Below, piece after piece: positions 1 through 64,000 of a stretch of DNA of 64,000 nt. Position numbers and translations under genes: made by a program. Within the stretch, counting starts at the first letter, position 1. Each line of letters begins with the position of its first letter. The DNA comes from Alphaproteobacteria bacterium. GTDB lineage: Bacteria; Pseudomonadota; Alphaproteobacteria; G965222575. The stretch lies in NCBI GenBank assembly GCA_965222575.1, contig OZ244958.1, positions 768,001-832,000 of the forward strand, written 5' to 3'. Below the pieces are notes generated by a model. That model was given only the letters and a program-made list of their open reading frames with translations. It made no database searches and was not told the origin of the DNA.

Positions 1-402
1 TTAGGACATGAGAGAATCTCACAAGCAATCAATCAATGCAACGGACAACTTCTCTTCATCCAACCCACTATTATCCAACAGCTTATTGACGCCTATCCTT
101 ACTATGGCAAAATCTCTATCCCTAAAGGCACTTACAACCCTCTTCATCAAAAAATTGAGACCTTTGGCTTGTTTACCACTCTTATTACTAGCAAAGATGT
201 CAAAGAAGAGATTGTCTATCTCATGACCAAAACTGTCATGGAGCATCTCTCTTTTTTGAAATCTCTTGATACTAGTCTTTCCTATCTTGCGGCTCAGAGT
301 ATGTCTCGTGAGGGTATTGCTGTGCCTTTGCATAAAGGGGCTTTGAAGTATTATGAAGAAATCGGCTTACTACCCCCGGTACCCCCGGCTACAGAGCCGT
401 GA
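1..402 (+). CDS. TAXI-family TRAP transporter solute-binding protein, C-terminal part (5' truncated by window)
   Basis: Frame 1 is open from base 1 (LGHERISQAINQ...YPYYGKISIPKGTY...). It ends in the typical TAXI signature VY..TK...VPLHKGALKYYEEIG. Confidence 0.85.
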   Translation, partial: LGHERISQAINQCNGQLLFIQPTIIQQLIDAYPYYGKISIPKGTYNPLHQKIETFGLFTTLITSKDVKEEIVYLMTKTVMEHLSFLKSLDTSLSYLAAQSMSREGIAVPLHKGALKYYEEIGLLPPVPPATEP

Positions 403-519
403 GTACTGTAAGATAGGGGCGGTGTTTTTCTTTGCTTGTTCTGTGGGGAGTGTGTTATTCTGGGGTCTCCTTGAGTACTAGACTTGGGGGCGGATTTTTT
501 GTGGTAGGGTGAGGGTGCG

Positions 520-1692
520 TTGCAACAGGTTTGTGTTATTGGAGCAGGTCCTATTGGGTTAGCGTTCGCTTGTTGCTTAGCCCAAGGGACTGTGCGCTGT
601 AAAGTCAAGGTGTTGGAGAAGAGGGCGGAGGAGGAGATAAGGTCTCCGCAGTGTGATGGGCGGGATATAGCCCTTACGCAGGCATCCAAGGAGATACTGG
701 AGGCTTTGGGGGTGTGGCGGGAGATATCTGGGCGGGATATAGCCCCTATACGGGAGGCACGGGTTTACAATGATGGCAATGAAGGTGTGTTGCGGTTTAG
801 TCCCCATAGGACATCTGACTTAGGGTTTCTTGTACCGAATAGAGTATTACGGCGTGTGTTGTACAGGGAAGCCTTGAAGAGGGACAATATTGAGATATGT
901 TCTGGGACTAGTGTGGGGGAGGTGCGTACTGATGAAAAGGAAGCGTGTGTATTTATTGATGGTGAGCGAGACCCATTGAGGTCTGCTTTGTTGGTTGCGG
1001 CTGATAGTCGTTTTTCTCCTGCTAGGCAACAGATGGGCATTCCTGTTGCCATGAAGCATTTTGGTCGTGTGATGGTTGTTTGCAGGCTCAATCACGAAAA
1101 AGAGCATGGCAATATTGCCTATGAATTTTTTCAACGTCAAGGTCTTACCTTAGCGCTTTTGCCTTGTAGGGGGAAACAATCTTCAGCTATAATCACTGTG
1201 GATACAGAGGAGGCGGACTTTGTCAAGACCATGCCGGAAGCGGAGATGGGTGTGTATCTACAGGAGAAGTTTCAGCATTTCTTAGGGGCAATGACTCTTG
1301 AGGGGAAGCGTTATACGTATTCTCTTGTTGGAGTTTATGCTAAGCGTTTTGTTAAGAGGCGTTTTGCACTCATAGGCGATGCGGCAGTGAGTTTACATCC
1401 GGGGACGGCACATGGGTTCAATTTGGGGCTACGCGGTGCGCACTCTTTAGCCCAAACTGTCTTAAAAGCTCATGACATGGGAGAAGATATCGCCTCTCCT
1501 CTCTTTCTTAAGCAGTATCAAACACATCACGCTCGGTTTGCTTGGCCACTGTATTGTGCTACGAATGCTTTTATTGGGCTTTATACTTCAGACCATGCTG
1601 TGGCACTTAGGGCGCGCGCGCTTTTCTTGAGGGCTGCTAATGCTTGTACCCCTATCAAGTCGAAAATTGTCGATTTTTTAACAGACGTATAA
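520..1692 (+). CDS. ubiM: FAD-dependent ubiquinone-biosynthesis hydroxylase, UbiM-like
   Basis: GAGPIG Rossmann motif, DGRDIALT, AADSRFS..R and LIGDAAVSLHP.TAHGFNLGL motifs typical of the UbiM clade. TTG start. Confidence 0.8.
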   Translation: MQQVCVIGAGPIGLAFACCLAQGTVRCKVKVLEKRAEEEIRSPQCDGRDIALTQASKEILEALGVWREISGRDIAPIREARVYNDGNEGVLRFSPHRTSDLGFLVPNRVLRRVLYREALKRDNIEICSGTSVGEVRTDEKEACVFIDGERDPLRSALLVAADSRFSPARQQMGIPVAMKHFGRVMVVCRLNHEKEHGNIAYEFFQRQGLTLALLPCRGKQSSAIITVDTEEADFVKTMPEAEMGVYLQEKFQHFLGAMTLEGKRYTYSLVGVYAKRFVKRRFALIGDAAVSLHPGTAHGFNLGLRGAHSLAQTVLKAHDMGEDIASPLFLKQYQTHHARFAWPLYCATNAFIGLYTSDHAVALRARALFLRAANACTPIKSKIVDFLTDV

Positions 1693-1753
1693 AGCGGGTC
1701 TCATAAGATTTTTTAATCTTTTGAAGGCTATGGTGTAAGCGCCTGTTAGCAAG

Positions 1754-2992
1754 TTGGCGGATGCCATGGTCTCTTCAAAATTTTGGATACTAGGAATCTT
1801 ATCATTTCCTGTAGGCATTAGCCTTGGTCTTTTTTCCATAGGCAGTGATGCGAGCGTTCATCAGTGGCTTAGTGTGCCGGTGGCTCTTTTTTTGAGCTTC
1901 ATGACGACGCTAGCGTTGCCTCTCATGATTCTGTCTTTTGTGCAAGTCCCTTTATTAGCGGACAACATGCTTTCCCCGTTCAAAATAGCCTTGAGCTGTT
2001 TTGTATATTTTCTTGTGACGACTATTATTGCGGTTTTAATAGGGCTTACGGTGGCAAAGATTGTACAGCCCGGAAAGTCTGCGCAGCTTCATCAGTCCCA
2101 TACGAGTTTGAGTGTGGAGAAAAAACCGCTCCCTTCTTCTCTACCGGGGCGTCTTCTTTCAGGCATTGGGAAAAATCCTTTTGTTCAGTTCTTAAAGCAT
2201 GGGGTCTTGGATATTATGCTGTACTCTTTAACGCTAGGGATTTTCTTGCGTCTTTTTTTACAACCGCAGTCTCTTCAATGGATGCTCACAGTATTATCTC
2301 TTGCACAACGCGGCATCATGGTACTGGTAAATGGAGGCTTGAAGGTCTTGCCTTTGATTATTATCTTTTCTCTTGCCTCTATGGTTGTCTCTTTACAATG
2401 GAGTATGATACCCTTGGTTATCTGGTATCTTTTCTCCTTTTTTCTAGCGGTTTTCTTTCTCTTTGTCTTTTATAGTGTGCTATGGCAAAGTGTGGTCAAG
2501 CAATCTCCGAAAGACTTTTTTCGTCGTATTAAGGAGGTACAGCTTGTGGCATTTATCACGGCTTCGTCTTCTAGCACTTTGCCTATTTCTATGAAAGCTG
2601 CTGAGCAGAAGCTTGCCCTGCCCCCTTTTATGACCAGAGCTGTTATTCCTTGGGGGATTCATATGAATATGGATGGTACGGCTTTGTATCAAGCTGTTGC
2701 GACTGTGTTTCTTGTGCAGGTTTTCGGCATATCTTTAGGCTTTGAAGAGCTATTGTTAATTCTTATTACCACTGTTTCTGCTTCCATTGGGGCAGCAGCT
2801 ATACCGGGGGGTGGGCTTTTTATTCTCGCCTATGTTCTTTCCTCTATTGGCGTACCAGCAGCGGGTATTGGCATTATTCTCAGTGTTGAAAAATTATTGG
2901 ATATGAGTCGTACCACTGTTAACGTGACGGCTGACTTGGTGTGCTGTGGGGTACTCAATAAGATTTTTAGGCGATCTGTAAAATCACCTTAA
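1754..2992 (+). CDS. Dicarboxylate/amino acid:cation symporter (DAACS, GltP-like)
   Basis: Multi-TM protein with TASSSSTLP, NMDGTALYQ, SIGAAAIPGG and LDMSRTTVNV motifs. The start may be ATG at 1766. The 3' end overlaps the convergent tdh. Confidence 0.9.
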   Translation: MADAMVSSKFWILGILSFPVGISLGLFSIGSDASVHQWLSVPVALFLSFMTTLALPLMILSFVQVPLLADNMLSPFKIALSCFVYFLVTTIIAVLIGLTVAKIVQPGKSAQLHQSHTSLSVEKKPLPSSLPGRLLSGIGKNPFVQFLKHGVLDIMLYSLTLGIFLRLFLQPQSLQWMLTVLSLAQRGIMVLVNGGLKVLPLIIIFSLASMVVSLQWSMIPLVIWYLFSFFLAVFFLFVFYSVLWQSVVKQSPKDFFRRIKEVQLVAFITASSSSTLPISMKAAEQKLALPPFMTRAVIPWGIHMNMDGTALYQAVATVFLVQVFGISLGFEELLLILITTVSASIGAAAIPGGGLFILAYVLSSIGVPAAGIGIILSVEKLLDMSRTTVNVTADLVCCGVLNKIFRRSVKSP

Positions 2993-3995
2993 TAGCTTTT
3001 CTCTTTAGCAACAGGTCAAAAGCCTTCTCATAGTCCTCTAAGGGGAACTTATGGGTAATAATGTCTTTGATGTCCAGTCCTTGTTGGAGTAGGCGCAACA
3101 TTTTATGCCAAGTGGCAAACATTTTGCGTCCATAGATTCCTTTGATATGAGCCCCTTTGAAGATTAAGTCATTAAGAGGCAAAGAGACCTCTTCAGAGAA
3201 GAGTCCTAGGAGAGCGATTTTTCCGCCCGGCATGAGGGTTTTAATCATCTGGTGTAAGCCGTTTTTAGCGCCTGACATTTCCAGTCCTCTTGAGAATCCG
3301 TCCCTGAGGTCTAGTTCTTCCATGACCTTTTCCAGAGACTCTTGTTTGACATTGACAGTTCTGGTGGCGCCCATTTTTTCGCCTAGTTTCAGGCGTGTCT
3401 CGTGGAGGTCTGTGAGGACAATGTGTCGTGCCCCAATGAAGCGACAAATGGCTGTAGCCATTAACCCAATGGGGCCTGCACCTGTGATGAGCACATCTTC
3501 CCCTATCATGTCATAAGCTAAGGCGGTATGGACAGCATTCCCTAGAGGGTCAAAGAGGGCAGCGATATCATCGGAGATGGTATCTGGCACAGGACAAACA
3601 TTAAAGGCGGGAACGCTTAGGAATTCGGCAAAAGCCCCATTTCTCCCAATGCCAATGCCTTGGGTGTGGGGACAGAGGTGTTGACGTTGTTCAAAGCGGC
3701 ACAAGCGACAGCGTCCGCAAACGATATGTCCTTCTGCTGAAACCCGTTGACCAATTTTCAGTCCCTTGACCTCTTGTCCGATTTTAGCGATTCTGCCGAC
3801 GAATTCATGACCTATAATGAGCGGCGGTTTGATATGCTGTTGTGCCCATTGGTCCCAGTTGTAGATATGGACATCTGTTCCGCAAATGGAGGCTTGCGTG
3901 ATGTGTATGAGGACTTCCTGCGGTGTGATGCTAGGGGCTTCAGTGGTGGAAAGCGTGAGACCTGCTTGCGCTTTTGTTTTGAGAAGAGCTTTCAT
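2967..3995 (-). CDS. tdh: L-threonine 3-dehydrogenase
   Basis: ICGTDVHIYNWD, GHEFVG, four-Cys structural Zn site, DPLGNAVHTAL, GAGPIG and GIYGRKMF. Likely start MKAL at 3995, directly after the kbl stop. Confidence 0.95.
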   Translation of the reverse strand: MKALLKTKAQAGLTLSTTEAPSITPQEVLIHITQASICGTDVHIYNWDQWAQQHIKPPLIIGHEFVGRIAKIGQEVKGLKIGQRVSAEGHIVCGRCRLCRFEQRQHLCPHTQGIGIGRNGAFAEFLSVPAFNVCPVPDTISDDIAALFDPLGNAVHTALAYDMIGEDVLITGAGPIGLMATAICRFIGARHIVLTDLHETRLKLGEKMGATRTVNVKQESLEKVMEELDLRDGFSRGLEMSGAKNGLHQMIKTLMPGGKIALLGLFSEEVSLPLNDLIFKGAHIKGIYGRKMFATWHKMLRLLQQGLDIKDIITHKFPLEDYEKAFDLLLKRKAIKVILQIA

Positions 3996-3996
3996 A

Positions 3997-5211
3997 CTAG
4001 AGAATATTGAGGGTTTTCCCAATGCGTTCTAAGATGTCAACAGCCCTTGAGAGGTCTTCTATGGTGTGAGCGGCAGAGATTTGTGTGCGTAGGCGCGCTT
4101 TATGGTGAGGGACTACAGGATAGGAGAAAGCGGAGACGAAAATGCCTTCTTGTTGGAGAGCTTGGGCGAAGGTTGAGGCGGCGTGTGCGTCGTACACCAT
4201 AATAGGGATGATAGGGTGGTTGCCCGGTATGATATCGAATCCGCATTTTGTGATGTTTGTCCGAAAGTAGGCGGTATTTTCTTGGAGTTGTTTGCGTAAC
4301 GCTTTGCCGTCTTTAGCGATTTGAAGAGCTTTGAGAGAAGCTGCTACAATACAGGGGGCTAGAGAGTTTGAGAAGAGATAGGGGCGTGCCTTTTGTCTGA
4401 GAAGAGCAATGACCGCTTTTTTTCCTGCTATGTAGCCGCCGCACCCGCCGCCGAGGGCTTTCCCAAAAGTCCCGGTAAAAAGGTCTATTTTGTCTGATAC
4501 CCCCAAGTGTGATGCCGTACCGGCACCATCCTCTCCCATGAATCCTACGCCATGACTATCATCTACCATGACAGAAGCGTTATAGCGTGCCGCTAAATGA
4601 CAAATGTCTACCAAGTTTGCTATAATGCCATCCATAGAAAAAACACCGTCCGTTACAATTAAGCAATGCTCTGTCTCCTGTGATGCTTGTTTTAAGAGTG
4701 CCTCTAAGGAGTCCATATCGTTGTTTTGGTACCGGTATCGTTTGGCCTTACACAGACGTATCCCATCGATAATTGACGCATGGTTGAGAGAATCAGAAAG
4801 TATGCCATCTTTTTCCGTTAAAAGCGCCTCAAAGACCCCGCCGTTGGCATCAAAGCAAGAGGAAAATAACAGGCTGTCTTCCGTTCCTAGAAACTCACTG
4901 AGGGCTTTTTCTAATGCCCCATGGAGGTCAAGGGTGCCACAGATAAACCGTACGCTAGCCATACCGAATCCATAGCGTTCTAGGGCTTCCTTTGCTGCGT
5001 TGATTAGGCGGGCATCATTGGCTAATCCTAAGTAGTTATTAGCACACAGGTTCAGCATTTTACGGGCTTGTCCCTTCTGCTTCCCCTCTTGATTTTCCAG
5101 TGTGAAAACACTGGCAGATTGTGGTGAGAGAATCTGTAACTCCTGTTTTAAGGTTCCTTGTGCTTTAATTGTCTCTAAAGACAAGGTTGCCCGTTTCACT
5201 AATTGAGACAT
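3997..5211 (-). CDS. kbl: Glycine C-acetyltransferase (2-amino-3-ketobutyrate CoA ligase)
   Basis: CANNYLGLA, GMASVRFICGT, SCFDANGG, DGVFSMDG, TFGKALGG (PLP Lys) and RPYLFSN. Likely start MSQL at 5211. Operon with tdh. Confidence 0.95.
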   Translation of the reverse strand: MSQLVKRATLSLETIKAQGTLKQELQILSPQSASVFTLENQEGKQKGQARKMLNLCANNYLGLANDARLINAAKEALERYGFGMASVRFICGTLDLHGALEKALSEFLGTEDSLLFSSCFDANGGVFEALLTEKDGILSDSLNHASIIDGIRLCKAKRYRYQNNDMDSLEALLKQASQETEHCLIVTDGVFSMDGIIANLVDICHLAARYNASVMVDDSHGVGFMGEDGAGTASHLGVSDKIDLFTGTFGKALGGGCGGYIAGKKAVIALLRQKARPYLFSNSLAPCIVAASLKALQIAKDGKALRKQLQENTAYFRTNITKCGFDIIPGNHPIIPIMVYDAHAASTFAQALQQEGIFVSAFSYPVVPHHKARLRTQISAAHTIEDLSRAVDILERIGKTLNIL

Positions 5212-5270
5212 GACTTCTCTTTGCCTTGTTATGGCTATTTTCTCCCTAGTATAGCAGTTCGTGACAAACA

Positions 5271-5304
5271 CAACAACAAAACTCAGGCAACAACAAAACT
5301 CAGG
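5271..5304. repeat. Perfect 17-bp tandem duplication CAACAACAAAACTCAGG x2
   Basis: 5271-5287 is identical to 5288-5304. Confidence 0.9.
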
Positions 5305-5346
5305 AGAGGAAAGAGGGAGGAGAGTAGGGGATTTGTAAGACTATGT

Positions 5347-5478
5347 CTTGCATGGACACAAGACGGACACCAAGCTCATTAGCTTTATGCCGGGTGGGAA
5401 AACTGAGGAGGAGAGGATTGTATAAAGACTTGGCTTGCATGGACACAAGACGGACACCAAGCTCATTAGCTTTATGCC
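5347..5478. repeat. Two identical 45-bp direct repeats, 87-bp period
   Basis: CTTGCATGGACACAAGACGGACACCAAGCTCATTAGCTTTATGCC at 5347-5391 and 5434-5478. The sequence upstream of each copy is also partly similar, so this is a decaying 87-bp tandem duplication. Confidence 0.9.
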
Positions 5479-5603
5479 TTCCACCAACGATTGGATTAGG
5501 AGGGGGCTTAACCCATGAAGAGTGAAGCCTATGACGGATTGATAAGACGGAAGTCCTTACCCTATGGAGGTGAAGAGACTTGCCTTACCCCCCCCTTAAG
5601 GGT

Positions 5604-5765
5604 TCACTTCATTTCCCCTTCTTCCATCATTTCCCCTTCTTCCATCTCCATTTGGTCTTGCTGGTAGCCGTCCTCCATGCCCTTGTCTTTCTTAGAGAGG
5701 AAAAACCATCCGACTGCTAACACTCCAACAGCGAGAACAACCCAAAGTAGTATCCTATTGTTCAT
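5604..5765 (-). CDS. Small single-TM membrane protein, 53 aa, Met/Glu-rich tail (MNNRILLWVVLAVGVLAVGWFFLSKKDKGMEDGYQQDQMEMEEGEMMEEGEMK)
   Basis: Translated by hand. AAGGAG RBS upstream, ATG overlaps the stop of the upstream paralog (ATGA), hydrophobic helix present. Below the ORF-track cutoff. Confidence 0.8.
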   Translation of the reverse strand: MNNRILLWVVLAVGVLAVGWFFLSKKDKGMEDGYQQDQMEMEEGEMMEEGEMK

Positions 5766-5914
5766 ATTTTTTCTCCTTGAATCTCTGAAGTGAGGCGCAT
5801 TTCTTGACTATCATTGTCAGCGTTCATCTTGTTTTTATTAGACAAGAAGAACCATCCACCTATGACTACCACGACGCCAATGACGAGTACCCATATTAGT
5901 GTTTTATTGTTCAT
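5762..5914 (-). CDS. Small single-TM membrane protein, 50 aa (MNNKTLIWVLVIGVVVVIGGWFFLSNKNKMNADNDSQEMRLTSEIQGEKI)
   Basis: Translated by hand. AGGAG RBS upstream of the ATG. Clear paralog of the downstream 53-aa ORF (MNN....WV...GWFFLS.K.K). Confidence 0.8.
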   Translation of the reverse strand: MNNKTLIWVLVIGVVVVIGGWFFLSNKNKMNADNDSQEMRLTSEIQGEKI

Positions 5915-6067
5915 AGTTTAATCTCCTATATGTTCAATTGATACACTGCATTAGGATATTATCAGAAAAAATGCGGTTTGTTAAGTTTTTATCAAAATTT
6001 TTATTTTTTAGGGGAGAAATTTTAGGGGGATAGAGGGGTTTAGCTGTTAATTTTTGGGGATTTTTAG

Positions 6068-6076
6068 TGGTATAAT
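6068..6076 (+). promoter_or_regulatory. Possible extended -10 promoter (TGgTATAAT) for the tRNA pair
   Basis: Perfect TGnTATAAT about 60 bp upstream of tRNA-Arg. Confidence 0.35.
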
Positions 6077-6133
6077 GGAGGAGAGGAAAAGCTTTGGTGT
6101 GTGGTGAAAATTGTGGTATGTAAGGAGGGAGTG

Positions 6134-6207
6134 GCACCCGTAGCTCAGTTGGATAGAGCACTGCTTTCCGGAGGCAGGAGTCAGGGGTTCGAGTCCTCTC
6201 GGGTGCG
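6134..6207 (+). tRNA. tRNA-Arg(CCG), no encoded CCA
   Basis: GCACCCG/CGGGTGC acceptor stem, TAGCTCAGTTGGATAGAGC D-arm, anticodon loop TTCCGGA, GGTTCGAGTCC T-arm. Confidence 0.93.
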
Positions 6208-6210
6208 TAA

Positions 6211-6285
6211 GGGCAATTAGCTCAGAGGAAGAGCACTACGTTGACATCGTAGGGGTCACTGGTTCGAGTCCAGTATTGCCCACCA
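6211..6285 (+). tRNA. tRNA-Val(GAC)
   Basis: GGGCAAT/ATTGCCC acceptor stem, anticodon loop TTGACAT, GGTTCGAGTCC T-arm, CCA end followed by a T-tract. Confidence 0.95.
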
Positions 6286-6298
6286 GTTTTTTTCTTAA

Positions 6299-6316
6299 AT
6301 ATATATATATATATAT
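6299..6316. repeat. (AT)9 microsatellite
   Basis: Read directly, just downstream of tRNA-Val. Confidence 0.9.
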
Positions 6317-6478
6317 AAAGAGTCTGTAAAGGAAAATCACGCAAGTTTCCGCAAAACGCGAGGCTTCATCCCTTGATATAAAGGGGGAGTACCTTCTTGA
6401 CGACTTTACCTATGGGGCAAATGTAGGCATGAATAGACTGTTTATTGAGTACGATAAACATGTTATAGTAAGGTTGTA

Positions 6479-6598
6479 GAAGGGTAAGGTTTTTTATTCT
6501 CCATGTATTTTTTTCCTTACCCTTCAATTCAACAGGACATAGAGACTGAAGTGCCTACAGCCTCCCCTCCATGACGGGCTTAGGAGGGGTATACCCCT
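6479..6598. other. Structured intergenic element (possible sRNA or terminator)
   Basis: Perfect 11-bp inverted repeat GAAGGGTAAGG (6479-6489)/CCTTACCCTTC (6515-6525). Also a CCCCTCC/GGAGGGG hairpin (6564-6589) overlapping the 14-bp palindrome AGGGGTATACCCCT (6585-6598). Confidence 0.4.
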
Positions 6599-6694
6599 GT
6601 GGTCTTTGAGATTCGGGGGTTTTCACTCTCCTTAACAGGCTTATGAGTCTGCTCATCAGGGGACTTTTTAGAGGGGCCTTGAGATTGGTTTTCG

Positions 6695-8689
6695 TTAGCG
6701 ATGCCTTTTAGGCAGATCTTCAGAGATTTTTACGTGTCGATCTTTAAGCACAAATTCTTGTTCTAAAACCTCTCTGAAAAATGCTCTCCCTTTTTTGATA
6801 ATAGAGGGTGCGTGAGGATTGTATTTCTCGTCGATCTGAAGCTGTTTGAGCAGGTTCTGAGGGTCATCTGACTCTCGCTCTATACCGACGGCGTCGGCGA
6901 AATGTTCCGGGGAGGAAATATCAACATCAATGTCTTTATCCTGAAAGCCTCTATATAAGGAGAGCCACAAGTCTGGGTTTGCTGCCCTTGCCCGTCTCAT
7001 GCGTAGACCTATTTTTAGGCTCTCCGGAAACTCGAAGGGTTTCTCAAGCGTTTTGCCTTGAAGGTCTTCCAATTTGGATTCTTGTTGGATTTTGCCTATG
7101 TCTATGTTTTTTATTTTGGCTAACTTGGCGAGTGTGCGGACGTCATAGAGCATAAGGGTAGCAGGACTGATCTTCGCGCGAGAAACTAGTGTCTTTAGGT
7201 CTATGCCGGCCTCTTCGGCAAGGCGGAAGATTTCCTGTTCACGTTGATCATATTCGCTTTCTGAAATATTTGGCACTTCCATTGTTTCAGATTCCTCAGA
7301 TAGAGTGGGTTCGGGGCTGAGGTTATAGCGATCAGTTCCTACAGCAGACCCCATTTTGCGAAAAAATGTTGGTTCTTCACTGAGTGCGTTTGACATGGCT
7401 TTGAGAGCGGGAAGGTCTTGGGCGTCTTTGAGAACCTGTTCTTTTCCTGTGTCGGTATTTAAGAGCTCTAGCTGTTTTTGTATCTCCTCCTGCTTTCCAA
7501 AGAGCCCCTGTCTCTCTTGAGCATGGTCAAGCTTTGTGAGCAACTGATGTTCCGATTGTAGCTGTTGTTTTTGTCCTTGTTGCTTTTGTAAGTCTTCTTG
7601 TGTGTCTGCGTATTTTTTTGTTATTTCTTGCTCTTGATTGATGAGCGCAAGCCCTTCTTGGTTTTTTTCAAGTTGTAAGAATTCGTTTTTCAGAGGGGTG
7701 CGAAACCCCTCTCGGATAGTATGGTTTTGCGCTTGGAGACCGGTCCTTTGCTCTTTACACTCCGCCGTTTGGGTTGCCCATTTGTCAAGGGGTAAAAACC
7801 GGGCAAAAAAGGTCTGATTAAAACGCTTGACTCGTTTCTCTAAGGTATTTTCCCGTGCTTTTAGGGTGTTGATGTTCTGAAGATTTTGTTTGAACTCCTT
7901 ATGCTTTGGCTTCTTTTTATGAAAAAGATTTTTGACATAGGTTTCTTCGTTCTGTAGCCCCTTTTCTTTATCATGGATGAATTTTTGCGCTTCTTCCTGT
8001 GATAATTTCAGAATCTCTCCGTCAAATTCTGAGAGATTCTGCTTGATATCTTGTAACTGCGTCTCACACTCCTTCATTGTATTCTCATTTTTTTGCATGT
8101 TGCGCTCAAGCTTGTCCAGTGCCATTCCATGCGTTTGTGATGTGCCCTGCATACTCTTTGTCTGTTGCGTAAGCTCTGCGACTTCCTGTTGCCACTGTTC
8201 CTGTGTTTTCCCCTCTTCTTGTAATTGTTGCTCTATGTGTTCTAGTGTCTCTTGACATTGTTGGGGTGTTGTCAACTCCATGACATGAATATCTCTATTG
8301 AGTGTATCAAGTAACGCTTTTTGTTGTTTAACATTCACCTCCATTAGATACTCCTCAAGTCCATCAGGGGTATTGTCCGGTTGTTGGCCATGAAAAAGTC
8401 GTTGTACAACATCTTGGAAGCCAAAGTTTTGATAATCGGGCAGCTTTTTGAGAAAAGGAGGGGTTTTGTTTCCGCCGAAGAAAGAAGCCCCTCTAGCCAT
8501 GGCAGCAGAGGCGGGCGATGAGGGTTGGAGTGCTTGCGGGCGGAGAGATTTTTCTTCTCCTAAGGCGTGTGTTTTCTCTCCCTTGGCAATCTGTACACTG
8601 CGTCCTTTGAACGTGCTAGTTTCTTCCTTTTCCCCTGTATAGGAAGTATTAATGTGAGAGGTTGGTTGCAGGCTAGTTATCGGTTTCAT
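6695..8689 (-). CDS. Hypothetical 664-aa coiled-coil protein, candidate secreted (type III-like) effector
   Basis: Long intact ORF with a Ser/Thr/Pro-rich unstructured N-terminus and an FKGRSV motif. Long Q/E/K-rich heptad region. No signal peptide or TM segment. Function is inferred. Confidence 0.75.
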   Translation of the reverse strand: MKPITSLQPTSHINTSYTGEKEETSTFKGRSVQIAKGEKTHALGEEKSLRPQALQPSSPASAAMARGASFFGGNKTPPFLKKLPDYQNFGFQDVVQRLFHGQQPDNTPDGLEEYLMEVNVKQQKALLDTLNRDIHVMELTTPQQCQETLEHIEQQLQEEGKTQEQWQQEVAELTQQTKSMQGTSQTHGMALDKLERNMQKNENTMKECETQLQDIKQNLSEFDGEILKLSQEEAQKFIHDKEKGLQNEETYVKNLFHKKKPKHKEFKQNLQNINTLKARENTLEKRVKRFNQTFFARFLPLDKWATQTAECKEQRTGLQAQNHTIREGFRTPLKNEFLQLEKNQEGLALINQEQEITKKYADTQEDLQKQQGQKQQLQSEHQLLTKLDHAQERQGLFGKQEEIQKQLELLNTDTGKEQVLKDAQDLPALKAMSNALSEEPTFFRKMGSAVGTDRYNLSPEPTLSEESETMEVPNISESEYDQREQEIFRLAEEAGIDLKTLVSRAKISPATLMLYDVRTLAKLAKIKNIDIGKIQQESKLEDLQGKTLEKPFEFPESLKIGLRMRRARAANPDLWLSLYRGFQDKDIDVDISSPEHFADAVGIERESDDPQNLLKQLQIDEKYNPHAPSIIKKGRAFFREVLEQEFVLKDRHVKISEDLPKRHR

Positions 8690-8794
8690 GGCACATGGGG
8701 TTCACAGATTAGGGATACCCCTCATTTAAAGCATAAAAAAGTTATTCAGAAGTAAGTGTTGTGTCTCTTCAGGAGAAAAAGAAAGGGGGTGACG

Positions 8795-8821
8795 ACACAC
8801 ACACACACTATATATATAGTG
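8795..8821. repeat. Compound microsatellite (AC)7(TA)5 containing the 16-bp palindrome CACTATATATATAGTG
   Basis: AC x7 at 8795-8808, TA x5 at 8809-8818, palindrome at 8806-8821. Lies in the divergent intergenic region. Confidence 0.9.
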
Positions 8822-8980
8822 CGTGGAGGAATTGGGGAGGGTGAACAGACCACTTGCTTCAGGCTATGAGGGATGAGGCGAAGCAGTGGGATAGAGAAAA
8901 ACAGACTCCTTTGCCCTTATTCATGCGGGCGGGGTTTTCTTCTTATTTTTTTAGAACCCCCATTTTTCTTTGTAATTTAA

Positions 8981-11900
8981 GTGTTGATTTTCGGTAAAAT
9001 TCATGTCAGCATAGCAAGACGGAGAAATTCTAAAAGAATCTTAATGAAGCTTTCTTTATTGCCTCATGGCTTTTGTGGACAATCCTTTTTAAAAGGGATG
9101 TTCAAGCTTGCCTGTGTCTTCCTGCTATTTGGAAGTGCGCCAGTCTTTGCCTTACCTTCTTTGAAGTACGGGCGCCCCGTAGACGGAGAAAAAATTAAAA
9201 TTACCAAACCTGCCTCTAACACAATGAACGTGGAGCAAACGGAGCGTCTTGCTGTGATTCATTGGGGAGAATTTACGGTAGGAAATGGGGAAACAGTCAA
9301 TTTTAAAGGCCCCTTGGACTCTGTCATTGTGAATCGTTTTACTCTGGATAAGAACTGGTACAGTAGCAGTCTTAGAGAGACGGATAAAGCTTATTTCAGG
9401 ATTGAGGAGGGGGGTACGGTTACTGGTAGCCTGAGACAAACGCTTGTTTTTGTAGCGCCCGCTCAAGATGTGCACTTAGCAGGACGAATAGACGCTCACT
9501 CTCTGCTCATCACCACCTCAGATTTTGTACATTTTACAGATGTCCTTAAGGAGCAGGAAGCGAAAACGATTACCTCTTCTACAAACTTTTTTCCGGCAAT
9601 AGGGGCAAGAGCTGCTCAAACATTGGCCGCGCGAGGGACAATTACACTTGCAAGTACCGCGGTGATTAACGTTGCAGATGTTGGGCAAATTGCCCTGATT
9701 TCCCCAAAAATCACTATCAACTCCCCAACTATCACCTTCTCTAAACTCTCGAAACAAGACTATCAGATTAAGGGTCTGATTCCAGGAGGGAAGCAACTCC
9801 TCTTAAGCACTGCGCAGTCTTTTACTTTTGATATCACCTCATCAGCTGTTGAATATGCAGAAGACTTAGACCCAAGTAATACTATTACGGAATCTGTCAA
9901 TGTTTTTCAAATCACCAATTGGTTTTCTAGGCAGAAAATAAAGAGTGTAACGGGGGATATAACGACATGGTTGATTCCTAAAATTGATATAAAAACAGGG
10001 ACGAATCTCGTAGCACAAGAAGTGCTTGTCTATTTACCTAGTACGCCTGCGCCATCATCTCCGGAGTTTTTATTAAACCCGGGCGCTTCCATTCAGGCGA
10101 ATCATCTCATTGACTTTCAAGGAAGGGGGGGATTGACCTTCGGCGGTTCCCTCATTATGGAGGGAATTTTAGGCAAAATTCAGATTGAAGGGAGCAGTTT
10201 CAGCTTACCTAGCGGCGGTAAAATTGAACAAATAGTCCCAACAGGGGGGCAAACAGCCGAGATTTTCATCAATATCAAAGGGAAGAGTGTGAGTAGTGTT
10301 CCTCTTGGAGAGAAGGCTATGAAAGGTGGTAGTAGTTCTACGAGTAGTGGCGGGAAGGTTGTTATAAGCGGAGCACACCCTACTAGAGGGGTGGGCATAA
10401 CCCATATCACAGCCGGGGACTTTTTGCACTCAGGGTCTTACGAATCCCATGTGGGTACCATTACACTTCATGCGAAACATGACCTGAGGATACTAGGAGG
10501 GACAGTCAAGATTACGGCAGGCACGGGAGAGGCTTCCATTAAACTGAATGCGGACTATGGAATGTATCTCAATGCAGGTGCTGTGCTGGATATGAGCGCG
10601 CGGGAGGGTAAAACCACTTTTTTCCTACAAGCTTTTAGTTCTATACTCCTGTTCAATAAATTTAAGACGCAACTCCAGGATAAGGCGGACCCCAAGGTGT
10701 TCTTTCACCTAGATAGAGGGGAAGGTATCGTTTTGCAAGGACAGAGAATCAAGCCTATTTATGTGGATATTACCTTTGAATACACGGATAGTACCGGCCT
10801 GAAGACGTTGCGCTTCCTGCCTGCCTTGCATGAACCCGTGAAACCCGAGCCCGTTTTTGTCCATTACGGCGCCGACCAGATGAAAGGGTTTCGTGTCCAA
10901 AATTCTGTTGATGCCAATAGAATACAACATATAAAGTTAATTACCGAATCTCTCAGTACACTGAAATTTGAGGCTCCGATCGATCTTTTTCGTAAAAAAG
11001 GACAAGTTGCGAAGCCGCGCTCTGTAGCCGTTTTCAAGTTTCCAACTTACCAACTCATGGTGGTAGGGTTACCTAGTCTTATACGCCCCTTTGGGGAGAC
11101 ATTAATTGAATTGCAAAAAATACAACAATCTCAAGTCTATGTTTATAAGTCCTACAGTTCAGGTGGGGCGGATACCTTTAAGCTCTCTCAAGTTCTATAT
11201 TCTCCTAAGCCACAAAGTGCTTTTGGTTACTCTATAGCCTTGTCTTTGCATGGTGGTCTTTTGTACTTAGCGGTGGGGGCCCCAAGATTTACGCATGGAG
11301 ACGGTAAAGCAATGGGGGCTGTGTTTCTGTACGCCGCTCGGGAAGGAGATCATTTTAACGAGGAGCAGGTCATCCGCATTGACAGAGAAACCATAGGATG
11401 GCAAGGGGGAAACGAGGATTTCCTCCTGAATTTAGGAGTTGATGTAGATTTTGATGGTGAGAAACTGTATGTGATTAATAATCACTTATTTGATATACAA
11501 ACCATCCTTCCCGCCGGAGCCGACCATCCAGCACGATATAGTTTTTCCTCCCTTTTTGTCTTTTCTCTCAATGGCGCGGGCGCAAAGTTGGAGAGCGTCT
11601 ATCAGTTTCCTCTTAAAGGCTCATCGTTAAGTTTGGATTCCTATTTCACTCTTCCGGAAGCGGTAAGGGTAAGAAACGTGGACTTATATGCTATAGACGA
11701 CAGGGAAAGGAAAGGCTTTTTCAATCACCCTTCTACCAGTGGGTTTACGCATTTGTCTGTTTACAATGGCGTTGTGGCTATTAAGGTTCAAAACTACGCC
11801 GAGTCTTTACTGGTAAAATCAGACGGCGCTCTCCCTACAGGGGATATTCCTTTCTATGTCCAAACAGATGACCAAACAGATGAGGAACAACAACTACAGC

Positions 11901-14900
11901 AACTAAAGCAACTACAGGAAAGCTTTGTATTCTTGCTTAGGACGGCGACGCCGAAAAAACCCCCGAAGGTGGTTTTTCAGCTACCTAACCAGGAGGTAAG
12001 GGGGCATGAGTTCCTGTATTACAATGACCACCATAGGGTAAGTTATCGATTTCTCGACCTAAGATTTGAGGGTACCTTAGGGATTATCTTATTGCCTTCT
12101 TCTGCTGGTGGGTACTCCTTAATCCTACAGGATGGCAGTGGCGTACGGTTTTTAAATCTCAGACCTGATGGATTTGACGATGGCTCTTTTGTCATCAGTC
12201 GCGTCGGTAAAAGTTCCTTTGTGGAGAGTTTTTTCTTTTTGGGCAAAAGTAAAAATTACGAAGGAGAAACCTATGGTATTGGAGTGTTTCAAGACATTCT
12301 AGGGGAGCTGTCTTTTGTCACACTCTCGCCTACGAATAAAGGGGTTATCTCTATTTCTTCTCCTGAGGTAAAAGACAGTATTGGGACGCAGGTGCTATCG
12401 AATTTCAAAAGCCTAGCGGTTAAGGCTTTAGAAGACCAGTATCTTGTTGCGCTTGGGAATGAGGAGCAGTTTGTCTCTCTGTACAAGGTCAGAAAGAGTC
12501 AGAATATCTTGGATATGGCCAATGTGGAATTGCTATTTGTTGTTTGGAATAAGGCGCCGGGCTTTGGGACTTCCTTAGCGTTCGGAGAAAAAGACTTATT
12601 TGTGGGGGCGCCTAATCAAGAAGGCGGGGGAACGGTTTATGCCTATAGACTGATAAAAGGGGATGCACTAGGGGATTTTGCCCTTGGAGCGCCTGTTGAT
12701 TTGTTGGAAGGATTAGAAGAAAGTTATACGGGGTTTGCAAGTGACCTCATCATAGGGGGTAGGATAGCCTTTGATTCCGTTCAGAAGTACTTAGCTATTT
12801 CCGCGCAATCTTCTGACCCTTACGGCACGTCGGCTGTGGGGGTTTTCTCCATCAATCAAGAGGACATAGGCATAGAAAGCAGAGTGGTCTTGATTATAAG
12901 AGGAGGGGCATCTTCTTATGATTCTCTTCCCTTTGAGTTAGGGTCTTTTGTAGGGTGGAGTGGAGATGGCAAGCTCTTAGGCATAAGTTCTCAGAAAAGC
13001 AGTAGCATTTATCTTTTTGATGGGACCTCCTTTGAGTTGAAAGGAAAAATTGGACAATATGATTCGTTGCTTTCTCTTCCGCAAAATCCATTTCTTTTCA
13101 GTTCATTAGAAAATTTTGCTTTGAGTGAAGGGTTTAGAGGTCTGTACACTTTATATGTTGCGCAATCGGAGAAAGTTTTTGTTTATCCTTTGCGGTATGA
13201 GCGCGGCACATTAGTTTGGGAGAAAGAGGGTAAACGTCTTGAGCATAAGCAGACGGATTACAGCTTTGTTTCTGTTTCCGGTCAGGGGCTATTGATTTTG
13301 GATAAAGCCACAGATGATGTCCACTTTCTCAATTTTCAAGCTGATGATATTAGAAAGCAAAGTTTGTCTGTCCTTAAGGTAAGTTTTGATCAGTATTATT
13401 TGGCTATAGGGGAGCCTTTTTATGATTCTAGCAAGGGCAGGGTCATGGTCTATGAGGATGGTGTTGCGGATTTTGCAATGTTACGATTTCAGTTTCAATT
13501 ACAGGGGGAAACTAAAGGGGACTTATTTGGCTGGTCTGTGGAGTTATTACTTGAGGAAAATGGACGACCTGTTCTGTTTGTAGGGTCTCCTCAGGTGACA
13601 GGTAGCAGGAGAGGTGTTGTGCAAGCCTTTTCTCTTGCGGCGTCACTTCAGACTAGTGACCGGGCTCTTTTCACTTTATCCCCATCCCCTAGCATTGAAG
13701 GCGTGAAAGGCTTTGGGTACAGTGTGTCCGCTAAGGGGTCTTATCTCTTGGTGGGGGCGCCGCAGACCAATGAGAAGGGGATGGTTTTCCTGTATCACAA
13801 TGATAACGGCTATACCCTCCAAGGCACCTATGACCTTGATGAGAAGGAGGAGATAGTGGGTTATGGCAGTAACGTTGGGCTGTTCCTTCATGATAGCAAG
13901 CACTATGCTTATGTTATTGGATATAGAGATGATGGGCAAGAGGGAAGGACGTCAACAATATCTCTGTTGAGGGAAGGTGTTGATGTGGCAAGCGGCTTTT
14001 CTTATGTTCCGCATGAGGATGTGGGGATGTTGTATGATTTTGATAAAGAATTGGGGGCATTCTTTTCTTTCAGTGGGGACGTTTCTGAGACCTACTTGGG
14101 GGCATTCGGTCTTGTTGGTGGTAGCACGAAAATCTTACGGTATCAGTTAGCATTTGATGCTCAAGGAGATTTTACTGTTAGACTTGCAGGCACGCCGGCA
14201 AGAGCGCCATCAAACACTGTTGTAATAAGGGGGTTCACCTCTTTATATAACCCCTCTTTGATAGACTTTGATGTGCTGGAAAATCGGTTGATGAAGGATC
14301 ACCTCTTTTTCTTCGTGGTCAACAATGTGGAGATTTTCAAATTAGAAGAAGAAAAATTAAGAGAAGAAGAAGATGGCTTGTTGCAAATTGTTAATATTAG
14401 AACAGGCGTTCAAAAGCAGGAAAAAAGAAGTTTCGATATTTTCAGGGACCCTGATACGCGGAAGTTATATGTAGCAGTAGGAGAGCCTGCTATAGGCTTA
14501 CCCATTGTGGGGAAAGTAACAGTGATGGAAGCCTTCGGTAGCAATTTTGAAGATGCGCAAATACGCTTTACTTTACAAGGTGAGGAGCTAGGGGATTACT
14601 TTGGCTGGTCTGTGAAGTTTCATCTCTTAGAGAAGCATCAAGAGAAAGATCAACTGGCGCTTTTTGTAGGGGCGCCTCAAGCGGAAGGCAGGGGACTGGT
14701 GAAAGTCTTTTCTCTCCAAAAAGAGGAACTCTTCACCCTAAGACCTCCTGAAGTGACCAAAAAAGAGGATGGAAGTCCTTTAGCTATCAGTTCTTTTGGC
14801 TATAGCATTAATGCTATAGAGAGAGACCTTCTCATTGGCGCGCCAGCGACTGGAAAATACAAGACAGGGGCTGTTTTCTTATATAAATGGGTAAAGGATA

Positions 14901-17900
14901 GGCAGTTTTATCGATTAGAACAAGGCTTTTTTATGCTGGAGATCAAACCGGAGGCAGTGAAAAGAACGTGGAATGTAAGTAGCACTTCTTACGAGAGTTC
15001 TGCAGCGCAAGCCTCCCCCCCTAACGAGCATCTAAAAATTCAAGGAATGGGGTCATCTCATGTTTTATTTCGTGACCTTATTCATGTCTCTGGAGTTGAA
15101 ATGGAGGTTGAGAGATTTGGCAGTGAAGTAGGCTTTTTTGATTTTGAAGAGCGGCGCTTTTTCTTTGCTGTTGCTTATGATGTGCAAGACAATGGAGTGA
15201 AGAAAACACTGTTATACGCCTTTAAGAAAGATGACAATGGGGTATTTGCAAAAATCCCCCCTCAGCAACGAGAGCGTGAGGACTCGCGCCAAGACCAAAA
15301 CGATGTTTTTTACAGTAGTGCGCAAACTTACAGCGTCTACTTTTCAGGTCAACACCCTGACAACCCTCAGGGAAAAAAAATACGTGATGATACTGCAATA
15401 GGCCCCATGAAGGTTTTGCCGGGGGAATATGTTGGATTTTTTACGTTTTTCGTTAGTGATTTATGGCGCCATCTGCCGTCTGAAAGGATACCGGCTCGTT
15501 ATGGAGGTAGATATTACTCAGAAATTTTTACGGGCAGGACAGTATCCCAAGGAAGTGTCGGAACGGGTAGTCTTATCCGTTACCGTGTTATAGGTGCTAT
15601 AAAACTTGGTGGTGGTAAAGGGGAGCTTAAGTATTTTTCCATTGGTTCAACTAAAAACCGTGATGGTATTAAGACTCTAAGGGAGGGCAATATCAATCTT
15701 GATATCCCTGGTTCTGAGGGATTGTCTTCTTTATATAACACGGGCTTGGTGACACTCAGGGTTTTGGACAGTTCAGGTATTAATCTTAATGGTAGCCTTT
15801 TCATCACATCAGAGATGAAAATGTTCAGGTTGTCGTTGAATACCGAGATTTTTTATATTGGTGGTAACCCTATGAGCACCCAAGCAGGCTTTAGATTGAA
15901 GGACTATCGCGCTACTAAGGGAAAAAGTTCTTATAGTATGGTCCTAACGCTAGTAGAGGGACGAGAAGAAGTTGGCACACGGGTTTTAGAGCTCTTAAAG
16001 GGGACGAGTCTGCAAATCAGTGAATTAGGAGCCGAAGAAATAAAATGGTTCGTTGGCGATAGAAGAAAAACCAGTATCTCTGTTTTGAAGAAAAGTGGTG
16101 TGACGTTCTTTTTAGCAGTGGGAGAGCCTTTTGTTTCAAAGGGCAGAGTGACGGTGTTTCGATCCAGTGAACAGGATTTTTCAGATGGGCGTGAAGTCTT
16201 TTCGTTAGAAAATCCAAGTAAGGACGGTCTTTTTGGTTGGTCTGTGAAGATGCATTTTCTGGACAGAGATGGAATAGGTATTGGCCTTCCTGAGCCGGTG
16301 CTGTTTGTGGGGGCACCTACTGACCCTGAAGCGAAGGCTAGCACCTATAAGGGGGAGGTACACCTCTATTCTTTCGGGAAAAATGATAAAGGTGAGTATG
16401 ACTATGCCCCTCTACAAACACTGGGTTTGGAGTATGGTTACGAAGCACTGGACTTGCGTGGCTTTGGATATGCCTTAGCGGCCGTGAGATCCTCTCTCAT
16501 CGTTAGTGTACCAACATCATACAAGTCTCTTGGCACAATCTTTGCGCACGGAGGACTCTTTGTATATCACTGGGATAATGATAAGTATGTACTCAAACGT
16601 ACAGAGCTTATGTTTACAGGAGCAGTACCGCGTCCTACAGCTCCAGGTGTCGTCTTTTCGCATCGAACTTCTATTGGTGGCGTTAATAGGAACTTTGGCG
16701 CGGAGGTAGGGGCTTTTATCTACTTTGAGAGCGATTATAGCAAGGATCCCAAGTATCAGGAAAATCCATACACTATCGTTGACCCATGGGTGGCTCATTC
16801 GGTTGATGGTACATACTATTGGGGTATAAATAGAAAAGGCGGAAGCCAGGGAGACTTCCTGCAACGCGACGACGCTCGTGCATATTATCAAAATTATTTT
16901 AAGGGGACACCCCATTTTTATACTGCTGCTTATAATGCGGACAGTTCGAAAACCGTGTTGATATTCTTTAGGGTAGGAGCTGACGGGGGCGTAGACTTCA
17001 CACAAGAGAAAGAACTTGACGGAGAGGTCGGGTCATTTTTTCCCTTTCGGCATAAAGTGTGGCATAGCGCGAATCGAAGCAGTAGTTACTATAACTTATG
17101 GTATACGTCTGATATTTATGTGTGGAAAAATGATGCAAATAGTCGTCTTTATCTCCATAACGTCCCTGTTTATTTGAATGTGATAGGAGGGCTTACCTAT
17201 ACGGCCGAAGAGAAAGGGGAACTTATGTTGATTACGTTGCGCCTGCCACAGCAGCCATATCCAAAAGATCATAATTCTGCTTCCATTACACAAATAACCA
17301 AGCAGACCACAACGTTGTCTCTTGATACACTCTCTCTTGGGGTCGGTTTCACTGATGCTTATAATCCTTCTAAAGTCAGCATTGATGTTGTGGACGGTGC
17401 TAAGATTAACGAGCACGTTTTTGTAACGACAAAGTTGGAAACTTTCCGACTTGGTTACGCAATTGGAGGAGTAGGTGTTCGACATGCCGGCAAAGGTCCT
17501 ATAACATTAGTGCCGTCTTTGCAGGGAGCACATGAGGCTTTCAAGTTAAGAGAAAAAGTGGAGGAAACCAGAACAAGAGTTGTGTTCTTGAACCCCCAAG
17601 CAAGGGCAGAGGGGGTGAGTTTGCCGAACAAGGTGGCGTTGCCGGGTCCTGACCAGGAGCTATTGATCTTTCAAGGGATTGCGTCAATTTCTGTCTTAAA
17701 GGCCTCTGCTCATAAGTTTTACTTAGCCTTGGGAGACCCTACTGATAATAGTAATACAGGTAAGGCTGTGGTGTTTGAAATGGGGCATTACGACTTTTCA
17801 GATGTGCAGAAAACCTTTGAGGTTGAAGGAAGTGCTGCGGGAGATTGGTTTGGCTGGTCTGTGAAGTTACAGTTACTAGATAGGGACGGCGGGGGTGCTG

Positions 17901-20900
17901 GCCTTCCTGAGCCAGTGCTGTTTGTAGGCGCGCCTAAAGCCAAAAATGGAAAAGGTTCTGTGGAGGTCTTTGACTTCAAAAAGAAGATCCTTATTCAAAC
18001 CCTTAGTCCAGAGGCTTCCTTAACTTATGTGCGCGCCTTTGGGTATAGTTTAGGCGGCGGTATTTACAAGAAGCGCCAATTTATTAGAGGTCCCCCTGTG
18101 ACAGAAGACGAAGAGGAGGTACACAATTACCTTCTTGTAGGAGCGCCTGCTAGTGTGCAGTCAGATAGCGTTGATACTCAAGACGGGGCGGCGTTTGTGT
18201 ACAAATGGAACAATGGAGAGGGAGCGGGAGGCGCAACAGTACCCGGAGCCTATGAACTCAAAGGTGTAGCAAGGCCGCCAGACGGGAGTCATATAACAGT
18301 AGGCAGCGTTGTGGAAGGGCAGCTACCTGATAGTGCTACTGTTGGGGGGGTTGACGTTGCCTTGTCTGTCTACAACGAGCATTTTGGCGCTTCTGTTGGG
18401 TTTGTGAATTATGACAGTATCCCCCTTCTTTATGTTGTGAGTTATAATAGTGATAGGACAGGGACAGCTATTTCCGCTTTTCAGTTGTTGAGTAGTGGCA
18501 CCGATGCTGTGAGTTATGGGGGGACGCTTTCAAAAGTAGTAGAGGGGGAATACGGCGCTTTCTTTACATTACCGATACAGGCATGGGAAGTGTCCTACTT
18601 TGAGGGTTCTGCCCAGTATAAGTGGTTTTTGAGTGAGACAGAGGCAGATACCTTTACTCTTCCTGTCGATAGCCTTCACGAAAAGACGGAAAAGACGGCT
18701 ATTGACGTTTTAGGCTTTTTAGTTCGTGGAATAGGGGGGGACTTAACAGTCAAATATGGGGTTGTGAATCCTAATGCAGGAGGGATTGATTTTCAAAGTC
18801 CTGAGATTAAAATTAATACGGGGATAGGTGTGCTTGTGGGATTCACGACTTTATATAGGACCACCAATAAGCTTTCCTTTGCGGCACTTCGGGATCGACT
18901 GTTGATAGGACAGGGAGTAGAGGTGTATATTGCTCCGTTGACTGTGAATGATGAAAAAAATATCACCATAGGGAGTTTACAGACAGTAGCAACACCAGCA
19001 ATTACTTTCACTGAAGTTACAGCCATTGACGTCTTGAAGGAATCTGATAATAAGTTTTACTTAGCGGTAGGAGAAGCTACTGATACTAGTGAGAAAGGTA
19101 AGGTTACAGTGTATGAGGGGACGGATTCTGCGTTTGCCGATATTGCGGTCAAGTTTACAAAGAGTGGAGACAGTGAGGGGGATAGGTTTGGCTGGTCTGT
19201 GAAATTAAATTTATTGGATAAGGACGGAGCGGGTAGTGGCACTCCTGAGCCAGTGCTCTTTGTAGGCGCGCCTAAAGCCAACAGTGAAAAAGGGTATGTG
19301 AAGGTCTTTAATGTTGATGTGTCGGGGTCGTTTATTCAAACCATTAAGTTTGCTCATAAGACTTTCAACAAGATAGCTCTCTTTGGATATAGCATAGGGG
19401 CTAGGGGTGAACACCTTATAGTAGGCATGCCTGGAAGTATAAGAGGCGGGAAGCCCTCTGGAGGGGCTATAGCCCTGAAATGGAACACTTTGAGCAAGCG
19501 GTTCAAATTAGGCAAAGTTTACCTTTACATCACCGACAATGCTCACTACGGAGGCACTTCAGTCGGGGTTTTCATGCACAACAATACAACGCCCTATTTT
19601 TATTATGCGCACTATAGCCCCAGTTCATCAGCCACCGTCATTAGATTGCGCAAGTACGATGGGGGGCATAAGAACTTGGAGGGAACTGAAAAAGACGACG
19701 GAGTCGTATACGGCTCCTTATTTACCATACCGGTTGAGAAGAGTGATGGTAGCTCTACAGAGCTGTTAGGCCTCCTGTACAAGGATGGAGACCAGTTAAA
19801 GATTAAATATGCTTCATTGGCTGTTACGCACCCAAGGAGTAAAAGGAATTTGTTGCCTAGCCTAGGCGATATAGACATTCCTGGGGATGTTGTGGCTGGT
19901 TTTACGCTTCCTGAAACCTATGATACTGACCCTATGCCTAGAAGGTGGTCTTTTGCGGCGCTTCCGGGTCGTCTGTTTATGGGACATGGAGACAAGGTGT
20001 ATGTTGCTTCGTTGACTGTGCCTTCTGTAAGTTTGAGAGGAATAGTAGGAGAAACCTCGCGTCGAGTGGAAAGTGTGACGTTTGATATAGAGAATATAAG
20101 GAAGGCGTCGCTCCCCTTAGGGAAAGTGGCAAAAGTTGTTTTTGACGAGATTTCCTCCCTTTCTGTTTTAAGGGTCACAGATAGTAAGTTCTATTTTGCG
20201 GTAGGAGAATCGGGTTTTGAGGACTTTACAGGTAGGGCTGTGGTGTTTGAGTCGAAAGATTCTGCGTTTTCCGATATCATGCAAAAGTTTGTGATTAAAG
20301 GAGACAATGCAGGGGATTGGTTTGGCTGGTCTGTGAAGTTGGGGCTACTAGATAAGGACGGAGCGGGTGCTGGCCTTCCTGAGGCAGTGCTGTTTGTGGG
20401 GGCGCCTCAAGTGGGGGTGCCTCAAGCGCAAGCCAAGGGTCTTGTGCAGATTTATACCGTTAGGAGTAAGGGAAAACTTCAAACCATAGAGCCGACCTCA
20501 AATGATAATCGCGCCTTTGGCTATAGTGTGGGTGGTGGCTTGCATGAAAACAGCGGTTCATCCTTTCTTGTTGTAGGGGCGCCGCATAAGACGCTTCAAA
20601 GTACAACCGGAGGCAAGGTTTACTTTTATGAATGGAAGGCAGGGCAGTATATCTTGAAAGAAGCGTTTGAGTCCTCTAGTAGCAGTGATACCAACTTTGG
20701 TTTTGCAGTGGGGAGCTTCCTGTATAGTACAACGCCTTATTTTTATGTTGCGGATACCCGTACGACCAGCATTGTTCTTTCCTTCTACCAAGTCAGGGGG
20801 AATGATGTGTTGGTCAAGCGCTTGGAGACCTACAGAAATGGCGCATGGTGGAAAGTGTCCTATGAGGAGGAAGGTGCTCAAGTTTACGAGTGGTATAGCT

Positions 20901-23900
20901 TAGAGTCCGAGGCAGATGCCCGCGTAATGGCACTTGGTGCTGCTTCTCCTTCGGTACAAGCTCAAAAAGTAGCCTACACAGGTGACACAGGTGAATACGG
21001 TTCTCTCTTTACCATACCGGTGAGTGCATGGAAAGTGTCCTATGAGGAGGGAGGTGCTAAAGCTTACGAGTGGTATAGCTTAGGGTCCGAGGCTACTGAC
21101 CGCGTAACGGAAATTGGTGGTAGCGCTTCAGCACAAGAGGGGTATGTAGAGGTTTTAGGCCTCCTGTACAAGGATGGATTACAGTTAAAGAGTAAATATG
21201 CGGCATTGTCTTTTACGACCCCAGGGAGTTTGTTGGCTGACCTAGGTGAGATAGACATTCCTGGAATAGACATTCCTGGAGATGTTGTGGCGAATTTTGG
21301 GTCTCCTTCCACCTATTTTGTTGATGTTGCTAGTACCGCTGTGCCTCGCAGGCTGTCTTTTGCGGCGCTTCCGGATCAGCTTTTTGTTGGAACGGGCTCA
21401 AGTGTGCAGATTTCCGCTTTAACGCCATCTAATCTGGAGGTTATACGTTCTTCAGATACTTCATCTTCTATGAAGGTATCTGGCGTTTTGGTCAACAATG
21501 GAATCAAGAGTTTGTCCTTGACAGCTAATGGCGGTGTTGCTGATGTGCTGTTCCTCGTAGAGGAGGAGGAAGAAGCAGCAACAATTAGTTTCACTGAGAT
21601 TACGTCAATTGATGTCTTGGAGTTTGATGATAATGGTGTTGATAAGTTTTACTTAGCTGTGGGAGAAGCTACTGCTAATAATGAGAGGGGTAAGGTTGTG
21701 GTGTTTGAAGGGTCGAATTCTGAGTTTGCCGATATCGCGCAAAAGTTTAATCTTAAAGGAAACAATGCGGGGGATTGGTTTGGCTGGTCTGTGAAGTTAA
21801 ATTTATTGGATAAGGACGGAGCAGGTAGCGTAAATGCTCCTGAGCCAGTGCTCTTTGTAGGCGCGCCTAAAGTCAACAATGGAATAGGTTATGTGAAGGT
21901 CTTTGACTTTAATAAGAGGGTTATTCAAACCATTAGGTTTGCCCATGGAGCTGTCGATATAAAGCTCCTTGGATATAGCATAGGGGCTAGGGGTGAACAC
22001 CTTATAATGGGTGCGCCTGGAACTACACATGGAACGTATACCATTGGAGCAGTGATATATGGAAAATGGAACACTGCGACAAAGCTGTATACCATGAAGA
22101 TTTCTGTATACGCCCACACGTCACGTGTTTACTTTGGCAATGAAGTCGGGATTTTCCTGCACGCAACGCCCTATTTTTATGCTACGTACTATTACTCACC
22201 CGGGAAATATACCACCGTTAGACTTTTCAAATACGACAGTGGGAATTATCTTCGAGATGTGAGGAGAGAAGGTGTCCGATTCGAATACGGTTCCTTATTT
22301 ACCATACCGGTTGAGAAGAGTGATGGTAGCTCTACAGAGCTGTTAGGCCGCCTGTACAAGGATGGAGCACAGTTAAAGATAAAATATGCGACATTCAATC
22401 CCTTGCTTACAACAGGCCGCTTTCTTGAGGATCGAGGCGAGATAGATATAGAAGGGGATGTTGTGGATGAGTTTACGCTTCCTCCAACCTATGATAATGA
22501 CCCTATGCCTAACAGGTGGTCTTTTGCGGCGCTTCCGGGTCGGCTGTTTATCGGAAATGCAGCAGGGGTGAGGAGTGCCCTTCTTACTGTGGATGATACT
22601 TCTAATCCGTGGACTATTACCCTAGGGAGTTTTGTACAGGCAGTAGGTACACCAGTAGGTACAACAGTAGCACCAGTAGCACCAGTAGCACCACCACCAT
22701 TTACTTTCACTAAAATTACGTCAATTTCTGTCTTGAAGTTTGCTGATAATAAGTTTTACTTAGCTCTGGGAGAAGCTGGTGGAGATGATAGTAAAGGTAA
22801 GGTTGTGGTGTTTTCGGCGGCGGATTCTGCGTTTGCCAGTAGCCAGCAAAGTTTTCATGTTTCAGGACAAAGTGCGGGGGATTACTTTGGCTGGTCTGTG
22901 AAGTTACAGTTACTAGATAAGGACGGCGGGGGTAGCGTAAATGCTCCTGAGCCAGTGCTCTTTGTAGGCGCCCCTAAAGCCAACAGTGGAGTAGGGTATG
23001 TGAAGGTCTTTGGCCTTGATGGGTCGAAGATTGCAAAGATTACGCCGCCTGCTTCTAATGTGCGCGCCTTTGGGTATAGTTTAGGCGGCGGTATTTACAA
23101 GAACCGTCAAGGCAGTAGTAGGAATGTTAATCCTAACACGATGACGCAAGCGCAAGTTGAGGCTTCTCTTAATCCTTTCGATATAAGGGAAGTGACAGAG
23201 AAAGTGGAGAATTACCTGTTGGTGGGGGCGCCTGAGAGTGTGAATACAGATAATACTCAAGTCGGGGCAGTGTTTGTGTACAAATGGTTCAATGGAGGGG
23301 ATAAAGGATTCTATAACTTCAGCATGACAATAACTCCGAGTCAGGCGACTGCGTTGCCTTCTACTGATGGAAGACATTTTGGCGCTTCTGTTGGGTATTT
23401 TAGTTATAGTAGTTGGGGCTTGCATATTTATGTTGTGAGTTATAATAGTACGCATACCAGGACAGCTATATCCACTTTTAGATTCAGTGGTAGCCTTTAC
23501 TATCGCGATAACCTGTCAAAGTATAATATAGTTGGGGAATACGGCGCTTTCTTTACATTGCCGGTACAAGCATTGAAAGTGAGCTACTTGGCGTGGTATG
23601 CGCCAGGAGGAGCATCCGAGAAGTTTGATTTTTCTTGGTCTGCGCCCGCCCCGACAATGAGTCAGCCGATAACTCACTTGCCGGGGTGGAAGATGGGTGA
23701 TAGTGGTGAGTCCTTCAGAAAAAGTGGCTTGGCTCTAAAGACGGAAGAGGATTCTATTGAAGTCTTGGGCTTTTTGGTTCGTGAATCAGGGAGCTTAAAA
23801 ATCAAATATGGGTTTGTGGATGAGACTGCAGGGATAGGGATAAGTGTCAATGCTCAAAGTTCTGATATTTCCATTACTACGGAGACACCGGTAGATGTGG

Positions 23901-26900
23901 GATTCACGGGTTTATATGAGAGCAAGCCTTCCTTTGCGGCCCTTCCGGATAACCTGTTTATAGGACATGGAGAAAAGGTGTACAATGCCACTTTGAATGC
24001 TACTGCAGTAATTAAGGCACAAGCCCGGCGATTGGAGAGTGTGACTTTTAGCATAGACTCTCCGGCAGAGCTTACACTCCCTCCAGTTGTTGCACTTGAT
24101 TTTACTGAGATTACAGCCATTGACGTCTTGAAGGTTGCTGATAAGTTTTACTTAGCAGTAGGAGAAGCTACTGTTAATAGTAATACAGGTAAGGTTACGG
24201 TGTTTGAGGGGCCGGATTCTACGTTTGCCGATATTGCGCAAACCTTTATGGTTGAAGGAGAGGCTGATGAGGAGAGGTTTGGCTGGTCTGTGAAATTACA
24301 TTTATTGGATAAGGCCGGAAATGGCACTCTTGTGCCAGTGCTCTTTGTAGGCGCACCGAAAGCCACCATTGGAAGCACCAGTGGAGCAGGATATGTGAAG
24401 GTCTTTGATGTTGTTGTTGGTGATGGGGTGGATAGGAATATTCAAACCATTACTTATGTTTCTGCCGATGCCACCACCCAAGTAAGTCTCTTTGGATATA
24501 GTATAGGGGCTAGGGATGAACACCTTATAATAGGGGCGCCTGGAACTACATACACTTCAACATCCTCAGTAACCACAACCATTGGATTGATTAGGTTCCT
24601 GCAATGGGACACTACGAATTCGGAGTATGGCGGCATACAAGAAACAGTAATCGAGGACGGCAGTCGATATTTATACTATGGCGCTTCAGTCGGGACTTTC
24701 CTGGACAATACAAAGCCCTATTTTTATGCTACGCAACGTTTTGGCACAAGCACCGTCATAAGACTTTATGAATACATAACGGTTGATGGGAGTTATGAGT
24801 CGGTGAAACAGACAATAGGGGGTGCTGACGCTAAGTTTGAAATCTCACTCGACGGAATCGAATACAGCTCCTTCTTTACCATACCGGTTGAGAAGAGTGA
24901 TGGTAGCTCTACAGAGCTGTTAGCCTTCCTGCACAAGGATGGAGGACAGTTAAAGATAAAATATGCGCTATTGGATGTCACGCTTACAAGCGGATTTCTT
25001 GATTATCGAGGCGATATAGACATTCCTGGGGATGTTGTGGCTGGGTTTGCGATTCCTGAAACCTATGATACTGACCCTATGCCTAGCAGGTGGTCTTTTG
25101 CGGCGCTTCCGGGTCGTCTGTTTATTGGATATGGAACAGAGTTGAGGAATACCTCTCTTACTGGGGTTGATGAACAGATACCACCACCACCACCAACAGC
25201 ACCAACAGCACCAACAGCACCAACAGCAATTACTTTCACTGGGATTACAGCCATTGACGTCTTGAAGGAATCTGCTAATAAGTTTTACTTAGCTCTTGGA
25301 GACTCTACTGATAATAGTAATACCGGTAAGGTTGTGGTGTTTGAGGGGACGGATTCTGAGTTTTCTACTCTCACGCAAACCTTTGAGGTACTAGGAGACA
25401 ATGCGGGGGATTGGTTTGGCTGGTCTGTGAAGTTGGCGCTACTAGATAGGGACGGTGATACTGCTACGCTTTCTCATGAGCCAGTGCTCTTTGTAGGCGC
25501 GCCGAAAGCCACCCTTGGAGGCACCAGTGGAGTAGGGTATGTGAAGGTCTTTGATATTAGTGGGTCGGCTATTAAAACCATTACGCCGCTTAATTCCAGA
25601 GCTTATAATTGGCCTAACGTTCTGACGGTTGCCGCGACCTCCCCCACCTCCTTAGCTAATGTGCGCGCCTTTGGGTATAGTGTGAGTGGCAGTATGCACA
25701 CAACACCTGCATTTGTAAGAAGTATACCTGGTGGTATGGCAGCCGCCGAAAGTTATCTGTTTGTGGGGGCGCCTGAGAGTTACAGTGGAGAAGGAGCGGT
25801 GTTTGTGTACCGATGGAGCGGTGGAGTGGGATTGCCATACGAAGCACCAGGCGGAGAATATGCACTGAAAGGTGTAGTAAGTCCGACGGTGATATCTGAT
25901 CTTAATGATAACGTGTATTCTTCGCTATCCAAGATTCCGGCTGGTGGGAGCGCGTGGTCTGCTGATTATAGCAACCACTTTGGGGCTTCTGTTGGGTATA
26001 ATGTTTATAGAGGTAAGCTTTCTCTTTATGTTGTGAGTTATAATAGTGGGCATACCGAGACAGCACTGTCCGCTTTTGATGTGTCCGGCAATGCTTATTT
26101 TCTCATCCCTGAGAGTACGAAGGTTGAAGTTGGGGAATACGGGGCTTTCTTTACTCTGCCGGTAGTAGAAAACACGGAATCTTATACAGTCTTGGGCTTT
26201 TTGGTTCGTGACAGTGGCTTAAAAATCAAATATGCCTTGCAGAGTGCAAGCGGGATTAGTTTTCAAAGTGCTGATATCACCATTCCTACGGGGACAGGTA
26301 TAACAGATGTAGGTGAGAAATTCACGAATTTGTATACGACCACCAATAAGCTTTCCTTTGCGGCGCTAACAGATAAGCTGTTTATTGCACAGGGAACAGG
26401 CGTGAAGCGCACCTCTCTTACGGCTTCTGGAATCACTATTGTTAGTGGTGGGGGTACTGTGTACATCAATGCTGTGTCGTTTAACATAGGGAATACTATG
26501 GAGACTTTGATAGGGCAGGCACCAACAGCACCAACAGAACCAACAGCAATTACTTTCACTGGGATTACAGCCATTGACGTCTTGAAGGAATCTGCTAATA
26601 AGTTTTACTTAGCTCTTGGAGACTCTACTGATAATAGTAATACCGGTAAGGTTGTGGTGTTTGAGGGGACGGATTCTGAGTTTTCTACTCTCACGCAAAC
26701 CTTTGAGGTACTAGGAGACAATGCGGGGGATTGGTTTGGCTGGTCTGTGAAGTTGGCGCTACTAGATAGGGACGGTGATACTGCTACGCTTTCTCATGAG
26801 CCAGTGCTCTTTGTAGGCGCGCCGAAAGCCACCCTTGGAGGCACCAGTGGAGTAGGGTATGTGAAGGTCTTTGATATTAGTGGGTCGGCTATTAAAACCA

Positions 26901-29900
26901 TTACGCCGCTTAATTCCAGAGCTTATAATTGGCCTAACGTTCTGACGGTTGCCGCGACCTCCCCCACCTCCTTAGCTAATGTGCGCGCCTTTGGGTATAG
27001 TGTGAGTGGCAGTATGCACACAACACCTGCATTTGTAAGAAGTATACCTGGTGGTATGGCAGCCGCCGAAAGTTATCTGTTTGTGGGGGCGCCTGAGAGT
27101 TACAGTGGAGAAGGAGCGGTGTTTGTGTACCGATGGAGCGGTGGAGTGGGATTGCCATACGAAGCACCAGGCGGAGAATATGCACTGAAAGGTGTAGTAA
27201 GTCCGACGGTGATATCTGATCTTAATGATAACGTGTATTCTTCGCTATCCAAGATTCCGGCTGGTGGGAGCGCGTGGTCTGCTGATTATAGCAACCACTT
27301 TGGGGCTTCTGTTGGGTATAATGTTTATAGAGGTAAGCTTTCTCTTTATGTTGTGAGTTATAATAGTGGGCATACCGAGACAGCACTGTCCGCTTTTGAT
27401 GTGTCCGGCAATGCTTATTTTCTCATCCCTGAGAGTACGAAGGTTGAAGTTGGGGAATACGGGGCTTTCTTTACTCTGCCGGTAGTAGAAAACACGGAAT
27501 CTTATACAGTCTTGGGCTTTTTGGTTCGTGACAGTGGCTTAAAAATCAAATATGCCTTGCAGAGTGCAAGCGGGATTAGTTTTCAAAGTGCTGATATCAC
27601 CATTCCTACGGGGACAGGTATAACAGATGTAGGTGAGAAATTCACGAATTTGTATACGACCACCAATAAGCTTTCCTTTGCGGCGCTTACGGATCAGCTG
27701 TTTATTGCACAGGGAACAGGCGTGAAGCGCACCTCTCTTACGGCTTCTGGAATCACCACTGGTGGTAGTAGTAGTAGTGGGTACTACATCACTGGGGTAG
27801 AGTTTACCATAGGGAGTACCATGGAGACTTTGATAGGGCAGGCACCAACAGCACCAGTAGCACCAGTAGCACTAGCACCACTAGCACTACCAGTTGCTTT
27901 CACTGGGATTACGGCGATTGATGTCTTGAAGGAATCTGCTAATAAGTTCTATTTAGCAGTAGGAGAAGCTGCTGATAATAGTAATACCGGTAAGGTTGTG
28001 GTGTTTGAGGGGACGGATTCTGCGTTTGCCGGTATCAAGCAAACCTTTGAGGTTAAAGGAGGTGCTCCAGAGGAGTGGTTTGGCTGGTCTGTGAAGTTGT
28101 TCCTACTAGATAGGGACGGTGATACTGTTACGCTTTCTCCTGAGCCAGTGCTCTTTGTAGGCGCGCCTAAAGCCAGCCCAACCATCAGAGGAACAGTCAC
28201 CAGTGGAGTAGGCTATGTGAAGGTCTTTGATATTAGTGGGGGGGATATTCAAACCATTACTCGTCCTTTTTACGATGCCGATTCCCAAGTACGTCTCTTT
28301 GGATATAGCATAGGGGCTAGGGGTGAACACCTTATAGTAGGCATGCCTGGACTAGAATACAGCGGTTCTGGGACCATTGGTCTGATTAGTTTCTGGAAAT
28401 GGAAGATTAGTAGTATTAATCCATCGCTGTCTCAATATGACATGTCACAAGAATTTTTAGCTGGCGGCATTACCTACCTTGGCGCGCAAGTCGGGGCTTT
28501 CATGCATACTACAACGCCCTATTTTTATGCTACCAATGCTACTTCTTCTGGCGGCACCACCATTAAACTTTATCAACCTGCAGGCAACGGTTATGCACAA
28601 ATTGTCCTTCAGGAAACCGGAGTCGAATACGGCTCCTTCTTTACCATACCGGTTGAGAAGCAAGATGGTAGCTCTACAGAGCTATTAGCCTTCCTGCACA
28701 AGGATGGAGGACAGTTAAAGATTAAATATGCGACATTGGATGTCACACTTGCAAGCGGATTTCTTGAGTATCGAGGCGATATAGAAATTCCTGGGGATGT
28801 TGTGGATGATTTTTCGCTTCCTCCAACCTATGATACTGACCCTATGCCTAGAAGGTGGTCTTTTGCGGCACTTCCGGGTCGTCTGTTTATGGGACATGGA
28901 GCAGAGTTGAAGAGTACCCTTCTTACTGTGGATGATACTTCTTGGAGTATTACCCTAGGTACAGAGACAGAACCAACAGCAGTTACTTTCACTGGGATTA
29001 CAGCCATTGATGTCTTGAAGGTTGCTGATGCTACTGCTGGTGATAAGTTTTACTTAGCCGTGGGATACCCTACTGATACTAATGATAAAGGTAAGGTTAC
29101 AGTGTTTGAGGGGACGGATGCTGAGTTTGCTACTCTCACGCAAACCTTTGAGGTATTAGGAGACAATGCGGGGGAGTGGTTTGGCTGGTCTGTGAAGTTG
29201 TCCCTACTAGATAGGGACGGTGATACTGTTACGCTTTCTCCTGAGCCAGTGCTCTTTGTAGGCGCACCGAAAGCCACCATTGGAAGCACCAGTGGAGTAG
29301 GGTATGTGAAGGTCTTTGATATTAGTGGGGGGGATATTCAAACCATTACGCCGCTTAATTTCAAAGATTATGTAACCCTTACTCTGATTACTGACTTAAC
29401 TTATGTGCGTTCCTTTGGGTATAGTGTGAGTGGCAGTGTGATAGAAAGCGCCAGCCACTCCCGCTACAGAAAAGAAAGTTATCTGTTTGTGGGGGCGCCT
29501 GCGAGTACACATAACAATGTTGAAGAAGGAGCGGCGTTTGTGTACCGGTGGAACAATGCGGCAAACGGAGAATATCAAGTGAAAAGTTTAATAAGGCCGA
29601 CGGCGAATAGTCATGGTGCCGGTATCACTACAGCATATAATATGGTACCCCAGGTTCCGAGTGTGTCTCCGTGGAGTCCTGATTATAGCAACCACTTTGG
29701 GGCTTCTGTTGGGTATAATGTTTATAGAAGTGAGCTTTACCTTTATGTTGTGAGTTATAATAGTAATAGGACAGAGACAGCACTGTCCGCTTTTGTTGTG
29801 TCCAGTCATTGGTGGGCTTTCCATCAAGGTAGTTATTCGAAGGTTGAAGCTGGGGAATACGGGGCTTTCTTTACTCTGCCGGTAGTAGAAAACACGGAAT

Positions 29901-32900
29901 CTTATACAGTCTTGGGCTTTTTGGTTCGTGACAGTGGCTTAAAAATCAAATATGGGGTTATAGACCCTAGCCGTCGCTCTCCCAACAAATGGCTTGTTTT
30001 TCAAAGTGCTGATATCACCATTCCTACGGGGACAGGTATAACAGATGTAGGTGAGAAATTCACGAATTTGTATACGACCACCAATAAGCTTTCCTTTGCG
30101 GCGCTAACAGATAAGCTGTTTATTGCACAGGGAACAGGCGTGAAGCGCACCTCTCTTACGGCTTCTGGAATCACCACTGGTGGTAGTAGTGTGAATAGGT
30201 ACTACATCACTGGGGTAGAGTTTACCATAGGGAGTACCATGGAGACTTTGATAGGGCAGGCACCAACAGCACCAACAGAACCAACAGCACCAACAGCAAT
30301 TACTTTCACTGGGATTACAGCCATTGACGTCTTGAAGTTTGCTGATGATAAGTTCTATTTAGCAGTAGGAGAAGCTACTGATACTAATGATAAAGGTAAG
30401 GTTACAGTGTATGAGGGGACGTCTTCTGTGTTTTCCAATATCAAGCAAACCTTTATGGTTAAAGGAGACAATGAGGGGGATAGGTTTGGCTGGTCTGTGA
30501 AATTAAATTTATTGGATAAGGCCGGAGATGACATTTTTGTGCCAGTACTCTTTGTAGGCGCACCGAAAGCCAGCAGTGGAAAAGGGTATGTGAAGGTCTT
30601 GAATATTGATGAGACTAGTGGGTTTGGTATTAGTGGGTTTGAGATTCAACACTTGGCTTTGAGCTTTGAGATTGACAATACCTACCAACCACCAGACGTC
30701 CTCACCGGAAAAGGAAAAAATAAACAGCTTACGACCCCCCCCCTCTCACGCTTCCAACTCTCACCAGGTCTCTTTGGATATAGCATAGGGGCTAGGGGTG
30801 ACCACCTTGTAGTAGGCATGCCTGGAACTACAATTACTCGTGATAGTACTGAGGTAAGTACAGGAGCGGTTGTACTCCTGAAATGGGACACTGGGAACAG
30901 TGAGTATGTCATAGGACAGATTCCAGGGGCTTTGAACACGGACTCGGACGATGAAAGGACAATGGTCCTAGAGAGAGGGAATGCTAATGCCATTTTTTAC
31001 GACTACGACATTGAGTCTCTTCGCTTTGGCACTTCAGTCGGGACTTTCCTGCACAATACAACGCCCTATTTTTATGCTACTCACGATAAAAAAGAGGCAT
31101 CTTCTGCCGCTTACTGGCGCACCTACAAAGTTGTCGGCACCCACATTAGACTTTTCGAATACACAACGAGTAGGGTTGTTCTTAATGCGGACGGAAACCC
31201 GATTTCGATTGACAGGGAGCTTTATGAGTTCAATACTGAACGGATGGGAGGTCAAGCACAAGCACAACAGAGTCCATTATCACAAGCACAAGGACCTAAA
31301 TACGGTGCCTTCTTTACCATACCGGTTGAGAAGCCAGATGGTAGCACTACAGAGCTGTTAGGTTACTTGTATCAGGATGGATCACAGTTAAAGATACAAT
31401 ATGAGACATTCTTCGATATCAACAATCGACGCAAATTTCTTAAACCTCGAGGCGAGATAGAAATTCCTGGGACTGTTCAGGTGGGTGATTTTACGCTTCC
31501 TTCAACCTATGATACTAACCCTGGCTATATACTTAGCAGGGTGTCTTTAGTGGCGCTTCCGGGTCGGCTGTTTATCGCACAGGGAGCAGAGGTGAAGAGT
31601 ACCCCTCTTACTGTGACTTCTGATTGGAGTGTTGTCCCCCTAGGGAAGTTTGTACAACTAGGGGGAGTAGATGAAATAACAGTAGGTGGACAGATAATAA
31701 TACCACCAACAGCACCAACAGCACCAACAGAACCAACAGCACCAACAGAACCAACAGCACCAGCAGTTACTTTCACTGGGATTACGTCAATTGATGTCTT
31801 GAAGTTTGCTGATGCTACTGCTGGTGATAAGTTTTACTTAGCCCTTGGAGACTCTGCTGATAATAGTAATACCGGTAAGGTTGTGGTGTTTGAGGGGACG
31901 AATTCTATGTTTTCCGATATCGCGCAAACCTTTGAGGTTAAAGGAGGTGCTACAGAGGATTGGTTTGGCTGGTCTGTGAAGTTACAGTTACTAGATAAGG
32001 ACAACACTACTGCTACGCTTCCTCCTGTGCCAGTGCTCTTTGTAGGCGCGCCGAAAGCCAACAGTGGAGCAGGATATGTGAAGGTCTTTGATGTTGTTGT
32101 TAATGGGGGGGATAGGAATATTCAAACCATTCCGGCGCCTGCTTCTATGAGAGCCTTTGGGTATAGTTTAGCCAGCGGTCTTTACACGAGTACATCATTG
32201 ATCTCGCGGCGCGCGCGGCGGCTACCAAAGCAGAAGCACTCAGGGAGCTATGCAGTGGATAATCACCTGTTTGTGGGGGCGCCTGAGAGTTACAGTGGAG
32301 CAGGAGCGGCGGTTATGTACAAATGGAGTACTCTTAGTGGTGGTAGTTATTCATCACCTCTTGAAGTAAGGGTGAATAATGTAAGTGGGACGCATCGTGA
32401 TGATAGCGTGTCGACTAATATTCGTACCAATTATGGAAATCACTTTGGCGTTTCTGTTCAGTATCTTCATTATACTACTTGGGAGGCCATCCTTCTTGTT
32501 ATGAGTTATAATAGTAGTCGTACGGGTGTAGCTATGTCTGTGTTTTATCCGGATGCGCGTTATCAATTTCGCCTTTCGGATATTATCGGTGGCACCAGCA
32601 GTGGGAAATACGGCCCTGCCTTTCCTCTGCCGGTAAAAGTATGGAGAGTGACCGTATTGGTGGATGGTACTACCCGGTGGGCCTACCAATTTCTTGATAA
32701 GGCTGCGTTGGATAAGGCGTTGCCAAATATGCATAATGCACACAAATTAAAAAGCTTCTCTTCCACCAGAGTGGAAAAAGAACATTTTATTAATGCCTTT
32801 GGCTTTTTGTACCGGGAAGCAAACGGGGCCTTAAAGATAAAATATGCAGCTGCGCGCCTCGGGAACACAGGAGGACCAAAAGGGATTAATCCTCAAACTC

Positions 32901-35900
32901 CTGATATTCCCATTACAGGTATGAAAGCTGTAGGTGCTAACTTCGCGGATTTATATGAGACCACCGATAAGCTTTCCTTTGCGGCGTTGCCGGATCAGCT
33001 CTTTATTACGCAAGGAGACAAGGTGTACATTACCCCTTTGACGAGTAGTAATGTAGTCCTAGAAGGTTTTGACGGTGGAGCGGTGGGGAGCCCTATTGAA
33101 CTTGTGGATAGCCCCACCTTCCAATTATATAATGTATTGAAGAGTGTGTCTTTTAGCATAGACCCTCCGGAAGTGCTTCCACTCTCTTCAGCTTCTTCAG
33201 ATGGTGGACAGACAACAGAACCAACAGCACCAACAGGACCAGTAACACCAGTAGAACCAGTAGAACCAGTAGCAGTTACTTTCACTGGGATTACAGCCAT
33301 TGACGTCTTCAAGGAATCTGATAATAAGTTCTATTTAGCAATAGGAGAAGCTGGTGGTGATGCTAGTAAAGGTAGGGTTGTGGTGTTTAAGGGGACGTCT
33401 TCTACGTTTGCCGATATCGCGCAAACCTTTAAGGTTGAAGGTGCTGAAGGGGAGTGGTTTGGCTGGTCTGTGGCCATAGGGCTATTAGATAAGGACGGAG
33501 GGGCTGATGCGTATGCTCCTGAGCCAGTGCTCTTTGTAGGCGCGCCGAAAGCTCAAGGTCAGGGTATTATTGGTGTCTACACCCTTAATGATAAGACACA
33601 CCTTCAAGATGTAACTATACCCCTAAACCAGGGCAGCCACTGGGGATATAATGTGGATGGCGGCTTTCATGCAGGGACCAGAAAGTCCTATGTTTTTGGG
33701 AATACGGCGTCCACGAGCGGTACACAATGGGCGTTCGCACAGGTATGGCGACCTAATGCGTCGGACCCTAAAGGGGGGAGCTATGTATCTGGCGCTTACG
33801 GATCCAGACAAATTAAATCACGACAGATGGGGGGTTTTAACGCGGTGTCCCTGTTCAGTGATAGTGTTGCGCCCCATTTTTTAGTTTCGGGCTATACGCG
33901 ATCTTACGGTACCGAAGCAACCGGGTATAAACACCGAAGCCGGCTTGAAGCGCTGTCCTTCACCGGCATCCTACATATCAAGGGTTCTGTATTGCCCGTA
34001 AGATCTCGCAGATACAATTTCTTCTTTACTATACCGGTTCAGAAGGCAGATGGTAGCTCTACAGAGATGATAGGCTTCCTGTACAAGGATGGAACACAGT
34101 TAAAGATGAAATATGCGGCAGTGGATTTTACGAATACAAGAACAGGCGGTGGTGAACCACTATTAGGCCAGAATCCTCTAACTTTCTCCGCTGACAGTAG
34201 CGATATTGTCATTGATACGGGGACAGCGGTGCCTGATGTCTTATTTGGGAATTCAGTATTTAATGTCACTAATAAGCTTTCCATTACGGCCCTTGAGGAT
34301 AAGCTCTTTATTGCGCAAGGAGACACGGTGTGGAGTGCCGATCTTACTGTGGTTTCTTCAGGTTCTCCAGGTTCTCCGCCGATTATTACCATAGAGAGTT
34401 TGGAAAGTGTTGACTTCTCTCCACCACCACCAGCAATTACTTTCACTGGGATTACAGCCATTGATGTCTTGAAGGTTGCTGATAATAAGTTTTACTTAGC
34501 CCTTGGAGACTCTGCTGATAATAGTAATACCGGTAAGGTTGTGGTATTTGATGGGACGTCTTCTACGTTTGCCGATATCAAGCAAACCTTTGAGGTTAAA
34601 GGAGGTGCTACGGGGGATTGGTTTGGCTGGTCTGTGAAGTTACAGTTACTAGATAGGGACGGAGCGGCGGATGTGTTTTCTCCTGAGCCAGTGCTCTTTG
34701 TAGGAGCGCCGAAAGCCAACAGTGGAGAAGGTATTGTGAAGGTCTTTGCCTTTGATGAGACGGTGATTCAAACCCTCACGCCAGCAGGTATTACCAGACC
34801 CGTTATTAAAGCCTTTGGATATAGCTTAGATGTAACAGACCCGCGCATTCGAGCCTCCTATCTCATCATTGGCGCGCCAGAGTCTGAACATAGCAGTATA
34901 AACAAAGGAGCCGTGTTCGTCTATACGTGGAAGATTGATGCTACTACTAGTAGTAATAGTGCGTATGACCTAAGAGCGGTCTTTTCTAGAAATGTAACGC
35001 CTGCAGGCGTTATCCCTTACTCGAGAGGAGTGAGTATAAACGCTCCGGGCCCAATACAACGTTATTTGGGTGCTGAAGTCGGGGCTTTCTACATGGGTGA
35101 TGATAAAGCCCGTTTCTATGCGTCGGCTTATGCTACTGATCGTAGTGCGGGGACAACCATAGTATTCTTCCATGCAGAAGATGCTTCTGATACAGCACGT
35201 GTTAGGCAGTACGTTAAAGGGACTCGGAAACATAGCGTTTCGTACAAAAAAAGTGGTAATGATGAATATGAATATGGTTCCTTCTTCATTATTCCAGTCA
35301 CAGCATCAAATGGTGATGAATTAGACATATTAGGGGTCCTCTTCCGCGATCCGTCAGACGGGGCCTTAAAGAGTAAATATGCGACTTTTCGACCACCACC
35401 GTCGGGAGCACTCGGGTTAACAGAGTTTCTAACTGGAGAAATCTCTCTTGATATGGATACAGTGACATCTGTAGATGCGGGATTCACGACTTTGTATACG
35501 ACCACCAATAAGCTTTCCTTTGCGGCGCTTGAGGATAAGCTCTTTATTGTGCAAGGAGACAAGGTGTATAGGGCCTCACTTGCGCCTAACAACTTGGCAA
35601 GTAAAGCGGACGTAAGTACCTTGACCTTCACTGTAGGGGACCTTGCGGAGGAGAGTTTTGTTGAGGGGAAAATGAAGGTGAAGTTCACCCAGATGACAGC
35701 GATTTCTATCTTAAAGGTTGCTGATGATAAGTTTTGGTTAGCTGTGGGAGACCCTGGTGATAGTAGTAATACTGGTAAGGTTGTGGTGTTTGAAGGGACG
35801 GATGCCACATTTTCTGATCTTGAACAGAAATTTAAGTTTACAGGAGACAAAGTGGGGGATTCGTTTGGCTGGTCTGTGAAGTTACACCTATTGAAGGACA

Positions 35901-38900
35901 ATACGGGGAGTGTCCTTACGTCAATGCTCTTTGTAGGCGCGCCTAAAGTCAGCAGAACAATCAGCAGAACAATCAGTGGAGTAGCCAGTGAAGTAGCCAG
36001 TGAAGGAATAGTGAGACTCTTTTTACTGAACCCTAACACTTATTCGGCTTATACTCCCGCGATATTGCCGATGGCGACTTTCAGTTATAACGACGGTACC
36101 TCTAAAAATATCCTTGTTGGCGCTTTTGGTTATAGTTTGCAGACCATTACCTATAATGAGGACAACTTCCTTATTGTGGGGGCGCCGGAAACGTATAATG
36201 GAGAGGGTGCGGTTTTCTTCTATAAGATTGAGCCCACTAGCGTAGTGTTAAAACAAGTCTTTTTTGTTGGGAACAAGCCTACTCTTACGACAAGTGTCAC
36301 AACCGTAACCGTTGGTCAGGTGACTTTGAAAGATGGGGCTTACAATAAGCACTTCGGCGCTGAAGTCGGGGCTTTCCTGTACAATAATACGCCCTATTTT
36401 TATGCTGCGAGCCATAATGATGTCTCTCATACAGGAACAGCCCTACACTTCTTCCAACGACAAGACGACTCTACTATTTCACAATTCCTCCAAGGTGACC
36501 AACCTTATGGCGAGGTGTACGACGCGGCGGAATACGGCACCTTCTTTATCCTGCCAGTGCAGCTATGGAGCCTTACATACCAAAACGGAATTGAGTGGTA
36601 TAAAACCGAAGCCGAAGCCGAGGAAGCAAAAAGCGGCATTGGCGGAACCATAGCCTCTGAATCTATAGATGTTTTTGCCTTGCTAAAATCAAATGGCTTC
36701 TTAACCATTAAGACTTTCTTCCGTGATGCAGATCGTCAAGGGTTCATCGCTTCATCAGGAGAAGAGTTTGACATAAGTGGTTTTCTTCCCACCGTTCTTG
36801 CGGATGGCTTTACAGGTTTATACGCACCTTCTAAAGTCAGCATTTTGTTGTTGGAAAATCGCTTATTTGTTGCACAGGGAACAGGAATCAAAACGCAATC
36901 CTTCTCATCAACAGTCCTGCTCAACCCTTTTGTGACATCACTCAACATAGCAAGTCGTGCGTCTCAAGTGGAGACGCTAACTCTTACAAGCGCAGACGAA
37001 CAGGTACCAGTAATAGGCAAAGAAGAATCGTCTGTTTTCACTAAAATTACAGCGATTTCTGTCTTGAAGACTACTGATAAGTTTTACTTAGCCCTGGGAG
37101 ACCCTGCTGGTGATGCTACTATAGGTAAGGTTTTGGTGTTTGAAGGGTCGGATTCTGCGTTTTCCGATATTAAGCAAACCTTTGAGGTTACAGGTGCTAT
37201 GGGGGATTGGTTTGGCTGGTCTGTGAAGTTACAGTTACTAGATAGGGACGGAGTGGGTAGCGCCTCTCTCCCTGAGCCCGTGCTCTTTGTAGGAGCGCCT
37301 AAAGCCAACAGTGGAGTAGGGTATGTGAAGGTCTTTGCCTTTGATGAGACTCAGACGGTGATTCAAACCCTCACGCCAGCAGGTGTTACCGCCCCTGTTA
37401 TTCAAGGCTTTGGGTATAGCTTAGATGCGAAATCACACCCGCTCTTTAGATTCTCCCATCTCATTGTTGGCGCGCCAGAAACCAATGGTGGAAAAGGCGC
37501 AATCTTCATCTATAGATGGCAAGATAGACAGTATGTCCTCAAAGGGGTCTTTGCTATTGAAGCAACCCCGATAGTGCCAGTAGGGGTAGACAAAGGGATG
37601 GTGGCTTTGAAAGAGGCGGCTTACAATGAGCACTTCGGCGCTGAAGTCGGGGCTTTCTACTTTGATAGCACTTTCCCCCGTTTCTATGCTGTGAGTTATA
37701 ATAGTGGTCATACAGGGACATCCATACAATTCTTCTTTTCAAATGCAAGTGGTGGCAAGACTGGTGCAATTAGAAGTACTGTGTACAGTGGGGTTGAATA
37801 TGGGTCCTTCTTCACCATTCCAGTAAAGGTATGGAAAATTGAATCCTCCTTCAGAGGTGGAACTGAGGAGTTTTTTGCTTCTAGAGAAGAGGCTATCAAG
37901 CGCTCTCTTGTTTTGCTTGGACAGGATGAAAAACCTGAAACCTCTGTAAAAACTGTTTCGTTAGATATCCTAGGCGTTCTCAAACGCGAGGACGACGGGT
38001 CCTTAAAGAGTAAATATGCGACGTTTTTTCCTGTAGCGGGCAGTCTCACAACCTTCTTAAATGGGGCGATCCCCATTAATACGGGGACATCGGTAGATGT
38101 GGGATTCACGACTTTATATGCGCCCAGCATCAATAAGCTTTCCTTTGCGATGCTGACAGATAAACTCTTTATTGCACAGGGCACAAGTGTGTATAGCACC
38201 TCTTTTACTGTCCATCGCACTGTGACGTTTGCTGTAGAAAAAGATTTGAAACCGGTGGTGTTCCCTACAGTGTTTCGTTTCACTGAGATTACAGCGCTTT
38301 CTGTCTTGAAGTTTGCTGATGATAAGTTTTACTTAGCCGTGGGAGACCCTACTGATACTAGTAATGCAGGGAGGGCTGTGGTGTTTGAGGGGACGAATGC
38401 TGAGTTTTCCGATATCGCGCAAACCTTTATAGTTGAAGGAGACAATGCGGGGGATTGGTTTGGCTGGTCTGTGAAGTTACAGTTACTAGATAGGGACGGA
38501 GCAGGGGATTCTGGCCTTCCTGAGCCAGTGCTCTTTGTAGGTGCGCCTAAAGCCCCCAGCAGTACAGGCACCAGTGAAGTAGGGACTGTGAAGGTCTTTG
38601 CTGTTGCTGTTGCTGATGGGGTGGATAGGAATATTCAAACCATTAGAGCGCCTCCTGCCTTAACTTATGTGCGCGCCTTTGGGTATAGTTTAGCCGGCGG
38701 TATTCACGCAACAACAAACAATTACCTGTTTGTGGGGGCACCTAAGAGTACGCATAGCGGTACTGAACAAGGAGCGGCGTTTGTGTACAAATGGAACGGC
38801 AGCACAGCCTATGAACTGAAAGGCATAGCAAGGCCGACAGCGGCGTCTTTTGGCACATCAGGCAGTGTTTTCACCTCCAACCCCACGGGAGATTCTGCGT

Positions 38901-41900
38901 GGCATGTTGCTTATAACAGACACTTTGGCGCTTCTGTTGGGTATCTTAATTATCATAATTGGGGCGTCCATCTTTATGTTGTGAGTTATAATAGTAATCA
39001 TAGTGGGACAGCTATTACTTTTTTTGGAAGTGATGATACTCAACTGCTCTATCGGAAGAACCTTACGAGTAAAAATTACCAGGAACACGGCGCCTTCTTT
39101 AATCTGCCGGGAGGACAAGTGAATCCTGTTGAAGCCTTTGGCTTTTTGAATCGGGACCCCTATGGGAACTTGAAAATCAAATATGGGATTATGAAAGGGG
39201 ATCTCAATACAGGAGCAACAAGCCAACTGCGGATTGATTACCAAAGTACTCCTGATACTTCCATTGATACGGGGACAGATGTAGGTGCGAGATTCACGAC
39301 TTTATATAGGACCACCAATAAGCTTTCCTTTGCGGCGCTGACCGATACACTCTTTGTTGCGCAAGGAGCAAATGTGTATAGTGCCTCTTTTGCTCTCAAT
39401 CCATCGAGCACTACGCAGAAGCTTGCCATTACAGCAAAGGTTGATGTTGTCACTTTTACTAGGATTACAGCGATTTCTGTCTTGAAATTTACTGATGATA
39501 AGTTTTACTTAGCCGTGGGAGAAGTTGCTGATAGTAGTGAGAGGGGTAGGGTTGTGGTATTTAAGGGGCCGGATTCTGTGTTTTCCGATATCCATCAAAT
39601 CTTTGAGGTACCAGGAGACAATGATGGGGATTGGTTTGGCTGGTCTGTGAAGTTACAGAAATTGGGTTCTGAGCCAGTGCTCTTTGTAGGCGCGCCTAAA
39701 GCCAACAGTGGAGTAGGTCATGTGAGGGTCTTTTCCGTTGATGATAGTCAGAGGGTGATTCAAACCATTAAGCCGCCTATTTACTCAATGTTTTATGTGC
39801 GTGCCTTTGGGTATAGTTTAGCCGGCGGTATTCACGCAACAACGAACAATTACCTGTTTGTGGGGGCGCCTTTGAGTATGCTTGACGGTGTTGAACAAGG
39901 AGCGGCGTTTGTGTACAAATGGAACGGCAGCACAGCCTATGAACTGAAAGGCATAGCAAGGCCCATGGCGGAGAGTTATGGTAACGTGCCGGCATCAGTT
40001 AGGACAGGGAATCCCAGTGGGGCTCCGTGGCATGATGATTATAGCAACCACTTTGGCATTTCTGTTGGGTTTGTTATTAGTTACAGTGTGCCTTATCTTT
40101 ATGTTGTGAGTTATAATAGGGAGAGGACAGAGACAGCACTGTCCGCTTTTAATTTGAGTAACGATAATGTGCGTTATCTAGGGAACCGTTCGAAGGTTGT
40201 AACTGGGGAATACGGGGCTTTCTTTAATCTGCCGGTAGAAAAGAGCGGGCAGCTTTATGAAATCTTGGGCTTTTTGGTTCGTGACAGTGGCTTAAAAATC
40301 AAATATGGGGTTGTGAATTGGCAACAAGGAGGGGTTCATTTTCAAAGTCCTGATATTTCCATTGATACGGGGACAGATGTAGATGCGGGATTCACGAATC
40401 CCTATGAGATCAACAATAAGCTTTCCTTTGCGGCCCTTCCGCTCCTTGCGCGGCAGAAGCCGGGTCAGCTGTTTATAGGACAGGGAACAAGCGTGAAGCG
40501 TACCTCTTTTGGTGAATTACCCTCTGATGGCGACGACAACCCCTATGACGATGTCACCCCATGGTTACGGGTTAGTAGTAGTATCGGCGTCACTAGGGTA
40601 CGGTTTGTCAGAGGGGATGATTTGGTAGAGATGGAATTGTCTTCAGGGGGACGAGAAACAGAAGCGGTTAGTTTCACTGAGATTACAGCCATTGATGTCT
40701 TGAAGTTTGCTGAGGATAAGTTCTATTTAGCAGTAGGAGAAGCTACTGTTAATAGTCATAGAGGTAGGGTTGTGGTGTTTGAAGGGACGAATGCAGCGTT
40801 TGCTGGTGTCAAGCAAAGGTTTACAAGGATTGGAGACGAAGTGGGGGATATGTTTGGCTGGTCTGTGAAGTTACAGAAATTGAGTTCTGATCCAGTGCTC
40901 TTTGTAGGCGCGCCGAAAGCCAGCAGTGGAGTAGGTCATGTGAAGGTCTTTGGCCTTGATGGGGCGGATATTCAAACCATTAGGCTTACTGCCTTAACTT
41001 ATGTGCGCGCCTTTGGGTATAGTGTAGACGGCGGTATTCACGAAAGAATAAGCGGCGGTGTCACAACAACGAACAATTACCTGTTTGTGGGCGCACCTGC
41101 GAGTACACATAACAATGCTGAAGAAGGAGCGGTGTTTGTGTACAAATGGGACAGCGGAACCTATGCACTGAAAGGCGTAGCAAGGCCGACAGCGGGGAGT
41201 CATGGTAGCGTCGGGAGTGCTGCGAGTGCGCATCCCAGTGGTTCTGCGTGGGATGCTGATTATAGCAACCACTTTGGTGCTTCTGTTGGGTATGCTAATT
41301 TTAGAGGTGAACCCCATCTTTATGTTGTGAGTTATAAGAGTGAACATACAAAAGGGACAGCCATTACTGTTTTTGGAATAGATAATGCAGATGCACTGCT
41401 CTATCGGGATAACCTTACGAGTGTACATCGAGAGGCATACGGCGCCTTCTTTTATCTGTCACTAGGACAAGTGAATCCTGTTGAAGGCTTGGGCTTTTTG
41501 TTTCGTGAAGAAAATGGGGATTTAAAAATCAAATATGGGGTTATGAAAGGGGATATCAGTACAGGAACGATTCATTACCAAAGTATTTATGATACTCCCA
41601 TTGATACGGGGACAGGTATAACAGATGTAGGTGCGGAATTCACGGACTTATATGCGGCCACCAATAAGCTTTCCTTTATGCCTCTTGCAGATATACTCTA
41701 TGTTGCACAAGGACAAAATGTGTATACGACCTCTTTTGCTCTCAATCCATTGAGTACTACGCAGCTTATCTTTGTAGCAAAAGGAAAAGATTTCACTACA
41801 ATTACGTCAATTTCTGCCTTGAAGTTTGCTGATGATAAGTTCTACTTAGCCGTGGGAGACCCTCATGATAGTGATAGTAATAAGAGGGGTAGGGTTGTGG

Positions 41901-44900
41901 TGTATGAGGGGCCGGATTCTGAGTTTTCCACTCTCACGCAAATCTTTGAGGTAGCAGGAGAGAATGAGGGGGATTGGTTTGGCTGGTCTGTGAAGTTGTC
42001 CCTACTAGATAGGGACGGAGGGGCTGATGCGTATGCTCCTGAGCCAGTGCTGTTTGTAGGCGCGCCTAAAGCCAGCAGTGCAGATGGAGCCACCAGTGGA
42101 GTAGGGTATGTGAAGGTCTTTGGTATTAAGGGGGATGAGATTCAAGACATTCCGCCGCCTGCTGATTTAACTTATGTGGGCGCCTTTGGGTATAGTGTGA
42201 GCGGCGGTTTTTTTACAAGCCGATATTCTGGTTATTACCTGCTTGTAGGGGCGCCTAAGAGTACACATACTGCCCCTGCCCCTGCCCCTGGTGGCGTTGG
42301 CGTTGTTGGCGGCAGTGGTACTGTTACAGAAGAACAAGGAGCGGCGTTTGTGTACACATACGGGGAAAACAACGGAGAATATGAACTGATGGGCATAGCA
42401 AGGCCGACAGCGGGGAGTCATGGTAGTGGCGACTTGCCTAGAAATGTGCTGGGGGCTCCGGAATTGGTTGATTGGCTGGGGAGACCTATAAGGGATCCAG
42501 TGTGGGATGTTAATTATAGATACCACTTTGGTGCTTCTGTTGGGTATTTTCTTGCACTTGGGAGAGACACTACTCCCTATCTTTATGTTTTGAGTTATAA
42601 TAGTAATAGGACAGGGACATTTATGTCCGCTTTTACTTTGAGTAGTCGTGGGCGGGCGCGGGTGGAGTGGGATGAAGACTCTTCGACGCCTATAACTGGG
42701 GAAGTCGGTGCTTTCTTTATTCTGCCGGCAAAAGAGACCTATCGGGATTATAATAGGGATATTGGTAGGTGGGAGTTTCTGGTGAGGGAAATCTCTTTCT
42801 TTGGCTTTTTGGTTCGTGACATTGACAGTGGCTTAAAAATTAGATATGGGATTGGGGGGGGAGGAGTTCTTTTTGCAACTTCTGATACTATTCCTACGGG
42901 GACAGGTGTAACAGATGTAAAAGATGTAGGTGAAAAATTCACGACTTTGTATAGGACCACCAATAAGCTTTCCTTTGCGGCGCTTCCGGATCAGCTGTTT
43001 ATAGGACAGGGAACAAACGTGTATCATACCGCTTTTGGGGCGACCAAACTCCCTAATCCTGATAATCCCCCTATACTAGGGTTTACCATAGGGAGTATAA
43101 AGACTTTGATAGAGCCAGCAGAGAGCGGAGATTTAATCGATGGTCTTACTGGGATTGCGTCAATTTCTGTCCTGAAGGTTGCTGCTAATGAGTTCTATTT
43201 AGCCGTAGGAGACCCTACTGATAATAGTAATACCGGTAAGGTTACAGTGTTTGAGGGGACGGATTCTATGTTTTCCGATATCAAGCAAACCTTTGATGTT
43301 GTAGGAGAAGCTGAGGGGGATTGGTTTGGCTGGTCTGTGAAGTTGGGGCTACTAGATAGGGACGGTGATACTGTTACGCTTTCTCCTGAGCCAGTGCTCT
43401 TTGTAGGCGCGCCGAAAGCTCAGTTAGTCGATCGAGGTCTGGGTATTATTAAGGTCTACACCATTAGGGATGAGCAACTCCTTCAAAGTGTAACGGTCTC
43501 CGACGCCGGCGAATGGGCAGATAACGCCTTTGGGTATAGTGTAGACGGCGGTTTTCATGTAGGGACCTCGAAATCCTATCTTATTGCCGGCGCGCCGAAA
43601 GTGACCTCTGCTGATGCTAGTAATGAAGCGTATGCGTTCATTATGGAATGGAACCCTAGCTCGGGGAGCTATGAACTGAGCCAAACCTTCACTTCATCTG
43701 AGCCTAAGTTTGGTTCTGAAGTGGGGATTTTCCTGTCCAGTCCAGTACCCTATTTTTATGCGAAGAGCCATCCTGCTTCTGCTACTACCAAGATTACCTT
43801 TTACGAAAAAGGGTCCAATGACGAAAAAGGATCCAAAACCCTCACCGGCAACTTCGGTTCCTTCTTTACCATATCAATTCAGTTGGCGGATGGTAGGGAT
43901 GCAGAGGCTTTAGGCTTTTTCCATCCGCAATCAGAGTCTTTAGAGATACAATATGCGGATGTGGATTTGACGGCTACAGGTGAGGATATTCTGACTGAAA
44001 GCGGTGCGATCTCCATTTCGACGGAGATACCTGTAGGTGCGGGATTCACGAATATATATGAGACCGATAGGATTGCTTTTGCGCTACTTGAGAATGGACT
44101 CTTTATAGGACAGAAAACAGCGGTGCAACGTGTCATTTTGACTGTGAATGTTCTCCAGAAGATGACCATAAAGCCTTTGGTAGAGCTGGACTTGTTTTCA
44201 CAGACAGCAGGGGTTAGTTTCACTGGGGTTGCATCAATTTCTGTCTTGAAGACTATTGATAAGTTTTACTTAGCCGTAGGAGACCCTGCTGATAGTGATT
44301 ATAGCGGTAAGGTTACGGTGTTTGAGGGGACGGATTCTGAGTTTTCCGATATCACGCAAACCTTTGATGTTACAGGACATGGTGATTGGTGGTTTGGCTG
44401 GTCTGTGAAGTTGGGGCTACTAGATAGGGACAATGAGGGTACGACGCATGCTCCTGAGCCAGTACTTTTTGTGGGGGCGCCGAAACTTCGGATATCAGAC
44501 AGCTACGGTCTGGGGGTTATTAAGGTCTTCACCTTGAAAATAAATACTCTGGGAAGCCGATTCCTTCAAGATGTAACGATAGACGCTGGCGGCAACTGGG
44601 ACGATAACGCCTTTGGGTATAGTGTGGACGGCGGCTTTCATGCAGGGACCTCAAAATCCTATCTTATTGCAGGCGCACCGCGAGTGAATCCTACTGATAC
44701 TGGTAATAAAGCGTATGTGTTCATTATGGAATGGATCCCTGAGGCGGCGGCGGCGAACTCTAAGTTGGGGAGCTATCAACTGAGCCAAACCTTCACTTCC
44801 TTCACTTCAACTGAGCCTAAGTTTGGTTCTGAAGTGGGGATTTTCCTGTCCGGCGCAGTGCCCTATTTTTATGCGAAGAGCCATCCTGCTTCTGCTACTA

Positions 44901-47900
44901 CCAAGATTACCTTTTACGGCAAAGGGGCCAAAACCCTCACCGGACACTTCGGTTCCTTCTTTACCATACCAGTTCAGTTGGCAAATGGTAGGGATACAGA
45001 GGCTTTAGGCTTTTTGAATCGGAAAGAAGACGGGGCTTTAGAGATACAATATGCGGATGTGGATTTGACGGCTAGAGGTAAGAAGATTCTGACTGAACGC
45101 GGTGCCGTCTCCATTGAGACGGAGATACCTGTAGGTGAAGGATTCACGAAGTTATATGACACAACTGATAGGATTGCTTTTGCGGCACTTGAGAATAGGC
45201 TCTTTATAGGACAGAAAACAGCGGTACACAATGTCCTTTTGACTGTGGATTCTCTTCAGAAGATGACCATAAAGCCTTTGATAAGTACCTTGCCAAGTAG
45301 AAGCAAGACAGCGATTTCTGTTTTGAAGGTGGCGAATGGTGAGTTCTATTTAGCAGTAGGAGAACCTACTGTTAATAAGAATGCAGGGAGGGCTGTGGTG
45401 TTTGGAGGGAGGGATTCTGCGTTTTCCGATATCAGGCAAACCTTTGAGGTTACAGGTGCTACGGGGGATTGGTTTGGCTGGTCTGTGAAGTTGCATCTGT
45501 TGGATAAGGACGGAAATGGCACTTTTGTGCCAGTGCTCTTTGTAGGAGCCCCTAAAGCCACCACTGGAGCAGGGTATGTGAAGGTCTTTGATATTGTTGG
45601 GGCGGAGATTCAAGACATTCTGCCGCAAAATGGCACTGTTCTTGCCTTTGGCTATAGCATAGCAGCTACGGGCGACCACCTTGCCATAGGGGCGCCACAA
45701 AGCAGTAGAGGTAGGGGGAACATAGCATTCTACAAATGGGACACGGCGACGACGGCGTATACCTTTCAAAACGCTTTTACTTTTTTTGAGGCACGTGTCC
45801 ATGGTGCTGAAGTCGGGGCTTTCCTGTACAATGATACGCCCTATTTTTATTCTACGTCCTATAGCGATGACAGTACCACCATTAGATTTTTCCAATACGA
45901 AAACAACAGTTATATCTTATCTCACACTCAGACATACCAAGGCGAATACGGTTCCTTCTTGAACATTAAAGTCAAGACAAAAACCAGGACACAAACTAGT
46001 GAGGAGGTCCTAGGCGTCCTCTTACGCGAGCCAGATGGGTCCTTAAAGATAAAATATGCGGCTTTTTATGGAACAGAAACGCAGGACTTCGCAACCTTCC
46101 AAGAGATTCCCATGAATAGAAAGGCGGAGACTTCATTTAAGACTTTATATACCACCACCAATAAGTTTTCCTTTGCGGCGCTTCCGGATCAGCTCTTTAT
46201 TGCGCAGGGAGCAAGTGTGTATAGAACCCCTCTTACTCTACTTACTTTGGTGTTAAAGGACCAAGCATTGAAGGTAGAGAATTTAGGCTTTCCTATAGGG
46301 GCTCTTGCGCAGCAGAATTTTGACATAAAGGCAACAATAGGAGAGAAAACAATTACGAGCACGCAAGGACTCTCTTTCTCAGTGTTGAAAGTCACAGATG
46401 AGTTGTTCTATTTGGCCATAGGAGACCCTTCCCGTAACGGCAAGGTGGTCGTGTTTGAAGGAGTGTACGCCGACTTTTCCTCCTCACAACAAAAATTTCA
46501 ACTAGAAGGGGAAATTCCCGGTAGTTGGTTTGGTTGGTCTGTGAAGTTGGATCTGTTGGATAAGGACGGAGCAGAGGGGGCTGGCCTTCCTGAGCCGGTG
46601 CTCTTTGTGGGGGTACCAAAAATCAACAAAAACACAGGCCTTGTGAAAATCTTTTCCATCATGCCGGACAGCATTCGTGAGTTGCACTTCCTCAAATCTC
46701 CTGTCCTCGAATCTCTTGCAGATATTTCTGTTGAAGCCTTTGGCTATAGTATAGGGGCGTTAGGCCAGTACCTTGCCATAGGGGCGCCACAAACCAATGA
46801 GGATAAAGGTGCCGTCTTCTTCTATACATGGAACGTTGAGAATCAACGATATCAACTCAACGAAGCGGCTTTTGTTGGGGTTAATCCTACAATAACTGAC
46901 GTTGTAGTCCATGAGATGGCAGGGACTATCACTCATAGTAGTGCTTCTCTTGCGCCTATGCACTTCGGCGCTGAAGTGGGAGACTTCAGTTATAAAAACA
47001 TGATATCGCCCTTTTTGGCAGGTAATCTCTCCCGCGCGCCGGACTATTATAGGAACAACGACTATTTTTACAGCGTCGGATATAATGCTGACCATACAAA
47101 AACCATCTTGTACCTCTTTCACAAACAAGATGATGGGGATGATGTGACATTTACACAAGTCTCATCAAAAGACCCTTCCGACCCTCCAGCTCCAGCTCCA
47201 CAGGTGTTTGATGAAGAGTTAGGCTCCTTCTTTACCTTCCATGTAGGCCCCATATGGGAAGTATGGACTTCAAAACAAGGACAACTCAGTCGGCGGTTGA
47301 GTGAAACGCTGCCTAGAGGAGGAGGAGATACCTTCTTCAGCGCTTTACAACTCCGTAGCTTAGGGGCTTTAACCAGTGACGGCGCAGTGAAATACTATCT
47401 CTCCCTATTTCATCCAAGAACCTCAGGGACTATCAAATTGGAAGTTGATGAGGAAGGCGCCCTCACTGTAACGCAAAAATTTGCGCTGCCTAGTAAAGAC
47501 GATTTTAAATCTATTCTTATTAAAGAGGTTAGCTCTGCTACACCGGAAAATGCTAGCTTTGTGCCTCAACTGTTGTCTTTACCATTGTATGGAATTTTGC
47601 CCGGTAGAAACTTCACCTCTTTATATCATCCTGCTAGGGTGGACTTAAATGTGCTAGAAGGGGACTACATTGGAGAACACGTTTTCTTTGCAGGGCTAAA
47701 AACTTTCCGATTGCAACAAAAAGGAGACATAGCCGTATCGGCTGTTGCTGCTACTGTCAATTTATTTGTGAAGAGTGATCCCTCTTCCGTCAACTTGCCT
47801 TTTGCCTATGAGAAAGTGGAGACAGAAGATTTTCAGAGCCTCTCTGCTTTGCAGGTGAGAGACGATCTCTTCTATTTAGCCATGGGCTATCCTTCTGTGG

Positions 47901-50900
47901 TGACAGTGTTTAGGGCTAGACAGTCTGATTTCTCAGATGGCACACTAGACTTTCAGTTAGAAGTGAAGGAAGAATTGGAGAGTGATCTTGGTACGGAAAG
48001 CTGGTTTGGCTGGTCTGTGAAGTTGCATCTGTTGGATAAGGACGGAGCGGGTGATACCCCTGATGAGCCGGTCCTCTTTGTAGGCGCGCCTCAGTGGGGT
48101 GTTGGGATTGTGAAAGTCTTTACCGTCGCACCAACAGAAGATGCATCACGCGACCTTCAAACCTTAAGTCCGCCAATGGACATTCCAGACGTTGTGCCTC
48201 AAGCCTTTGGCTATAGTATAGGAGCTATGGAAAACAACGTGATGGTAGGTGCGCCTAAAACTAATGAGGATAAAGGTGCAGTCTTCTTCTATACATGGAA
48301 TGTCTCGAATCAAGAATATGAACTCAAAGAAGCGGCTTTTGTTGGGGTTGCTCCTACAATAACCGGCGTTGTAGTCCATAAGATGGCAGGGACTATCGCT
48401 CATAGTGGTGCTGCTCTGATTCCTGCTCAATTCGGCGCTGAAATAGGGGCTTTCGTCTATGATAGTATGATTAACCCTGTCTATCATCCTGATGTTGCTA
48501 GCGATCATGCTGATTATCGTTGGATTGCCTCTGAAAGCTCTAAACGCAATCGGTACTTGTATGTAGTGGGATATCATGCTGACCATACAAAAACCATCTT
48601 GTACCTCTTTAACAAACAAGATGATGGGACCTTTACACAAGTCTCATCAGAAGACCCTTCCAACCCTCCTGTTCCACAGGTGTTTGATAAAGAGTTAGGC
48701 TCCTTCTTTACTTTTTATGTGCAAACTGTATGGGAAGTGTACTTAAGTGGTGTTGTGAATAGAACTCGCTGGTATTACTTTACTGAGACGCAAGCGAGGG
48801 CTCGGGCAGTAGCAGAAGATAAAAGTAAACACCCCATCTTCAGTGCCTTCGACCTTTATAGCTTAGGAGCTTTGAATAGCGCAGGGGAAATGGAATACTA
48901 TACACTTCCACTTGACCCGAAAGTAGGGGTAGGTGAGGAGATTACCTTTAGCGGGGACGCTAGCTATACACGACCGGTAGATGTTGTCTCTAGTAAGCCC
49001 ATGGCCTTTACCGAGAGAGGGGCTGTGTCGTTAAAGAGTATGTTGTCTGTCAATGACAAGGCATTTACTTCTTTATATTATTCTTCTAGGGTGGTACTGG
49101 ATGTTTTGAGGTCTTCTTTTGGGGAGAAGCTTTTCATGACGTCAACGCTTAGAAAGTTCAGCTTGCAACAAGATGAGTTTGAGATTGACAACCCAGCCGG
49201 TGCTGATGGTGTTATTACGACCTTGACATACAGCTTAGGGAGTCAAGCACCTTTGGCAGTGTCCCCGACAGTAAAGGAATTGATTGCGCCATTTCAAAAG
49301 CTCTCTTTCTTGAAGATGGATGATGCTCTCTTTTATTTGGCTGTGGGCACACCCGGTGAGGTGACGGTGTATCAATCCTTAACGCCAGACTTTGATGAAG
49401 TCGAAGAAAAATTCCGTATACAAGATAAACGGGATGATTGGTTTGGCTGGTCTGTGAAGTTGCATCTCTTGGACAGAGACGGAGAGGGCGATAGTTTCGA
49501 ACTTGAACCTCTCTTATTGGTAGGGTCTCCGCAATGGATATCGGGGATTGTGAAACTCTTTGTCTTTACGCCGACTGGCAGTCGTGAATTCGACACCATA
49601 CCCCCACCTTCCATTGATATGCTTGTTGTTAGAAGCTTTGGGTATAGTATCGGGACACTAGGTGGCAACCTTGCCATAGGGGCGCCAAAAACCAATGAGG
49701 ATAAAGGCGCGGTGTTCCTCTATACATGGAACGTTGATTATCAAGAATATCAACTCAAAGAAGCGATTTTCGTTGGCGCTAAACCTGAGATAGACGATGT
49801 TATAGTCCATGAGATGGCAGCGACTATCACTCATCGTGGCTTTTCTCTTGAGCCTATGCACTTCGGCGCTGAAGTCGGAGTTTTCGCCTATCAAAGCTTT
49901 ATAAATCCTACTTATTATCCTCTCCTTACAGGGGAGCAAAGCTTAAGCCCAGATTATGCAGGGATGACTGATAGTGGCCATTCTCTTAACGCTAACTATT
50001 TCTATAGCGTTGGGTACAATGCTGCTCGTGATAAAACACTCTTGTACCTCTTTGCCAAACAAAATGATGGAACATTTGTACAAGTCTCATCAAAGCCCAC
50101 TATGCCGGCGATACCTCCAGCTCCACAGGTGTTTAATGAAGAATTAGGCTCCTTCTTTACTTTCTATACGTACACCATATGGGAAGAAGTCGCGTTGAAG
50201 GAGTTGACGACAGTTGGAAGTAGTGGCTTTGAAGTTAAAAGTAGTGGCTTTGGGTATTACAAGACAGAGGAAGCCGCTAAGGCTAGCGCACAAATTGACA
50301 GGAATGTCCTTAGTGCTTTCCATCTTTATAGCTTAGGGGCTCTTGATAACGAAGGAAAGATGCAATACTATACCTTCTCATTTTATCCAAGACATTATCG
50401 TGCGGAGCATGACTTTACTGGTCAAGAAGGTTCTTACAACGTTAAAATTGACATTGGGTCTTATCCTGAGAAAAGAGCGTTCTTCGGCTATCATGGGAAA
50501 GTGGATTTGAGTCTCCCTGAATTTGGGGCAAAATTCACGTCTTTGTATTACCCTGATAGGGTGGTATTGGATGTGGTAACAGGACAAGACCTTTCCGAGA
50601 GCGTTTTCATGATTTCAACGATGAAAGTGTTCAAGTTAGAGATAAAAACGTTAGAGGTCCAAACTAGGAGCAGGAGAATAGCAAGTGGAGGGTTGGAATT
50701 GGTGTTGAAAGAAGAAAGCCTGTCGCCATTAAGGTCCTATGAAGCACCAGCATCGGGAAGAGTCATCACCAGAAGCTTCCAACCAAAAAGCTTGTTTACA
50801 AAAGCCTCCTCAACAACGCTTAAAAAGTCTATAGAGAGACAGTTTAAGTTTTATGATAATGTTCTGGAAACAAAAGAATATGAGGTGCCTGTTCATCGAG

Positions 50901-51307
50901 ATATTGAGAATCGTTATAAGACAGTCTATAGGACAGCTTATAACCTACAGCAAAGGCTTCTCAATAGGAGGACAACCTTGTTTGGCAATCAAAGAACATC
51001 GGTTCTGTCGGATTTTTATCGAGGAGGGAAGCTATACATGCCTTTAGCGGGGGATTTTATAGGCATGGGTGGTCAGATAAGAGGTTTTAGAAGGGTACAG
51101 GAGATAGTTGGGGAAGACTATTATGCTGATGGAGTAGGGGATGTGGAGAATAGAGGTGTGGTTCTTTACAAGTTCCAAGGACCTGTAGAAAATTCTGATA
51201 GGGGTGTTTGGACTGAAATTGAGGTTTTTGAGGAGGAAGAAGCTGAAGAGGATGTGGAGCCTGATATCAAGATTGATGTTTTGGAGGAAGAGAAAGACGA
51301 GGAGTAA
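8981..51307 (+). CDS. Giant (~14,100 aa) secreted/surface protein: signal peptide, FHA/TPS-like N-terminal domain, ~29 tandem FG-GAP beta-propeller modules, acidic C-tail
   Basis: Uninterrupted 42.3-kb ORF. Signal peptide ...KLACVFLLFGSAPVFA|LP suggests a true start at 9044 or 9098. It is followed by LP...MNVEQTERLAVIHWGEFTVGNGETVNF...VIVNR (haemagglutination-activity/TPS-like). Repeated FGWSV...LFVGAP...FGYS...L.VGAP...GAVF.Y motifs. Confidence 0.9.
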   Translation: MLIFGKIHVSIARRRNSKRILMKLSLLPHGFCGQSFLKGMFKLACVFLLFGSAPVFALPSLKYGRPVDGEKIKITKPASNTMNVEQTERLAVIHWGEFTVGNGETVNFKGPLDSVIVNRFTLDKNWYSSSLRETDKAYFRIEEGGTVTGSLRQTLVFVAPAQDVHLAGRIDAHSLLITTSDFVHFTDVLKEQEAKTITSSTNFFPAIGARAAQTLAARGTITLASTAVINVADVGQIALISPKITINSPTITFSKLSKQDYQIKGLIPGGKQLLLSTAQSFTFDITSSAVEYAEDLDPSNTITESVNVFQITNWFSRQKIKSVTGDITTWLIPKIDIKTGTNLVAQEVLVYLPSTPAPSSPEFLLNPGASIQANHLIDFQGRGGLTFGGSLIMEGILGKIQIEGSSFSLPSGGKIEQIVPTGGQTAEIFINIKGKSVSSVPLGEKAMKGGSSSTSSGGKVVISGAHPTRGVGITHITAGDFLHSGSYESHVGTITLHAKHDLRILGGTVKITAGTGEASIKLNADYGMYLNAGAVLDMSAREGKTTFFLQAFSSILLFNKFKTQLQDKADPKVFFHLDRGEGIVLQGQRIKPIYVDITFEYTDSTGLKTLRFLPALHEPVKPEPVFVHYGADQMKGFRVQNSVDANRIQHIKLITESLSTLKFEAPIDLFRKKGQVAKPRSVAVFKFPTYQLMVVGLPSLIRPFGETLIELQKIQQSQVYVYKSYSSGGADTFKLSQVLYSPKPQSAFGYSIALSLHGGLLYLAVGAPRFTHGDGKAMGAVFLYAAREGDHFNEEQVIRIDRETIGWQGGNEDFLLNLGVDVDFDGEKLYVINNHLFDIQTILPAGADHPARYSFSSLFVFSLNGAGAKLESVYQFPLKGSSLSLDSYFTLPEAVRVRNVDLYAIDDRERKGFFNHPSTSGFTHLSVYNGVVAIKVQNYAESLLVKSDGALPTGDIPFYVQTDDQTDEEQQLQQLKQLQESFVFLLRTATPKKPPKVVFQLPNQEVRGHEFLYYNDHHRVSYRFLDLRFEGTLGIILLPSSAGGYSLILQDGSGVRFLNLRPDGFDDGSFVISRVGKSSFVESFFFLGKSKNYEGETYGIGVFQDILGELSFVTLSPTNKGVISISSPEVKDSIGTQVLSNFKSLAVKALEDQYLVALGNEEQFVSLYKVRKSQNILDMANVELLFVVWNKAPGFGTSLAFGEKDLFVGAPNQEGGGTVYAYRLIKGDALGDFALGAPVDLLEGLEESYTGFASDLIIGGRIAFDSVQKYLAISAQSSDPYGTSAVGVFSINQEDIGIESRVVLIIRGGASSYDSLPFELGSFVGWSGDGKLLGISSQKSSSIYLFDGTSFELKGKIGQYDSLLSLPQNPFLFSSLENFALSEGFRGLYTLYVAQSEKVFVYPLRYERGTLVWEKEGKRLEHKQTDYSFVSVSGQGLLILDKATDDVHFLNFQADDIRKQSLSVLKVSFDQYYLAIGEPFYDSSKGRVMVYEDGVADFAMLRFQFQLQGETKGDLFGWSVELLLEENGRPVLFVGSPQVTGSRRGVVQAFSLAASLQTSDRALFTLSPSPSIEGVKGFGYSVSAKGSYLLVGAPQTNEKGMVFLYHNDNGYTLQGTYDLDEKEEIVGYGSNVGLFLHDSKHYAYVIGYRDDGQEGRTSTISLLREGVDVASGFSYVPHEDVGMLYDFDKELGAFFSFSGDVSETYLGAFGLVGGSTKILRYQLAFDAQGDFTVRLAGTPARAPSNTVVIRGFTSLYNPSLIDFDVLENRLMKDHLFFFVVNNVEIFKLEEEKLREEEDGLLQIVNIRTGVQKQEKRSFDIFRDPDTRKLYVAVGEPAIGLPIVGKVTVMEAFGSNFEDAQIRFTLQGEELGDYFGWSVKFHLLEKHQEKDQLALFVGAPQAEGRGLVKVFSLQKEELFTLRPPEVTKKEDGSPLAISSFGYSINAIERDLLIGAPATGKYKTGAVFLYKWVKDRQFYRLEQGFFMLEIKPEAVKRTWNVSSTSYESSAAQASPPNEHLKIQGMGSSHVLFRDLIHVSGVEMEVERFGSEVGFFDFEERRFFFAVAYDVQDNGVKKTLLYAFKKDDNGVFAKIPPQQREREDSRQDQNDVFYSSAQTYSVYFSGQHPDNPQGKKIRDDTAIGPMKVLPGEYVGFFTFFVSDLWRHLPSERIPARYGGRYYSEIFTGRTVSQGSVGTGSLIRYRVIGAIKLGGGKGELKYFSIGSTKNRDGIKTLREGNINLDIPGSEGLSSLYNTGLVTLRVLDSSGINLNGSLFITSEMKMFRLSLNTEIFYIGGNPMSTQAGFRLKDYRATKGKSSYSMVLTLVEGREEVGTRVLELLKGTSLQISELGAEEIKWFVGDRRKTSISVLKKSGVTFFLAVGEPFVSKGRVTVFRSSEQDFSDGREVFSLENPSKDGLFGWSVKMHFLDRDGIGIGLPEPVLFVGAPTDPEAKASTYKGEVHLYSFGKNDKGEYDYAPLQTLGLEYGYEALDLRGFGYALAAVRSSLIVSVPTSYKSLGTIFAHGGLFVYHWDNDKYVLKRTELMFTGAVPRPTAPGVVFSHRTSIGGVNRNFGAEVGAFIYFESDYSKDPKYQENPYTIVDPWVAHSVDGTYYWGINRKGGSQGDFLQRDDARAYYQNYFKGTPHFYTAAYNADSSKTVLIFFRVGADGGVDFTQEKELDGEVGSFFPFRHKVWHSANRSSSYYNLWYTSDIYVWKNDANSRLYLHNVPVYLNVIGGLTYTAEEKGELMLITLRLPQQPYPKDHNSASITQITKQTTTLSLDTLSLGVGFTDAYNPSKVSIDVVDGAKINEHVFVTTKLETFRLGYAIGGVGVRHAGKGPITLVPSLQGAHEAFKLREKVEETRTRVVFLNPQARAEGVSLPNKVALPGPDQELLIFQGIASISVLKASAHKFYLALGDPTDNSNTGKAVVFEMGHYDFSDVQKTFEVEGSAAGDWFGWSVKLQLLDRDGGGAGLPEPVLFVGAPKAKNGKGSVEVFDFKKKILIQTLSPEASLTYVRAFGYSLGGGIYKKRQFIRGPPVTEDEEEVHNYLLVGAPASVQSDSVDTQDGAAFVYKWNNGEGAGGATVPGAYELKGVARPPDGSHITVGSVVEGQLPDSATVGGVDVALSVYNEHFGASVGFVNYDSIPLLYVVSYNSDRTGTAISAFQLLSSGTDAVSYGGTLSKVVEGEYGAFFTLPIQAWEVSYFEGSAQYKWFLSETEADTFTLPVDSLHEKTEKTAIDVLGFLVRGIGGDLTVKYGVVNPNAGGIDFQSPEIKINTGIGVLVGFTTLYRTTNKLSFAALRDRLLIGQGVEVYIAPLTVNDEKNITIGSLQTVATPAITFTEVTAIDVLKESDNKFYLAVGEATDTSEKGKVTVYEGTDSAFADIAVKFTKSGDSEGDRFGWSVKLNLLDKDGAGSGTPEPVLFVGAPKANSEKGYVKVFNVDVSGSFIQTIKFAHKTFNKIALFGYSIGARGEHLIVGMPGSIRGGKPSGGAIALKWNTLSKRFKLGKVYLYITDNAHYGGTSVGVFMHNNTTPYFYYAHYSPSSSATVIRLRKYDGGHKNLEGTEKDDGVVYGSLFTIPVEKSDGSSTELLGLLYKDGDQLKIKYASLAVTHPRSKRNLLPSLGDIDIPGDVVAGFTLPETYDTDPMPRRWSFAALPGRLFMGHGDKVYVASLTVPSVSLRGIVGETSRRVESVTFDIENIRKASLPLGKVAKVVFDEISSLSVLRVTDSKFYFAVGESGFEDFTGRAVVFESKDSAFSDIMQKFVIKGDNAGDWFGWSVKLGLLDKDGAGAGLPEAVLFVGAPQVGVPQAQAKGLVQIYTVRSKGKLQTIEPTSNDNRAFGYSVGGGLHENSGSSFLVVGAPHKTLQSTTGGKVYFYEWKAGQYILKEAFESSSSSDTNFGFAVGSFLYSTTPYFYVADTRTTSIVLSFYQVRGNDVLVKRLETYRNGAWWKVSYEEEGAQVYEWYSLESEADARVMALGAASPSVQAQKVAYTGDTGEYGSLFTIPVSAWKVSYEEGGAKAYEWYSLGSEATDRVTEIGGSASAQEGYVEVLGLLYKDGLQLKSKYAALSFTTPGSLLADLGEIDIPGIDIPGDVVANFGSPSTYFVDVASTAVPRRLSFAALPDQLFVGTGSSVQISALTPSNLEVIRSSDTSSSMKVSGVLVNNGIKSLSLTANGGVADVLFLVEEEEEAATISFTEITSIDVLEFDDNGVDKFYLAVGEATANNERGKVVVFEGSNSEFADIAQKFNLKGNNAGDWFGWSVKLNLLDKDGAGSVNAPEPVLFVGAPKVNNGIGYVKVFDFNKRVIQTIRFAHGAVDIKLLGYSIGARGEHLIMGAPGTTHGTYTIGAVIYGKWNTATKLYTMKISVYAHTSRVYFGNEVGIFLHATPYFYATYYYSPGKYTTVRLFKYDSGNYLRDVRREGVRFEYGSLFTIPVEKSDGSSTELLGRLYKDGAQLKIKYATFNPLLTTGRFLEDRGEIDIEGDVVDEFTLPPTYDNDPMPNRWSFAALPGRLFIGNAAGVRSALLTVDDTSNPWTITLGSFVQAVGTPVGTTVAPVAPVAPPPFTFTKITSISVLKFADNKFYLALGEAGGDDSKGKVVVFSAADSAFASSQQSFHVSGQSAGDYFGWSVKLQLLDKDGGGSVNAPEPVLFVGAPKANSGVGYVKVFGLDGSKIAKITPPASNVRAFGYSLGGGIYKNRQGSSRNVNPNTMTQAQVEASLNPFDIREVTEKVENYLLVGAPESVNTDNTQVGAVFVYKWFNGGDKGFYNFSMTITPSQATALPSTDGRHFGASVGYFSYSSWGLHIYVVSYNSTHTRTAISTFRFSGSLYYRDNLSKYNIVGEYGAFFTLPVQALKVSYLAWYAPGGASEKFDFSWSAPAPTMSQPITHLPGWKMGDSGESFRKSGLALKTEEDSIEVLGFLVRESGSLKIKYGFVDETAGIGISVNAQSSDISITTETPVDVGFTGLYESKPSFAALPDNLFIGHGEKVYNATLNATAVIKAQARRLESVTFSIDSPAELTLPPVVALDFTEITAIDVLKVADKFYLAVGEATVNSNTGKVTVFEGPDSTFADIAQTFMVEGEADEERFGWSVKLHLLDKAGNGTLVPVLFVGAPKATIGSTSGAGYVKVFDVVVGDGVDRNIQTITYVSADATTQVSLFGYSIGARDEHLIIGAPGTTYTSTSSVTTTIGLIRFLQWDTTNSEYGGIQETVIEDGSRYLYYGASVGTFLDNTKPYFYATQRFGTSTVIRLYEYITVDGSYESVKQTIGGADAKFEISLDGIEYSSFFTIPVEKSDGSSTELLAFLHKDGGQLKIKYALLDVTLTSGFLDYRGDIDIPGDVVAGFAIPETYDTDPMPSRWSFAALPGRLFIGYGTELRNTSLTGVDEQIPPPPPTAPTAPTAPTAITFTGITAIDVLKESANKFYLALGDSTDNSNTGKVVVFEGTDSEFSTLTQTFEVLGDNAGDWFGWSVKLALLDRDGDTATLSHEPVLFVGAPKATLGGTSGVGYVKVFDISGSAIKTITPLNSRAYNWPNVLTVAATSPTSLANVRAFGYSVSGSMHTTPAFVRSIPGGMAAAESYLFVGAPESYSGEGAVFVYRWSGGVGLPYEAPGGEYALKGVVSPTVISDLNDNVYSSLSKIPAGGSAWSADYSNHFGASVGYNVYRGKLSLYVVSYNSGHTETALSAFDVSGNAYFLIPESTKVEVGEYGAFFTLPVVENTESYTVLGFLVRDSGLKIKYALQSASGISFQSADITIPTGTGITDVGEKFTNLYTTTNKLSFAALTDKLFIAQGTGVKRTSLTASGITIVSGGGTVYINAVSFNIGNTMETLIGQAPTAPTEPTAITFTGITAIDVLKESANKFYLALGDSTDNSNTGKVVVFEGTDSEFSTLTQTFEVLGDNAGDWFGWSVKLALLDRDGDTATLSHEPVLFVGAPKATLGGTSGVGYVKVFDISGSAIKTITPLNSRAYNWPNVLTVAATSPTSLANVRAFGYSVSGSMHTTPAFVRSIPGGMAAAESYLFVGAPESYSGEGAVFVYRWSGGVGLPYEAPGGEYALKGVVSPTVISDLNDNVYSSLSKIPAGGSAWSADYSNHFGASVGYNVYRGKLSLYVVSYNSGHTETALSAFDVSGNAYFLIPESTKVEVGEYGAFFTLPVVENTESYTVLGFLVRDSGLKIKYALQSASGISFQSADITIPTGTGITDVGEKFTNLYTTTNKLSFAALTDQLFIAQGTGVKRTSLTASGITTGGSSSSGYYITGVEFTIGSTMETLIGQAPTAPVAPVALAPLALPVAFTGITAIDVLKESANKFYLAVGEAADNSNTGKVVVFEGTDSAFAGIKQTFEVKGGAPEEWFGWSVKLFLLDRDGDTVTLSPEPVLFVGAPKASPTIRGTVTSGVGYVKVFDISGGDIQTITRPFYDADSQVRLFGYSIGARGEHLIVGMPGLEYSGSGTIGLISFWKWKISSINPSLSQYDMSQEFLAGGITYLGAQVGAFMHTTTPYFYATNATSSGGTTIKLYQPAGNGYAQIVLQETGVEYGSFFTIPVEKQDGSSTELLAFLHKDGGQLKIKYATLDVTLASGFLEYRGDIEIPGDVVDDFSLPPTYDTDPMPRRWSFAALPGRLFMGHGAELKSTLLTVDDTSWSITLGTETEPTAVTFTGITAIDVLKVADATAGDKFYLAVGYPTDTNDKGKVTVFEGTDAEFATLTQTFEVLGDNAGEWFGWSVKLSLLDRDGDTVTLSPEPVLFVGAPKATIGSTSGVGYVKVFDISGGDIQTITPLNFKDYVTLTLITDLTYVRSFGYSVSGSVIESASHSRYRKESYLFVGAPASTHNNVEEGAAFVYRWNNAANGEYQVKSLIRPTANSHGAGITTAYNMVPQVPSVSPWSPDYSNHFGASVGYNVYRSELYLYVVSYNSNRTETALSAFVVSSHWWAFHQGSYSKVEAGEYGAFFTLPVVENTESYTVLGFLVRDSGLKIKYGVIDPSRRSPNKWLVFQSADITIPTGTGITDVGEKFTNLYTTTNKLSFAALTDKLFIAQGTGVKRTSLTASGITTGGSSVNRYYITGVEFTIGSTMETLIGQAPTAPTEPTAPTAITFTGITAIDVLKFADDKFYLAVGEATDTNDKGKVTVYEGTSSVFSNIKQTFMVKGDNEGDRFGWSVKLNLLDKAGDDIFVPVLFVGAPKASSGKGYVKVLNIDETSGFGISGFEIQHLALSFEIDNTYQPPDVLTGKGKNKQLTTPPLSRFQLSPGLFGYSIGARGDHLVVGMPGTTITRDSTEVSTGAVVLLKWDTGNSEYVIGQIPGALNTDSDDERTMVLERGNANAIFYDYDIESLRFGTSVGTFLHNTTPYFYATHDKKEASSAAYWRTYKVVGTHIRLFEYTTSRVVLNADGNPISIDRELYEFNTERMGGQAQAQQSPLSQAQGPKYGAFFTIPVEKPDGSTTELLGYLYQDGSQLKIQYETFFDINNRRKFLKPRGEIEIPGTVQVGDFTLPSTYDTNPGYILSRVSLVALPGRLFIAQGAEVKSTPLTVTSDWSVVPLGKFVQLGGVDEITVGGQIIIPPTAPTAPTEPTAPTEPTAPAVTFTGITSIDVLKFADATAGDKFYLALGDSADNSNTGKVVVFEGTNSMFSDIAQTFEVKGGATEDWFGWSVKLQLLDKDNTTATLPPVPVLFVGAPKANSGAGYVKVFDVVVNGGDRNIQTIPAPASMRAFGYSLASGLYTSTSLISRRARRLPKQKHSGSYAVDNHLFVGAPESYSGAGAAVMYKWSTLSGGSYSSPLEVRVNNVSGTHRDDSVSTNIRTNYGNHFGVSVQYLHYTTWEAILLVMSYNSSRTGVAMSVFYPDARYQFRLSDIIGGTSSGKYGPAFPLPVKVWRVTVLVDGTTRWAYQFLDKAALDKALPNMHNAHKLKSFSSTRVEKEHFINAFGFLYREANGALKIKYAAARLGNTGGPKGINPQTPDIPITGMKAVGANFADLYETTDKLSFAALPDQLFITQGDKVYITPLTSSNVVLEGFDGGAVGSPIELVDSPTFQLYNVLKSVSFSIDPPEVLPLSSASSDGGQTTEPTAPTGPVTPVEPVEPVAVTFTGITAIDVFKESDNKFYLAIGEAGGDASKGRVVVFKGTSSTFADIAQTFKVEGAEGEWFGWSVAIGLLDKDGGADAYAPEPVLFVGAPKAQGQGIIGVYTLNDKTHLQDVTIPLNQGSHWGYNVDGGFHAGTRKSYVFGNTASTSGTQWAFAQVWRPNASDPKGGSYVSGAYGSRQIKSRQMGGFNAVSLFSDSVAPHFLVSGYTRSYGTEATGYKHRSRLEALSFTGILHIKGSVLPVRSRRYNFFFTIPVQKADGSSTEMIGFLYKDGTQLKMKYAAVDFTNTRTGGGEPLLGQNPLTFSADSSDIVIDTGTAVPDVLFGNSVFNVTNKLSITALEDKLFIAQGDTVWSADLTVVSSGSPGSPPIITIESLESVDFSPPPPAITFTGITAIDVLKVADNKFYLALGDSADNSNTGKVVVFDGTSSTFADIKQTFEVKGGATGDWFGWSVKLQLLDRDGAADVFSPEPVLFVGAPKANSGEGIVKVFAFDETVIQTLTPAGITRPVIKAFGYSLDVTDPRIRASYLIIGAPESEHSSINKGAVFVYTWKIDATTSSNSAYDLRAVFSRNVTPAGVIPYSRGVSINAPGPIQRYLGAEVGAFYMGDDKARFYASAYATDRSAGTTIVFFHAEDASDTARVRQYVKGTRKHSVSYKKSGNDEYEYGSFFIIPVTASNGDELDILGVLFRDPSDGALKSKYATFRPPPSGALGLTEFLTGEISLDMDTVTSVDAGFTTLYTTTNKLSFAALEDKLFIVQGDKVYRASLAPNNLASKADVSTLTFTVGDLAEESFVEGKMKVKFTQMTAISILKVADDKFWLAVGDPGDSSNTGKVVVFEGTDATFSDLEQKFKFTGDKVGDSFGWSVKLHLLKDNTGSVLTSMLFVGAPKVSRTISRTISGVASEVASEGIVRLFLLNPNTYSAYTPAILPMATFSYNDGTSKNILVGAFGYSLQTITYNEDNFLIVGAPETYNGEGAVFFYKIEPTSVVLKQVFFVGNKPTLTTSVTTVTVGQVTLKDGAYNKHFGAEVGAFLYNNTPYFYAASHNDVSHTGTALHFFQRQDDSTISQFLQGDQPYGEVYDAAEYGTFFILPVQLWSLTYQNGIEWYKTEAEAEEAKSGIGGTIASESIDVFALLKSNGFLTIKTFFRDADRQGFIASSGEEFDISGFLPTVLADGFTGLYAPSKVSILLLENRLFVAQGTGIKTQSFSSTVLLNPFVTSLNIASRASQVETLTLTSADEQVPVIGKEESSVFTKITAISVLKTTDKFYLALGDPAGDATIGKVLVFEGSDSAFSDIKQTFEVTGAMGDWFGWSVKLQLLDRDGVGSASLPEPVLFVGAPKANSGVGYVKVFAFDETQTVIQTLTPAGVTAPVIQGFGYSLDAKSHPLFRFSHLIVGAPETNGGKGAIFIYRWQDRQYVLKGVFAIEATPIVPVGVDKGMVALKEAAYNEHFGAEVGAFYFDSTFPRFYAVSYNSGHTGTSIQFFFSNASGGKTGAIRSTVYSGVEYGSFFTIPVKVWKIESSFRGGTEEFFASREEAIKRSLVLLGQDEKPETSVKTVSLDILGVLKREDDGSLKSKYATFFPVAGSLTTFLNGAIPINTGTSVDVGFTTLYAPSINKLSFAMLTDKLFIAQGTSVYSTSFTVHRTVTFAVEKDLKPVVFPTVFRFTEITALSVLKFADDKFYLAVGDPTDTSNAGRAVVFEGTNAEFSDIAQTFIVEGDNAGDWFGWSVKLQLLDRDGAGDSGLPEPVLFVGAPKAPSSTGTSEVGTVKVFAVAVADGVDRNIQTIRAPPALTYVRAFGYSLAGGIHATTNNYLFVGAPKSTHSGTEQGAAFVYKWNGSTAYELKGIARPTAASFGTSGSVFTSNPTGDSAWHVAYNRHFGASVGYLNYHNWGVHLYVVSYNSNHSGTAITFFGSDDTQLLYRKNLTSKNYQEHGAFFNLPGGQVNPVEAFGFLNRDPYGNLKIKYGIMKGDLNTGATSQLRIDYQSTPDTSIDTGTDVGARFTTLYRTTNKLSFAALTDTLFVAQGANVYSASFALNPSSTTQKLAITAKVDVVTFTRITAISVLKFTDDKFYLAVGEVADSSERGRVVVFKGPDSVFSDIHQIFEVPGDNDGDWFGWSVKLQKLGSEPVLFVGAPKANSGVGHVRVFSVDDSQRVIQTIKPPIYSMFYVRAFGYSLAGGIHATTNNYLFVGAPLSMLDGVEQGAAFVYKWNGSTAYELKGIARPMAESYGNVPASVRTGNPSGAPWHDDYSNHFGISVGFVISYSVPYLYVVSYNRERTETALSAFNLSNDNVRYLGNRSKVVTGEYGAFFNLPVEKSGQLYEILGFLVRDSGLKIKYGVVNWQQGGVHFQSPDISIDTGTDVDAGFTNPYEINNKLSFAALPLLARQKPGQLFIGQGTSVKRTSFGELPSDGDDNPYDDVTPWLRVSSSIGVTRVRFVRGDDLVEMELSSGGRETEAVSFTEITAIDVLKFAEDKFYLAVGEATVNSHRGRVVVFEGTNAAFAGVKQRFTRIGDEVGDMFGWSVKLQKLSSDPVLFVGAPKASSGVGHVKVFGLDGADIQTIRLTALTYVRAFGYSVDGGIHERISGGVTTTNNYLFVGAPASTHNNAEEGAVFVYKWDSGTYALKGVARPTAGSHGSVGSAASAHPSGSAWDADYSNHFGASVGYANFRGEPHLYVVSYKSEHTKGTAITVFGIDNADALLYRDNLTSVHREAYGAFFYLSLGQVNPVEGLGFLFREENGDLKIKYGVMKGDISTGTIHYQSIYDTPIDTGTGITDVGAEFTDLYAATNKLSFMPLADILYVAQGQNVYTTSFALNPLSTTQLIFVAKGKDFTTITSISALKFADDKFYLAVGDPHDSDSNKRGRVVVYEGPDSEFSTLTQIFEVAGENEGDWFGWSVKLSLLDRDGGADAYAPEPVLFVGAPKASSADGATSGVGYVKVFGIKGDEIQDIPPPADLTYVGAFGYSVSGGFFTSRYSGYYLLVGAPKSTHTAPAPAPGGVGVVGGSGTVTEEQGAAFVYTYGENNGEYELMGIARPTAGSHGSGDLPRNVLGAPELVDWLGRPIRDPVWDVNYRYHFGASVGYFLALGRDTTPYLYVLSYNSNRTGTFMSAFTLSSRGRARVEWDEDSSTPITGEVGAFFILPAKETYRDYNRDIGRWEFLVREISFFGFLVRDIDSGLKIRYGIGGGGVLFATSDTIPTGTGVTDVKDVGEKFTTLYRTTNKLSFAALPDQLFIGQGTNVYHTAFGATKLPNPDNPPILGFTIGSIKTLIEPAESGDLIDGLTGIASISVLKVAANEFYLAVGDPTDNSNTGKVTVFEGTDSMFSDIKQTFDVVGEAEGDWFGWSVKLGLLDRDGDTVTLSPEPVLFVGAPKAQLVDRGLGIIKVYTIRDEQLLQSVTVSDAGEWADNAFGYSVDGGFHVGTSKSYLIAGAPKVTSADASNEAYAFIMEWNPSSGSYELSQTFTSSEPKFGSEVGIFLSSPVPYFYAKSHPASATTKITFYEKGSNDEKGSKTLTGNFGSFFTISIQLADGRDAEALGFFHPQSESLEIQYADVDLTATGEDILTESGAISISTEIPVGAGFTNIYETDRIAFALLENGLFIGQKTAVQRVILTVNVLQKMTIKPLVELDLFSQTAGVSFTGVASISVLKTIDKFYLAVGDPADSDYSGKVTVFEGTDSEFSDITQTFDVTGHGDWWFGWSVKLGLLDRDNEGTTHAPEPVLFVGAPKLRISDSYGLGVIKVFTLKINTLGSRFLQDVTIDAGGNWDDNAFGYSVDGGFHAGTSKSYLIAGAPRVNPTDTGNKAYVFIMEWIPEAAAANSKLGSYQLSQTFTSFTSTEPKFGSEVGIFLSGAVPYFYAKSHPASATTKITFYGKGAKTLTGHFGSFFTIPVQLANGRDTEALGFLNRKEDGALEIQYADVDLTARGKKILTERGAVSIETEIPVGEGFTKLYDTTDRIAFAALENRLFIGQKTAVHNVLLTVDSLQKMTIKPLISTLPSRSKTAISVLKVANGEFYLAVGEPTVNKNAGRAVVFGGRDSAFSDIRQTFEVTGATGDWFGWSVKLHLLDKDGNGTFVPVLFVGAPKATTGAGYVKVFDIVGAEIQDILPQNGTVLAFGYSIAATGDHLAIGAPQSSRGRGNIAFYKWDTATTAYTFQNAFTFFEARVHGAEVGAFLYNDTPYFYSTSYSDDSTTIRFFQYENNSYILSHTQTYQGEYGSFLNIKVKTKTRTQTSEEVLGVLLREPDGSLKIKYAAFYGTETQDFATFQEIPMNRKAETSFKTLYTTTNKFSFAALPDQLFIAQGASVYRTPLTLLTLVLKDQALKVENLGFPIGALAQQNFDIKATIGEKTITSTQGLSFSVLKVTDELFYLAIGDPSRNGKVVVFEGVYADFSSSQQKFQLEGEIPGSWFGWSVKLDLLDKDGAEGAGLPEPVLFVGVPKINKNTGLVKIFSIMPDSIRELHFLKSPVLESLADISVEAFGYSIGALGQYLAIGAPQTNEDKGAVFFYTWNVENQRYQLNEAAFVGVNPTITDVVVHEMAGTITHSSASLAPMHFGAEVGDFSYKNMISPFLAGNLSRAPDYYRNNDYFYSVGYNADHTKTILYLFHKQDDGDDVTFTQVSSKDPSDPPAPAPQVFDEELGSFFTFHVGPIWEVWTSKQGQLSRRLSETLPRGGGDTFFSALQLRSLGALTSDGAVKYYLSLFHPRTSGTIKLEVDEEGALTVTQKFALPSKDDFKSILIKEVSSATPENASFVPQLLSLPLYGILPGRNFTSLYHPARVDLNVLEGDYIGEHVFFAGLKTFRLQQKGDIAVSAVAATVNLFVKSDPSSVNLPFAYEKVETEDFQSLSALQVRDDLFYLAMGYPSVVTVFRARQSDFSDGTLDFQLEVKEELESDLGTESWFGWSVKLHLLDKDGAGDTPDEPVLFVGAPQWGVGIVKVFTVAPTEDASRDLQTLSPPMDIPDVVPQAFGYSIGAMENNVMVGAPKTNEDKGAVFFYTWNVSNQEYELKEAAFVGVAPTITGVVVHKMAGTIAHSGAALIPAQFGAEIGAFVYDSMINPVYHPDVASDHADYRWIASESSKRNRYLYVVGYHADHTKTILYLFNKQDDGTFTQVSSEDPSNPPVPQVFDKELGSFFTFYVQTVWEVYLSGVVNRTRWYYFTETQARARAVAEDKSKHPIFSAFDLYSLGALNSAGEMEYYTLPLDPKVGVGEEITFSGDASYTRPVDVVSSKPMAFTERGAVSLKSMLSVNDKAFTSLYYSSRVVLDVLRSSFGEKLFMTSTLRKFSLQQDEFEIDNPAGADGVITTLTYSLGSQAPLAVSPTVKELIAPFQKLSFLKMDDALFYLAVGTPGEVTVYQSLTPDFDEVEEKFRIQDKRDDWFGWSVKLHLLDRDGEGDSFELEPLLLVGSPQWISGIVKLFVFTPTGSREFDTIPPPSIDMLVVRSFGYSIGTLGGNLAIGAPKTNEDKGAVFLYTWNVDYQEYQLKEAIFVGAKPEIDDVIVHEMAATITHRGFSLEPMHFGAEVGVFAYQSFINPTYYPLLTGEQSLSPDYAGMTDSGHSLNANYFYSVGYNAARDKTLLYLFAKQNDGTFVQVSSKPTMPAIPPAPQVFNEELGSFFTFYTYTIWEEVALKELTTVGSSGFEVKSSGFGYYKTEEAAKASAQIDRNVLSAFHLYSLGALDNEGKMQYYTFSFYPRHYRAEHDFTGQEGSYNVKIDIGSYPEKRAFFGYHGKVDLSLPEFGAKFTSLYYPDRVVLDVVTGQDLSESVFMISTMKVFKLEIKTLEVQTRSRRIASGGLELVLKEESLSPLRSYEAPASGRVITRSFQPKSLFTKASSTTLKKSIERQFKFYDNVLETKEYEVPVHRDIENRYKTVYRTAYNLQQRLLNRRTTLFGNQRTSVLSDFYRGGKLYMPLAGDFIGMGGQIRGFRRVQEIVGEDYYADGVGDVENRGVVLYKFQGPVENSDRGVWTEIEVFEEEEAEEDVEPDIKIDVLEEEKDEE
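25201..27840 (+). repeat. Near-perfect 1320-bp tandem duplication of one module
   Basis: Lines are identical at offset 1320 (e.g. 25261 vs 26581) over about 25219-26367 vs 26539-27687. A few substitutions follow, then divergent tails. Confidence 0.93.
31703..31765 (+). repeat. 9-bp (CCAACAGCA-type) repeat encoding a Pro-Thr-Ala/Glu linker; representative of the inter-module linkers
   Basis: PPTAPTAPTEPTAPTEPTAP. Similar tracts occur at about 22641-22700, 25181-25228, 26519-26548, 27841-27895, 30259-30298 and 33213-33274. Confidence 0.88.
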
Positions 51308-51320
51308 GAGACTTTTCTTC

Positions 51321-51396
51321 TGGTGGAGCCAGGCGGAATCGAACCGCCGACCTCTTGAATGCCATTCAAGCGCTCTACCAACTGAGCTATGACCCC
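51321..51396 (-). tRNA. tRNA-Ala(GGC)
   Basis: Reverse complement GGGGTCATAGCTCAGTTGGTAGAGCGCTTGAATGGCATTCAAGAGGTCGGCGGTTCGATTCCGCCTGGCTCCACCA, with G3:U70 and CCA. Confidence 0.96.
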
Positions 51397-51457
51397 TTGA
51401 ACTGAGTTTTTCTAGTATACCGGGTGTCTGTGAGAAACAACAAGGGATTCTCAATTG

Positions 51458-51985
51458 TTAGGTTTTCAGCCAATACCGGAGGCCTGTCCATACGGAGAGA
51501 AAACTCGCAAGCCACAAAAGGGCTAGTCCTACAAGTCTAGCGGGGAAAAACGAGAGTGCTGTATCGAGAAAGAGGAACGATAAAGAAATCATCTGAAGGG
51601 CGGTTTTCCATTTCGGTAAAAATGTTGGCGTGAGATTGCTTTTTGCACTGAATTGTTCCCGCAAGCCAGAGATGAAAAACTCACGGCAAATAATAATAAA
51701 GACTGGGGTCAAATGCCAACCGGTGAGAATATCATGATCTGTTAAAAATAATAGACAACTAATGACCACTATTTTATCTGCTACAGGGTCTAGGAGTTGC
51801 CCTAATTTTGAGACTGTGTTGTATTCTCTTGCGATACGGCCGTCTGCATAGTCTGTGAGAGAGGCTGAGATAAACAGGAAGAAGGCTAGCCAATGCGCCC
51901 ATATCTGTGGGAGGTATAACACAAGGCCTATGAGTGGGACGAGGGCGACTCTTAATAGAGTGAGCAGGTTTGGTAAGAATTTCAT
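51458..51985 (-). CDS. pgsA: CDP-diacylglycerol--glycerol-3-phosphate 3-phosphatidyltransferase
   Basis: LPNLLTLLR, TDYADGRIAR...S.LG.LLDPVADK, REF.ISGLRE and KWKTALQM. Downstream of uvrC. Confidence 0.93.
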   Translation of the reverse strand: MKFLPNLLTLLRVALVPLIGLVLYLPQIWAHWLAFFLFISASLTDYADGRIAREYNTVSKLGQLLDPVADKIVVISCLLFLTDHDILTGWHLTPVFIIICREFFISGLREQFSAKSNLTPTFLPKWKTALQMISLSFLFLDTALSFFPARLVGLALLWLASFLSVWTGLRYWLKT

Positions 51986-53781
51986 GGGGCTATTTTAGGG
52001 AGGGGTTTCAGATAGTGATAGAGGGTGGTTGCTGTTTTTTTGCTCAGTCCCGGGGTTGTGGCGATATGCTCAATACCGGCGGAGAGAATATTGCTGGGTG
52101 TGCCGAATCGTAGAAGCAGGGCTTGCTTTCGTTTCTTTCCTATGCCCGGAATAGTATCTAGGAGTGAAGTTGTGTATCCTTTTGTGCGTCTGTGGCTGTG
52201 GCGTGCGAGGGCATAGCGGTGAGCTTCATCGCGCAGGCGTTGTAAAAGATAAAATGCTTCTTTCGGTAAGGAAATAGGGTTTTTTTTAGGCAAGTGCCAT
52301 ATTTTATCGTCTTCTGATTGTCTAGGCAGGCCTTTTCCTATGGCTAGCACGCACACTTTGTCTAATCCCATGGAATGAAGTGCCTGATAGGCAAGATGAC
52401 CGTGTGCTCTCCCTCCATCTATGAGGACGATATCAGGGAGGGGGGAGGAGGAGGGTTTTTTGAACCGCCGTTTCAAAACATCTCTCATCATTGCATAATC
52501 ATCCTTTCCACAGGAGAGGTGAAATTGACGGTATGCGGAGGGACAAGTCCCTTCTTCTGTGGCGACTATCATACTGCCTGTGGCGTATGTCCCTGCTATA
52601 TGGCTGTTATCGTACACTTCTATCCTGAGTGAAGGGGACTTGATGCCTAGAAAAGACTTGAGTTCTGCTGTGCACTCTTTTGTAGAAGTTGCTTGTAACA
52701 ACCTAGTTTTTGCGTATTTTACGGCTTGTTGTTGACATCTGTAGGGCTTTCCTCGTTGTGCTGTTTTAATGGAGACATTTTTTTGGTACTGCAGGGATAA
52801 AGCTTTGGCATAGGAGGCGGTATTTTTAAGAGGTAGGCTTATATAGATTTCATGAGGAATAGGGTGTGATTGATACCATTGGAACAAGAAAGCTTTTCCT
52901 ATGGCTTCGGGTGTATCTTCTAGGCTGTGTCGTGAGCGCCCTGTACAATTGCCTAAGTATTGTCCGCCTCGAAAAATCAGCACTTCTGAGGTTGTACACC
53001 CTTCCTTAGTATAGAGACCTATCACATCTACATCGGTGTCTTTTCCTATTCCTAGGGTGCTTTCTATTTGGATTTTGCTTAAGGCTCTTAGGCGATTTCT
53101 GAGAAGAGCGGCATACTCGAAGAGTTGTTGTTCGGCAGCGTTTTCCATGTTGTCTTGATAGCGTGATAAGAGGGTTTTGAGCCCTTTTCCTCCGCGTAGG
53201 AACAGGGTGACATCCTTAACGAGATGGTCATAATCTGTTTTAGGAATCAAGCCTACACAAGGAGCGCTACACTGCCCTAGTTGATGCAATAAACAAGGAC
53301 GTGAGCGGTTGGCGAACTCTCTATCAGTACAAGACCTTAAAGGAAAGGCTTTTTGCAAGCTTTTCAGGGTTTGTTTGACGGTTTTTGAAGAACTAAAGGG
53401 GCCAAAATAGAGGGTTTTTTTGTCTTTTTTCCGCCCGCGGTATTTTTCTAAACGCGGCCATTTTCCCGGCACGAGGCGAATGTAAGGGTAGGATTTATCA
53501 TCCTTAAGCAAAATATTATGAGGTGGACGGTGTGTCTTGATGAGGTGGGCTTCTAGTAAGAGGGCTTCACTTTCAGAGTCAGTTTGAAGGGTTTCTACAC
53601 GCGAGACTCTCTTGAGCCAATTTGTCTGATGAGCAGATAGCGGCGCGCGCGTGTAAGATAACAGACGCTTATCCAGATAGCGGGCTTTTCCTATGTATAG
53701 GATTTTATTGGAGTTATCAAGCAGTTGGTACACGCCGCAGACGTGACCTGCTGTCTTTGCTGCTGCTTTGAGAACGGTCAT
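51982..53781 (-). CDS. uvrC: Excinuclease ABC subunit C
   Basis: GIY-YIG domain (GVY...YIGKA), NILLKDDKSYPY, Cys cluster, YDNSHI.G, DDYAMM, IDGG, RLRDEAHR and HhH IPGIG. Confidence 0.95.
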   Translation of the reverse strand: MTVLKAAAKTAGHVCGVYQLLDNSNKILYIGKARYLDKRLLSYTRAPLSAHQTNWLKRVSRVETLQTDSESEALLLEAHLIKTHRPPHNILLKDDKSYPYIRLVPGKWPRLEKYRGRKKDKKTLYFGPFSSSKTVKQTLKSLQKAFPLRSCTDREFANRSRPCLLHQLGQCSAPCVGLIPKTDYDHLVKDVTLFLRGGKGLKTLLSRYQDNMENAAEQQLFEYAALLRNRLRALSKIQIESTLGIGKDTDVDVIGLYTKEGCTTSEVLIFRGGQYLGNCTGRSRHSLEDTPEAIGKAFLFQWYQSHPIPHEIYISLPLKNTASYAKALSLQYQKNVSIKTAQRGKPYRCQQQAVKYAKTRLLQATSTKECTAELKSFLGIKSPSLRIEVYDNSHIAGTYATGSMIVATEEGTCPSAYRQFHLSCGKDDYAMMRDVLKRRFKKPSSSPLPDIVLIDGGRAHGHLAYQALHSMGLDKVCVLAIGKGLPRQSEDDKIWHLPKKNPISLPKEAFYLLQRLRDEAHRYALARHSHRRTKGYTTSLLDTIPGIGKKRKQALLLRFGTPSNILSAGIEHIATTPGLSKKTATTLYHYLKPLPKIAP

Positions 53782-54428
53782 GAGGAGAGAAGTCCTAGCT
53801 TATCTAAGGTTTTGCGTGCTAAATCCATGCTAATGGTTCTGTGATATGACAGAGAGAGGGTATCTAATTCTTGTACCACTTGCTTGATGGTTTTGAAGGA
53901 GCGCGGTAGGCGCGAAGAGAGATAGGATAGAACTGAAGGAGAAAGGACTAACTGACGGTCTGAGCAGTGCTTGACGAGAAGCTGTTTGAGTAAAGACGGT
54001 TCAGGCGGGTGTATGGCAATTGTGCGGGCTAGTTGTAGACGGGAGAGGGTATCGTTCTCTTTAACCTGCCATTGGGAAGGCGGACGTGAGGAGGTGAGCA
54101 AGACAAAATGCCCTGTTGTTAAGGCGTGATTTAAGAGTGGAAAGAGAAGGGCTTCGTCATTAAATTCTGAGTGTTTTTCTTCTGCTAGGATATAAGGGGT
54201 GGAAGGGAGGGGCTGTAGTGTTTCAAGGCACTGGGTTTTTTCCTGCCAAATTTTTCCGATGTGGGTTTTCCCAGAGCCTTCTTCTCCGTAGAGAATTAAC
54301 AGTCTTGTTGGCCAATCAGGCCATTTCTTGATAGTTTCAATAGCGGTTCTGTTACAGTTGCTGATGAGAAGGTCTGCAGCACATAAGGAGCCTGATAAAG
54401 GAAAAGGGAGAATGTCTTGCTTAGTCAT
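53778..54428 (-). CDS. hda: DnaA regulatory inactivator Hda/HdaA-like AAA+ protein
   Basis: SNCNR.A....WPDW, Walker A GEEGSGKTH, D.LSRL, YL.SRL.RS. Conserved position next to purM. Confidence 0.8.
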   Translation of the reverse strand: MTKQDILPFPLSGSLCAADLLISNCNRTAIETIKKWPDWPTRLLILYGEEGSGKTHIGKIWQEKTQCLETLQPLPSTPYILAEEKHSEFNDEALLFPLLNHALTTGHFVLLTSSRPPSQWQVKENDTLSRLQLARTIAIHPPEPSLLKQLLVKHCSDRQLVLSPSVLSYLSSRLPRSFKTIKQVVQELDTLSLSYHRTISMDLARKTLDKLGLLSS

Positions 54429-55449
54429 GACTTGCCTGAATTTTCCAAACAGAAGTTTTTTGAGGTGTGATGCCTATTTTTAAGGGAGCAAGGGCTTTTT
54501 CGTAAGAAGAGAGCGAGTGATAATGCTTCATACTGTATTGCACTTGGTGAGCGCTAGCGCTTTGGGGTAAGAGTTCTTCACTTAAAGATTGTAGGATTTT
54601 TTCCACCGCTACGAGATTTTTGAGGGAGGAAAACTGTACCGTTAGTGTTGTGTGTTGATAGGGCATAAAATGAGCATTTTGCTCTTTCCAAAGTCTAATG
54701 ATATGGTGGCTAATTTTTTGAAGTGCGGAGGTAAAGGGCGGTTCATGTTGAATAGGCAGTTCAAAGGAGTACAGATGGAAAATTTTTCCGGGGAACAGGG
54801 AAGCTTCTACTTGTAGGTGAGGCAGTCCTTTTTGTGTGATGGAACGGAAAGCCAAAATGAGAATGCCTTCACAGTCATAGGCTTGTTGTAACTTGATAAG
54901 AGCAGAGGGAATGCGGAGATAGGAAGATTTTATGCCTTTTTTTATGATGGGGAGCAGCGGTTGAATTTCGTTTGGTTTGGGGGACACGAAAGGAGGTTGC
55001 GGGGTGGGGAAGTGTTGGATTGGAAGCTTTTCATCCCCTATGGGAATCAATAAAAAAGAAGGCATAGGACGAGAAATAAAAGGCATTTCGTGGGAGGATA
55101 AAAAGGCTTCGGTGTCCTTTTTATCGAACAACACTTCAAAGACGCCCGTGTAAACAGAAGGCGTATGTGTTTCTTTTATCACGCGAATGCCTCTTAGGAG
55201 TTGTTGCTCCTGTGGCACAGAAGCAATACGATAATGGGCAGAAGGAGGAGTGAGGTGAAACAGAAGGTTCTTAAATCCTTGTCGAAAGGCGGTATAGAAA
55301 ATATCATGCCTGTTAAGGGAGGATTTTTTAGCAATTTCTATGTGAGTTGTAATGGGCAGTAACTCTGCACAAACCAACGGTGGGAATGAAAAAAGAAGAA
55401 GAAGAAAAAGGGGGAAAAAGAATTTTGTTCCCTTCATGAGGTGAGGCAT
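54421..55449 (-). CDS. Hypothetical exported protein (DUF2066-like by position and size)
   Basis: N-terminal signal-like hydrophobic stretch. Lies between hda and the divergent purM, as in many alphaproteobacteria. Confidence 0.55.
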   Translation of the reverse strand: MPHLMKGTKFFFPLFLLLLFSFPPLVCAELLPITTHIEIAKKSSLNRHDIFYTAFRQGFKNLLFHLTPPSAHYRIASVPQEQQLLRGIRVIKETHTPSVYTGVFEVLFDKKDTEAFLSSHEMPFISRPMPSFLLIPIGDEKLPIQHFPTPQPPFVSPKPNEIQPLLPIIKKGIKSSYLRIPSALIKLQQAYDCEGILILAFRSITQKGLPHLQVEASLFPGKIFHLYSFELPIQHEPPFTSALQKISHHIIRLWKEQNAHFMPYQHTTLTVQFSSLKNLVAVEKILQSLSEELLPQSASAHQVQYSMKHYHSLSSYEKALAPLKIGITPQKTSVWKIQASHD

Positions 55450-55493
55450 ACTGTTGAGAAGGTTACTTGGTGTAAACTATTGTACAACAAGAT

Positions 55494-56546
55494 ATGAGAA
55501 AAAAGAATGGAAAAAATGACGCCGCCGCATTGTACGAGAAGGCGGGAGTTTGTCTTAAACGAGGCGAAAAGATAGTGGAGGTTATTACAGCACTTGTTGC
55601 ACAACACAGCGGCGTAAAGGAGGATTTTCGGGGATTTGGAGGCTTATATGAGTTAAAAGGGTTCGCAAACCCTCTTCTTGTGTCTTCAACGGACGGTATT
55701 GGCACAAAAGCCCTGTGGTGTGCGCAGTATCAAAAGGATACTGAAGCCGGCATAGACTTAGTGGCTATGTGTGTCAATGATATTTTGGCCATGGGAGCTA
55801 AGCCTCTGTTTTTTTTAGACTATTTTGCGACTCATACTCTACAGGTAGAACAGGCCAAACGGCTGATAAACGGTGTCCTTGAGGGGTGTCGGGAGGCAGG
55901 GTGTGTTTTGTTAGGAGGAGAAACGGCTGAAATGCCGTCCTTGTCTCGGGAGTCCTATGAATTAGTAGGGTTTGCTGTTGGGGCTATGGAGAAGGGGGAG
56001 CAACTGCCCTTTGGTATTAAGGAAGGAGACCATTTAATTGGTCTTCCTTCTTCGGGATTGCATGCCAACGGGTTTTCTTTGGTGCGCAAGATTTTTGAAG
56101 AGCACAACATTGGTCTTGGAGACCCTTGGCAAGAGAAGGGTCTCTCTCTTTATGAGTGTGTTTTAGCTCCTACAAAGATTTATGTAAAAGAGCTTCTTCC
56201 TTTGATAAGCAAGCGTCTGATTAAGGGACTGATTCATGTGACAGGAGGGGGATTTCAGGGCAATATTCCGCGTGTTTTACCGCCGCACTTAGGGGTAGAG
56301 ATTCTGCTTAACGCATGGGAGAGACCGCCTTTGTTTCAGTGGTTAGGACGCTTAGGGCACCTCTCAGTTGAAGAGCTGTGCCGAGTTTTTAACGCCGGTA
56401 TTGGCATGATAGCTGTGGTAGACCAAAAGAAGACGCCGCAAATCCTTATGACGCTTAAGCAGTCTGTCCTTTTAGGGCGTGTTGTACAACAAAAATCCTC
56501 CTCTCCTAGAGTCCAATTTCTTTCATGTACCAAGTTGCCATTTTAA
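55494..56546 (+). CDS. purM: Phosphoribosylformylglycinamidine cyclo-ligase
   Basis: GFGGL, STDGIGTK, IDLVAMCVND, PLFFLDY, GGETAEMP, SSGLHANGFSL, HVTGGG. Confidence 0.96.
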   Translation: MRKKNGKNDAAALYEKAGVCLKRGEKIVEVITALVAQHSGVKEDFRGFGGLYELKGFANPLLVSSTDGIGTKALWCAQYQKDTEAGIDLVAMCVNDILAMGAKPLFFLDYFATHTLQVEQAKRLINGVLEGCREAGCVLLGGETAEMPSLSRESYELVGFAVGAMEKGEQLPFGIKEGDHLIGLPSSGLHANGFSLVRKIFEEHNIGLGDPWQEKGLSLYECVLAPTKIYVKELLPLISKRLIKGLIHVTGGGFQGNIPRVLPPHLGVEILLNAWERPPLFQWLGRLGHLSVEELCRVFNAGIGMIAVVDQKKTPQILMTLKQSVLLGRVVQQKSSSPRVQFLSCTKLPF

Positions 56547-57151
56547 TCTCAGGGAAAGGCACGAACCTGCAATCTTTACACCGCTATACGGTTGCCCCGA
56601 AAGCCGCTGCCTGTATTGCTGTGGTGATTTCTAATCGTCAGGACGCTAAAGGACTACAATATGCTAAGCAGCACAACATTCCTAACATAACCATACCAGA
56701 TGATACGGAAGAAAAAAGAGAAGATGCCCTGTTAAAAGCCCTCTCACAATACAATGTTGCCTGTCTTTGTCTTGCAGGATTTATGAGAATCTTAAGCCCC
56801 CATTTCTTGCGGACTTGCCCAATCCCAATTTTGAATATTCATCCTTCTCTCTTGCCCTCCTTTAAGGGTCTGAACCCTCACAGCCAAGCCCTTAACACGG
56901 GGGTGAGCATAGCAGGGTGTACCATTCACCTTGTCTCTGAAGAAGTAGATGGAGGGCCTATTATTGCTCAGGCTGCTACTTTGGTGAAACCTTGTGATAC
57001 AGCTTTGTGCCTGCAAAAGAGGATTTTGTCCCTAGAGCATGTGTTATATCCTAAACTCCTACATGCTCTTGCTACTGGGGCTTGCCTGCTTAGCAAACAC
57101 AAACACTCTTGGAGGCAAGGGGAGTGTTGCTCTTTTTTGAAGGAGACTTAA
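56525..57151 (+). CDS. purN: Phosphoribosylglycinamide formyltransferase
   Basis: ILISGKGTNLQ, LAGFMRIL, NIHPSLLP.F.G, GCTIH.V..EVDGGPII.Q, EH.LYP. Confidence 0.95.
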   Translation: MYQVAILISGKGTNLQSLHRYTVAPKAAACIAVVISNRQDAKGLQYAKQHNIPNITIPDDTEEKREDALLKALSQYNVACLCLAGFMRILSPHFLRTCPIPILNIHPSLLPSFKGLNPHSQALNTGVSIAGCTIHLVSEEVDGGPIIAQAATLVKPCDTALCLQKRILSLEHVLYPKLLHALATGACLLSKHKHSWRQGECCSFLKET

Positions 57152-57214
57152 CCCCGTTTATCTTATAGGCAAAGGTCATCACTCTGCTGAGTGGGGTGAT
57201 GGGGGTGCCCTTTA

Positions 57215-57907
57215 TTATTGTGTAGGGCTAGAGGATTGTTCCGCTTCAAGGGAGACTTGCGTGTAGCGGTAGACGGTTTTTTCTATGATGGAGGCTTTGG
57301 ATGGTAGGGTCTCTTCACTGCCGATGAGGAGGGTATAGTGAATTTTGGCTGACTTTTGTTTGTTGAGGTTATGACAGAGGGTTTTGGTTTTTTCTCTACT
57401 TTTCAGGTCTGATGTGCTAGGCTGGATGATGAAGCCGGAGCAGGGGCAAGGTAAGAGAAAGGGCAGGTCTTCTTGTACGGAAAAGGGAGCAACGCAGATG
57501 AATCTTTTGATTTCAGGGCGCCGCATTAGAAGCTGTAGTGCTAAAATTGAGCCGAAGAAGAAGCCTCCTACCCACACTTCGCCCTTATGAGTTGATTTTA
57601 ACCAGTCTAAGGCAAAGGTTGCGTCTGTGAGTTCGCGTGTACCGGGTTGCAGATGAGGATTGACAGGATAATTGTATTGAAGAATAAAGGTACTAAACCC
57701 AGCTGCCCGCAATCCATTACTGATGGCTAACTCTATGCGTTGTGTTTGAAAGAGTATCTCTAAAAAAGAAGGTGTGGGAACTGGTTTTTTGTCATAGTAT
57801 TTATGAGCAGGAAACAGAAGTGCGATGGGTGCATCTGGTTTTTTCTTGTTGGCGTAATAGTGTGCGTGCAACTGGTGGTTGGTACCGTTAATAATAATAC
57901 TGGACAT
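57215..57907 (-). CDS. Alpha/beta-hydrolase-fold protein, apparently catalytically degenerate
   Basis: ELTDA..ALDWL, LQLLMRRPEI..FI.VAP and FL.PCP.SG match the family usually divergent from isc/suf genes. The nucleophile elbow reads GFFFG instead of GFSFG. Confidence 0.75.
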   Translation of the reverse strand: MSSIIINGTNHQLHAHYYANKKKPDAPIALLFPAHKYYDKKPVPTPSFLEILFQTQRIELAISNGLRAAGFSTFILQYNYPVNPHLQPGTRELTDATFALDWLKSTHKGEVWVGGFFFGSILALQLLMRRPEIKRFICVAPFSVQEDLPFLLPCPCSGFIIQPSTSDLKSREKTKTLCHNLNKQKSAKIHYTLLIGSEETLPSKASIIEKTVYRYTQVSLEAEQSSSPTQ

Positions 57908-58031
57908 AAGCCTTTAGAAAGCCGACTGATTTTGGTAAAAAAGAAAGACAGGTAGAAGATTGAAGTTATTATATCAACTATGCCATTGGAAAAGCAAGAA
58001 AAATTTATATTAATTAAGAATTTTTTTATCA

Positions 58032-59144
58032 ATGCTGTATTTTGACTACAATAGTAATAGTCCTTTAACTGCTGTAGCGCGCAAGCGTGCGTTGGAAGTG
58101 TTGGAGGTATTTGGGAATCCCTCTTCTGTTCACAGAGCGGGGAGGCGGTGTCGTAAGATACTGGAAGAGGCGCGCGAACAGGTAGCGGGTGCGTTGTCTG
58201 CTAGTACTGAGGAGGTAATTTTTACCTCTGGGGGGACGGAGGCGAATCATCGGGCTTTATCTGCTTTATCTGTGCGTAAACATGCGCTTGTTTCTGGGGC
58301 GGAGCATCCTTCGATTTTGGAAGCGGTGGGATTTTTTTTTGACCATGTCCATGAGGTACCGCTTGATTCTTCTGGACGAGTCCAGTTATTGGCACTTCAA
58401 CAACTCTTGGAGAAATTTGGCAAGGAGGCTACTGTTATTGTACAGTTAGCATCCCATGAAACGGGTGTGATACAGCCTTTAGAAGCCATTGTAAGGCTCT
58501 GTTGTGCCAGGGAGGCTTTGTTGCATTGTGACGCCATGCAGGGAGTGGGAAAATATTCTGTATCTTTTCGCTCTCTTGGGGTGACCACTCTGAGTGTTGC
58601 TGCCCATAAAATAGGAGGGCTTGCGGGAGCAGGGGCCCTGTTAGTCAAAAAAAATAGCAATCTCTCCTTCCCTCTTTTAGGCGGAGGACAGGAAGGGCGC
58701 AAACGACCGGGTACGCAAAATCTGGTAGGCATAGCTGCTTTTGGTGCTGCTATGGAACACTTAGGGGAACATCTCTCTTGTCTTCAAAAATTGAGACCTT
58801 ACAGAGAGGCTTTTGAGAAGGCTATCAAGGCATTTGCGCCTTCGAGTTGTATTTTTGGACAACAAGCCCCGCGCTTGCCCCATGTCTCTTGTTTATCCAT
58901 GCCCTCCGTTCCGAGTGACCTTCAAGTACAGCACATGGATTTGAAGAACATTGCTGTGAGTGCAGGGCCTGCTTGTAGCGGGGGAGAAGTGCCGCTCTCT
59001 TCTACGCTTATGGCCATGGGCGTGAGGGAAGAAGTTGCAAAGACCGCTTTGAGAATCAGTGCGGGACATCAAACACAACCAATAGATTGGAAACACCTAC
59101 AAGTTGCATGGCAGGATTTATACACTTTTTCTCGTGGGTTCTAA
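58032..59144 (+). CDS. Cysteine desulfurase (IscS/NifS family)
   Basis: YFDYN, GNPSSVH, IFTSGGTEAN, EHPS, HETGVIQP, HCDA.Q, AHKIGG (PLP Lys), R.GTQN and SAGPACS (catalytic Cys). Confidence 0.92.
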   Translation: MLYFDYNSNSPLTAVARKRALEVLEVFGNPSSVHRAGRRCRKILEEAREQVAGALSASTEEVIFTSGGTEANHRALSALSVRKHALVSGAEHPSILEAVGFFFDHVHEVPLDSSGRVQLLALQQLLEKFGKEATVIVQLASHETGVIQPLEAIVRLCCAREALLHCDAMQGVGKYSVSFRSLGVTTLSVAAHKIGGLAGAGALLVKKNSNLSFPLLGGGQEGRKRPGTQNLVGIAAFGAAMEHLGEHLSCLQKLRPYREAFEKAIKAFAPSSCIFGQQAPRLPHVSCLSMPSVPSDLQVQHMDLKNIAVSAGPACSGGEVPLSSTLMAMGVREEVAKTALRISAGHQTQPIDWKHLQVAWQDLYTFSRGF

Positions 59145-60082
59145 CGCAAAACAGCTGGTAGCTTAAACTGTAAGGTTTCGCGGGCGATTTCTAATTCTTC
59201 TACTGTTACGTGAAACTGTTCCTTAAGACTAGCAATGACTCTTTGGACCAGTGTTTCAGGTGCTGAGGCGGAGGCGGTTAAGCCTATTTTTTTGTTCTCT
59301 ACAATCTCTTTCCAGGGAATAGAGTTCTCGTCCTTCAATAAGGTAGCAGAGCAGCCCGTCGTGCGTGATACTTCCAACAAACGCAACGAATTAGACGAGG
59401 TCATATCCCCTAAAACCCATAGTTGGTGACAACGTTGCGCTAAGGCTTTCACGGCTTCTTGGCGATTCGTTGTGGCGTAGCAAATGCTTTGGCTATGGGG
59501 CGGTTTGATGGCAGGAAATTTTTTCTTCAACGCTGCGATAATATTTTCCGTTTCATTGACACTTAAGGTTGTTTGCGTCACATAAGACAAGGCGGTATCA
59601 GGTGGAAATGACAAGGCTTCAACATCCTTGCAAGTCTCTATTAAGACGACCTCTTTGGCTTTCACTTGTCCCATAGTCCCTTCTACCTCGGGATGAGAGC
59701 GGTGACCAATCAAAATTGTCCGGATGCCTTCAGAGGCATTTTTACACACTTGTAGGTGAATTTTTTGCACCAAAGGACAGGTTGCGTCTATAATGACAAA
59801 GCCTCTCTCTTTGGCTTCTTTCACAACAGCTTTCGACACGCCGTGGGCTGAAAAAATCACAGGAGAAGGCCCTAAGGGAATCTCTTGTAATTCCTCTACG
59901 AAAATCGCGCCCTTTTTCATTAGCTCTTTGCAGGCGTAGGCATTGTGGATAATAGGGTGACGCACATAAATAGGTGCCCCCCATTTCAAAAGGGCTTTTT
60001 CTACAATCAAAACAGCACGTTCAACGCCGGCACAAAAACTCCGCGGCGAGGCTAATAAAATTGTGAGCGGTTGTCTTGACAC
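59141..60082 (-). CDS. ispH: 4-hydroxy-3-methylbut-2-enyl diphosphate reductase
   Basis: PRSFCAGV.RA, FSAHGV, DATCPLV.KIH, HPEVEGT, QTTLS, ICYATTNRQ, SSNS. Likely GTG start at 60082 rather than 60187. Confidence 0.95.
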   Translation of the reverse strand: MSRQPLTILLASPRSFCAGVERAVLIVEKALLKWGAPIYVRHPIIHNAYACKELMKKGAIFVEELQEIPLGPSPVIFSAHGVSKAVVKEAKERGFVIIDATCPLVQKIHLQVCKNASEGIRTILIGHRSHPEVEGTMGQVKAKEVVLIETCKDVEALSFPPDTALSYVTQTTLSVNETENIIAALKKKFPAIKPPHSQSICYATTNRQEAVKALAQRCHQLWVLGDMTSSNSLRLLEVSRTTGCSATLLKDENSIPWKEIVENKKIGLTASASAPETLVQRVIASLKEQFHVTVEELEIARETLQFKLPAVLR

Positions 60083-60194
60083 AGGCGTGTTGAGCGAAGA
60101 TTGATAAAAAATTGAGCAATACCATAACAGGTCGGGTTGCCCTCCTCTCAAAATTAGAGTATCATAAGCGGTTACTACTTGCCACAATCCTCTT

Positions 60195-60698
60195 TTGATG
60201 ATGCCTTTTGTAAGCCTTCTTTTTGTTCTCTTCTTTGTAGCGTTTGCTCTTCCGGGATGTGTACAGCAAGAGGAAAACAGCCTAGTGACAGCTTATCGAC
60301 AACGTGTTTTTGTTGCCTCAGAAGCTTCTGAGCTTTTCTTCAAAACAGAACAAGGGGAGGAGCTGAAACTCACACTAGCTGTGGAAGAGGCGAAAAAAGC
60401 CTTCTATGACAAAAGTAGCAACCTGATGCGTTTGTCTGTTCCGGTGGTCATGACAGTGGAACGCATAGGGAGAAGTGACGGGGAACTCCAGGGTGTTATC
60501 CCAATTTTTTTCGTCATCAGACAGGATAAAGAACTACAAAAACCTTGGCTGGAAGAGATGTCCTTTACACTCTCAAAGACAAAAAATAGTGGACAGTTTG
60601 AACGGCTTTTTTCTTTCTCTTTTGAAAATGTTATACAAAAAGAAGACCTTTTACTTCACAACGTCATTGTTGGATTTGCATGGACTGATGAGCCATGA
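60195..60698 (+). CDS. Hypothetical lipoprotein
   Basis: Hydrophobic N-terminus ending in a lipobox-like FALPG|C. Divergent from ispH. The 3' end overlaps comM. Confidence 0.6.
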   Translation: MMMPFVSLLFVLFFVAFALPGCVQQEENSLVTAYRQRVFVASEASELFFKTEQGEELKLTLAVEEAKKAFYDKSSNLMRLSVPVVMTVERIGRSDGELQGVIPIFFVIRQDKELQKPWLEEMSFTLSKTKNSGQFERLFSFSFENVIQKEDLLLHNVIVGFAWTDEP

Positions 60699-62190
60699 GA
60701 CGTCCTCTGTAACGCAGTGCTTCTGATAGGTGGGTCTTGGTGATAAGCTCGCTTTCGGATAGGTCTGCGATGGTGCGGGCTACTTTTAAGAGGCGGTGGT
60801 ATACCCGCGCTGAGAGGTGATAGGTCGAAATGACGTTCTCCATGAAGCTTTTGTCTTGCGGTCTAAGGGGAATGTAGTGCTCAATGGTTTTAGGGGTAAG
60901 GTAGGCATTACAGAGAATATTTGTGCCTTGATATCGTTTCTTCTGTCGTGTGCGTGCTGCCTTAACTTGCTCGCGAACATTTTCAGTGGCACTATTGTTG
61001 GTTTGGTCAGTTAGGGCATGAGGGGGCACTTGTTCTACATCCACTTGTAAGTCGAAGCGCTCCAATAAGGGGCCTGAAAGACGCGCTTGATATTCTTCCA
61101 TACAGCGTGGAATCCGCGCACAGCCTTTGCCCTTTTCAAAAGCATAGCCACACTTACAGGGATTCATAGCCGCTACTAGCAGAATATCTGTTGGGTATTC
61201 TATTTGGTGGTGGACGCGGCTGACTGTGATGGTACGTCTCTCCAGGGGCTGGCGGAGGGATTCTAGAACTGCGCGTGTAAATTCGGGGAGCTCGTCTAAA
61301 AAGAGAACTCCTTTGTGGGCTAAAGTGATTTCTCCGGGGGAAGGCGGGTTGCCTCCCCCGACCATGGCTGCTACGGATATGGAGTGGTGTGGTGCCCGGA
61401 AAGGGGCTTGTGTTGTCATGATGGGGAGCGTTGTGTTGGCCAGTGACCGCAGGCGCCCCACATCGATTGTGTCTTCCAGAGAAAGGGGAGGGAGTAATGC
61501 TCTTAAAGCTGAGGCTAAGAGTGTTTTGCCAGAACCGGGAGAGCCACTAAGCAGTAAATGATGGTGACCGCTTGCACAGATTAAAAGAGCCCGTTTCGCA
61601 ACATGTTGTCCTTTAATGCCTTCAAGAGAAATGCTGTCTTCTTCTTCCTCAGGCACAAGGGCAGCAGCAGGAGCTTGTAACACCTGTTTGCCACTTAAGT
61701 GATTCAATAAAGACCCTAGTGTATCAGGGGCTAAAATGTCATCATTCCCCCAAGTGCTGTCACTCCCTACTGAGGCAGGACAAATCAGGCCTTTCCCTTG
61801 TTGCTGTGCATGTAGTGCTGCTGGCAAAGCCCCTCGTACAGGCAAAAACTGACCTGATAATGATAACTCTCCTATGGCGATATACTCTTTGAAGTCTTCT
61901 TGATTGATATTCCCCATGGCAATGATGAGACTCAAGGCAATAGGCACATCATAGTGATTCCCTTCTTTCGGTAAATCGGCAGGAGACAGATTCACTGTGA
62001 TGCGTTTAGGCGGTAGCGCTAAACATAATGTCTGTAAGGCTGCCCTAACCCTCTCCTTAGATTCAGATACTCCTCGCTGTGGAAGACCTACAATGGTAAA
62101 ACTTGGTAACCCACTACTGATAGAGGCTTGTACATTGATGTCTACAACTTGCGCCCCAAGATAGCCAACTGTTGCAACCTCTGCATACAT
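60664..62190 (-). CDS. comM: YifB/ComM family Mg-chelatase-like AAA+ ATPase
   Basis: IVGLP...V.ESKERV, ITVNLSPADLPKEG.HYD, GELSL.G, GSPGSGKT, PFRAPHH, GEITLAH.GVLFLDELPEF, AMNPC.CG, LSGPLL.R.D. Confidence 0.93.
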   Translation of the reverse strand: MYAEVATVGYLGAQVVDINVQASISSGLPSFTIVGLPQRGVSESKERVRAALQTLCLALPPKRITVNLSPADLPKEGNHYDVPIALSLIIAMGNINQEDFKEYIAIGELSLSGQFLPVRGALPAALHAQQQGKGLICPASVGSDSTWGNDDILAPDTLGSLLNHLSGKQVLQAPAAALVPEEEEDSISLEGIKGQHVAKRALLICASGHHHLLLSGSPGSGKTLLASALRALLPPLSLEDTIDVGRLRSLANTTLPIMTTQAPFRAPHHSISVAAMVGGGNPPSPGEITLAHKGVLFLDELPEFTRAVLESLRQPLERRTITVSRVHHQIEYPTDILLVAAMNPCKCGYAFEKGKGCARIPRCMEEYQARLSGPLLERFDLQVDVEQVPPHALTDQTNNSATENVREQVKAARTRQKKRYQGTNILCNAYLTPKTIEHYIPLRPQDKSFMENVISTYHLSARVYHRLLKVARTIADLSESELITKTHLSEALRYRGRLMAHQSMQIQQ

Positions 62191-62257
62191 CAGAAAAAGA
62201 CCTTACAACGCAAAGGCTTTGTTATCAGTAGAAGGCAACATAGGGGAGAAAGACAAT

Positions 62258-62971
62258 TTAAGAAGTGAGATAGTCCCCTGTGAGCGCATAGTAAATAGAC
62301 CTAGAGATATTGCAGGATAAATCTCCAATTCTCTCTATGTATTTTACTATAAATAATAGGTGTAATCCAGTGGGAAATAATTGAGCGTCTTGTTCAATAG
62401 CGGACATGAGGGTTTTTGAAAACTTACGATAATGTTTATCAAGGTCATGGTCGCGGTCTAGGAGGGCTGTGGTTTTTTGCAACATATCGGTTGCCTTCTG
62501 TGTTTGTTTTTCGTAGGTTTGCAGGGATTCTTCTAACAGTTGAAAGGCTTCCTGTCCGGCTTGATGCACATCTTGAAGATAGTCCGATATGGATTGTTCT
62601 GGCAGTGGAAACATTTTGTTTTGACGCGAAAGAATCTTGCGGGTGTAATTGCTGATGCGTTCAAGGTCTAGGGATATCTGTTGGCAAGTAATGATAAATC
62701 TTAAATCAATGGCTATGGGGTGACGCAGGGCGAGAAGCTTAATGGCGAAGTCTGAAATTCTGCCCTCTTTGCGGATGATTTTTTGGTCTAGTTTCCGACA
62801 TTCCTCTTTAGATAACGGTGCTAGTGCGTTGCTTAAAATCTTCAAACATAAGGCAAAATTTTTCTTTGTTGCTTCTCCCATCTCTAGGACCATAAAATGA
62901 AGGCGCACAAGCTCTTCATCGAACTTTCTCATGGTATGAGCTTTACTGACAGGAGGGAGTTTTGTCATCAT
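62258..62971 (-). CDS. phoU: Phosphate signalling/transport regulator PhoU
   Basis: LALRHPIAIDLR, DLERI and KYIERIGD...NI. Downstream of pstB. Confidence 0.92.
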   Translation of the reverse strand: MMTKLPPVSKAHTMRKFDEELVRLHFMVLEMGEATKKNFALCLKILSNALAPLSKEECRKLDQKIIRKEGRISDFAIKLLALRHPIAIDLRFIITCQQISLDLERISNYTRKILSRQNKMFPLPEQSISDYLQDVHQAGQEAFQLLEESLQTYEKQTQKATDMLQKTTALLDRDHDLDKHYRKFSKTLMSAIEQDAQLFPTGLHLLFIVKYIERIGDLSCNISRSIYYALTGDYLTS

Positions 62972-62977
62972 AGAGGA

Positions 62978-63748
62978 TTATCCGAAGCGGCCTGTAATAT
63001 AATCTTGGGTTTCTGGTTTATCCGGCGAGGTGAAGATTTTTTCCGTTAAATCTGTTTCTATAATTTTCCCCATATGGAAGAAGGAGGTATATTTTGAGAT
63101 TCTCCCGGCTTGTTGCATGGAATGGGTTACCACAACAATTGTGAAGTTGGATTTTAGGGTATCAATAAGTCGTTCAATGTTAGCAGTAGCAATAGGGTCT
63201 AAAGAAGAGCAGGGTTCATCCATGAGGATGATATGGGGTTTGACGGAGATACAACGTGCTATACAGAGTCTTTGCTGTTGTCCGCCTGAGAGTTGCGTCC
63301 CTAGGGTGGTATGGAGTTCGTCTTTAACTTCTTGCCAAAGTCCTGCTTTTTTGAGGCTATCCTCTACCATTTCTTGAAGTTCTGCTTTAGTTTTGTACAA
63401 GCTGTGAATACGAGGGCCATAGGCAACATTGTCAAAAATTGTTTTCGGAAAGGGGTTAGGTTTTTGAAAGACCATGCCGACTTGACGTCTTAAGATGCTA
63501 ACATCAATGTGTTTATGATATATGTTTGTATCATCAATAGCAATTGTCCCTGTTACGCGGCAGCGCTCAATCATGTCATTCATACGATTAAGACAGCGTA
63601 AAAAGGTAGACTTTCCACATCCGGAGGGGCCAATGAGGGCTGTGACTTTATTAGACGGCACAGATAAAGTAGCATTAAAAAGCGCTTGTTTTTCGCCATA
63701 AAACACACAGACATTTTTGCTTTGTATTTTAATCTGTTCGTTTTCCAT
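62978..63748 (-). CDS. pstB: Phosphate ABC transporter ATP-binding protein
   Basis: [60 protein letters not shown]. Likely start MENE at 63748. Confidence 0.96.
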
Positions 63749-63750
63749 GA

Positions 63751-63999
63751 TTACCAAGTTTTTTGACTTTTGTGTCTGATGATGACCACTGTGATGTTGC
63801 ACAAAAACAGTACCAAGAGCAACAGAATGATAGCAATTGCTGTGAGTTCTTTGAAGCCTAATTCTGGATTACTTGCCCACATCATGACCTGTACGGGTAG
63901 GATTGTTGCTACGGACAGAGGAGTGGAGGGGGGCTGTGTAATGAAGGCAACCATGCCGATGAGTAGGAATGGTGCTGTTTCGCCGAAGGCTCTTGAGAC
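63751..63999 (-). CDS. pstA: Phosphate ABC transporter permease, C-terminal part (truncated by window)
   Basis: Frame reads [20 protein letters not shown]...LPVQ..MWA.NPE.GF, directly upstream of pstB. Confidence 0.9.
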
Positions 64000-64000
64000 C

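What the first reader, a model, noticed from the sequence alone, without database searches (positions are those of the whole stretch)
8981..51307. 14,108-aa secreted protein joining a TPS/FHA-like secretion domain to a string of ~29 integrin-like FG-GAP propeller modules
Seen: one 42.3-kb ORF with a Sec signal, an HMW1/FHA-like N-terminus (Q...AVIHW.EF.VG.GETVNF...VNR), 29 FGWSV modules, two or more degenerate FG-GAP sets at about 11.2-13.0 kb, Pro-rich linkers and an acidic tail. Known: TpsA passengers are typically beta-helical and a few thousand residues long, and FG-GAP repeats build integrin-alpha-type beta-propellers. Inferred: a ~1.5-MDa beads-on-a-string filament of propellers acting as a multivalent adhesin or host-recognition surface. 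I do not know this architecture from any characterised protein.
Basis: partly seen in the sequence, partly recalled or inferred. Interest (0 to 1): 0.92.

Follow-up and report, generated by a model that had tools for sequence, protein, structure and literature searches.

The report
Giant secreted propeller-array surface protein
A tiny 1.2-Mb bacterial genome spends 3.5% of its DNA on one intact 14,108-residue gene whose product looks like a two-partner-secreted surface protein carrying 29 beta-propeller beads, probably for binding a host or a surface.

Summary
Window 8981-51307 (+) is one stop-free 14,108-codon frame. It holds 29 FGWSV-anchored modules that tile residues 1458-13907 without gaps.

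- **Modules.** One module, folded with the other 28 as its alignment, gives a confident all-beta model (pLDDT 81, pTM 0.86). Its PDB neighbours are beta-propellers, including integrin alpha heads. It looks six-bladed rather than seven-bladed, and no full integrin Ca2+ loop is present.
- **N-terminus.** It is a very divergent TPS domain. It scores below Pfam's cut-off (18-22 bits against 33.5) and lacks the NPNG turn. Profile comparison supports it (hhalign 95%, E 2.7e-8; 0 of 21 controls came near), as do a match to EtpA and the language-model neighbours.
- **Genome context.** The 1.216-Mb genome has one divergent TpsB-like porin, 41.5 kb away. It also has a second, bona fide TPS + FG-GAP protein of 4,196 aa.
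- **Other signs.** The mature chain has no cysteine and no RTX repeats.
- **Novelty.** TPS + FG-GAP_2 also occurs in 4 of the 150 best database hits (1.6-2.6 kaa), so the architecture is not unique. The scale and the six-bladed module are lineage-specific.

Function (adhesin) is inferred, not shown.

The parts
8792..8820 (+). Only sigma-70-like promoter match upstream of the gene (ACGACA-17 nt-TATAGT). Its spacer is made of the (AC)7(TA)5 dinucleotide tracts.
   Evidence: 1 site found against 0.7 +/- 0.9 expected in shuffles, so not significant on its own. Sequence read.
8981..51307 (+). 14,108-codon ORF with stop. The mature product is about 1,524 kDa with pI 5.19.
9098..9151 (+). Signal-peptide-like segment (aa 40-57, MFKLACVFLLFGSAPVFA). 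The only two cysteines of the protein lie at aa 32 and 45.
   Evidence: Read directly from the sequence. Aligns with the signal region of the paralogue and of four other TpsA proteins. Cysteine positions. No dedicated signal-peptide predictor was available.
9122..9889 (+). Divergent TPS-like secretion domain (aa 48-303). The recognisable core is aa 75-122 (window 9203-9346).
   Evidence: Pfam TPS 18 bits and 22.2 bits against a cut-off of 33.5. EtpA 8cpk E 1.1e-3. hhalign 95.2%, E 2.7e-8, 212 columns. Controls. ESM Atlas: TPS clusters are 26 of 30 hits.
9890..11176 (+). Beta-rich region after the TPS-like domain (aa 304-732). Its fold is unresolved.
   Evidence: AF2 model of aa 41-640 has pLDDT 41 and is mostly short strands. 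It is not usable.
11177..13351 (+). Degenerate FG-GAP-like region (aa 733-1457) with two partial module matches.
   Evidence: aa 733-801, i-E 6.9e-7; aa 1165-1292, i-E 9.8e-4. Weak integrin alpha4/alpha6 matches. 36% identity to the paralogue over aa 716-784.
13352..50701 (+). Array of 29 contiguous propeller modules (aa 1458-13907), each 352-544 aa.
   Evidence: i-E 2e-81 to 4e-145. AF2 model of module 5. Foldseek. DNA period 1.1-1.5 kb.
25247..27910 (+). Modules 10 and 11, the only recent tandem duplicate (97% amino-acid identity; 94% DNA identity over 1.7 kb, with at least 300 identical bases).
50702..51304 (+). C-terminal region (aa 13908-14108) of no known family. It ends in a 25-residue acidic tail (window 51230-51304).
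   Evidence: The overlapping last 268 aa (window 50501-51304) had no Pfam or NCBIfam hit. The ESM Atlas best score for the last 209 aa (window 50678-51304) was 0.77.
51321..51396 (-). tRNA-Ala(GGC), 14 nt after the stop codon. With tRNA-Arg and tRNA-Val at 6134-6285 it brackets the giant gene and its 664-aa neighbour.

Best explanation
The gene encodes a giant TpsA-type exoprotein of the two-partner (type Vb) secretion kind.

**Proposed route (inferred).** A Sec signal peptide takes the unfolded, cysteine-free chain to the periplasm. A very divergent TPS domain is recognised by the genome's single TpsB-like Omp85 porin (G000:C1:733722-735446, 41.5 kb upstream). That porin probably also serves the 4,196-aa TPS + FG-GAP paralogue. 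The chain is threaded outward N-terminus first and folds outside the cell.

**Passenger.** The passenger is not a long beta-helix. It is about 31 FG-GAP-related units: 2 degenerate ones plus 29 full propellers, each apparently six-bladed and tiled head to tail. This would give a bead-chain roughly 100 nm or more long (my estimate from typical propeller diameters). The bead cores are conserved. The loops carry large module-specific insertions.

**Function (inferred).** The most likely job is multivalent binding of host or surface ligands, either protein or glycan, by a bacterium with a reduced genome.

**What is shown and what is inferred.**
- Shown: the ORF, the module array, the propeller prediction, remote TPS homology, the presence of a TpsB-like gene and of a paralogue, and the absence of cysteine.
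- Inferred: actual secretion, the TpsB partnership, the filament shape and the adhesive function.
For: **The frame is kept open by selection.**
- 0 stops in 14,108 codons, against 440-1343 in the other five frames.
- 1% random substitution introduces 10-24 stops (20 simulations).

**The N-terminus is TPS-like.**
- hhalign against five TPS domains gives probability 95.2%, E 2.7e-8, over 212 columns.
- Without the signal peptide it still gives 92.8%, E 4e-7.
- The reversed sequence, 15 of 15 shuffles and 4 of 4 internal windows all stay at or below 0.8%.
- 26 of 30 ESM Atlas neighbours are TPS clusters, at 0.91-0.92.

**The genome has the partner machinery.**
- It has exactly one ShlB/FhaC-type hit: a 574-aa protein scoring 25.2 bits against a cut-off of 22.7.
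- That protein's only database relatives carry POTRA_2 + ShlB.
- There is exactly one BamA.

**A clear paralogue exists.** The 4,196-aa protein has TPS at 73-77 bits and FG-GAP_2 at 85.8 bits. It shares module homology with the giant.

**The mature chain is cysteine-free.** Cysteines occur only at aa 32 and 45.

**The module folds as a propeller.**
- The model has pLDDT 81 and pTM 0.86.
- 77 PDB matches reach E <= 1e-3. The listed rows are mostly propellers, including integrin alphaV, alpha5 and alphaIIb.

**Other points.**
- FG-GAP_2 is over the cut-off on all three large pieces downstream of residue 1400: 56, 29.6 and 33.1 bits against 23.
- The TPS review states that tpsA and tpsB are usually but not always in one operon, and that some TpsB proteins secrete more than one TpsA (PMC5422565, passages read).
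Against: **The TPS call is weak in places.**
- The TPS match is below Pfam's gathering score: 18 and 22.2 bits against 33.5.
- There is no NCBIfam hit.
- The homology signal sits almost wholly in aa 59-124. With that block removed, hhalign falls to 1.8%, E 0.028.
- The NPNG turn is absent. The review calls it highly conserved and crucial for folding and secretion.
- The AF2 model of the N-terminal 600 residues is unusable (pLDDT 41), so a TPS fold is not shown.

**The TpsB candidate is also divergent.**
- It has no PDB or NCBIfam sequence match.
- POTRA_2 scores 14.6 bits against a cut-off of 24.
- No VRGY-type motif was found by pattern.
- It is not adjacent to either candidate substrate.

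**Precedent and function.**
- I know of no characterised TpsA whose passenger is a propeller array or that is this long (recalled, not searched exhaustively).
- No binding partner is known.
- dN/dS among the central modules is about 0.8-1.25. That could mean relaxed constraint rather than diversification.
Confidence: 0.6

Rival explanations
1. The protein is exported by Sec but does not use two-partner secretion. It stays in the envelope (periplasm, or anchored by an uncleaved signal), or it leaves by another route. The TPS-like block would then be a relic.
For: - Sub-threshold TPS score.
- No NPNG motif.
- Homology confined to about 65 residues.
- The TpsB-like gene is 41.5 kb away and highly divergent.
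Against: - A cysteine-free chain of 14,051 residues fits passage in the unfolded state.
- The paralogue with a clear TPS domain has the same overall layout.
- There are no RTX repeats (0 GGxGxD) and an N-terminal signal is present, which argues against type I secretion.
- No C-terminal barrel family was found, and the chain ends in an acidic tail rather than an aromatic residue, which argues against a classical autotransporter.
Confidence: 0.17
2. It is secreted as proposed, but its role is not adhesion. The propeller chain could be a structural coat, a spacer, or a carbohydrate-active or lectin array acting on host glycans.
For: Foldseek neighbours include six-bladed sialidases and pseudaminidase (2w38, 3h6j), polysaccharide lyases, GH145 and GH93 enzymes and the fucose lectin AAL, at E-values similar to the integrins.
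Against: - The invariant columns across the 29 modules are Gly, Phe, Trp, Pro, Val, Leu and similar. These are typical of a structural core. No conserved acidic or basic catalytic set appears.
- TM-scores to all neighbours are at most 0.50, with rmsd 7-14 A. No specific functional family is therefore indicated.
Confidence: 0.15
3. The central array is evolving nearly neutrally: a repeat expansion with little function that is on its way to decay.
For: - dN/dS is 0.79-1.25 for seven of the nine module pairs, and about 0.9-1.0 for most blades in module types A and B. pN and pS rise and fall together, as expected from gene conversion.
Against: - There is no stop or frameshift in 42 kb, although 1% random change gives 10-24 stops.
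- Most modules differ by 40-75% in protein sequence.
- Modules 27-29 show dN/dS of 0.27-0.48.
- Fragments from other assemblies retain the same modules at 55-96% identity.
- A 1.2-Mb reduced genome would be expected to lose 42 kb of useless DNA (inference).
Confidence: 0.05

Closest known systems
TpsA exoproteins of two-partner (type Vb) secretion, such as FHA/FhaB, HMW1 and EtpA
   Same: - N-terminal signal peptide.
- N-terminal block homologous to the start of the TPS domain. The best PDB sequence hit is EtpA.
- Very large, cysteine-free, repeat-built extracellular chain.
- A TpsB-like Omp85 gene in the genome.
   Different: - The TPS score is under the Pfam cut-off.
- No NPNG motif.
- No adjacent tpsB.
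- The passenger is a chain of propellers instead of a continuous right-handed beta-helix.
- At 14,108 aa it is about four times the length I recall for FhaB (roughly 3,600 aa).
Uncharacterised TPS + FG-GAP_2 proteins in sequence databases (P0049, P0092, P0037, P0143; 1,557-2,561 aa) and the 4,196-aa paralogue in this genome
   Same: Same domain order: TPS, then arrays of FG-GAP_2 repeats. The paralogue shares 22-34% identity with giant modules.
   Different: - They have clear TPS domains (73-111 bits) and canonical FG-GAP_2 repeats (up to 367 bits).
- They match only profile positions about 30-250 of the giant's module, not the whole 6-blade unit.
- They are 3.4 to 9 times shorter.
Integrin alpha-subunit head (seven-bladed FG-GAP propeller)
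   Same: - FG...VGAP-type repeat signature.
- Integrin alphaV, alpha5 and alphaIIb heads are among the top Foldseek hits, at E 2e-5 to 5e-5.
- Weak sequence hits to alpha4 and alpha6.
   Different: - The predicted module has six four-stranded sheets plus a hairpin.
- No D-x-D/N-x-D/N-G-x-x-D loop was found (0 matches). Only a D-x-D-G/N remnant is present, in 22 of 29 modules.
- TM-score is at most 0.49.
Giant bacterial proteins made wholly of RCC1 propeller repeats (Oscillospiraceae), described in bioRxiv 10.1101/2023.11.21.568195
   Same: Giant extracellular proteins built from a single repeated propeller-forming domain (passages read).
   Different: - A different propeller family (RCC1).
- A different phylum.
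- No TPS-type N-terminus is mentioned in the passages I read.

Membership tests
TpsA (two-partner secretion passenger) | N-terminal Sec signal peptide | tested here: met
   By inspection only. The sequence reads K-containing n-region, hydrophobic LACVFLLFGSAPVFA, then LP. It aligns with the signal region of five TpsA proteins. No signal-peptide predictor was available.
TpsA (two-partner secretion passenger) | TPS domain (PF05860) over the curated cut-off | tested here: not met
   18 bits and 22.2 bits against 33.5. TIGR01901 gave no hit. Remote homology is nevertheless supported: hhalign 95.2%, E 2.7e-8, with clean controls; EtpA E 1.1e-3.
TpsA (two-partner secretion passenger) | Conserved NPNG turn in the TPS domain (PMC5422565, passage read) | tested here: not met
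   No NP.G or N..G[IVLF] in the first 700 residues. The paralogue keeps NSRGI.
TpsA (two-partner secretion passenger) | Cognate TpsB (Omp85 barrel with two POTRA domains) encoded in the genome, usually in the same operon | tested here: inconclusive
   One ShlB-type gene is present (25.2 bits against 22.7). POTRA_2 scores only 14.6 bits against 24. Its relatives carry POTRA_2 + ShlB. It lies 41.5 kb away, not in an operon with the giant gene. No VRGY motif was found.
TpsA (two-partner secretion passenger) | Right-handed beta-helical passenger | tested here: not met
   88% of the chain (aa 1458-13907) is propeller modules. The fold of aa 41-640 is unresolved (pLDDT 41).
FG-GAP / integrin-alpha-type propeller | FG-GAP repeat profile over the cut-off | tested here: met
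   PF14312 scores 56, 29.6 and 33.1 bits (cut-off 23) on three large pieces. Singly, only 8 of 29 modules match at E <= 0.01, and module 5 scores 21.4 bits. The module profile hits FG-GAP_2-rich proteins at E down to 3e-69.
FG-GAP / integrin-alpha-type propeller | Beta-propeller fold | tested here: met
   The AF2 model has pLDDT 81 and pTM 0.86 and is all-beta. Foldseek gives 77 PDB matches at E <= 1e-3. Ring closure could not be inspected because no coordinates were available, and the VIA libraries were not installed.
FG-GAP / integrin-alpha-type propeller | Seven blades | tested here: inconclusive
   DSSP shows 24 strands in six groups of four, plus a two-strand hairpin. The self-profile repeat has a period of about 65 residues over blades A-D. 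The top hits mix six- and seven-bladed propellers.
FG-GAP / integrin-alpha-type propeller | Ca2+-binding D-x-D/N-x-D/N-G-x-x-D loops (motif recalled) | tested here: not met
   0 matches in 14,108 residues. 22 of 29 modules have D-x-D-G/N after FGWSV.
RTX-type giant adhesins of type I secretion | GGxGxD nonapeptide repeats near the C-terminus and no N-terminal signal peptide (recalled) | tested here: not met
   0 GG.G.D matches. A signal-like N-terminus is present.
Classical autotransporter (type Va) | C-terminal 12-stranded barrel domain | tested here: not met
   The last 268 residues have no Pfam or NCBIfam hit. The chain ends in an acidic tail.

The most novel reading that the evidence does not exclude
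This may be the largest two-partner-secreted protein yet seen, and the first whose passenger is not a beta-helix. The passenger would be a chain of about 29 lineage-specific six-bladed propellers, exported unfolded through a single, highly divergent TpsB and folding bead by bead outside the cell. The central beads diversify by duplication, gene conversion and loop insertion. Expression may be switched by dinucleotide-repeat slippage in the promoter spacer. The result would be a variable, multivalent host-binding organelle that a 1.2-Mb genome maintains at a cost of 3.5% of its DNA.
Probability: 0.35. Interest if true: 0.8.

Novelty: new variant of a known kind. Interest (0 to 1): 0.62.

Why it matters
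If the protein really leaves the cell through a TpsB pore, it stretches what type Vb secretion is thought to handle.
- The chain is 1.5 MDa.
- The passenger folds into closed propellers rather than a self-templating beta-helix.
- The TPS domain lacks its NPNG turn.

It also shows a strongly reduced genome investing 4.5% of its DNA in two FG-GAP exoproteins (42.3 kb plus 12.6 kb of 1,216 kb). That points to a central role in contact with a host or a surface.

The 29 diverged but homologous modules are a natural series for studying how propellers duplicate and diversify.

The architecture itself is not unique, which tempers the claim.

Tried and rejected
**N-terminal structure.** AF2 on aa 41-640, with a 6-row alignment, gave pLDDT 41. 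I did not send this model to a fold search.

**Searches for relatives of the N-terminus.**
- No hit among proteins of 5,500-17,500 aa.
- No hit among proteins of 1,226-3,500 aa. The tool itself calls this weak evidence.

**Whole-genome and collection searches.**
- 40 relatives were searched, none closer than the same class. Only one weak hit appeared (G004, E 8.4e-4). It proved to be an ordinary 3,996-aa FHA-like TpsA with no module match.
- Genome contigs gave no relative of the module, with either a single module or alignment A1.
- Metagenome contigs gave none either.

**C-terminal region (window 50501-51304 or 50678-51304).** No Pfam, NCBIfam or ESM Atlas lead.

**TpsB candidate.** No PDB or NCBIfam sequence match.

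**Sequencing runs.**
- No RNA holder is listed.
- The runs laid were short Logan contigs. They cannot bridge modules or confirm the 42-kb frame.
- Run X2 shows many contig joints between distant modules, skipping 8-14 kb. I treat these as repeat-graph artefacts or strain variants, not as evidence.

**Lifestyle markers.** TLC (PF03219) and DotH/IcmK (PF12293) were not found, but the tool's controls did not ring either. This says nothing.

**Weak Pfam hit.** HisK_sensor (PF18698) gave summed weak hits with no single significant stretch. I disregard it.

**Literature.**
- 'FG-GAP' + 'two-partner secretion' returned 1 unrelated review.
- 'FG-GAP' + 'filamentous hemagglutinin' returned 0 papers.
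- A six-term search with min_terms 2 listed 15 papers, none containing FG-GAP.
- I therefore found no paper on TPS + FG-GAP proteins in that library. Subscription journals and supplements were not searchable.

**Not run.** Complex prediction. The TPS-POTRA contact is a transient transporter-substrate interaction, and neither chain has a useful alignment.

Full report
**1. The observation**

The ORF listing reports one ORF at 8981..51307 on the + strand, 14,108 aa long and starting with GTG. My translation has no internal stop. The other five frames of the same DNA hold 440-1343 stops. Random substitution of only 1% of the bases creates 10-24 stops in 20 simulations. The frame is therefore maintained by selection.

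GC content (0.43-0.48) and GC skew inside the gene resemble the flanks.

The window is G000:C1:768001-832000 of a single-contig genome of 1,215,846 bases, 97.6% complete. The gene takes up 3.5% of that genome.

None of the 40 nearest genomes the tool offered is closer than the same class.

**2. Anatomy of the array**

FGWSV occurs 29 times, at spacings of 352-544 residues. An HMM of the 29 modules (alignment A1) finds 29 full copies that tile aa 1458-13907 with no gaps between envelopes. It also finds two degenerate partial matches, at aa 733-801 and aa 1165-1292.

At DNA level the period is 1.1-1.5 kb. Most copies are only 60-88% identical. The one recent duplicate is modules 10/11: 94% over 1.7 kb of DNA and 97% in protein.

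The modules fall into groups:
- Type A is modules 5, 7, 9, 12 and 14.
- Type B is modules 4, 8, 10, 11, 13, 15 and 20-23. Types A and B partly alternate between modules 4 and 15.
- Modules 24/25, 17/19 and 27-29 form further small groups.
- Modules 1-3 are 23-35% identical to all the others.

Conservation is highest in the first three blades. Large insertions sit at four loop positions, after residues 140, 181, 234 and 260 of module 5.

**3. Fold of a module**

I folded module 5 (aa 3333-3730) with the other 28 modules as its alignment. The model has mean pLDDT 81 and pTM 0.86 and is all-beta. It has 24 strands in six groups of four, plus a C-terminal hairpin.

Foldseek against the PDB gave 706 matches at E <= 10 and 77 at E <= 1e-3. 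The rows listed are, by their titles, mostly beta-propellers:
- Six-bladed sialidase or pseudaminidase (2w38, 3h6j).
- Integrin alphaV, alpha5 and alphaIIb heads (4o02, 1jv2, 9ckv, 3fcu).
- The lectin AAL.
- Polysaccharide lyases and glycoside hydrolases.
- Paramyxovirus attachment heads.
- WD40 and clathrin propellers.

TM-scores are at most 0.50 and rmsd is 7-14 A. The fold class is clear, but no specific family is indicated.

A profile self-comparison shows an internal repeat with a shift of about 65 residues over blades A-D (92%).

I could not inspect coordinates, and the VIA libraries were not installed. Six blades and ring closure are therefore readings of the secondary-structure string, not demonstrations.

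**4. Relation to FG-GAP**

PF14312 (FG-GAP_2) passes its cut-off on three large pieces: 56, 29.6 and 33.1 bits against 23. Taken one at a time, only 8 of 29 modules match at E <= 0.01.

The module profile was searched against 1.84 billion representative proteins. It gave 17,664 hits at E <= 1e-3, 2,806 at E <= 1e-10 and 45 at E <= 1e-30.

Only nine of the 150 listed hits cover the module from its first blade (profile position 3-8) or over most of its length: P0001-P0008 and P0020. These are fragments of 152-1,447 aa that are 55-96% identical to parts of the giant. They are pieces of the same gene in related assemblies. The terminal modules are better conserved (92-96%) than the central ones (55-83%).

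All the other hits match only about profile positions 30-250, which is generic FG-GAP blades.

No complete integrin-type Ca2+ loop occurs. 22 of 29 modules keep a D-x-D-G/N remnant.

**5. The N-terminus**

*Evidence for a TPS domain*
- Pfam TPS scores 18 bits over aa 75-122 and 22.2 bits in the genome scan. Both are under the 33.5-bit cut-off.
- The best PDB sequence match is the TPS domain of EtpA (8cpk, E 1.1e-3, aa 73-164).
- hhalign against an alignment of five clear TPS domains gives 95.2%, E 2.7e-8, over 212 columns. The five are the paralogue and P0049, P0143, P0092 and P0037.
- As controls, the reversed sequence, 15 shuffles and 4 internal 400-aa windows all gave at most 0.8%.
- Without the signal peptide the match is 92.8%, E 4e-7.
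- In the ESM Atlas, 26 of the 30 nearest clusters are TPS-domain clusters, at 0.91-0.92. This is a lead, not a test.

*Evidence against*
- Without aa 59-124 the hhalign match collapses to 1.8%. Only the first third of the domain is recognisably conserved.
- The NPNG turn is missing. The TPS review describes it as highly conserved and crucial (PMC5422565, passages read).
- The AF2 model of aa 41-640 is unusable (pLDDT 41).

**6. Genome context**

*Secretion machinery.* The genome holds:
- One BamA of 786 aa.
- One ShlB/FhaC-type protein at C1:733722-735446. It is 574 aa, scores 25.2 bits against a 22.7 cut-off, and has a weak POTRA_2 match.

The ShlB-type protein has a signal peptide, an FDMG motif and a C-terminal FF, but no VRGY pattern. 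Its only database relatives, at 22-24% identity, carry POTRA_2 + ShlB. It is not next to any TpsA gene.

*The paralogue.* A second TPS gene at C1:429861-442451 encodes 4,196 aa, with TPS at 73-77 bits and FG-GAP_2 at 85.8 bits. It has ten partial matches to the giant's module HMM and 22-34% identity to giant modules. Its only cysteine is in the signal peptide.

FG-GAP_2 occurs nowhere else in the genome.

*Flanking genes.*
- The flanking genes that Pfam names are housekeeping: an FAD-dependent oxidoreductase, a dicarboxylate symporter, a zinc alcohol dehydrogenase, an aminotransferase, pgsA-type, uvrC, hda-like and purM-type.
- tRNA-Arg and tRNA-Val lie at 6134-6285, and tRNA-Ala at 51321-51396. 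Together they bracket the giant gene and a divergently transcribed 664-aa coiled-coil protein of no family.

**7. Is the architecture known?**

Four of the 150 best representative hits (1,557-2,561 aa) combine a clear TPS domain (76-111 bits) with FG-GAP_2 repeats (123-367 bits). TPS + FG-GAP is therefore an existing but, as far as my searches show, undescribed architecture.

Giant proteins made only of propeller repeats have been described for RCC1 repeats in Oscillospiraceae (bioRxiv 10.1101/2023.11.21.568195, passages read).

Three things are particular here: the scale, the lineage-specific six-blade unit and the degenerate TPS domain.

**8. Evolution of the array**

Nei-Gojobori estimates between paralogous modules give the following:
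- dN/dS of 0.79-1.25 for seven of the nine pairs, with 17/19 at 0.63.
- About 0.9-1.0 for most blades within types A and B.
- 0.27-0.48 for modules 27-29.
- pN and pS rise and fall together along the module.

That pattern suggests gene conversion together with diversification. Given the intact frame (section 1), strict neutrality is excluded. The estimates compare paralogues, not orthologues, and are crude.

**9. Mechanism proposed**

The steps are Sec export, recognition of the divergent TPS block by the single TpsB-like porin, threading of the unfolded cysteine-free chain, and bead-by-bead folding outside the cell.

Two points make the genetic arrangement plausible. TpsB proteins that serve more than one TpsA are documented, and so are unlinked tps genes.

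The product would be a multivalent chain with conserved cores and variable loops. An adhesive or ligand-capturing role is the most economical reading, but it is an inference. Lectin-like, structural-coat and near-neutral-array readings are kept as rivals.

**10. Verdict**

- The gene is a new variant of a known kind: a TpsA-type exoprotein with an FG-GAP propeller passenger.
- It is remarkable for its size and its genomic cost, and because the TPS domain and TpsB are so divergent.

Noticed in passing
G000:C1:429861-442451 (outside the window; loci L002, L008): A second TPS + FG-GAP_2 exoprotein of 4,196 aa with a clear TPS domain. It is a distant paralogue of the giant gene, also cysteine-free after its signal peptide, and it has no adjacent tpsB.
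   Followed up: partly
G000:C1:733722-735446 (outside the window; locus L001): The only ShlB/FhaC-type Omp85 gene of the genome (574 aa). It is highly divergent. It sits beside three tandem paralogues of a secreted protein (287, 359 and 359 aa) of unknown function at C1:730147-733450.
   Followed up: partly
window 8798-8817: (AC)7(TA)5 dinucleotide tracts form the 17-nt spacer of the only promoter-like site upstream of the giant gene. This arrangement can give phase variation by slippage. The promoter match itself is no better than chance (1 found against 0.7 expected).
   Followed up: partly
window 6134-6285 and 51321-51396: tRNA-Arg(CCG) and tRNA-Val(GAC) lie upstream. tRNA-Ala(GGC) lies 14 nt after the stop codon. 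Together they bracket the giant gene and its 664-aa neighbour. No terminator-like hairpin was found after the gene.
   Followed up: partly
window 6695-8689 (-): A divergently transcribed 664-aa protein, rich in Gln, Glu and Lys and probably coiled-coil. It has no Pfam family. Its only hits are weak and SMC-like, typical of coiled coils.
   Followed up: partly
window 5604-5914 (-): Two adjacent small paralogous ORFs of 53 and 50 aa. Each has one hydrophobic helix (MNN.(I/T)L.WV...GGWFFLS.K.K). Just upstream, at 5300-5490, the translated ORFs repeat the peptide KLMSLVSVLCPCK, which suggests a direct DNA repeat.
   Followed up: no
window 13352-50701: dN/dS between central modules is about 0.8-1.25, and synonymous and non-synonymous divergence vary together along the module. 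The three C-terminal modules show 0.27-0.48. This points to concerted evolution plus diversification, and it remains unexplained.
   Followed up: partly
window 20000-39999, run X2: Short public contigs join distant modules, skipping 8-14 kb or going back about 9 kb. These could be strain variants with a different module order, or repeat-graph artefacts.
   Followed up: no
G000:C1:1129023-1132028 (-): A 1,002-aa ORF whose N-terminus resembles the RuvC-I motif of Cas9. This is a recalled resemblance that I did not test, and it would be unusual in a 1.2-Mb genome.
   Followed up: no

What the first reader, a model, noticed from the sequence alone, without database searches (positions are those of the whole stretch)
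17670..46300. Constant framework with hypervariable loops: an antibody-like repertoire encoded in tandem in one gene
Seen: every module keeps the same skeleton (FT.IT.I.VLK...KFYLA.G...GKV.VFEG...FGWSVKL.LLD.DG...PVLFVGAPKA...FGYS...VGAP...FG..VG...EYG.FF..PV...LKIKY...SFAAL...LF..G). Segments at fixed positions differ completely in sequence and length: after IQTI, after FGYS.xG, after VGAP, before HFGASVG and after LKIKY. These loops are often rich in Y/W/R/H/S (e.g. ISRRARRLPKQKHSGSY; DKKEASSAAYWRTYKVVG; VSSHWWAFHQGSY). Framework DNA such as TTTGGCTGGTCTGTGAA and CCTGAGCCAGTGCTCTTTGTAGG is conserved even at synonymous sites. Inferred: each propeller shows a different binding face, giving a multi-specific receptor array under diversifying selection.
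Basis: partly seen in the sequence, partly recalled or inferred. Interest (0 to 1): 0.88.

Follow-up and report, generated by a model that had tools for sequence, protein, structure and literature searches.

The report
Giant gene of 29 tandem propellers
One 42-kb gene, 3.5% of a tiny 1.2-Mb bacterial genome, encodes a probably secreted fibre of 29 similar six-bladed propeller domains whose cores are kept constant while their exposed surfaces and loops have drifted or been pushed far apart.

Summary
A single uninterrupted ORF (window 8981-51307, +, 14,108 aa) holds 29 tandem modules of 352-544 aa; the finding's coordinates cover 23 of them (M04-M26). Each module is predicted with high confidence as a six-bladed FG-GAP/integrin-alpha-like beta-propeller. 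About 60 core positions are near-invariant, also at synonymous sites, while loops at fixed positions differ strongly in length (0-61 aa) and sequence (12-21% identity against 55% for the framework within one module type).

The variable loops lie on both faces of the propeller and on its outer rim, not on one face. Exposed positions evolve at about the neutral rate (omega about 1). An excess over 1 is significant only in the top loops of blades 1-2. The synonymous conservation of the framework is largely explained by concerted evolution: the first two blades ("head") have been homogenised across old module types, and head and body trees conflict.

Fragments from another strain show module replacement. 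The N-terminus is weakly TPS-like, there is no cysteine after residue 45, and a candidate TpsB exists elsewhere in the genome. My best reading is a giant secreted multivalent adhesin that evolves by duplication, head-mediated recombination and relaxed or weakly diversifying surface evolution.

The parts
8981..51307 (+). Giant ORF of 14,108 aa (GTG at 8981; in-frame ATGs at codons 23 and 41 are likelier starts). It makes up 3.5% of the 1,215,846-bp genome.
9197..9472 (+). TPS-like secretion segment (aa 73-164), preceded by a hydrophobic signal-like stretch. The protein's only two Cys (aa 32 and 45) lie in that leader.
   Evidence: Pfam PF05860 scores 21-23 bits, below the cut-off of 33.5. EtpA 8cpk matches at E 9.7e-4. 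There is weak collinear BLAST similarity to the genome's 4,201-aa TPS protein. Cys count.
11180..12661 (+). Region with two degenerate partial matches to the module profile (aa 734-802 and 1165-1227). These are probably two older, eroded propellers.
   Evidence: i-E 3.7e-7 and 0.0025
13340..17662 (+). Modules M01-M03: divergent N-terminal propellers, about 30% identical to all other modules, with omega about 0.4.
17663..46342 (+). Modules M04-M26, the stretch of the finding: 23 propellers of several types. Type A is M05, 07, 09, 12, 14. Type B is M04, 08, 10, 11, 13, 15, 20-23. Pairs are M17/19 and M24/25. Singles are M06, 16, 18, 26. Omega is about 0.9-1.0.
25229..27687 (+). M10 and M11: a very recent tandem duplication. 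Bases 25229-26367 and 26549-27687 are identical over 1,139 nt; the copies differ only in tail and linker.
27893..28993 (+). M12, the module that was modelled: 367 aa, 24 strands forming 6 four-stranded blades.
31778..33271 (+). M15, the second modelled module: 498 aa. The basic loop after FGYS is an extended A-B hairpin whose tip has pLDDT below 50. The insert after FFxxPV forms a long hairpin plus a helix.
31704..31766 (+). 9-bp tandem repeat (7 copies) encoding the Pro/Thr-rich linker between M14 and M15. Similar PT-rich linkers separate many modules.
46343..50620 (+). Modules M27-M29: C-terminal propellers of their own type (53-58% identical to each other), with omega 0.34-0.47.
50621..51304 (+). 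C-terminal 228 aa without a recognisable family; the tail is acidic.

Best explanation
The stretch is the central part of one giant gene for a secreted or surface-exposed fibre. The protein has a leader and a diverged two-partner-secretion (TPS) type N-terminus, then 29 (plus 2 eroded) six-bladed FG-GAP/integrin-alpha-like beta-propellers joined by short Pro/Thr-rich linkers, then a short C-terminal region of unknown family.

Shown:
- The array grew by tandem duplication of one- or two-module units. The latest duplicate, M10/M11, is still identical over 1.1 kb.
- The first two blades of each module ('head') have been homogenised among otherwise ancient module types. Head and body therefore have different histories. 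The head carries most of the long exact DNA matches that can serve as homology for RecA-dependent recombination; recA is present.
- Within each module the inner strands (A, B) are under purifying selection. The outer strand, both loop faces and the length-variable inserts change at about the neutral rate, with a small excess in the top loops of blades 1-2.

Inferred:
- The protein is exported through an outer-membrane TpsB-like partner and acts as a long multivalent adhesin of a host-associated bacterium with a reduced genome.
- What selection keeps is the fold, the open frame and the number of propellers. The diverged surfaces offer many different, probably low-affinity, contact sites.
- Between strains, modules are replaced or converted by recombination in the conserved head and tail.
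For: Anatomy: a single 14,108-aa ORF with 29 modules.

Fold: the M12 model has pLDDT 87.9, pTM 0.90 and 24 strands; the M15 model has pLDDT 79. The best Foldseek matches are integrin alpha propellers (E 7e-8, TM 0.55-0.58). VIA gives Z 22.6 for integrin aL, tied with six-bladed phytase (21.7) and NHL (21.2). The module profile hits integrin aIIb at E 1.3e-9. Pfam FG-GAP_2 scores 34.6 bits against a cut-off of 23.

Secretion: TPS-like N-terminus. A ShlB/TpsB candidate of 581 aa scores 23.0 bits against a cut-off of 22.7. There is no Cys in aa 46-14108.

Selection: omega by structure-defined class over 8 independent sister pairs is A 0.54, B 0.38, C 0.73, D 1.34, top loops 1.45 [1.12-1.89], bottom loops 1.06. 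ML GY+F3X4 on 22 central modules gives body 0.96 and head 0.93; strands A+B 0.69 and 0.40 (both significantly below 1); head top loops 1.83 (p 0.0015); body top loops 1.20 (p 0.07); body bottom loops 1.30 (p 0.10). Terminal modules have omega 0.34.

Concerted evolution: between types A and B, dS is 0.34 in the head and 1.62 in the body. Head data reject the body tree (dlnL 188) and body data reject the head tree (dlnL 1066). Of 373 exact matches of at least 25 nt between modules, 261 lie in the first 300 nt of a module, and 194 of 406 module pairs share one. RecA is present.

Strain comparison: four ENA-derived fragments tile aa 7933-11149 contiguously. In them the slot of M16 holds a module 95% identical to M12, with an M11-like linker and an M13-like head. 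Terminal modules are 93-97% identical between strains, central ones 55-95%.

Genome: 1.216 Mb in one contig, an ankyrin-repeat protein, and a second 4,201-aa TPS protein.
Against: No expression, localisation or binding data exist, and no RNA holder was listed.

The TPS match is below Pfam's cut-off. The TpsB candidate is barely above its cut-off and lies about 41 kb from the gene, not next to it.

An omega of about 1 over 22 modules fits pure drift of a spacer as well as it fits binding diversity.

The face assignment rests on strand order in the DSSP strings and on propeller topology; no coordinates were available.

NG86 and one-ratio ML ignore recombination, which is demonstrably present.

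The other-strain fragments come from one unnamed contig with three frame breaks. Assembly chimeras or a decaying allele cannot be excluded.
Confidence: 0.55

Rival explanations
1. One reading: a germline-encoded, co-expressed repertoire. Each propeller presents one hypervariable binding face with its own specificity, kept diverse by positive selection, making a multi-specific receptor array.
For: Loops at fixed positions are 12-21% identical against a 55% framework and vary by up to 61 aa in length. Top-face loops give omega 1.45 [1.12-1.89] by counting and 1.83 (p 0.0015) in blades 1-2 by ML. Columns that are variable in type A have omega 1.36 [1.01-1.84] in type B pairs. Integrins bind ligands on the homologous top face (recalled knowledge).
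Against: Variable segments lie on both faces and on the rim. Bottom loops are the most divergent class between strains (identity 0.71). Two of the three cross-validated sets and the body loop classes do not exclude omega = 1. Tyr is not enriched in the loops (0.9x). The tip of the showcase basic loop is modelled with pLDDT below 50. The conserved 'framework DNA' is explained by head homogenisation.
Confidence: 0.15
2. A pure spacer or extender. The propellers only provide length and stiffness, as extender domains do in other giant adhesins. Surfaces drift neutrally, and ligand binding, if any, resides in the terminal parts (M01-M03, M27-M29 or the C-terminal region), which are the constrained ones.
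For: Whole-framework omega in central modules is 0.91-0.96, not different from 1, while terminal modules have 0.34-0.47. Terminal modules are 93-97% identical between strains against 55-95% for central ones. Variation is found on all exposed surfaces.
Against: Extender arrays in known giant adhesins are usually kept nearly identical (recalled). Here 42 kb stay open and 60 core columns stay fixed while the surfaces diverge. Head top loops exceed omega 1. A 1.2-Mb genome spends 3.5% of its DNA on the gene.
Confidence: 0.2
3. A population-level variation device. The conserved heads and tails are recombination handles that let modules be replaced, deleted or duplicated within the array, so that strains or lineages display different sets of surfaces to a host, predator or phage.
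For: Head and body trees are incongruent. Exact matches of at least 25 nt are concentrated in heads. M10/M11 is a fresh duplication. The other strain carries an M12-like module in the M16 slot, an M17/M24-like head on its M21 counterpart, and M06 followed by M08 without M07. RecA is present. The FGWSV-encoding 17-mer is conserved at 22 of 24 synonymous choices even in the six terminal modules whose heads are otherwise saturated (p 1e-7).
Against: There are no silent donor copies outside the gene: all 39 matches in the genome lie in the ORF. No evidence exists for switching within a lineage. The laid contigs could not separate strains from paralogue cross-mapping. The other-strain evidence is one contig with frame breaks.
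Confidence: 0.1

Closest known systems
Integrin alpha-subunit / FG-GAP beta-propellers, including the bacterial integrin-type propellers described by Chouhan et al. 2011 (PMC3192720; I read the abstract and passages found with 'tandem')
   Same: The FG...GAP sequence signature is present in blades 2-3 (Pfam FG-GAP_2; integrin aIIb E 1.3e-9). The best structural matches are integrin alpha propellers. An acidic A-B loop sits where integrin blades bind Ca2+.
   Different: There are six blades by strand count instead of seven. Only two or three blades keep a recognisable motif. There are 29 tandem propellers, whereas that paper reports at most two tandem copies. Only 9 of the 150 listed best hits among 1.84 billion representatives are this gene's own relatives, all fragments (P0001-P0008 and the short P0023). 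From P0009 on, the best stretch covers only the FG-GAP part of the profile.
TpsA exoproteins of two-partner secretion (FhaB, HMW1, EtpA)
   Same: It shares a leader, a TPS-like segment near the N-terminus, great length, absence of cysteine, a TpsB-like gene in the genome, and a second, clear TPS protein in the same genome.
   Different: The passenger is made of propellers rather than a beta-helix. The TPS match is below the curated cut-off. The candidate transporter is not adjacent.
Other giant FG-GAP_2-rich bacterial proteins found in the representative library (for example P0009, 4,274 aa, FG-GAP_2 386 bits plus fn3)
   Same: They are very long, with many FG-GAP repeats that imply several propellers.
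   Different: They match only profile positions of about 20-230 (blades 1-3) of this module and do not share its six-blade unit. None of those listed approaches 29 units or 14,108 aa.
Giant repetitive adhesins with extender domains (RTX adhesins such as LapA, SiiE, MpIBP; recalled, not searched)
   Same: A beads-on-a-string architecture, a huge single ORF, and a presumed surface fibre.
   Different: Their repeats are small Ig-like domains kept nearly identical, they are exported by type I secretion, and they have C-terminal RTX signals. Here the units are 350-540-aa propellers that are 25-79% identical, and no RTX motif was seen.
Diversity systems with constant framework and variable loops (antibodies, VLRs, DGR target proteins)
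   Same: A fixed fold with variable exposed segments at fixed positions.
   Different: There is no diversification machinery. No reverse transcriptase was found in the genome, there are no donor cassettes outside the gene, variation is spread over all exposed surfaces, and it is germline and paralogous.

Membership tests
FG-GAP / integrin-alpha-type beta-propeller | FG-GAP repeat signature recognised by curated profiles | tested here: met
   PF14312 FG-GAP_2 scores 34.6 bits (cut-off 23) on M04-M06 and 26.9 bits on M27-M29. One 1,000-aa piece (window 26000-28999) gave no Pfam hit. The module profile matches PDB integrin aIIb at E 1.3e-9.
FG-GAP / integrin-alpha-type beta-propeller | Beta-propeller fold | tested here: met
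   AF2 pLDDT 87.9, pTM 0.90, all-beta, 24 strands in four-strand groups. Foldseek gives E 7e-8 to integrin propellers. VIA gives Z 22.6.
FG-GAP / integrin-alpha-type beta-propeller | Seven blades | tested here: not met
   M12 has 24 DSSP strands, which is 6 blades. M15 has the same six groups plus inserts. Six-bladed phytase and NHL domains align over the whole model.
FG-GAP / integrin-alpha-type beta-propeller | Ca2+-binding Dx[DN]xDGxxD hairpins in A-B loops | tested here: inconclusive
   Only blade 2 has a conserved acidic A-B loop (LLDxDG..., D in 24 of 29 modules at two columns). It is not a full match to the motif as I recall it, and metal binding cannot be tested here.
TpsA (two-partner secretion exoprotein) | N-terminal TPS domain | tested here: inconclusive
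   PF05860 scores 21-23 bits against a cut-off of 33.5, covering profile positions 16-69 only. EtpA 8cpk matches at E 9.7e-4 over aa 73-164. BLAST to the genome's bona fide TPS protein gives E 0.009 and 2.6e-4.
TpsA (two-partner secretion exoprotein) | Cognate TpsB (ShlB/FhaC-type) transporter, usually adjacent | tested here: inconclusive
   There is one ShlB match in the genome, at 23.0 bits against a cut-off of 22.7, in a 581-aa ORF with a leader and a C-terminal Phe. It lies about 41 kb upstream of the gene, not adjacent. The divergent 664-aa neighbour has no family.
Diversity-generating retroelement target | Reverse transcriptase and template/variable repeat pair | tested here: not met
   PF00078 gives 0 matches in the 97.6%-complete single-contig genome. 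No A-specific bias was seen in the variant spectrum of the laid contigs, which is weak evidence because of cross-mapping.
Cassette-based antigenic variation (expression site plus silent donors) | Silent donor copies elsewhere in the genome | tested here: not met
   All 39 matches to a module in the genome lie inside the one ORF.
Antibody-like / immune-type repertoire | Variable residues form one binding face; distinct specificities per unit | tested here: not met
   For the one-face criterion, variable loops lie on both faces and on the rim. Specificity is not testable with these tools.

The most novel reading that the evidence does not exclude
The array is a co-expressed, germline-encoded repertoire of about 29 different propeller binding surfaces on a single fibre. 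It is renewed by intragenic segmental conversion that uses the homogenised head, with its unusually conserved FGWSV-coding DNA island, as a recombination handle. On this reading a bacterium with a minimal genome keeps, in one gene, a shufflable library of host- or prey-contact sites. That would be a bacterial counterpart of tandem-array recognition receptors, working without dedicated diversification enzymes.
Probability: 0.15. Interest if true: 0.85.

Novelty: new variant of a known kind. Interest (0 to 1): 0.62.

Why it matters
If the reading holds, this is an extreme case of domain amplification: 29-31 whole beta-propellers in one polypeptide, in a genome of only 1.2 Mb from a lineage with no relative closer than class among those searched. 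It shows how a fold core, a recombination-prone conserved 'head' and freely evolving surfaces can coexist in one gene.

It offers a natural series of 29 paralogous propellers for studying which positions a six-bladed FG-GAP propeller tolerates. It also gives a test case for whether multivalent adhesion or a true multi-specific repertoire drives giant genes in reduced, host-associated bacteria.

The module is almost unique. Only fragments of the same gene were found among 1.84 billion representative proteins.

Tried and rejected
DGR or hypermutation: no reverse transcriptase was found in the genome, so this was rejected.

Silent cassettes: there are no module copies outside the ORF, so this was rejected.

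A Chi-like, genome-wide role for the conserved FGWSV-coding DNA: the 12-mer occurs 27 times in the genome, all inside the gene. There is no genome-wide signal, so this was dropped. The local conservation remains unexplained.

Relatives in public contigs: the search for related loci found nothing in genome contigs with M12 or with UvrC, which I tried in order to name the lineage. It found nothing in metagenome contigs with the module alignment. The genome search found the module in 1 of 41 genomes, the window's own genome only; all 40 others were 'same class'.

Sequencing runs: 4 runs were listed and no RNA holder. I laid X1-X3 on window 27893-47818 at 85% likeness. All are Logan contigs, mostly pieces of 250-730 bases. 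More than 1,000 variant places and about 100 joints were reported. However, 157 of 828 (X1), 129 of 584 (X2) and 127 of 241 (X3) laid records fit two places of the stretch, and modules M04-M11 of the same gene can cross-map. Strain variation, recombinant joints and paralogue cross-mapping therefore could not be separated, and I treat this result as inconclusive. X3 (another study) holds pieces that are mostly 90-95% alike or less, which is compatible with a related allele, but I draw no conclusion about habitat or strain.

ESM Atlas searches for the C-terminal 228 aa and for the 664-aa neighbour scored 0.78 and 0.76, below any useful level.

TLC (ATP/ADP translocase) search: no match, but the control rang nowhere, so this is no evidence.

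Dropped rows and runs:
- In the ML class tests, the 'head strand C' run returned default values (omega 1.0, kappa 1.0) and is discarded. 'Head strand D' had only 8 codons and was not run.
- M11 was left out of all ML runs because it duplicates M10.
- In one search the row P0007 against M27 (0.57) is a mis-pairing with a paralogue and inflates the 'terminal' totals. I quote only the single rows P0004/M03, P0004/M04 and P0007/M28.
- The rows P0002/M21 and P0002/M23 (0.58, 0.55) may be partly paralogous.

Literature: the paper search for giant protein + FG-GAP + symbiont gave one unrelated preprint, of which I read passages. A second search gave Chouhan et al. 2011, of which I read passages. I found no paper on this gene in these two searches. 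Supplements were not consulted.

Coordinates of the models are not returned by the tools, so solvent exposure and a true 3-D mapping could not be computed. Faces were assigned from strand order.

Full report
WHAT IS THERE. The window holds one ORF from 8981 to 51307 on the + strand, 14,108 codons without a stop. It lies in a single-contig genome of 1,215,846 bp with 45.7% G+C, so the gene is 3.5% of the genome. The pentapeptide FGWSV occurs 29 times at spacings of 352-544 residues. I cut the protein 62 residues upstream of each occurrence into modules M01-M29. A profile built from them finds 29 full copies and two weak partial matches further upstream, at aa 734-802 and 1165-1227. The finding's coordinates (17670-46300) correspond to M04-M26, which is 23 of the 29 modules.

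In the MAFFT alignment (943 columns), 325 columns are occupied in at least 80% of modules, 38 carry one residue in at least 90%, and 19 are invariant. Between these blocks lie segments of very different length: 0-38 aa after FGYS, 0-21 after VGAP, 0-54 before HFGASVG, 0-56 after EYGxFFTxPV, and a 0-66-aa Pro/Thr-rich linker. Even among the nine distinct type-B modules these segments are only 12-21% identical, against 55% for the framework. Two qualifications apply. First, residual homology is visible in several loops. Second, the insert after FFTxPV is a recurrent, structured element (a long hairpin plus a helix, pLDDT about 70-89 in the M15 model) that is either present or absent. The loops are enriched in H, P, R, W and S (1.3-1.8x) but not in Y (0.9x).

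The DNA claim is also true. The quoted 17-mer occurs 29 times with at most 2 mismatches (25 exact) and the 23-mer 23 times with at most 3 mismatches. None is expected in shuffles. At 60 conserved degenerate columns the top codon is used in 76% of modules, against 38% gene-wide.

FOLD. With the 29 modules as alignment, AlphaFold2 models M12 (367 aa) at pLDDT 87.9 and pTM 0.90 as an all-beta domain of 24 strands in six groups of four. M15 (498 aa) gives the same six groups plus inserts, at pLDDT 79. Foldseek ranks integrin alpha-subunit propellers first (E 7e-8, TM 0.55-0.58). An independent VIA search gives integrin aL at Z 22.6 (rmsd 3.7, 290 aligned), tied with six-bladed phytase (21.7) and NHL domains (21.2). 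By sequence, the module profile matches integrin aIIb at E 1.3e-9, and Pfam FG-GAP_2 is above its cut-off. Each module is therefore a six-bladed propeller of FG-GAP ancestry, with the motif recognisable mainly in blades 2 and 3.

WHERE THE VARIATION SITS. Strand order gives the loop type. In a propeller blade, A-B and C-D loops lie on one face (the 'bottom', where integrins bind Ca2+), and B-C and D-A loops lie on the other (the 'top', the integrin ligand face; this convention is recalled). Two are on the bottom: after FGYS (A-B) and after LKIKY (C-D). The largest insert of all, after FFTxPV, is an A-B loop, also on the bottom. Summed length ranges in M04-M26 are 121 residues for top loops and 114 for bottom loops. 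That count omits inserts falling inside M12's strand spans, which I assigned by hand. The predicted outcome 'one face' is therefore not met. This mapping uses topology, not coordinates, which the tools do not return.

SELECTION. I used Nei-Gojobori counting on eight phylogenetically independent sister pairs of central modules.
- Omega over all 325 framework columns is 0.91 (bootstrap CI 0.79-1.05), against 0.34 for the terminal pair M28/M29.
- To avoid choosing columns by their variability, I classed columns by structure. This gives strand A 0.54, B 0.38, C 0.73, D 1.34 [0.98-1.88], top loops 1.45 [1.12-1.89], bottom loops 1.06 [0.84-1.34].
- As cross-validation, columns variable in type A give omega 1.36 [1.01-1.84] in type-B pairs. 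The reverse gives 1.16 [0.79-1.72], and a third set gives 1.21 [0.72-2.19].

Maximum likelihood (GY+F3X4, 22 central modules, M11 omitted) gives omega 0.96 for the body and 0.93 for the head. By class:
- Strands A+B: 0.69 (body) and 0.40 (head), both significantly below 1.
- Body strand C 1.13; body strand D 1.08.
- Body top loops 1.20 (p 0.07); body bottom loops 1.30 (p 0.10).
- Head top loops 1.83 (p 0.0015, uncorrected); head bottom loops 1.16.
One run was discarded and one class was too small.

In short, the buried core is constrained and everything exposed changes at about the neutral rate. Evidence for omega above 1 is confined to about 25 codons in the top loops of blades 1-2. All these estimates assume one tree per region and ignore recombination.

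WHY THE FRAMEWORK DNA IS SO ALIKE. The modules fall into old types: type A is M05, 07, 09, 12, 14; type B is M04, 08, 10, 11, 13, 15, 20-23; there are pairs M17/19 and M24/25; M27-29 form their own type. Between types A and B, synonymous divergence is 1.62 in the body (blades 3-6) but only 0.34 in the head (blades 1-2), the same as within a type. Head and body give conflicting trees. The head data reject the body tree by 188 log-likelihood units and the body data reject the head tree by 1,066. All tests reject, with the caveat that 1,000 RELL replicates were used and the trees were chosen a posteriori. In the head tree physically neighbouring modules such as M10, M12 and M13 group together.

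The synonymous conservation is thus mostly concerted evolution (gene conversion or unequal exchange) of the head. It also creates recombination substrate. There are 373 exact matches of at least 25 nt between different modules; 261 lie in the first 300 nt of a module, and 194 of 406 module pairs share at least one. RecA is encoded. M10 and M11 are identical over 1,139 nt, which marks a very recent duplication.

One point remains unexplained. The FGWSV-coding 17-mer keeps 22 of 24 synonymous choices even in the six terminal modules, whose heads are otherwise saturated relative to the centre (binomial p 1e-7).

OTHER STRAINS. Among 1.84 billion representative proteins, 16,158 match the module profile at E <= 0.001. 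Of the 150 listed, only nine (P0001-P0008 and the short P0023) are relatives of this gene, all fragments of 152-1,447 aa. From P0009 on, the best stretch covers only the FG-GAP part. P0001, P0003, P0005 and P0002 map end to end onto aa 7933-11149 of the giant protein. P0001 and P0002 are recorded from one source with a longest contig of 15,303 nt. I infer that they are consecutive ORFs of one contig with three frame breaks, caused by sequencing errors or decay.

In that allele the slot of M16 holds a module 95% identical to M12, preceded by an M11-like linker and followed by an M13/M10-like head on an M17-like body. The counterpart of M21 carries an M17/M24-like head. In P0006 an M06-like module is followed by an M08-like one without M07. 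Terminal modules are 93-97% identical between strains (P0004, P0007). Central ones are 55-95% identical, again graded from strand B (0.89) to bottom loops (0.71). Chimeric assembly cannot be excluded for these fragments.

CONTEXT AND LIKELY FUNCTION. The N-terminus has a hydrophobic leader and a segment that weakly matches the TPS secretion domain: Pfam 21-23 bits, below the cut-off; EtpA E 9.7e-4; weak collinear similarity to the genome's clear 4,201-aa TPS protein. After residue 45 there is not one cysteine in 14,063 residues. By established knowledge, this is typical of proteins threaded unfolded through an outer-membrane pore. A 581-aa ShlB/TpsB-like ORF exists about 41 kb upstream (23.0 bits against a cut-off of 22.7).

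The genome is small and complete, has no relative closer than class among the 40 searched, and encodes an ankyrin-repeat protein. It is probably host-associated, which is an inference. The flanking genes are housekeeping: uvrC, pgsA, hda-like and purM on one side, a symporter and dehydrogenases on the other. I therefore read the protein as a giant secreted or surface fibre of about 30 propellers, most likely a multivalent adhesin.

VERDICT. The pattern is real and striking. It is best described as a new, extreme variant of the giant FG-GAP-propeller/TpsA-like adhesin theme. The 'antibody-like repertoire' reading is not excluded, but its two testable predictions fare poorly (one face) or only modestly (excess non-synonymous change).

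Noticed in passing
window 25229-26367 and 26549-27687: M10 and M11 share a perfect 1,139-nt tandem duplicate inside the ORF. The copies diverge only in the last 200 nt or so (tail and linker). Whether this is polymorphic in the population is unknown.
   Followed up: partly
29 sites, e.g. window 14600-14616, 48005-48021: The 17-nt FGWSV-coding island is exact in 25 of 29 modules. It keeps 22 of 24 synonymous choices even in M01-M03 and M27-M29, whose heads are otherwise saturated relative to the centre. Its 12-mer core occurs nowhere else in the genome (27 of 27 hits are in the gene). The reason is unexplained; candidates are micro-conversion, or a DNA- or RNA-level function.
   Followed up: partly
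window 31704-31766 and other inter-module linkers: The linkers are Pro/Thr-rich (PTAPTEPTAP-like). One is a 9-bp x 7 tandem repeat, which could vary in length in frame. Loose ends of laid contigs at 30298, 31707 and 31747 look like other repeat lengths, but this was not resolved.
   Followed up: no
window 6695-8689 (-): A 664-aa ORF runs divergently upstream of the giant gene. It has no Pfam family (best E 0.09) and no useful Atlas neighbour (0.76). Whether it is a partner of the giant protein is unknown.
   Followed up: partly
G000:C1:429846-442448 (+), outside the window: A second large exoprotein of 4,201 aa has a clear TPS domain (80 bits). The only ShlB/TpsB-like ORF (G000:C1:733701-735446) is adjacent to neither TPS-type gene.
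   Followed up: partly
G000:C1:958576-969692 (-) and 1133836-1139643 (+), outside the window: Two adjacent large ORFs (1,525 and 2,127 aa) have collagen-like G-x-y runs and near-identical C-termini resembling phage tail-fibre or endosialidase chaperone ends (by eye). A 1,936-aa ORF ends in ankyrin-like repeats (by eye). These are hints of a host-associated lifestyle.
   Followed up: no
modules M04-M15 (window 17663-33271): Types alternate along the array in the order B, A, single (M06), A, B, A, B, B, A, B, A, B. Sister relations are M09/M12, M10/M13 and M05/M07. This suggests duplication of two-module (A+B) units.
   Followed up: partly
window 20135-21592 (M06): M06 carries the W-x-V hairpin-helix insert twice, about 50 aa apart. 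This is an internal duplication of an insert element.
   Followed up: no
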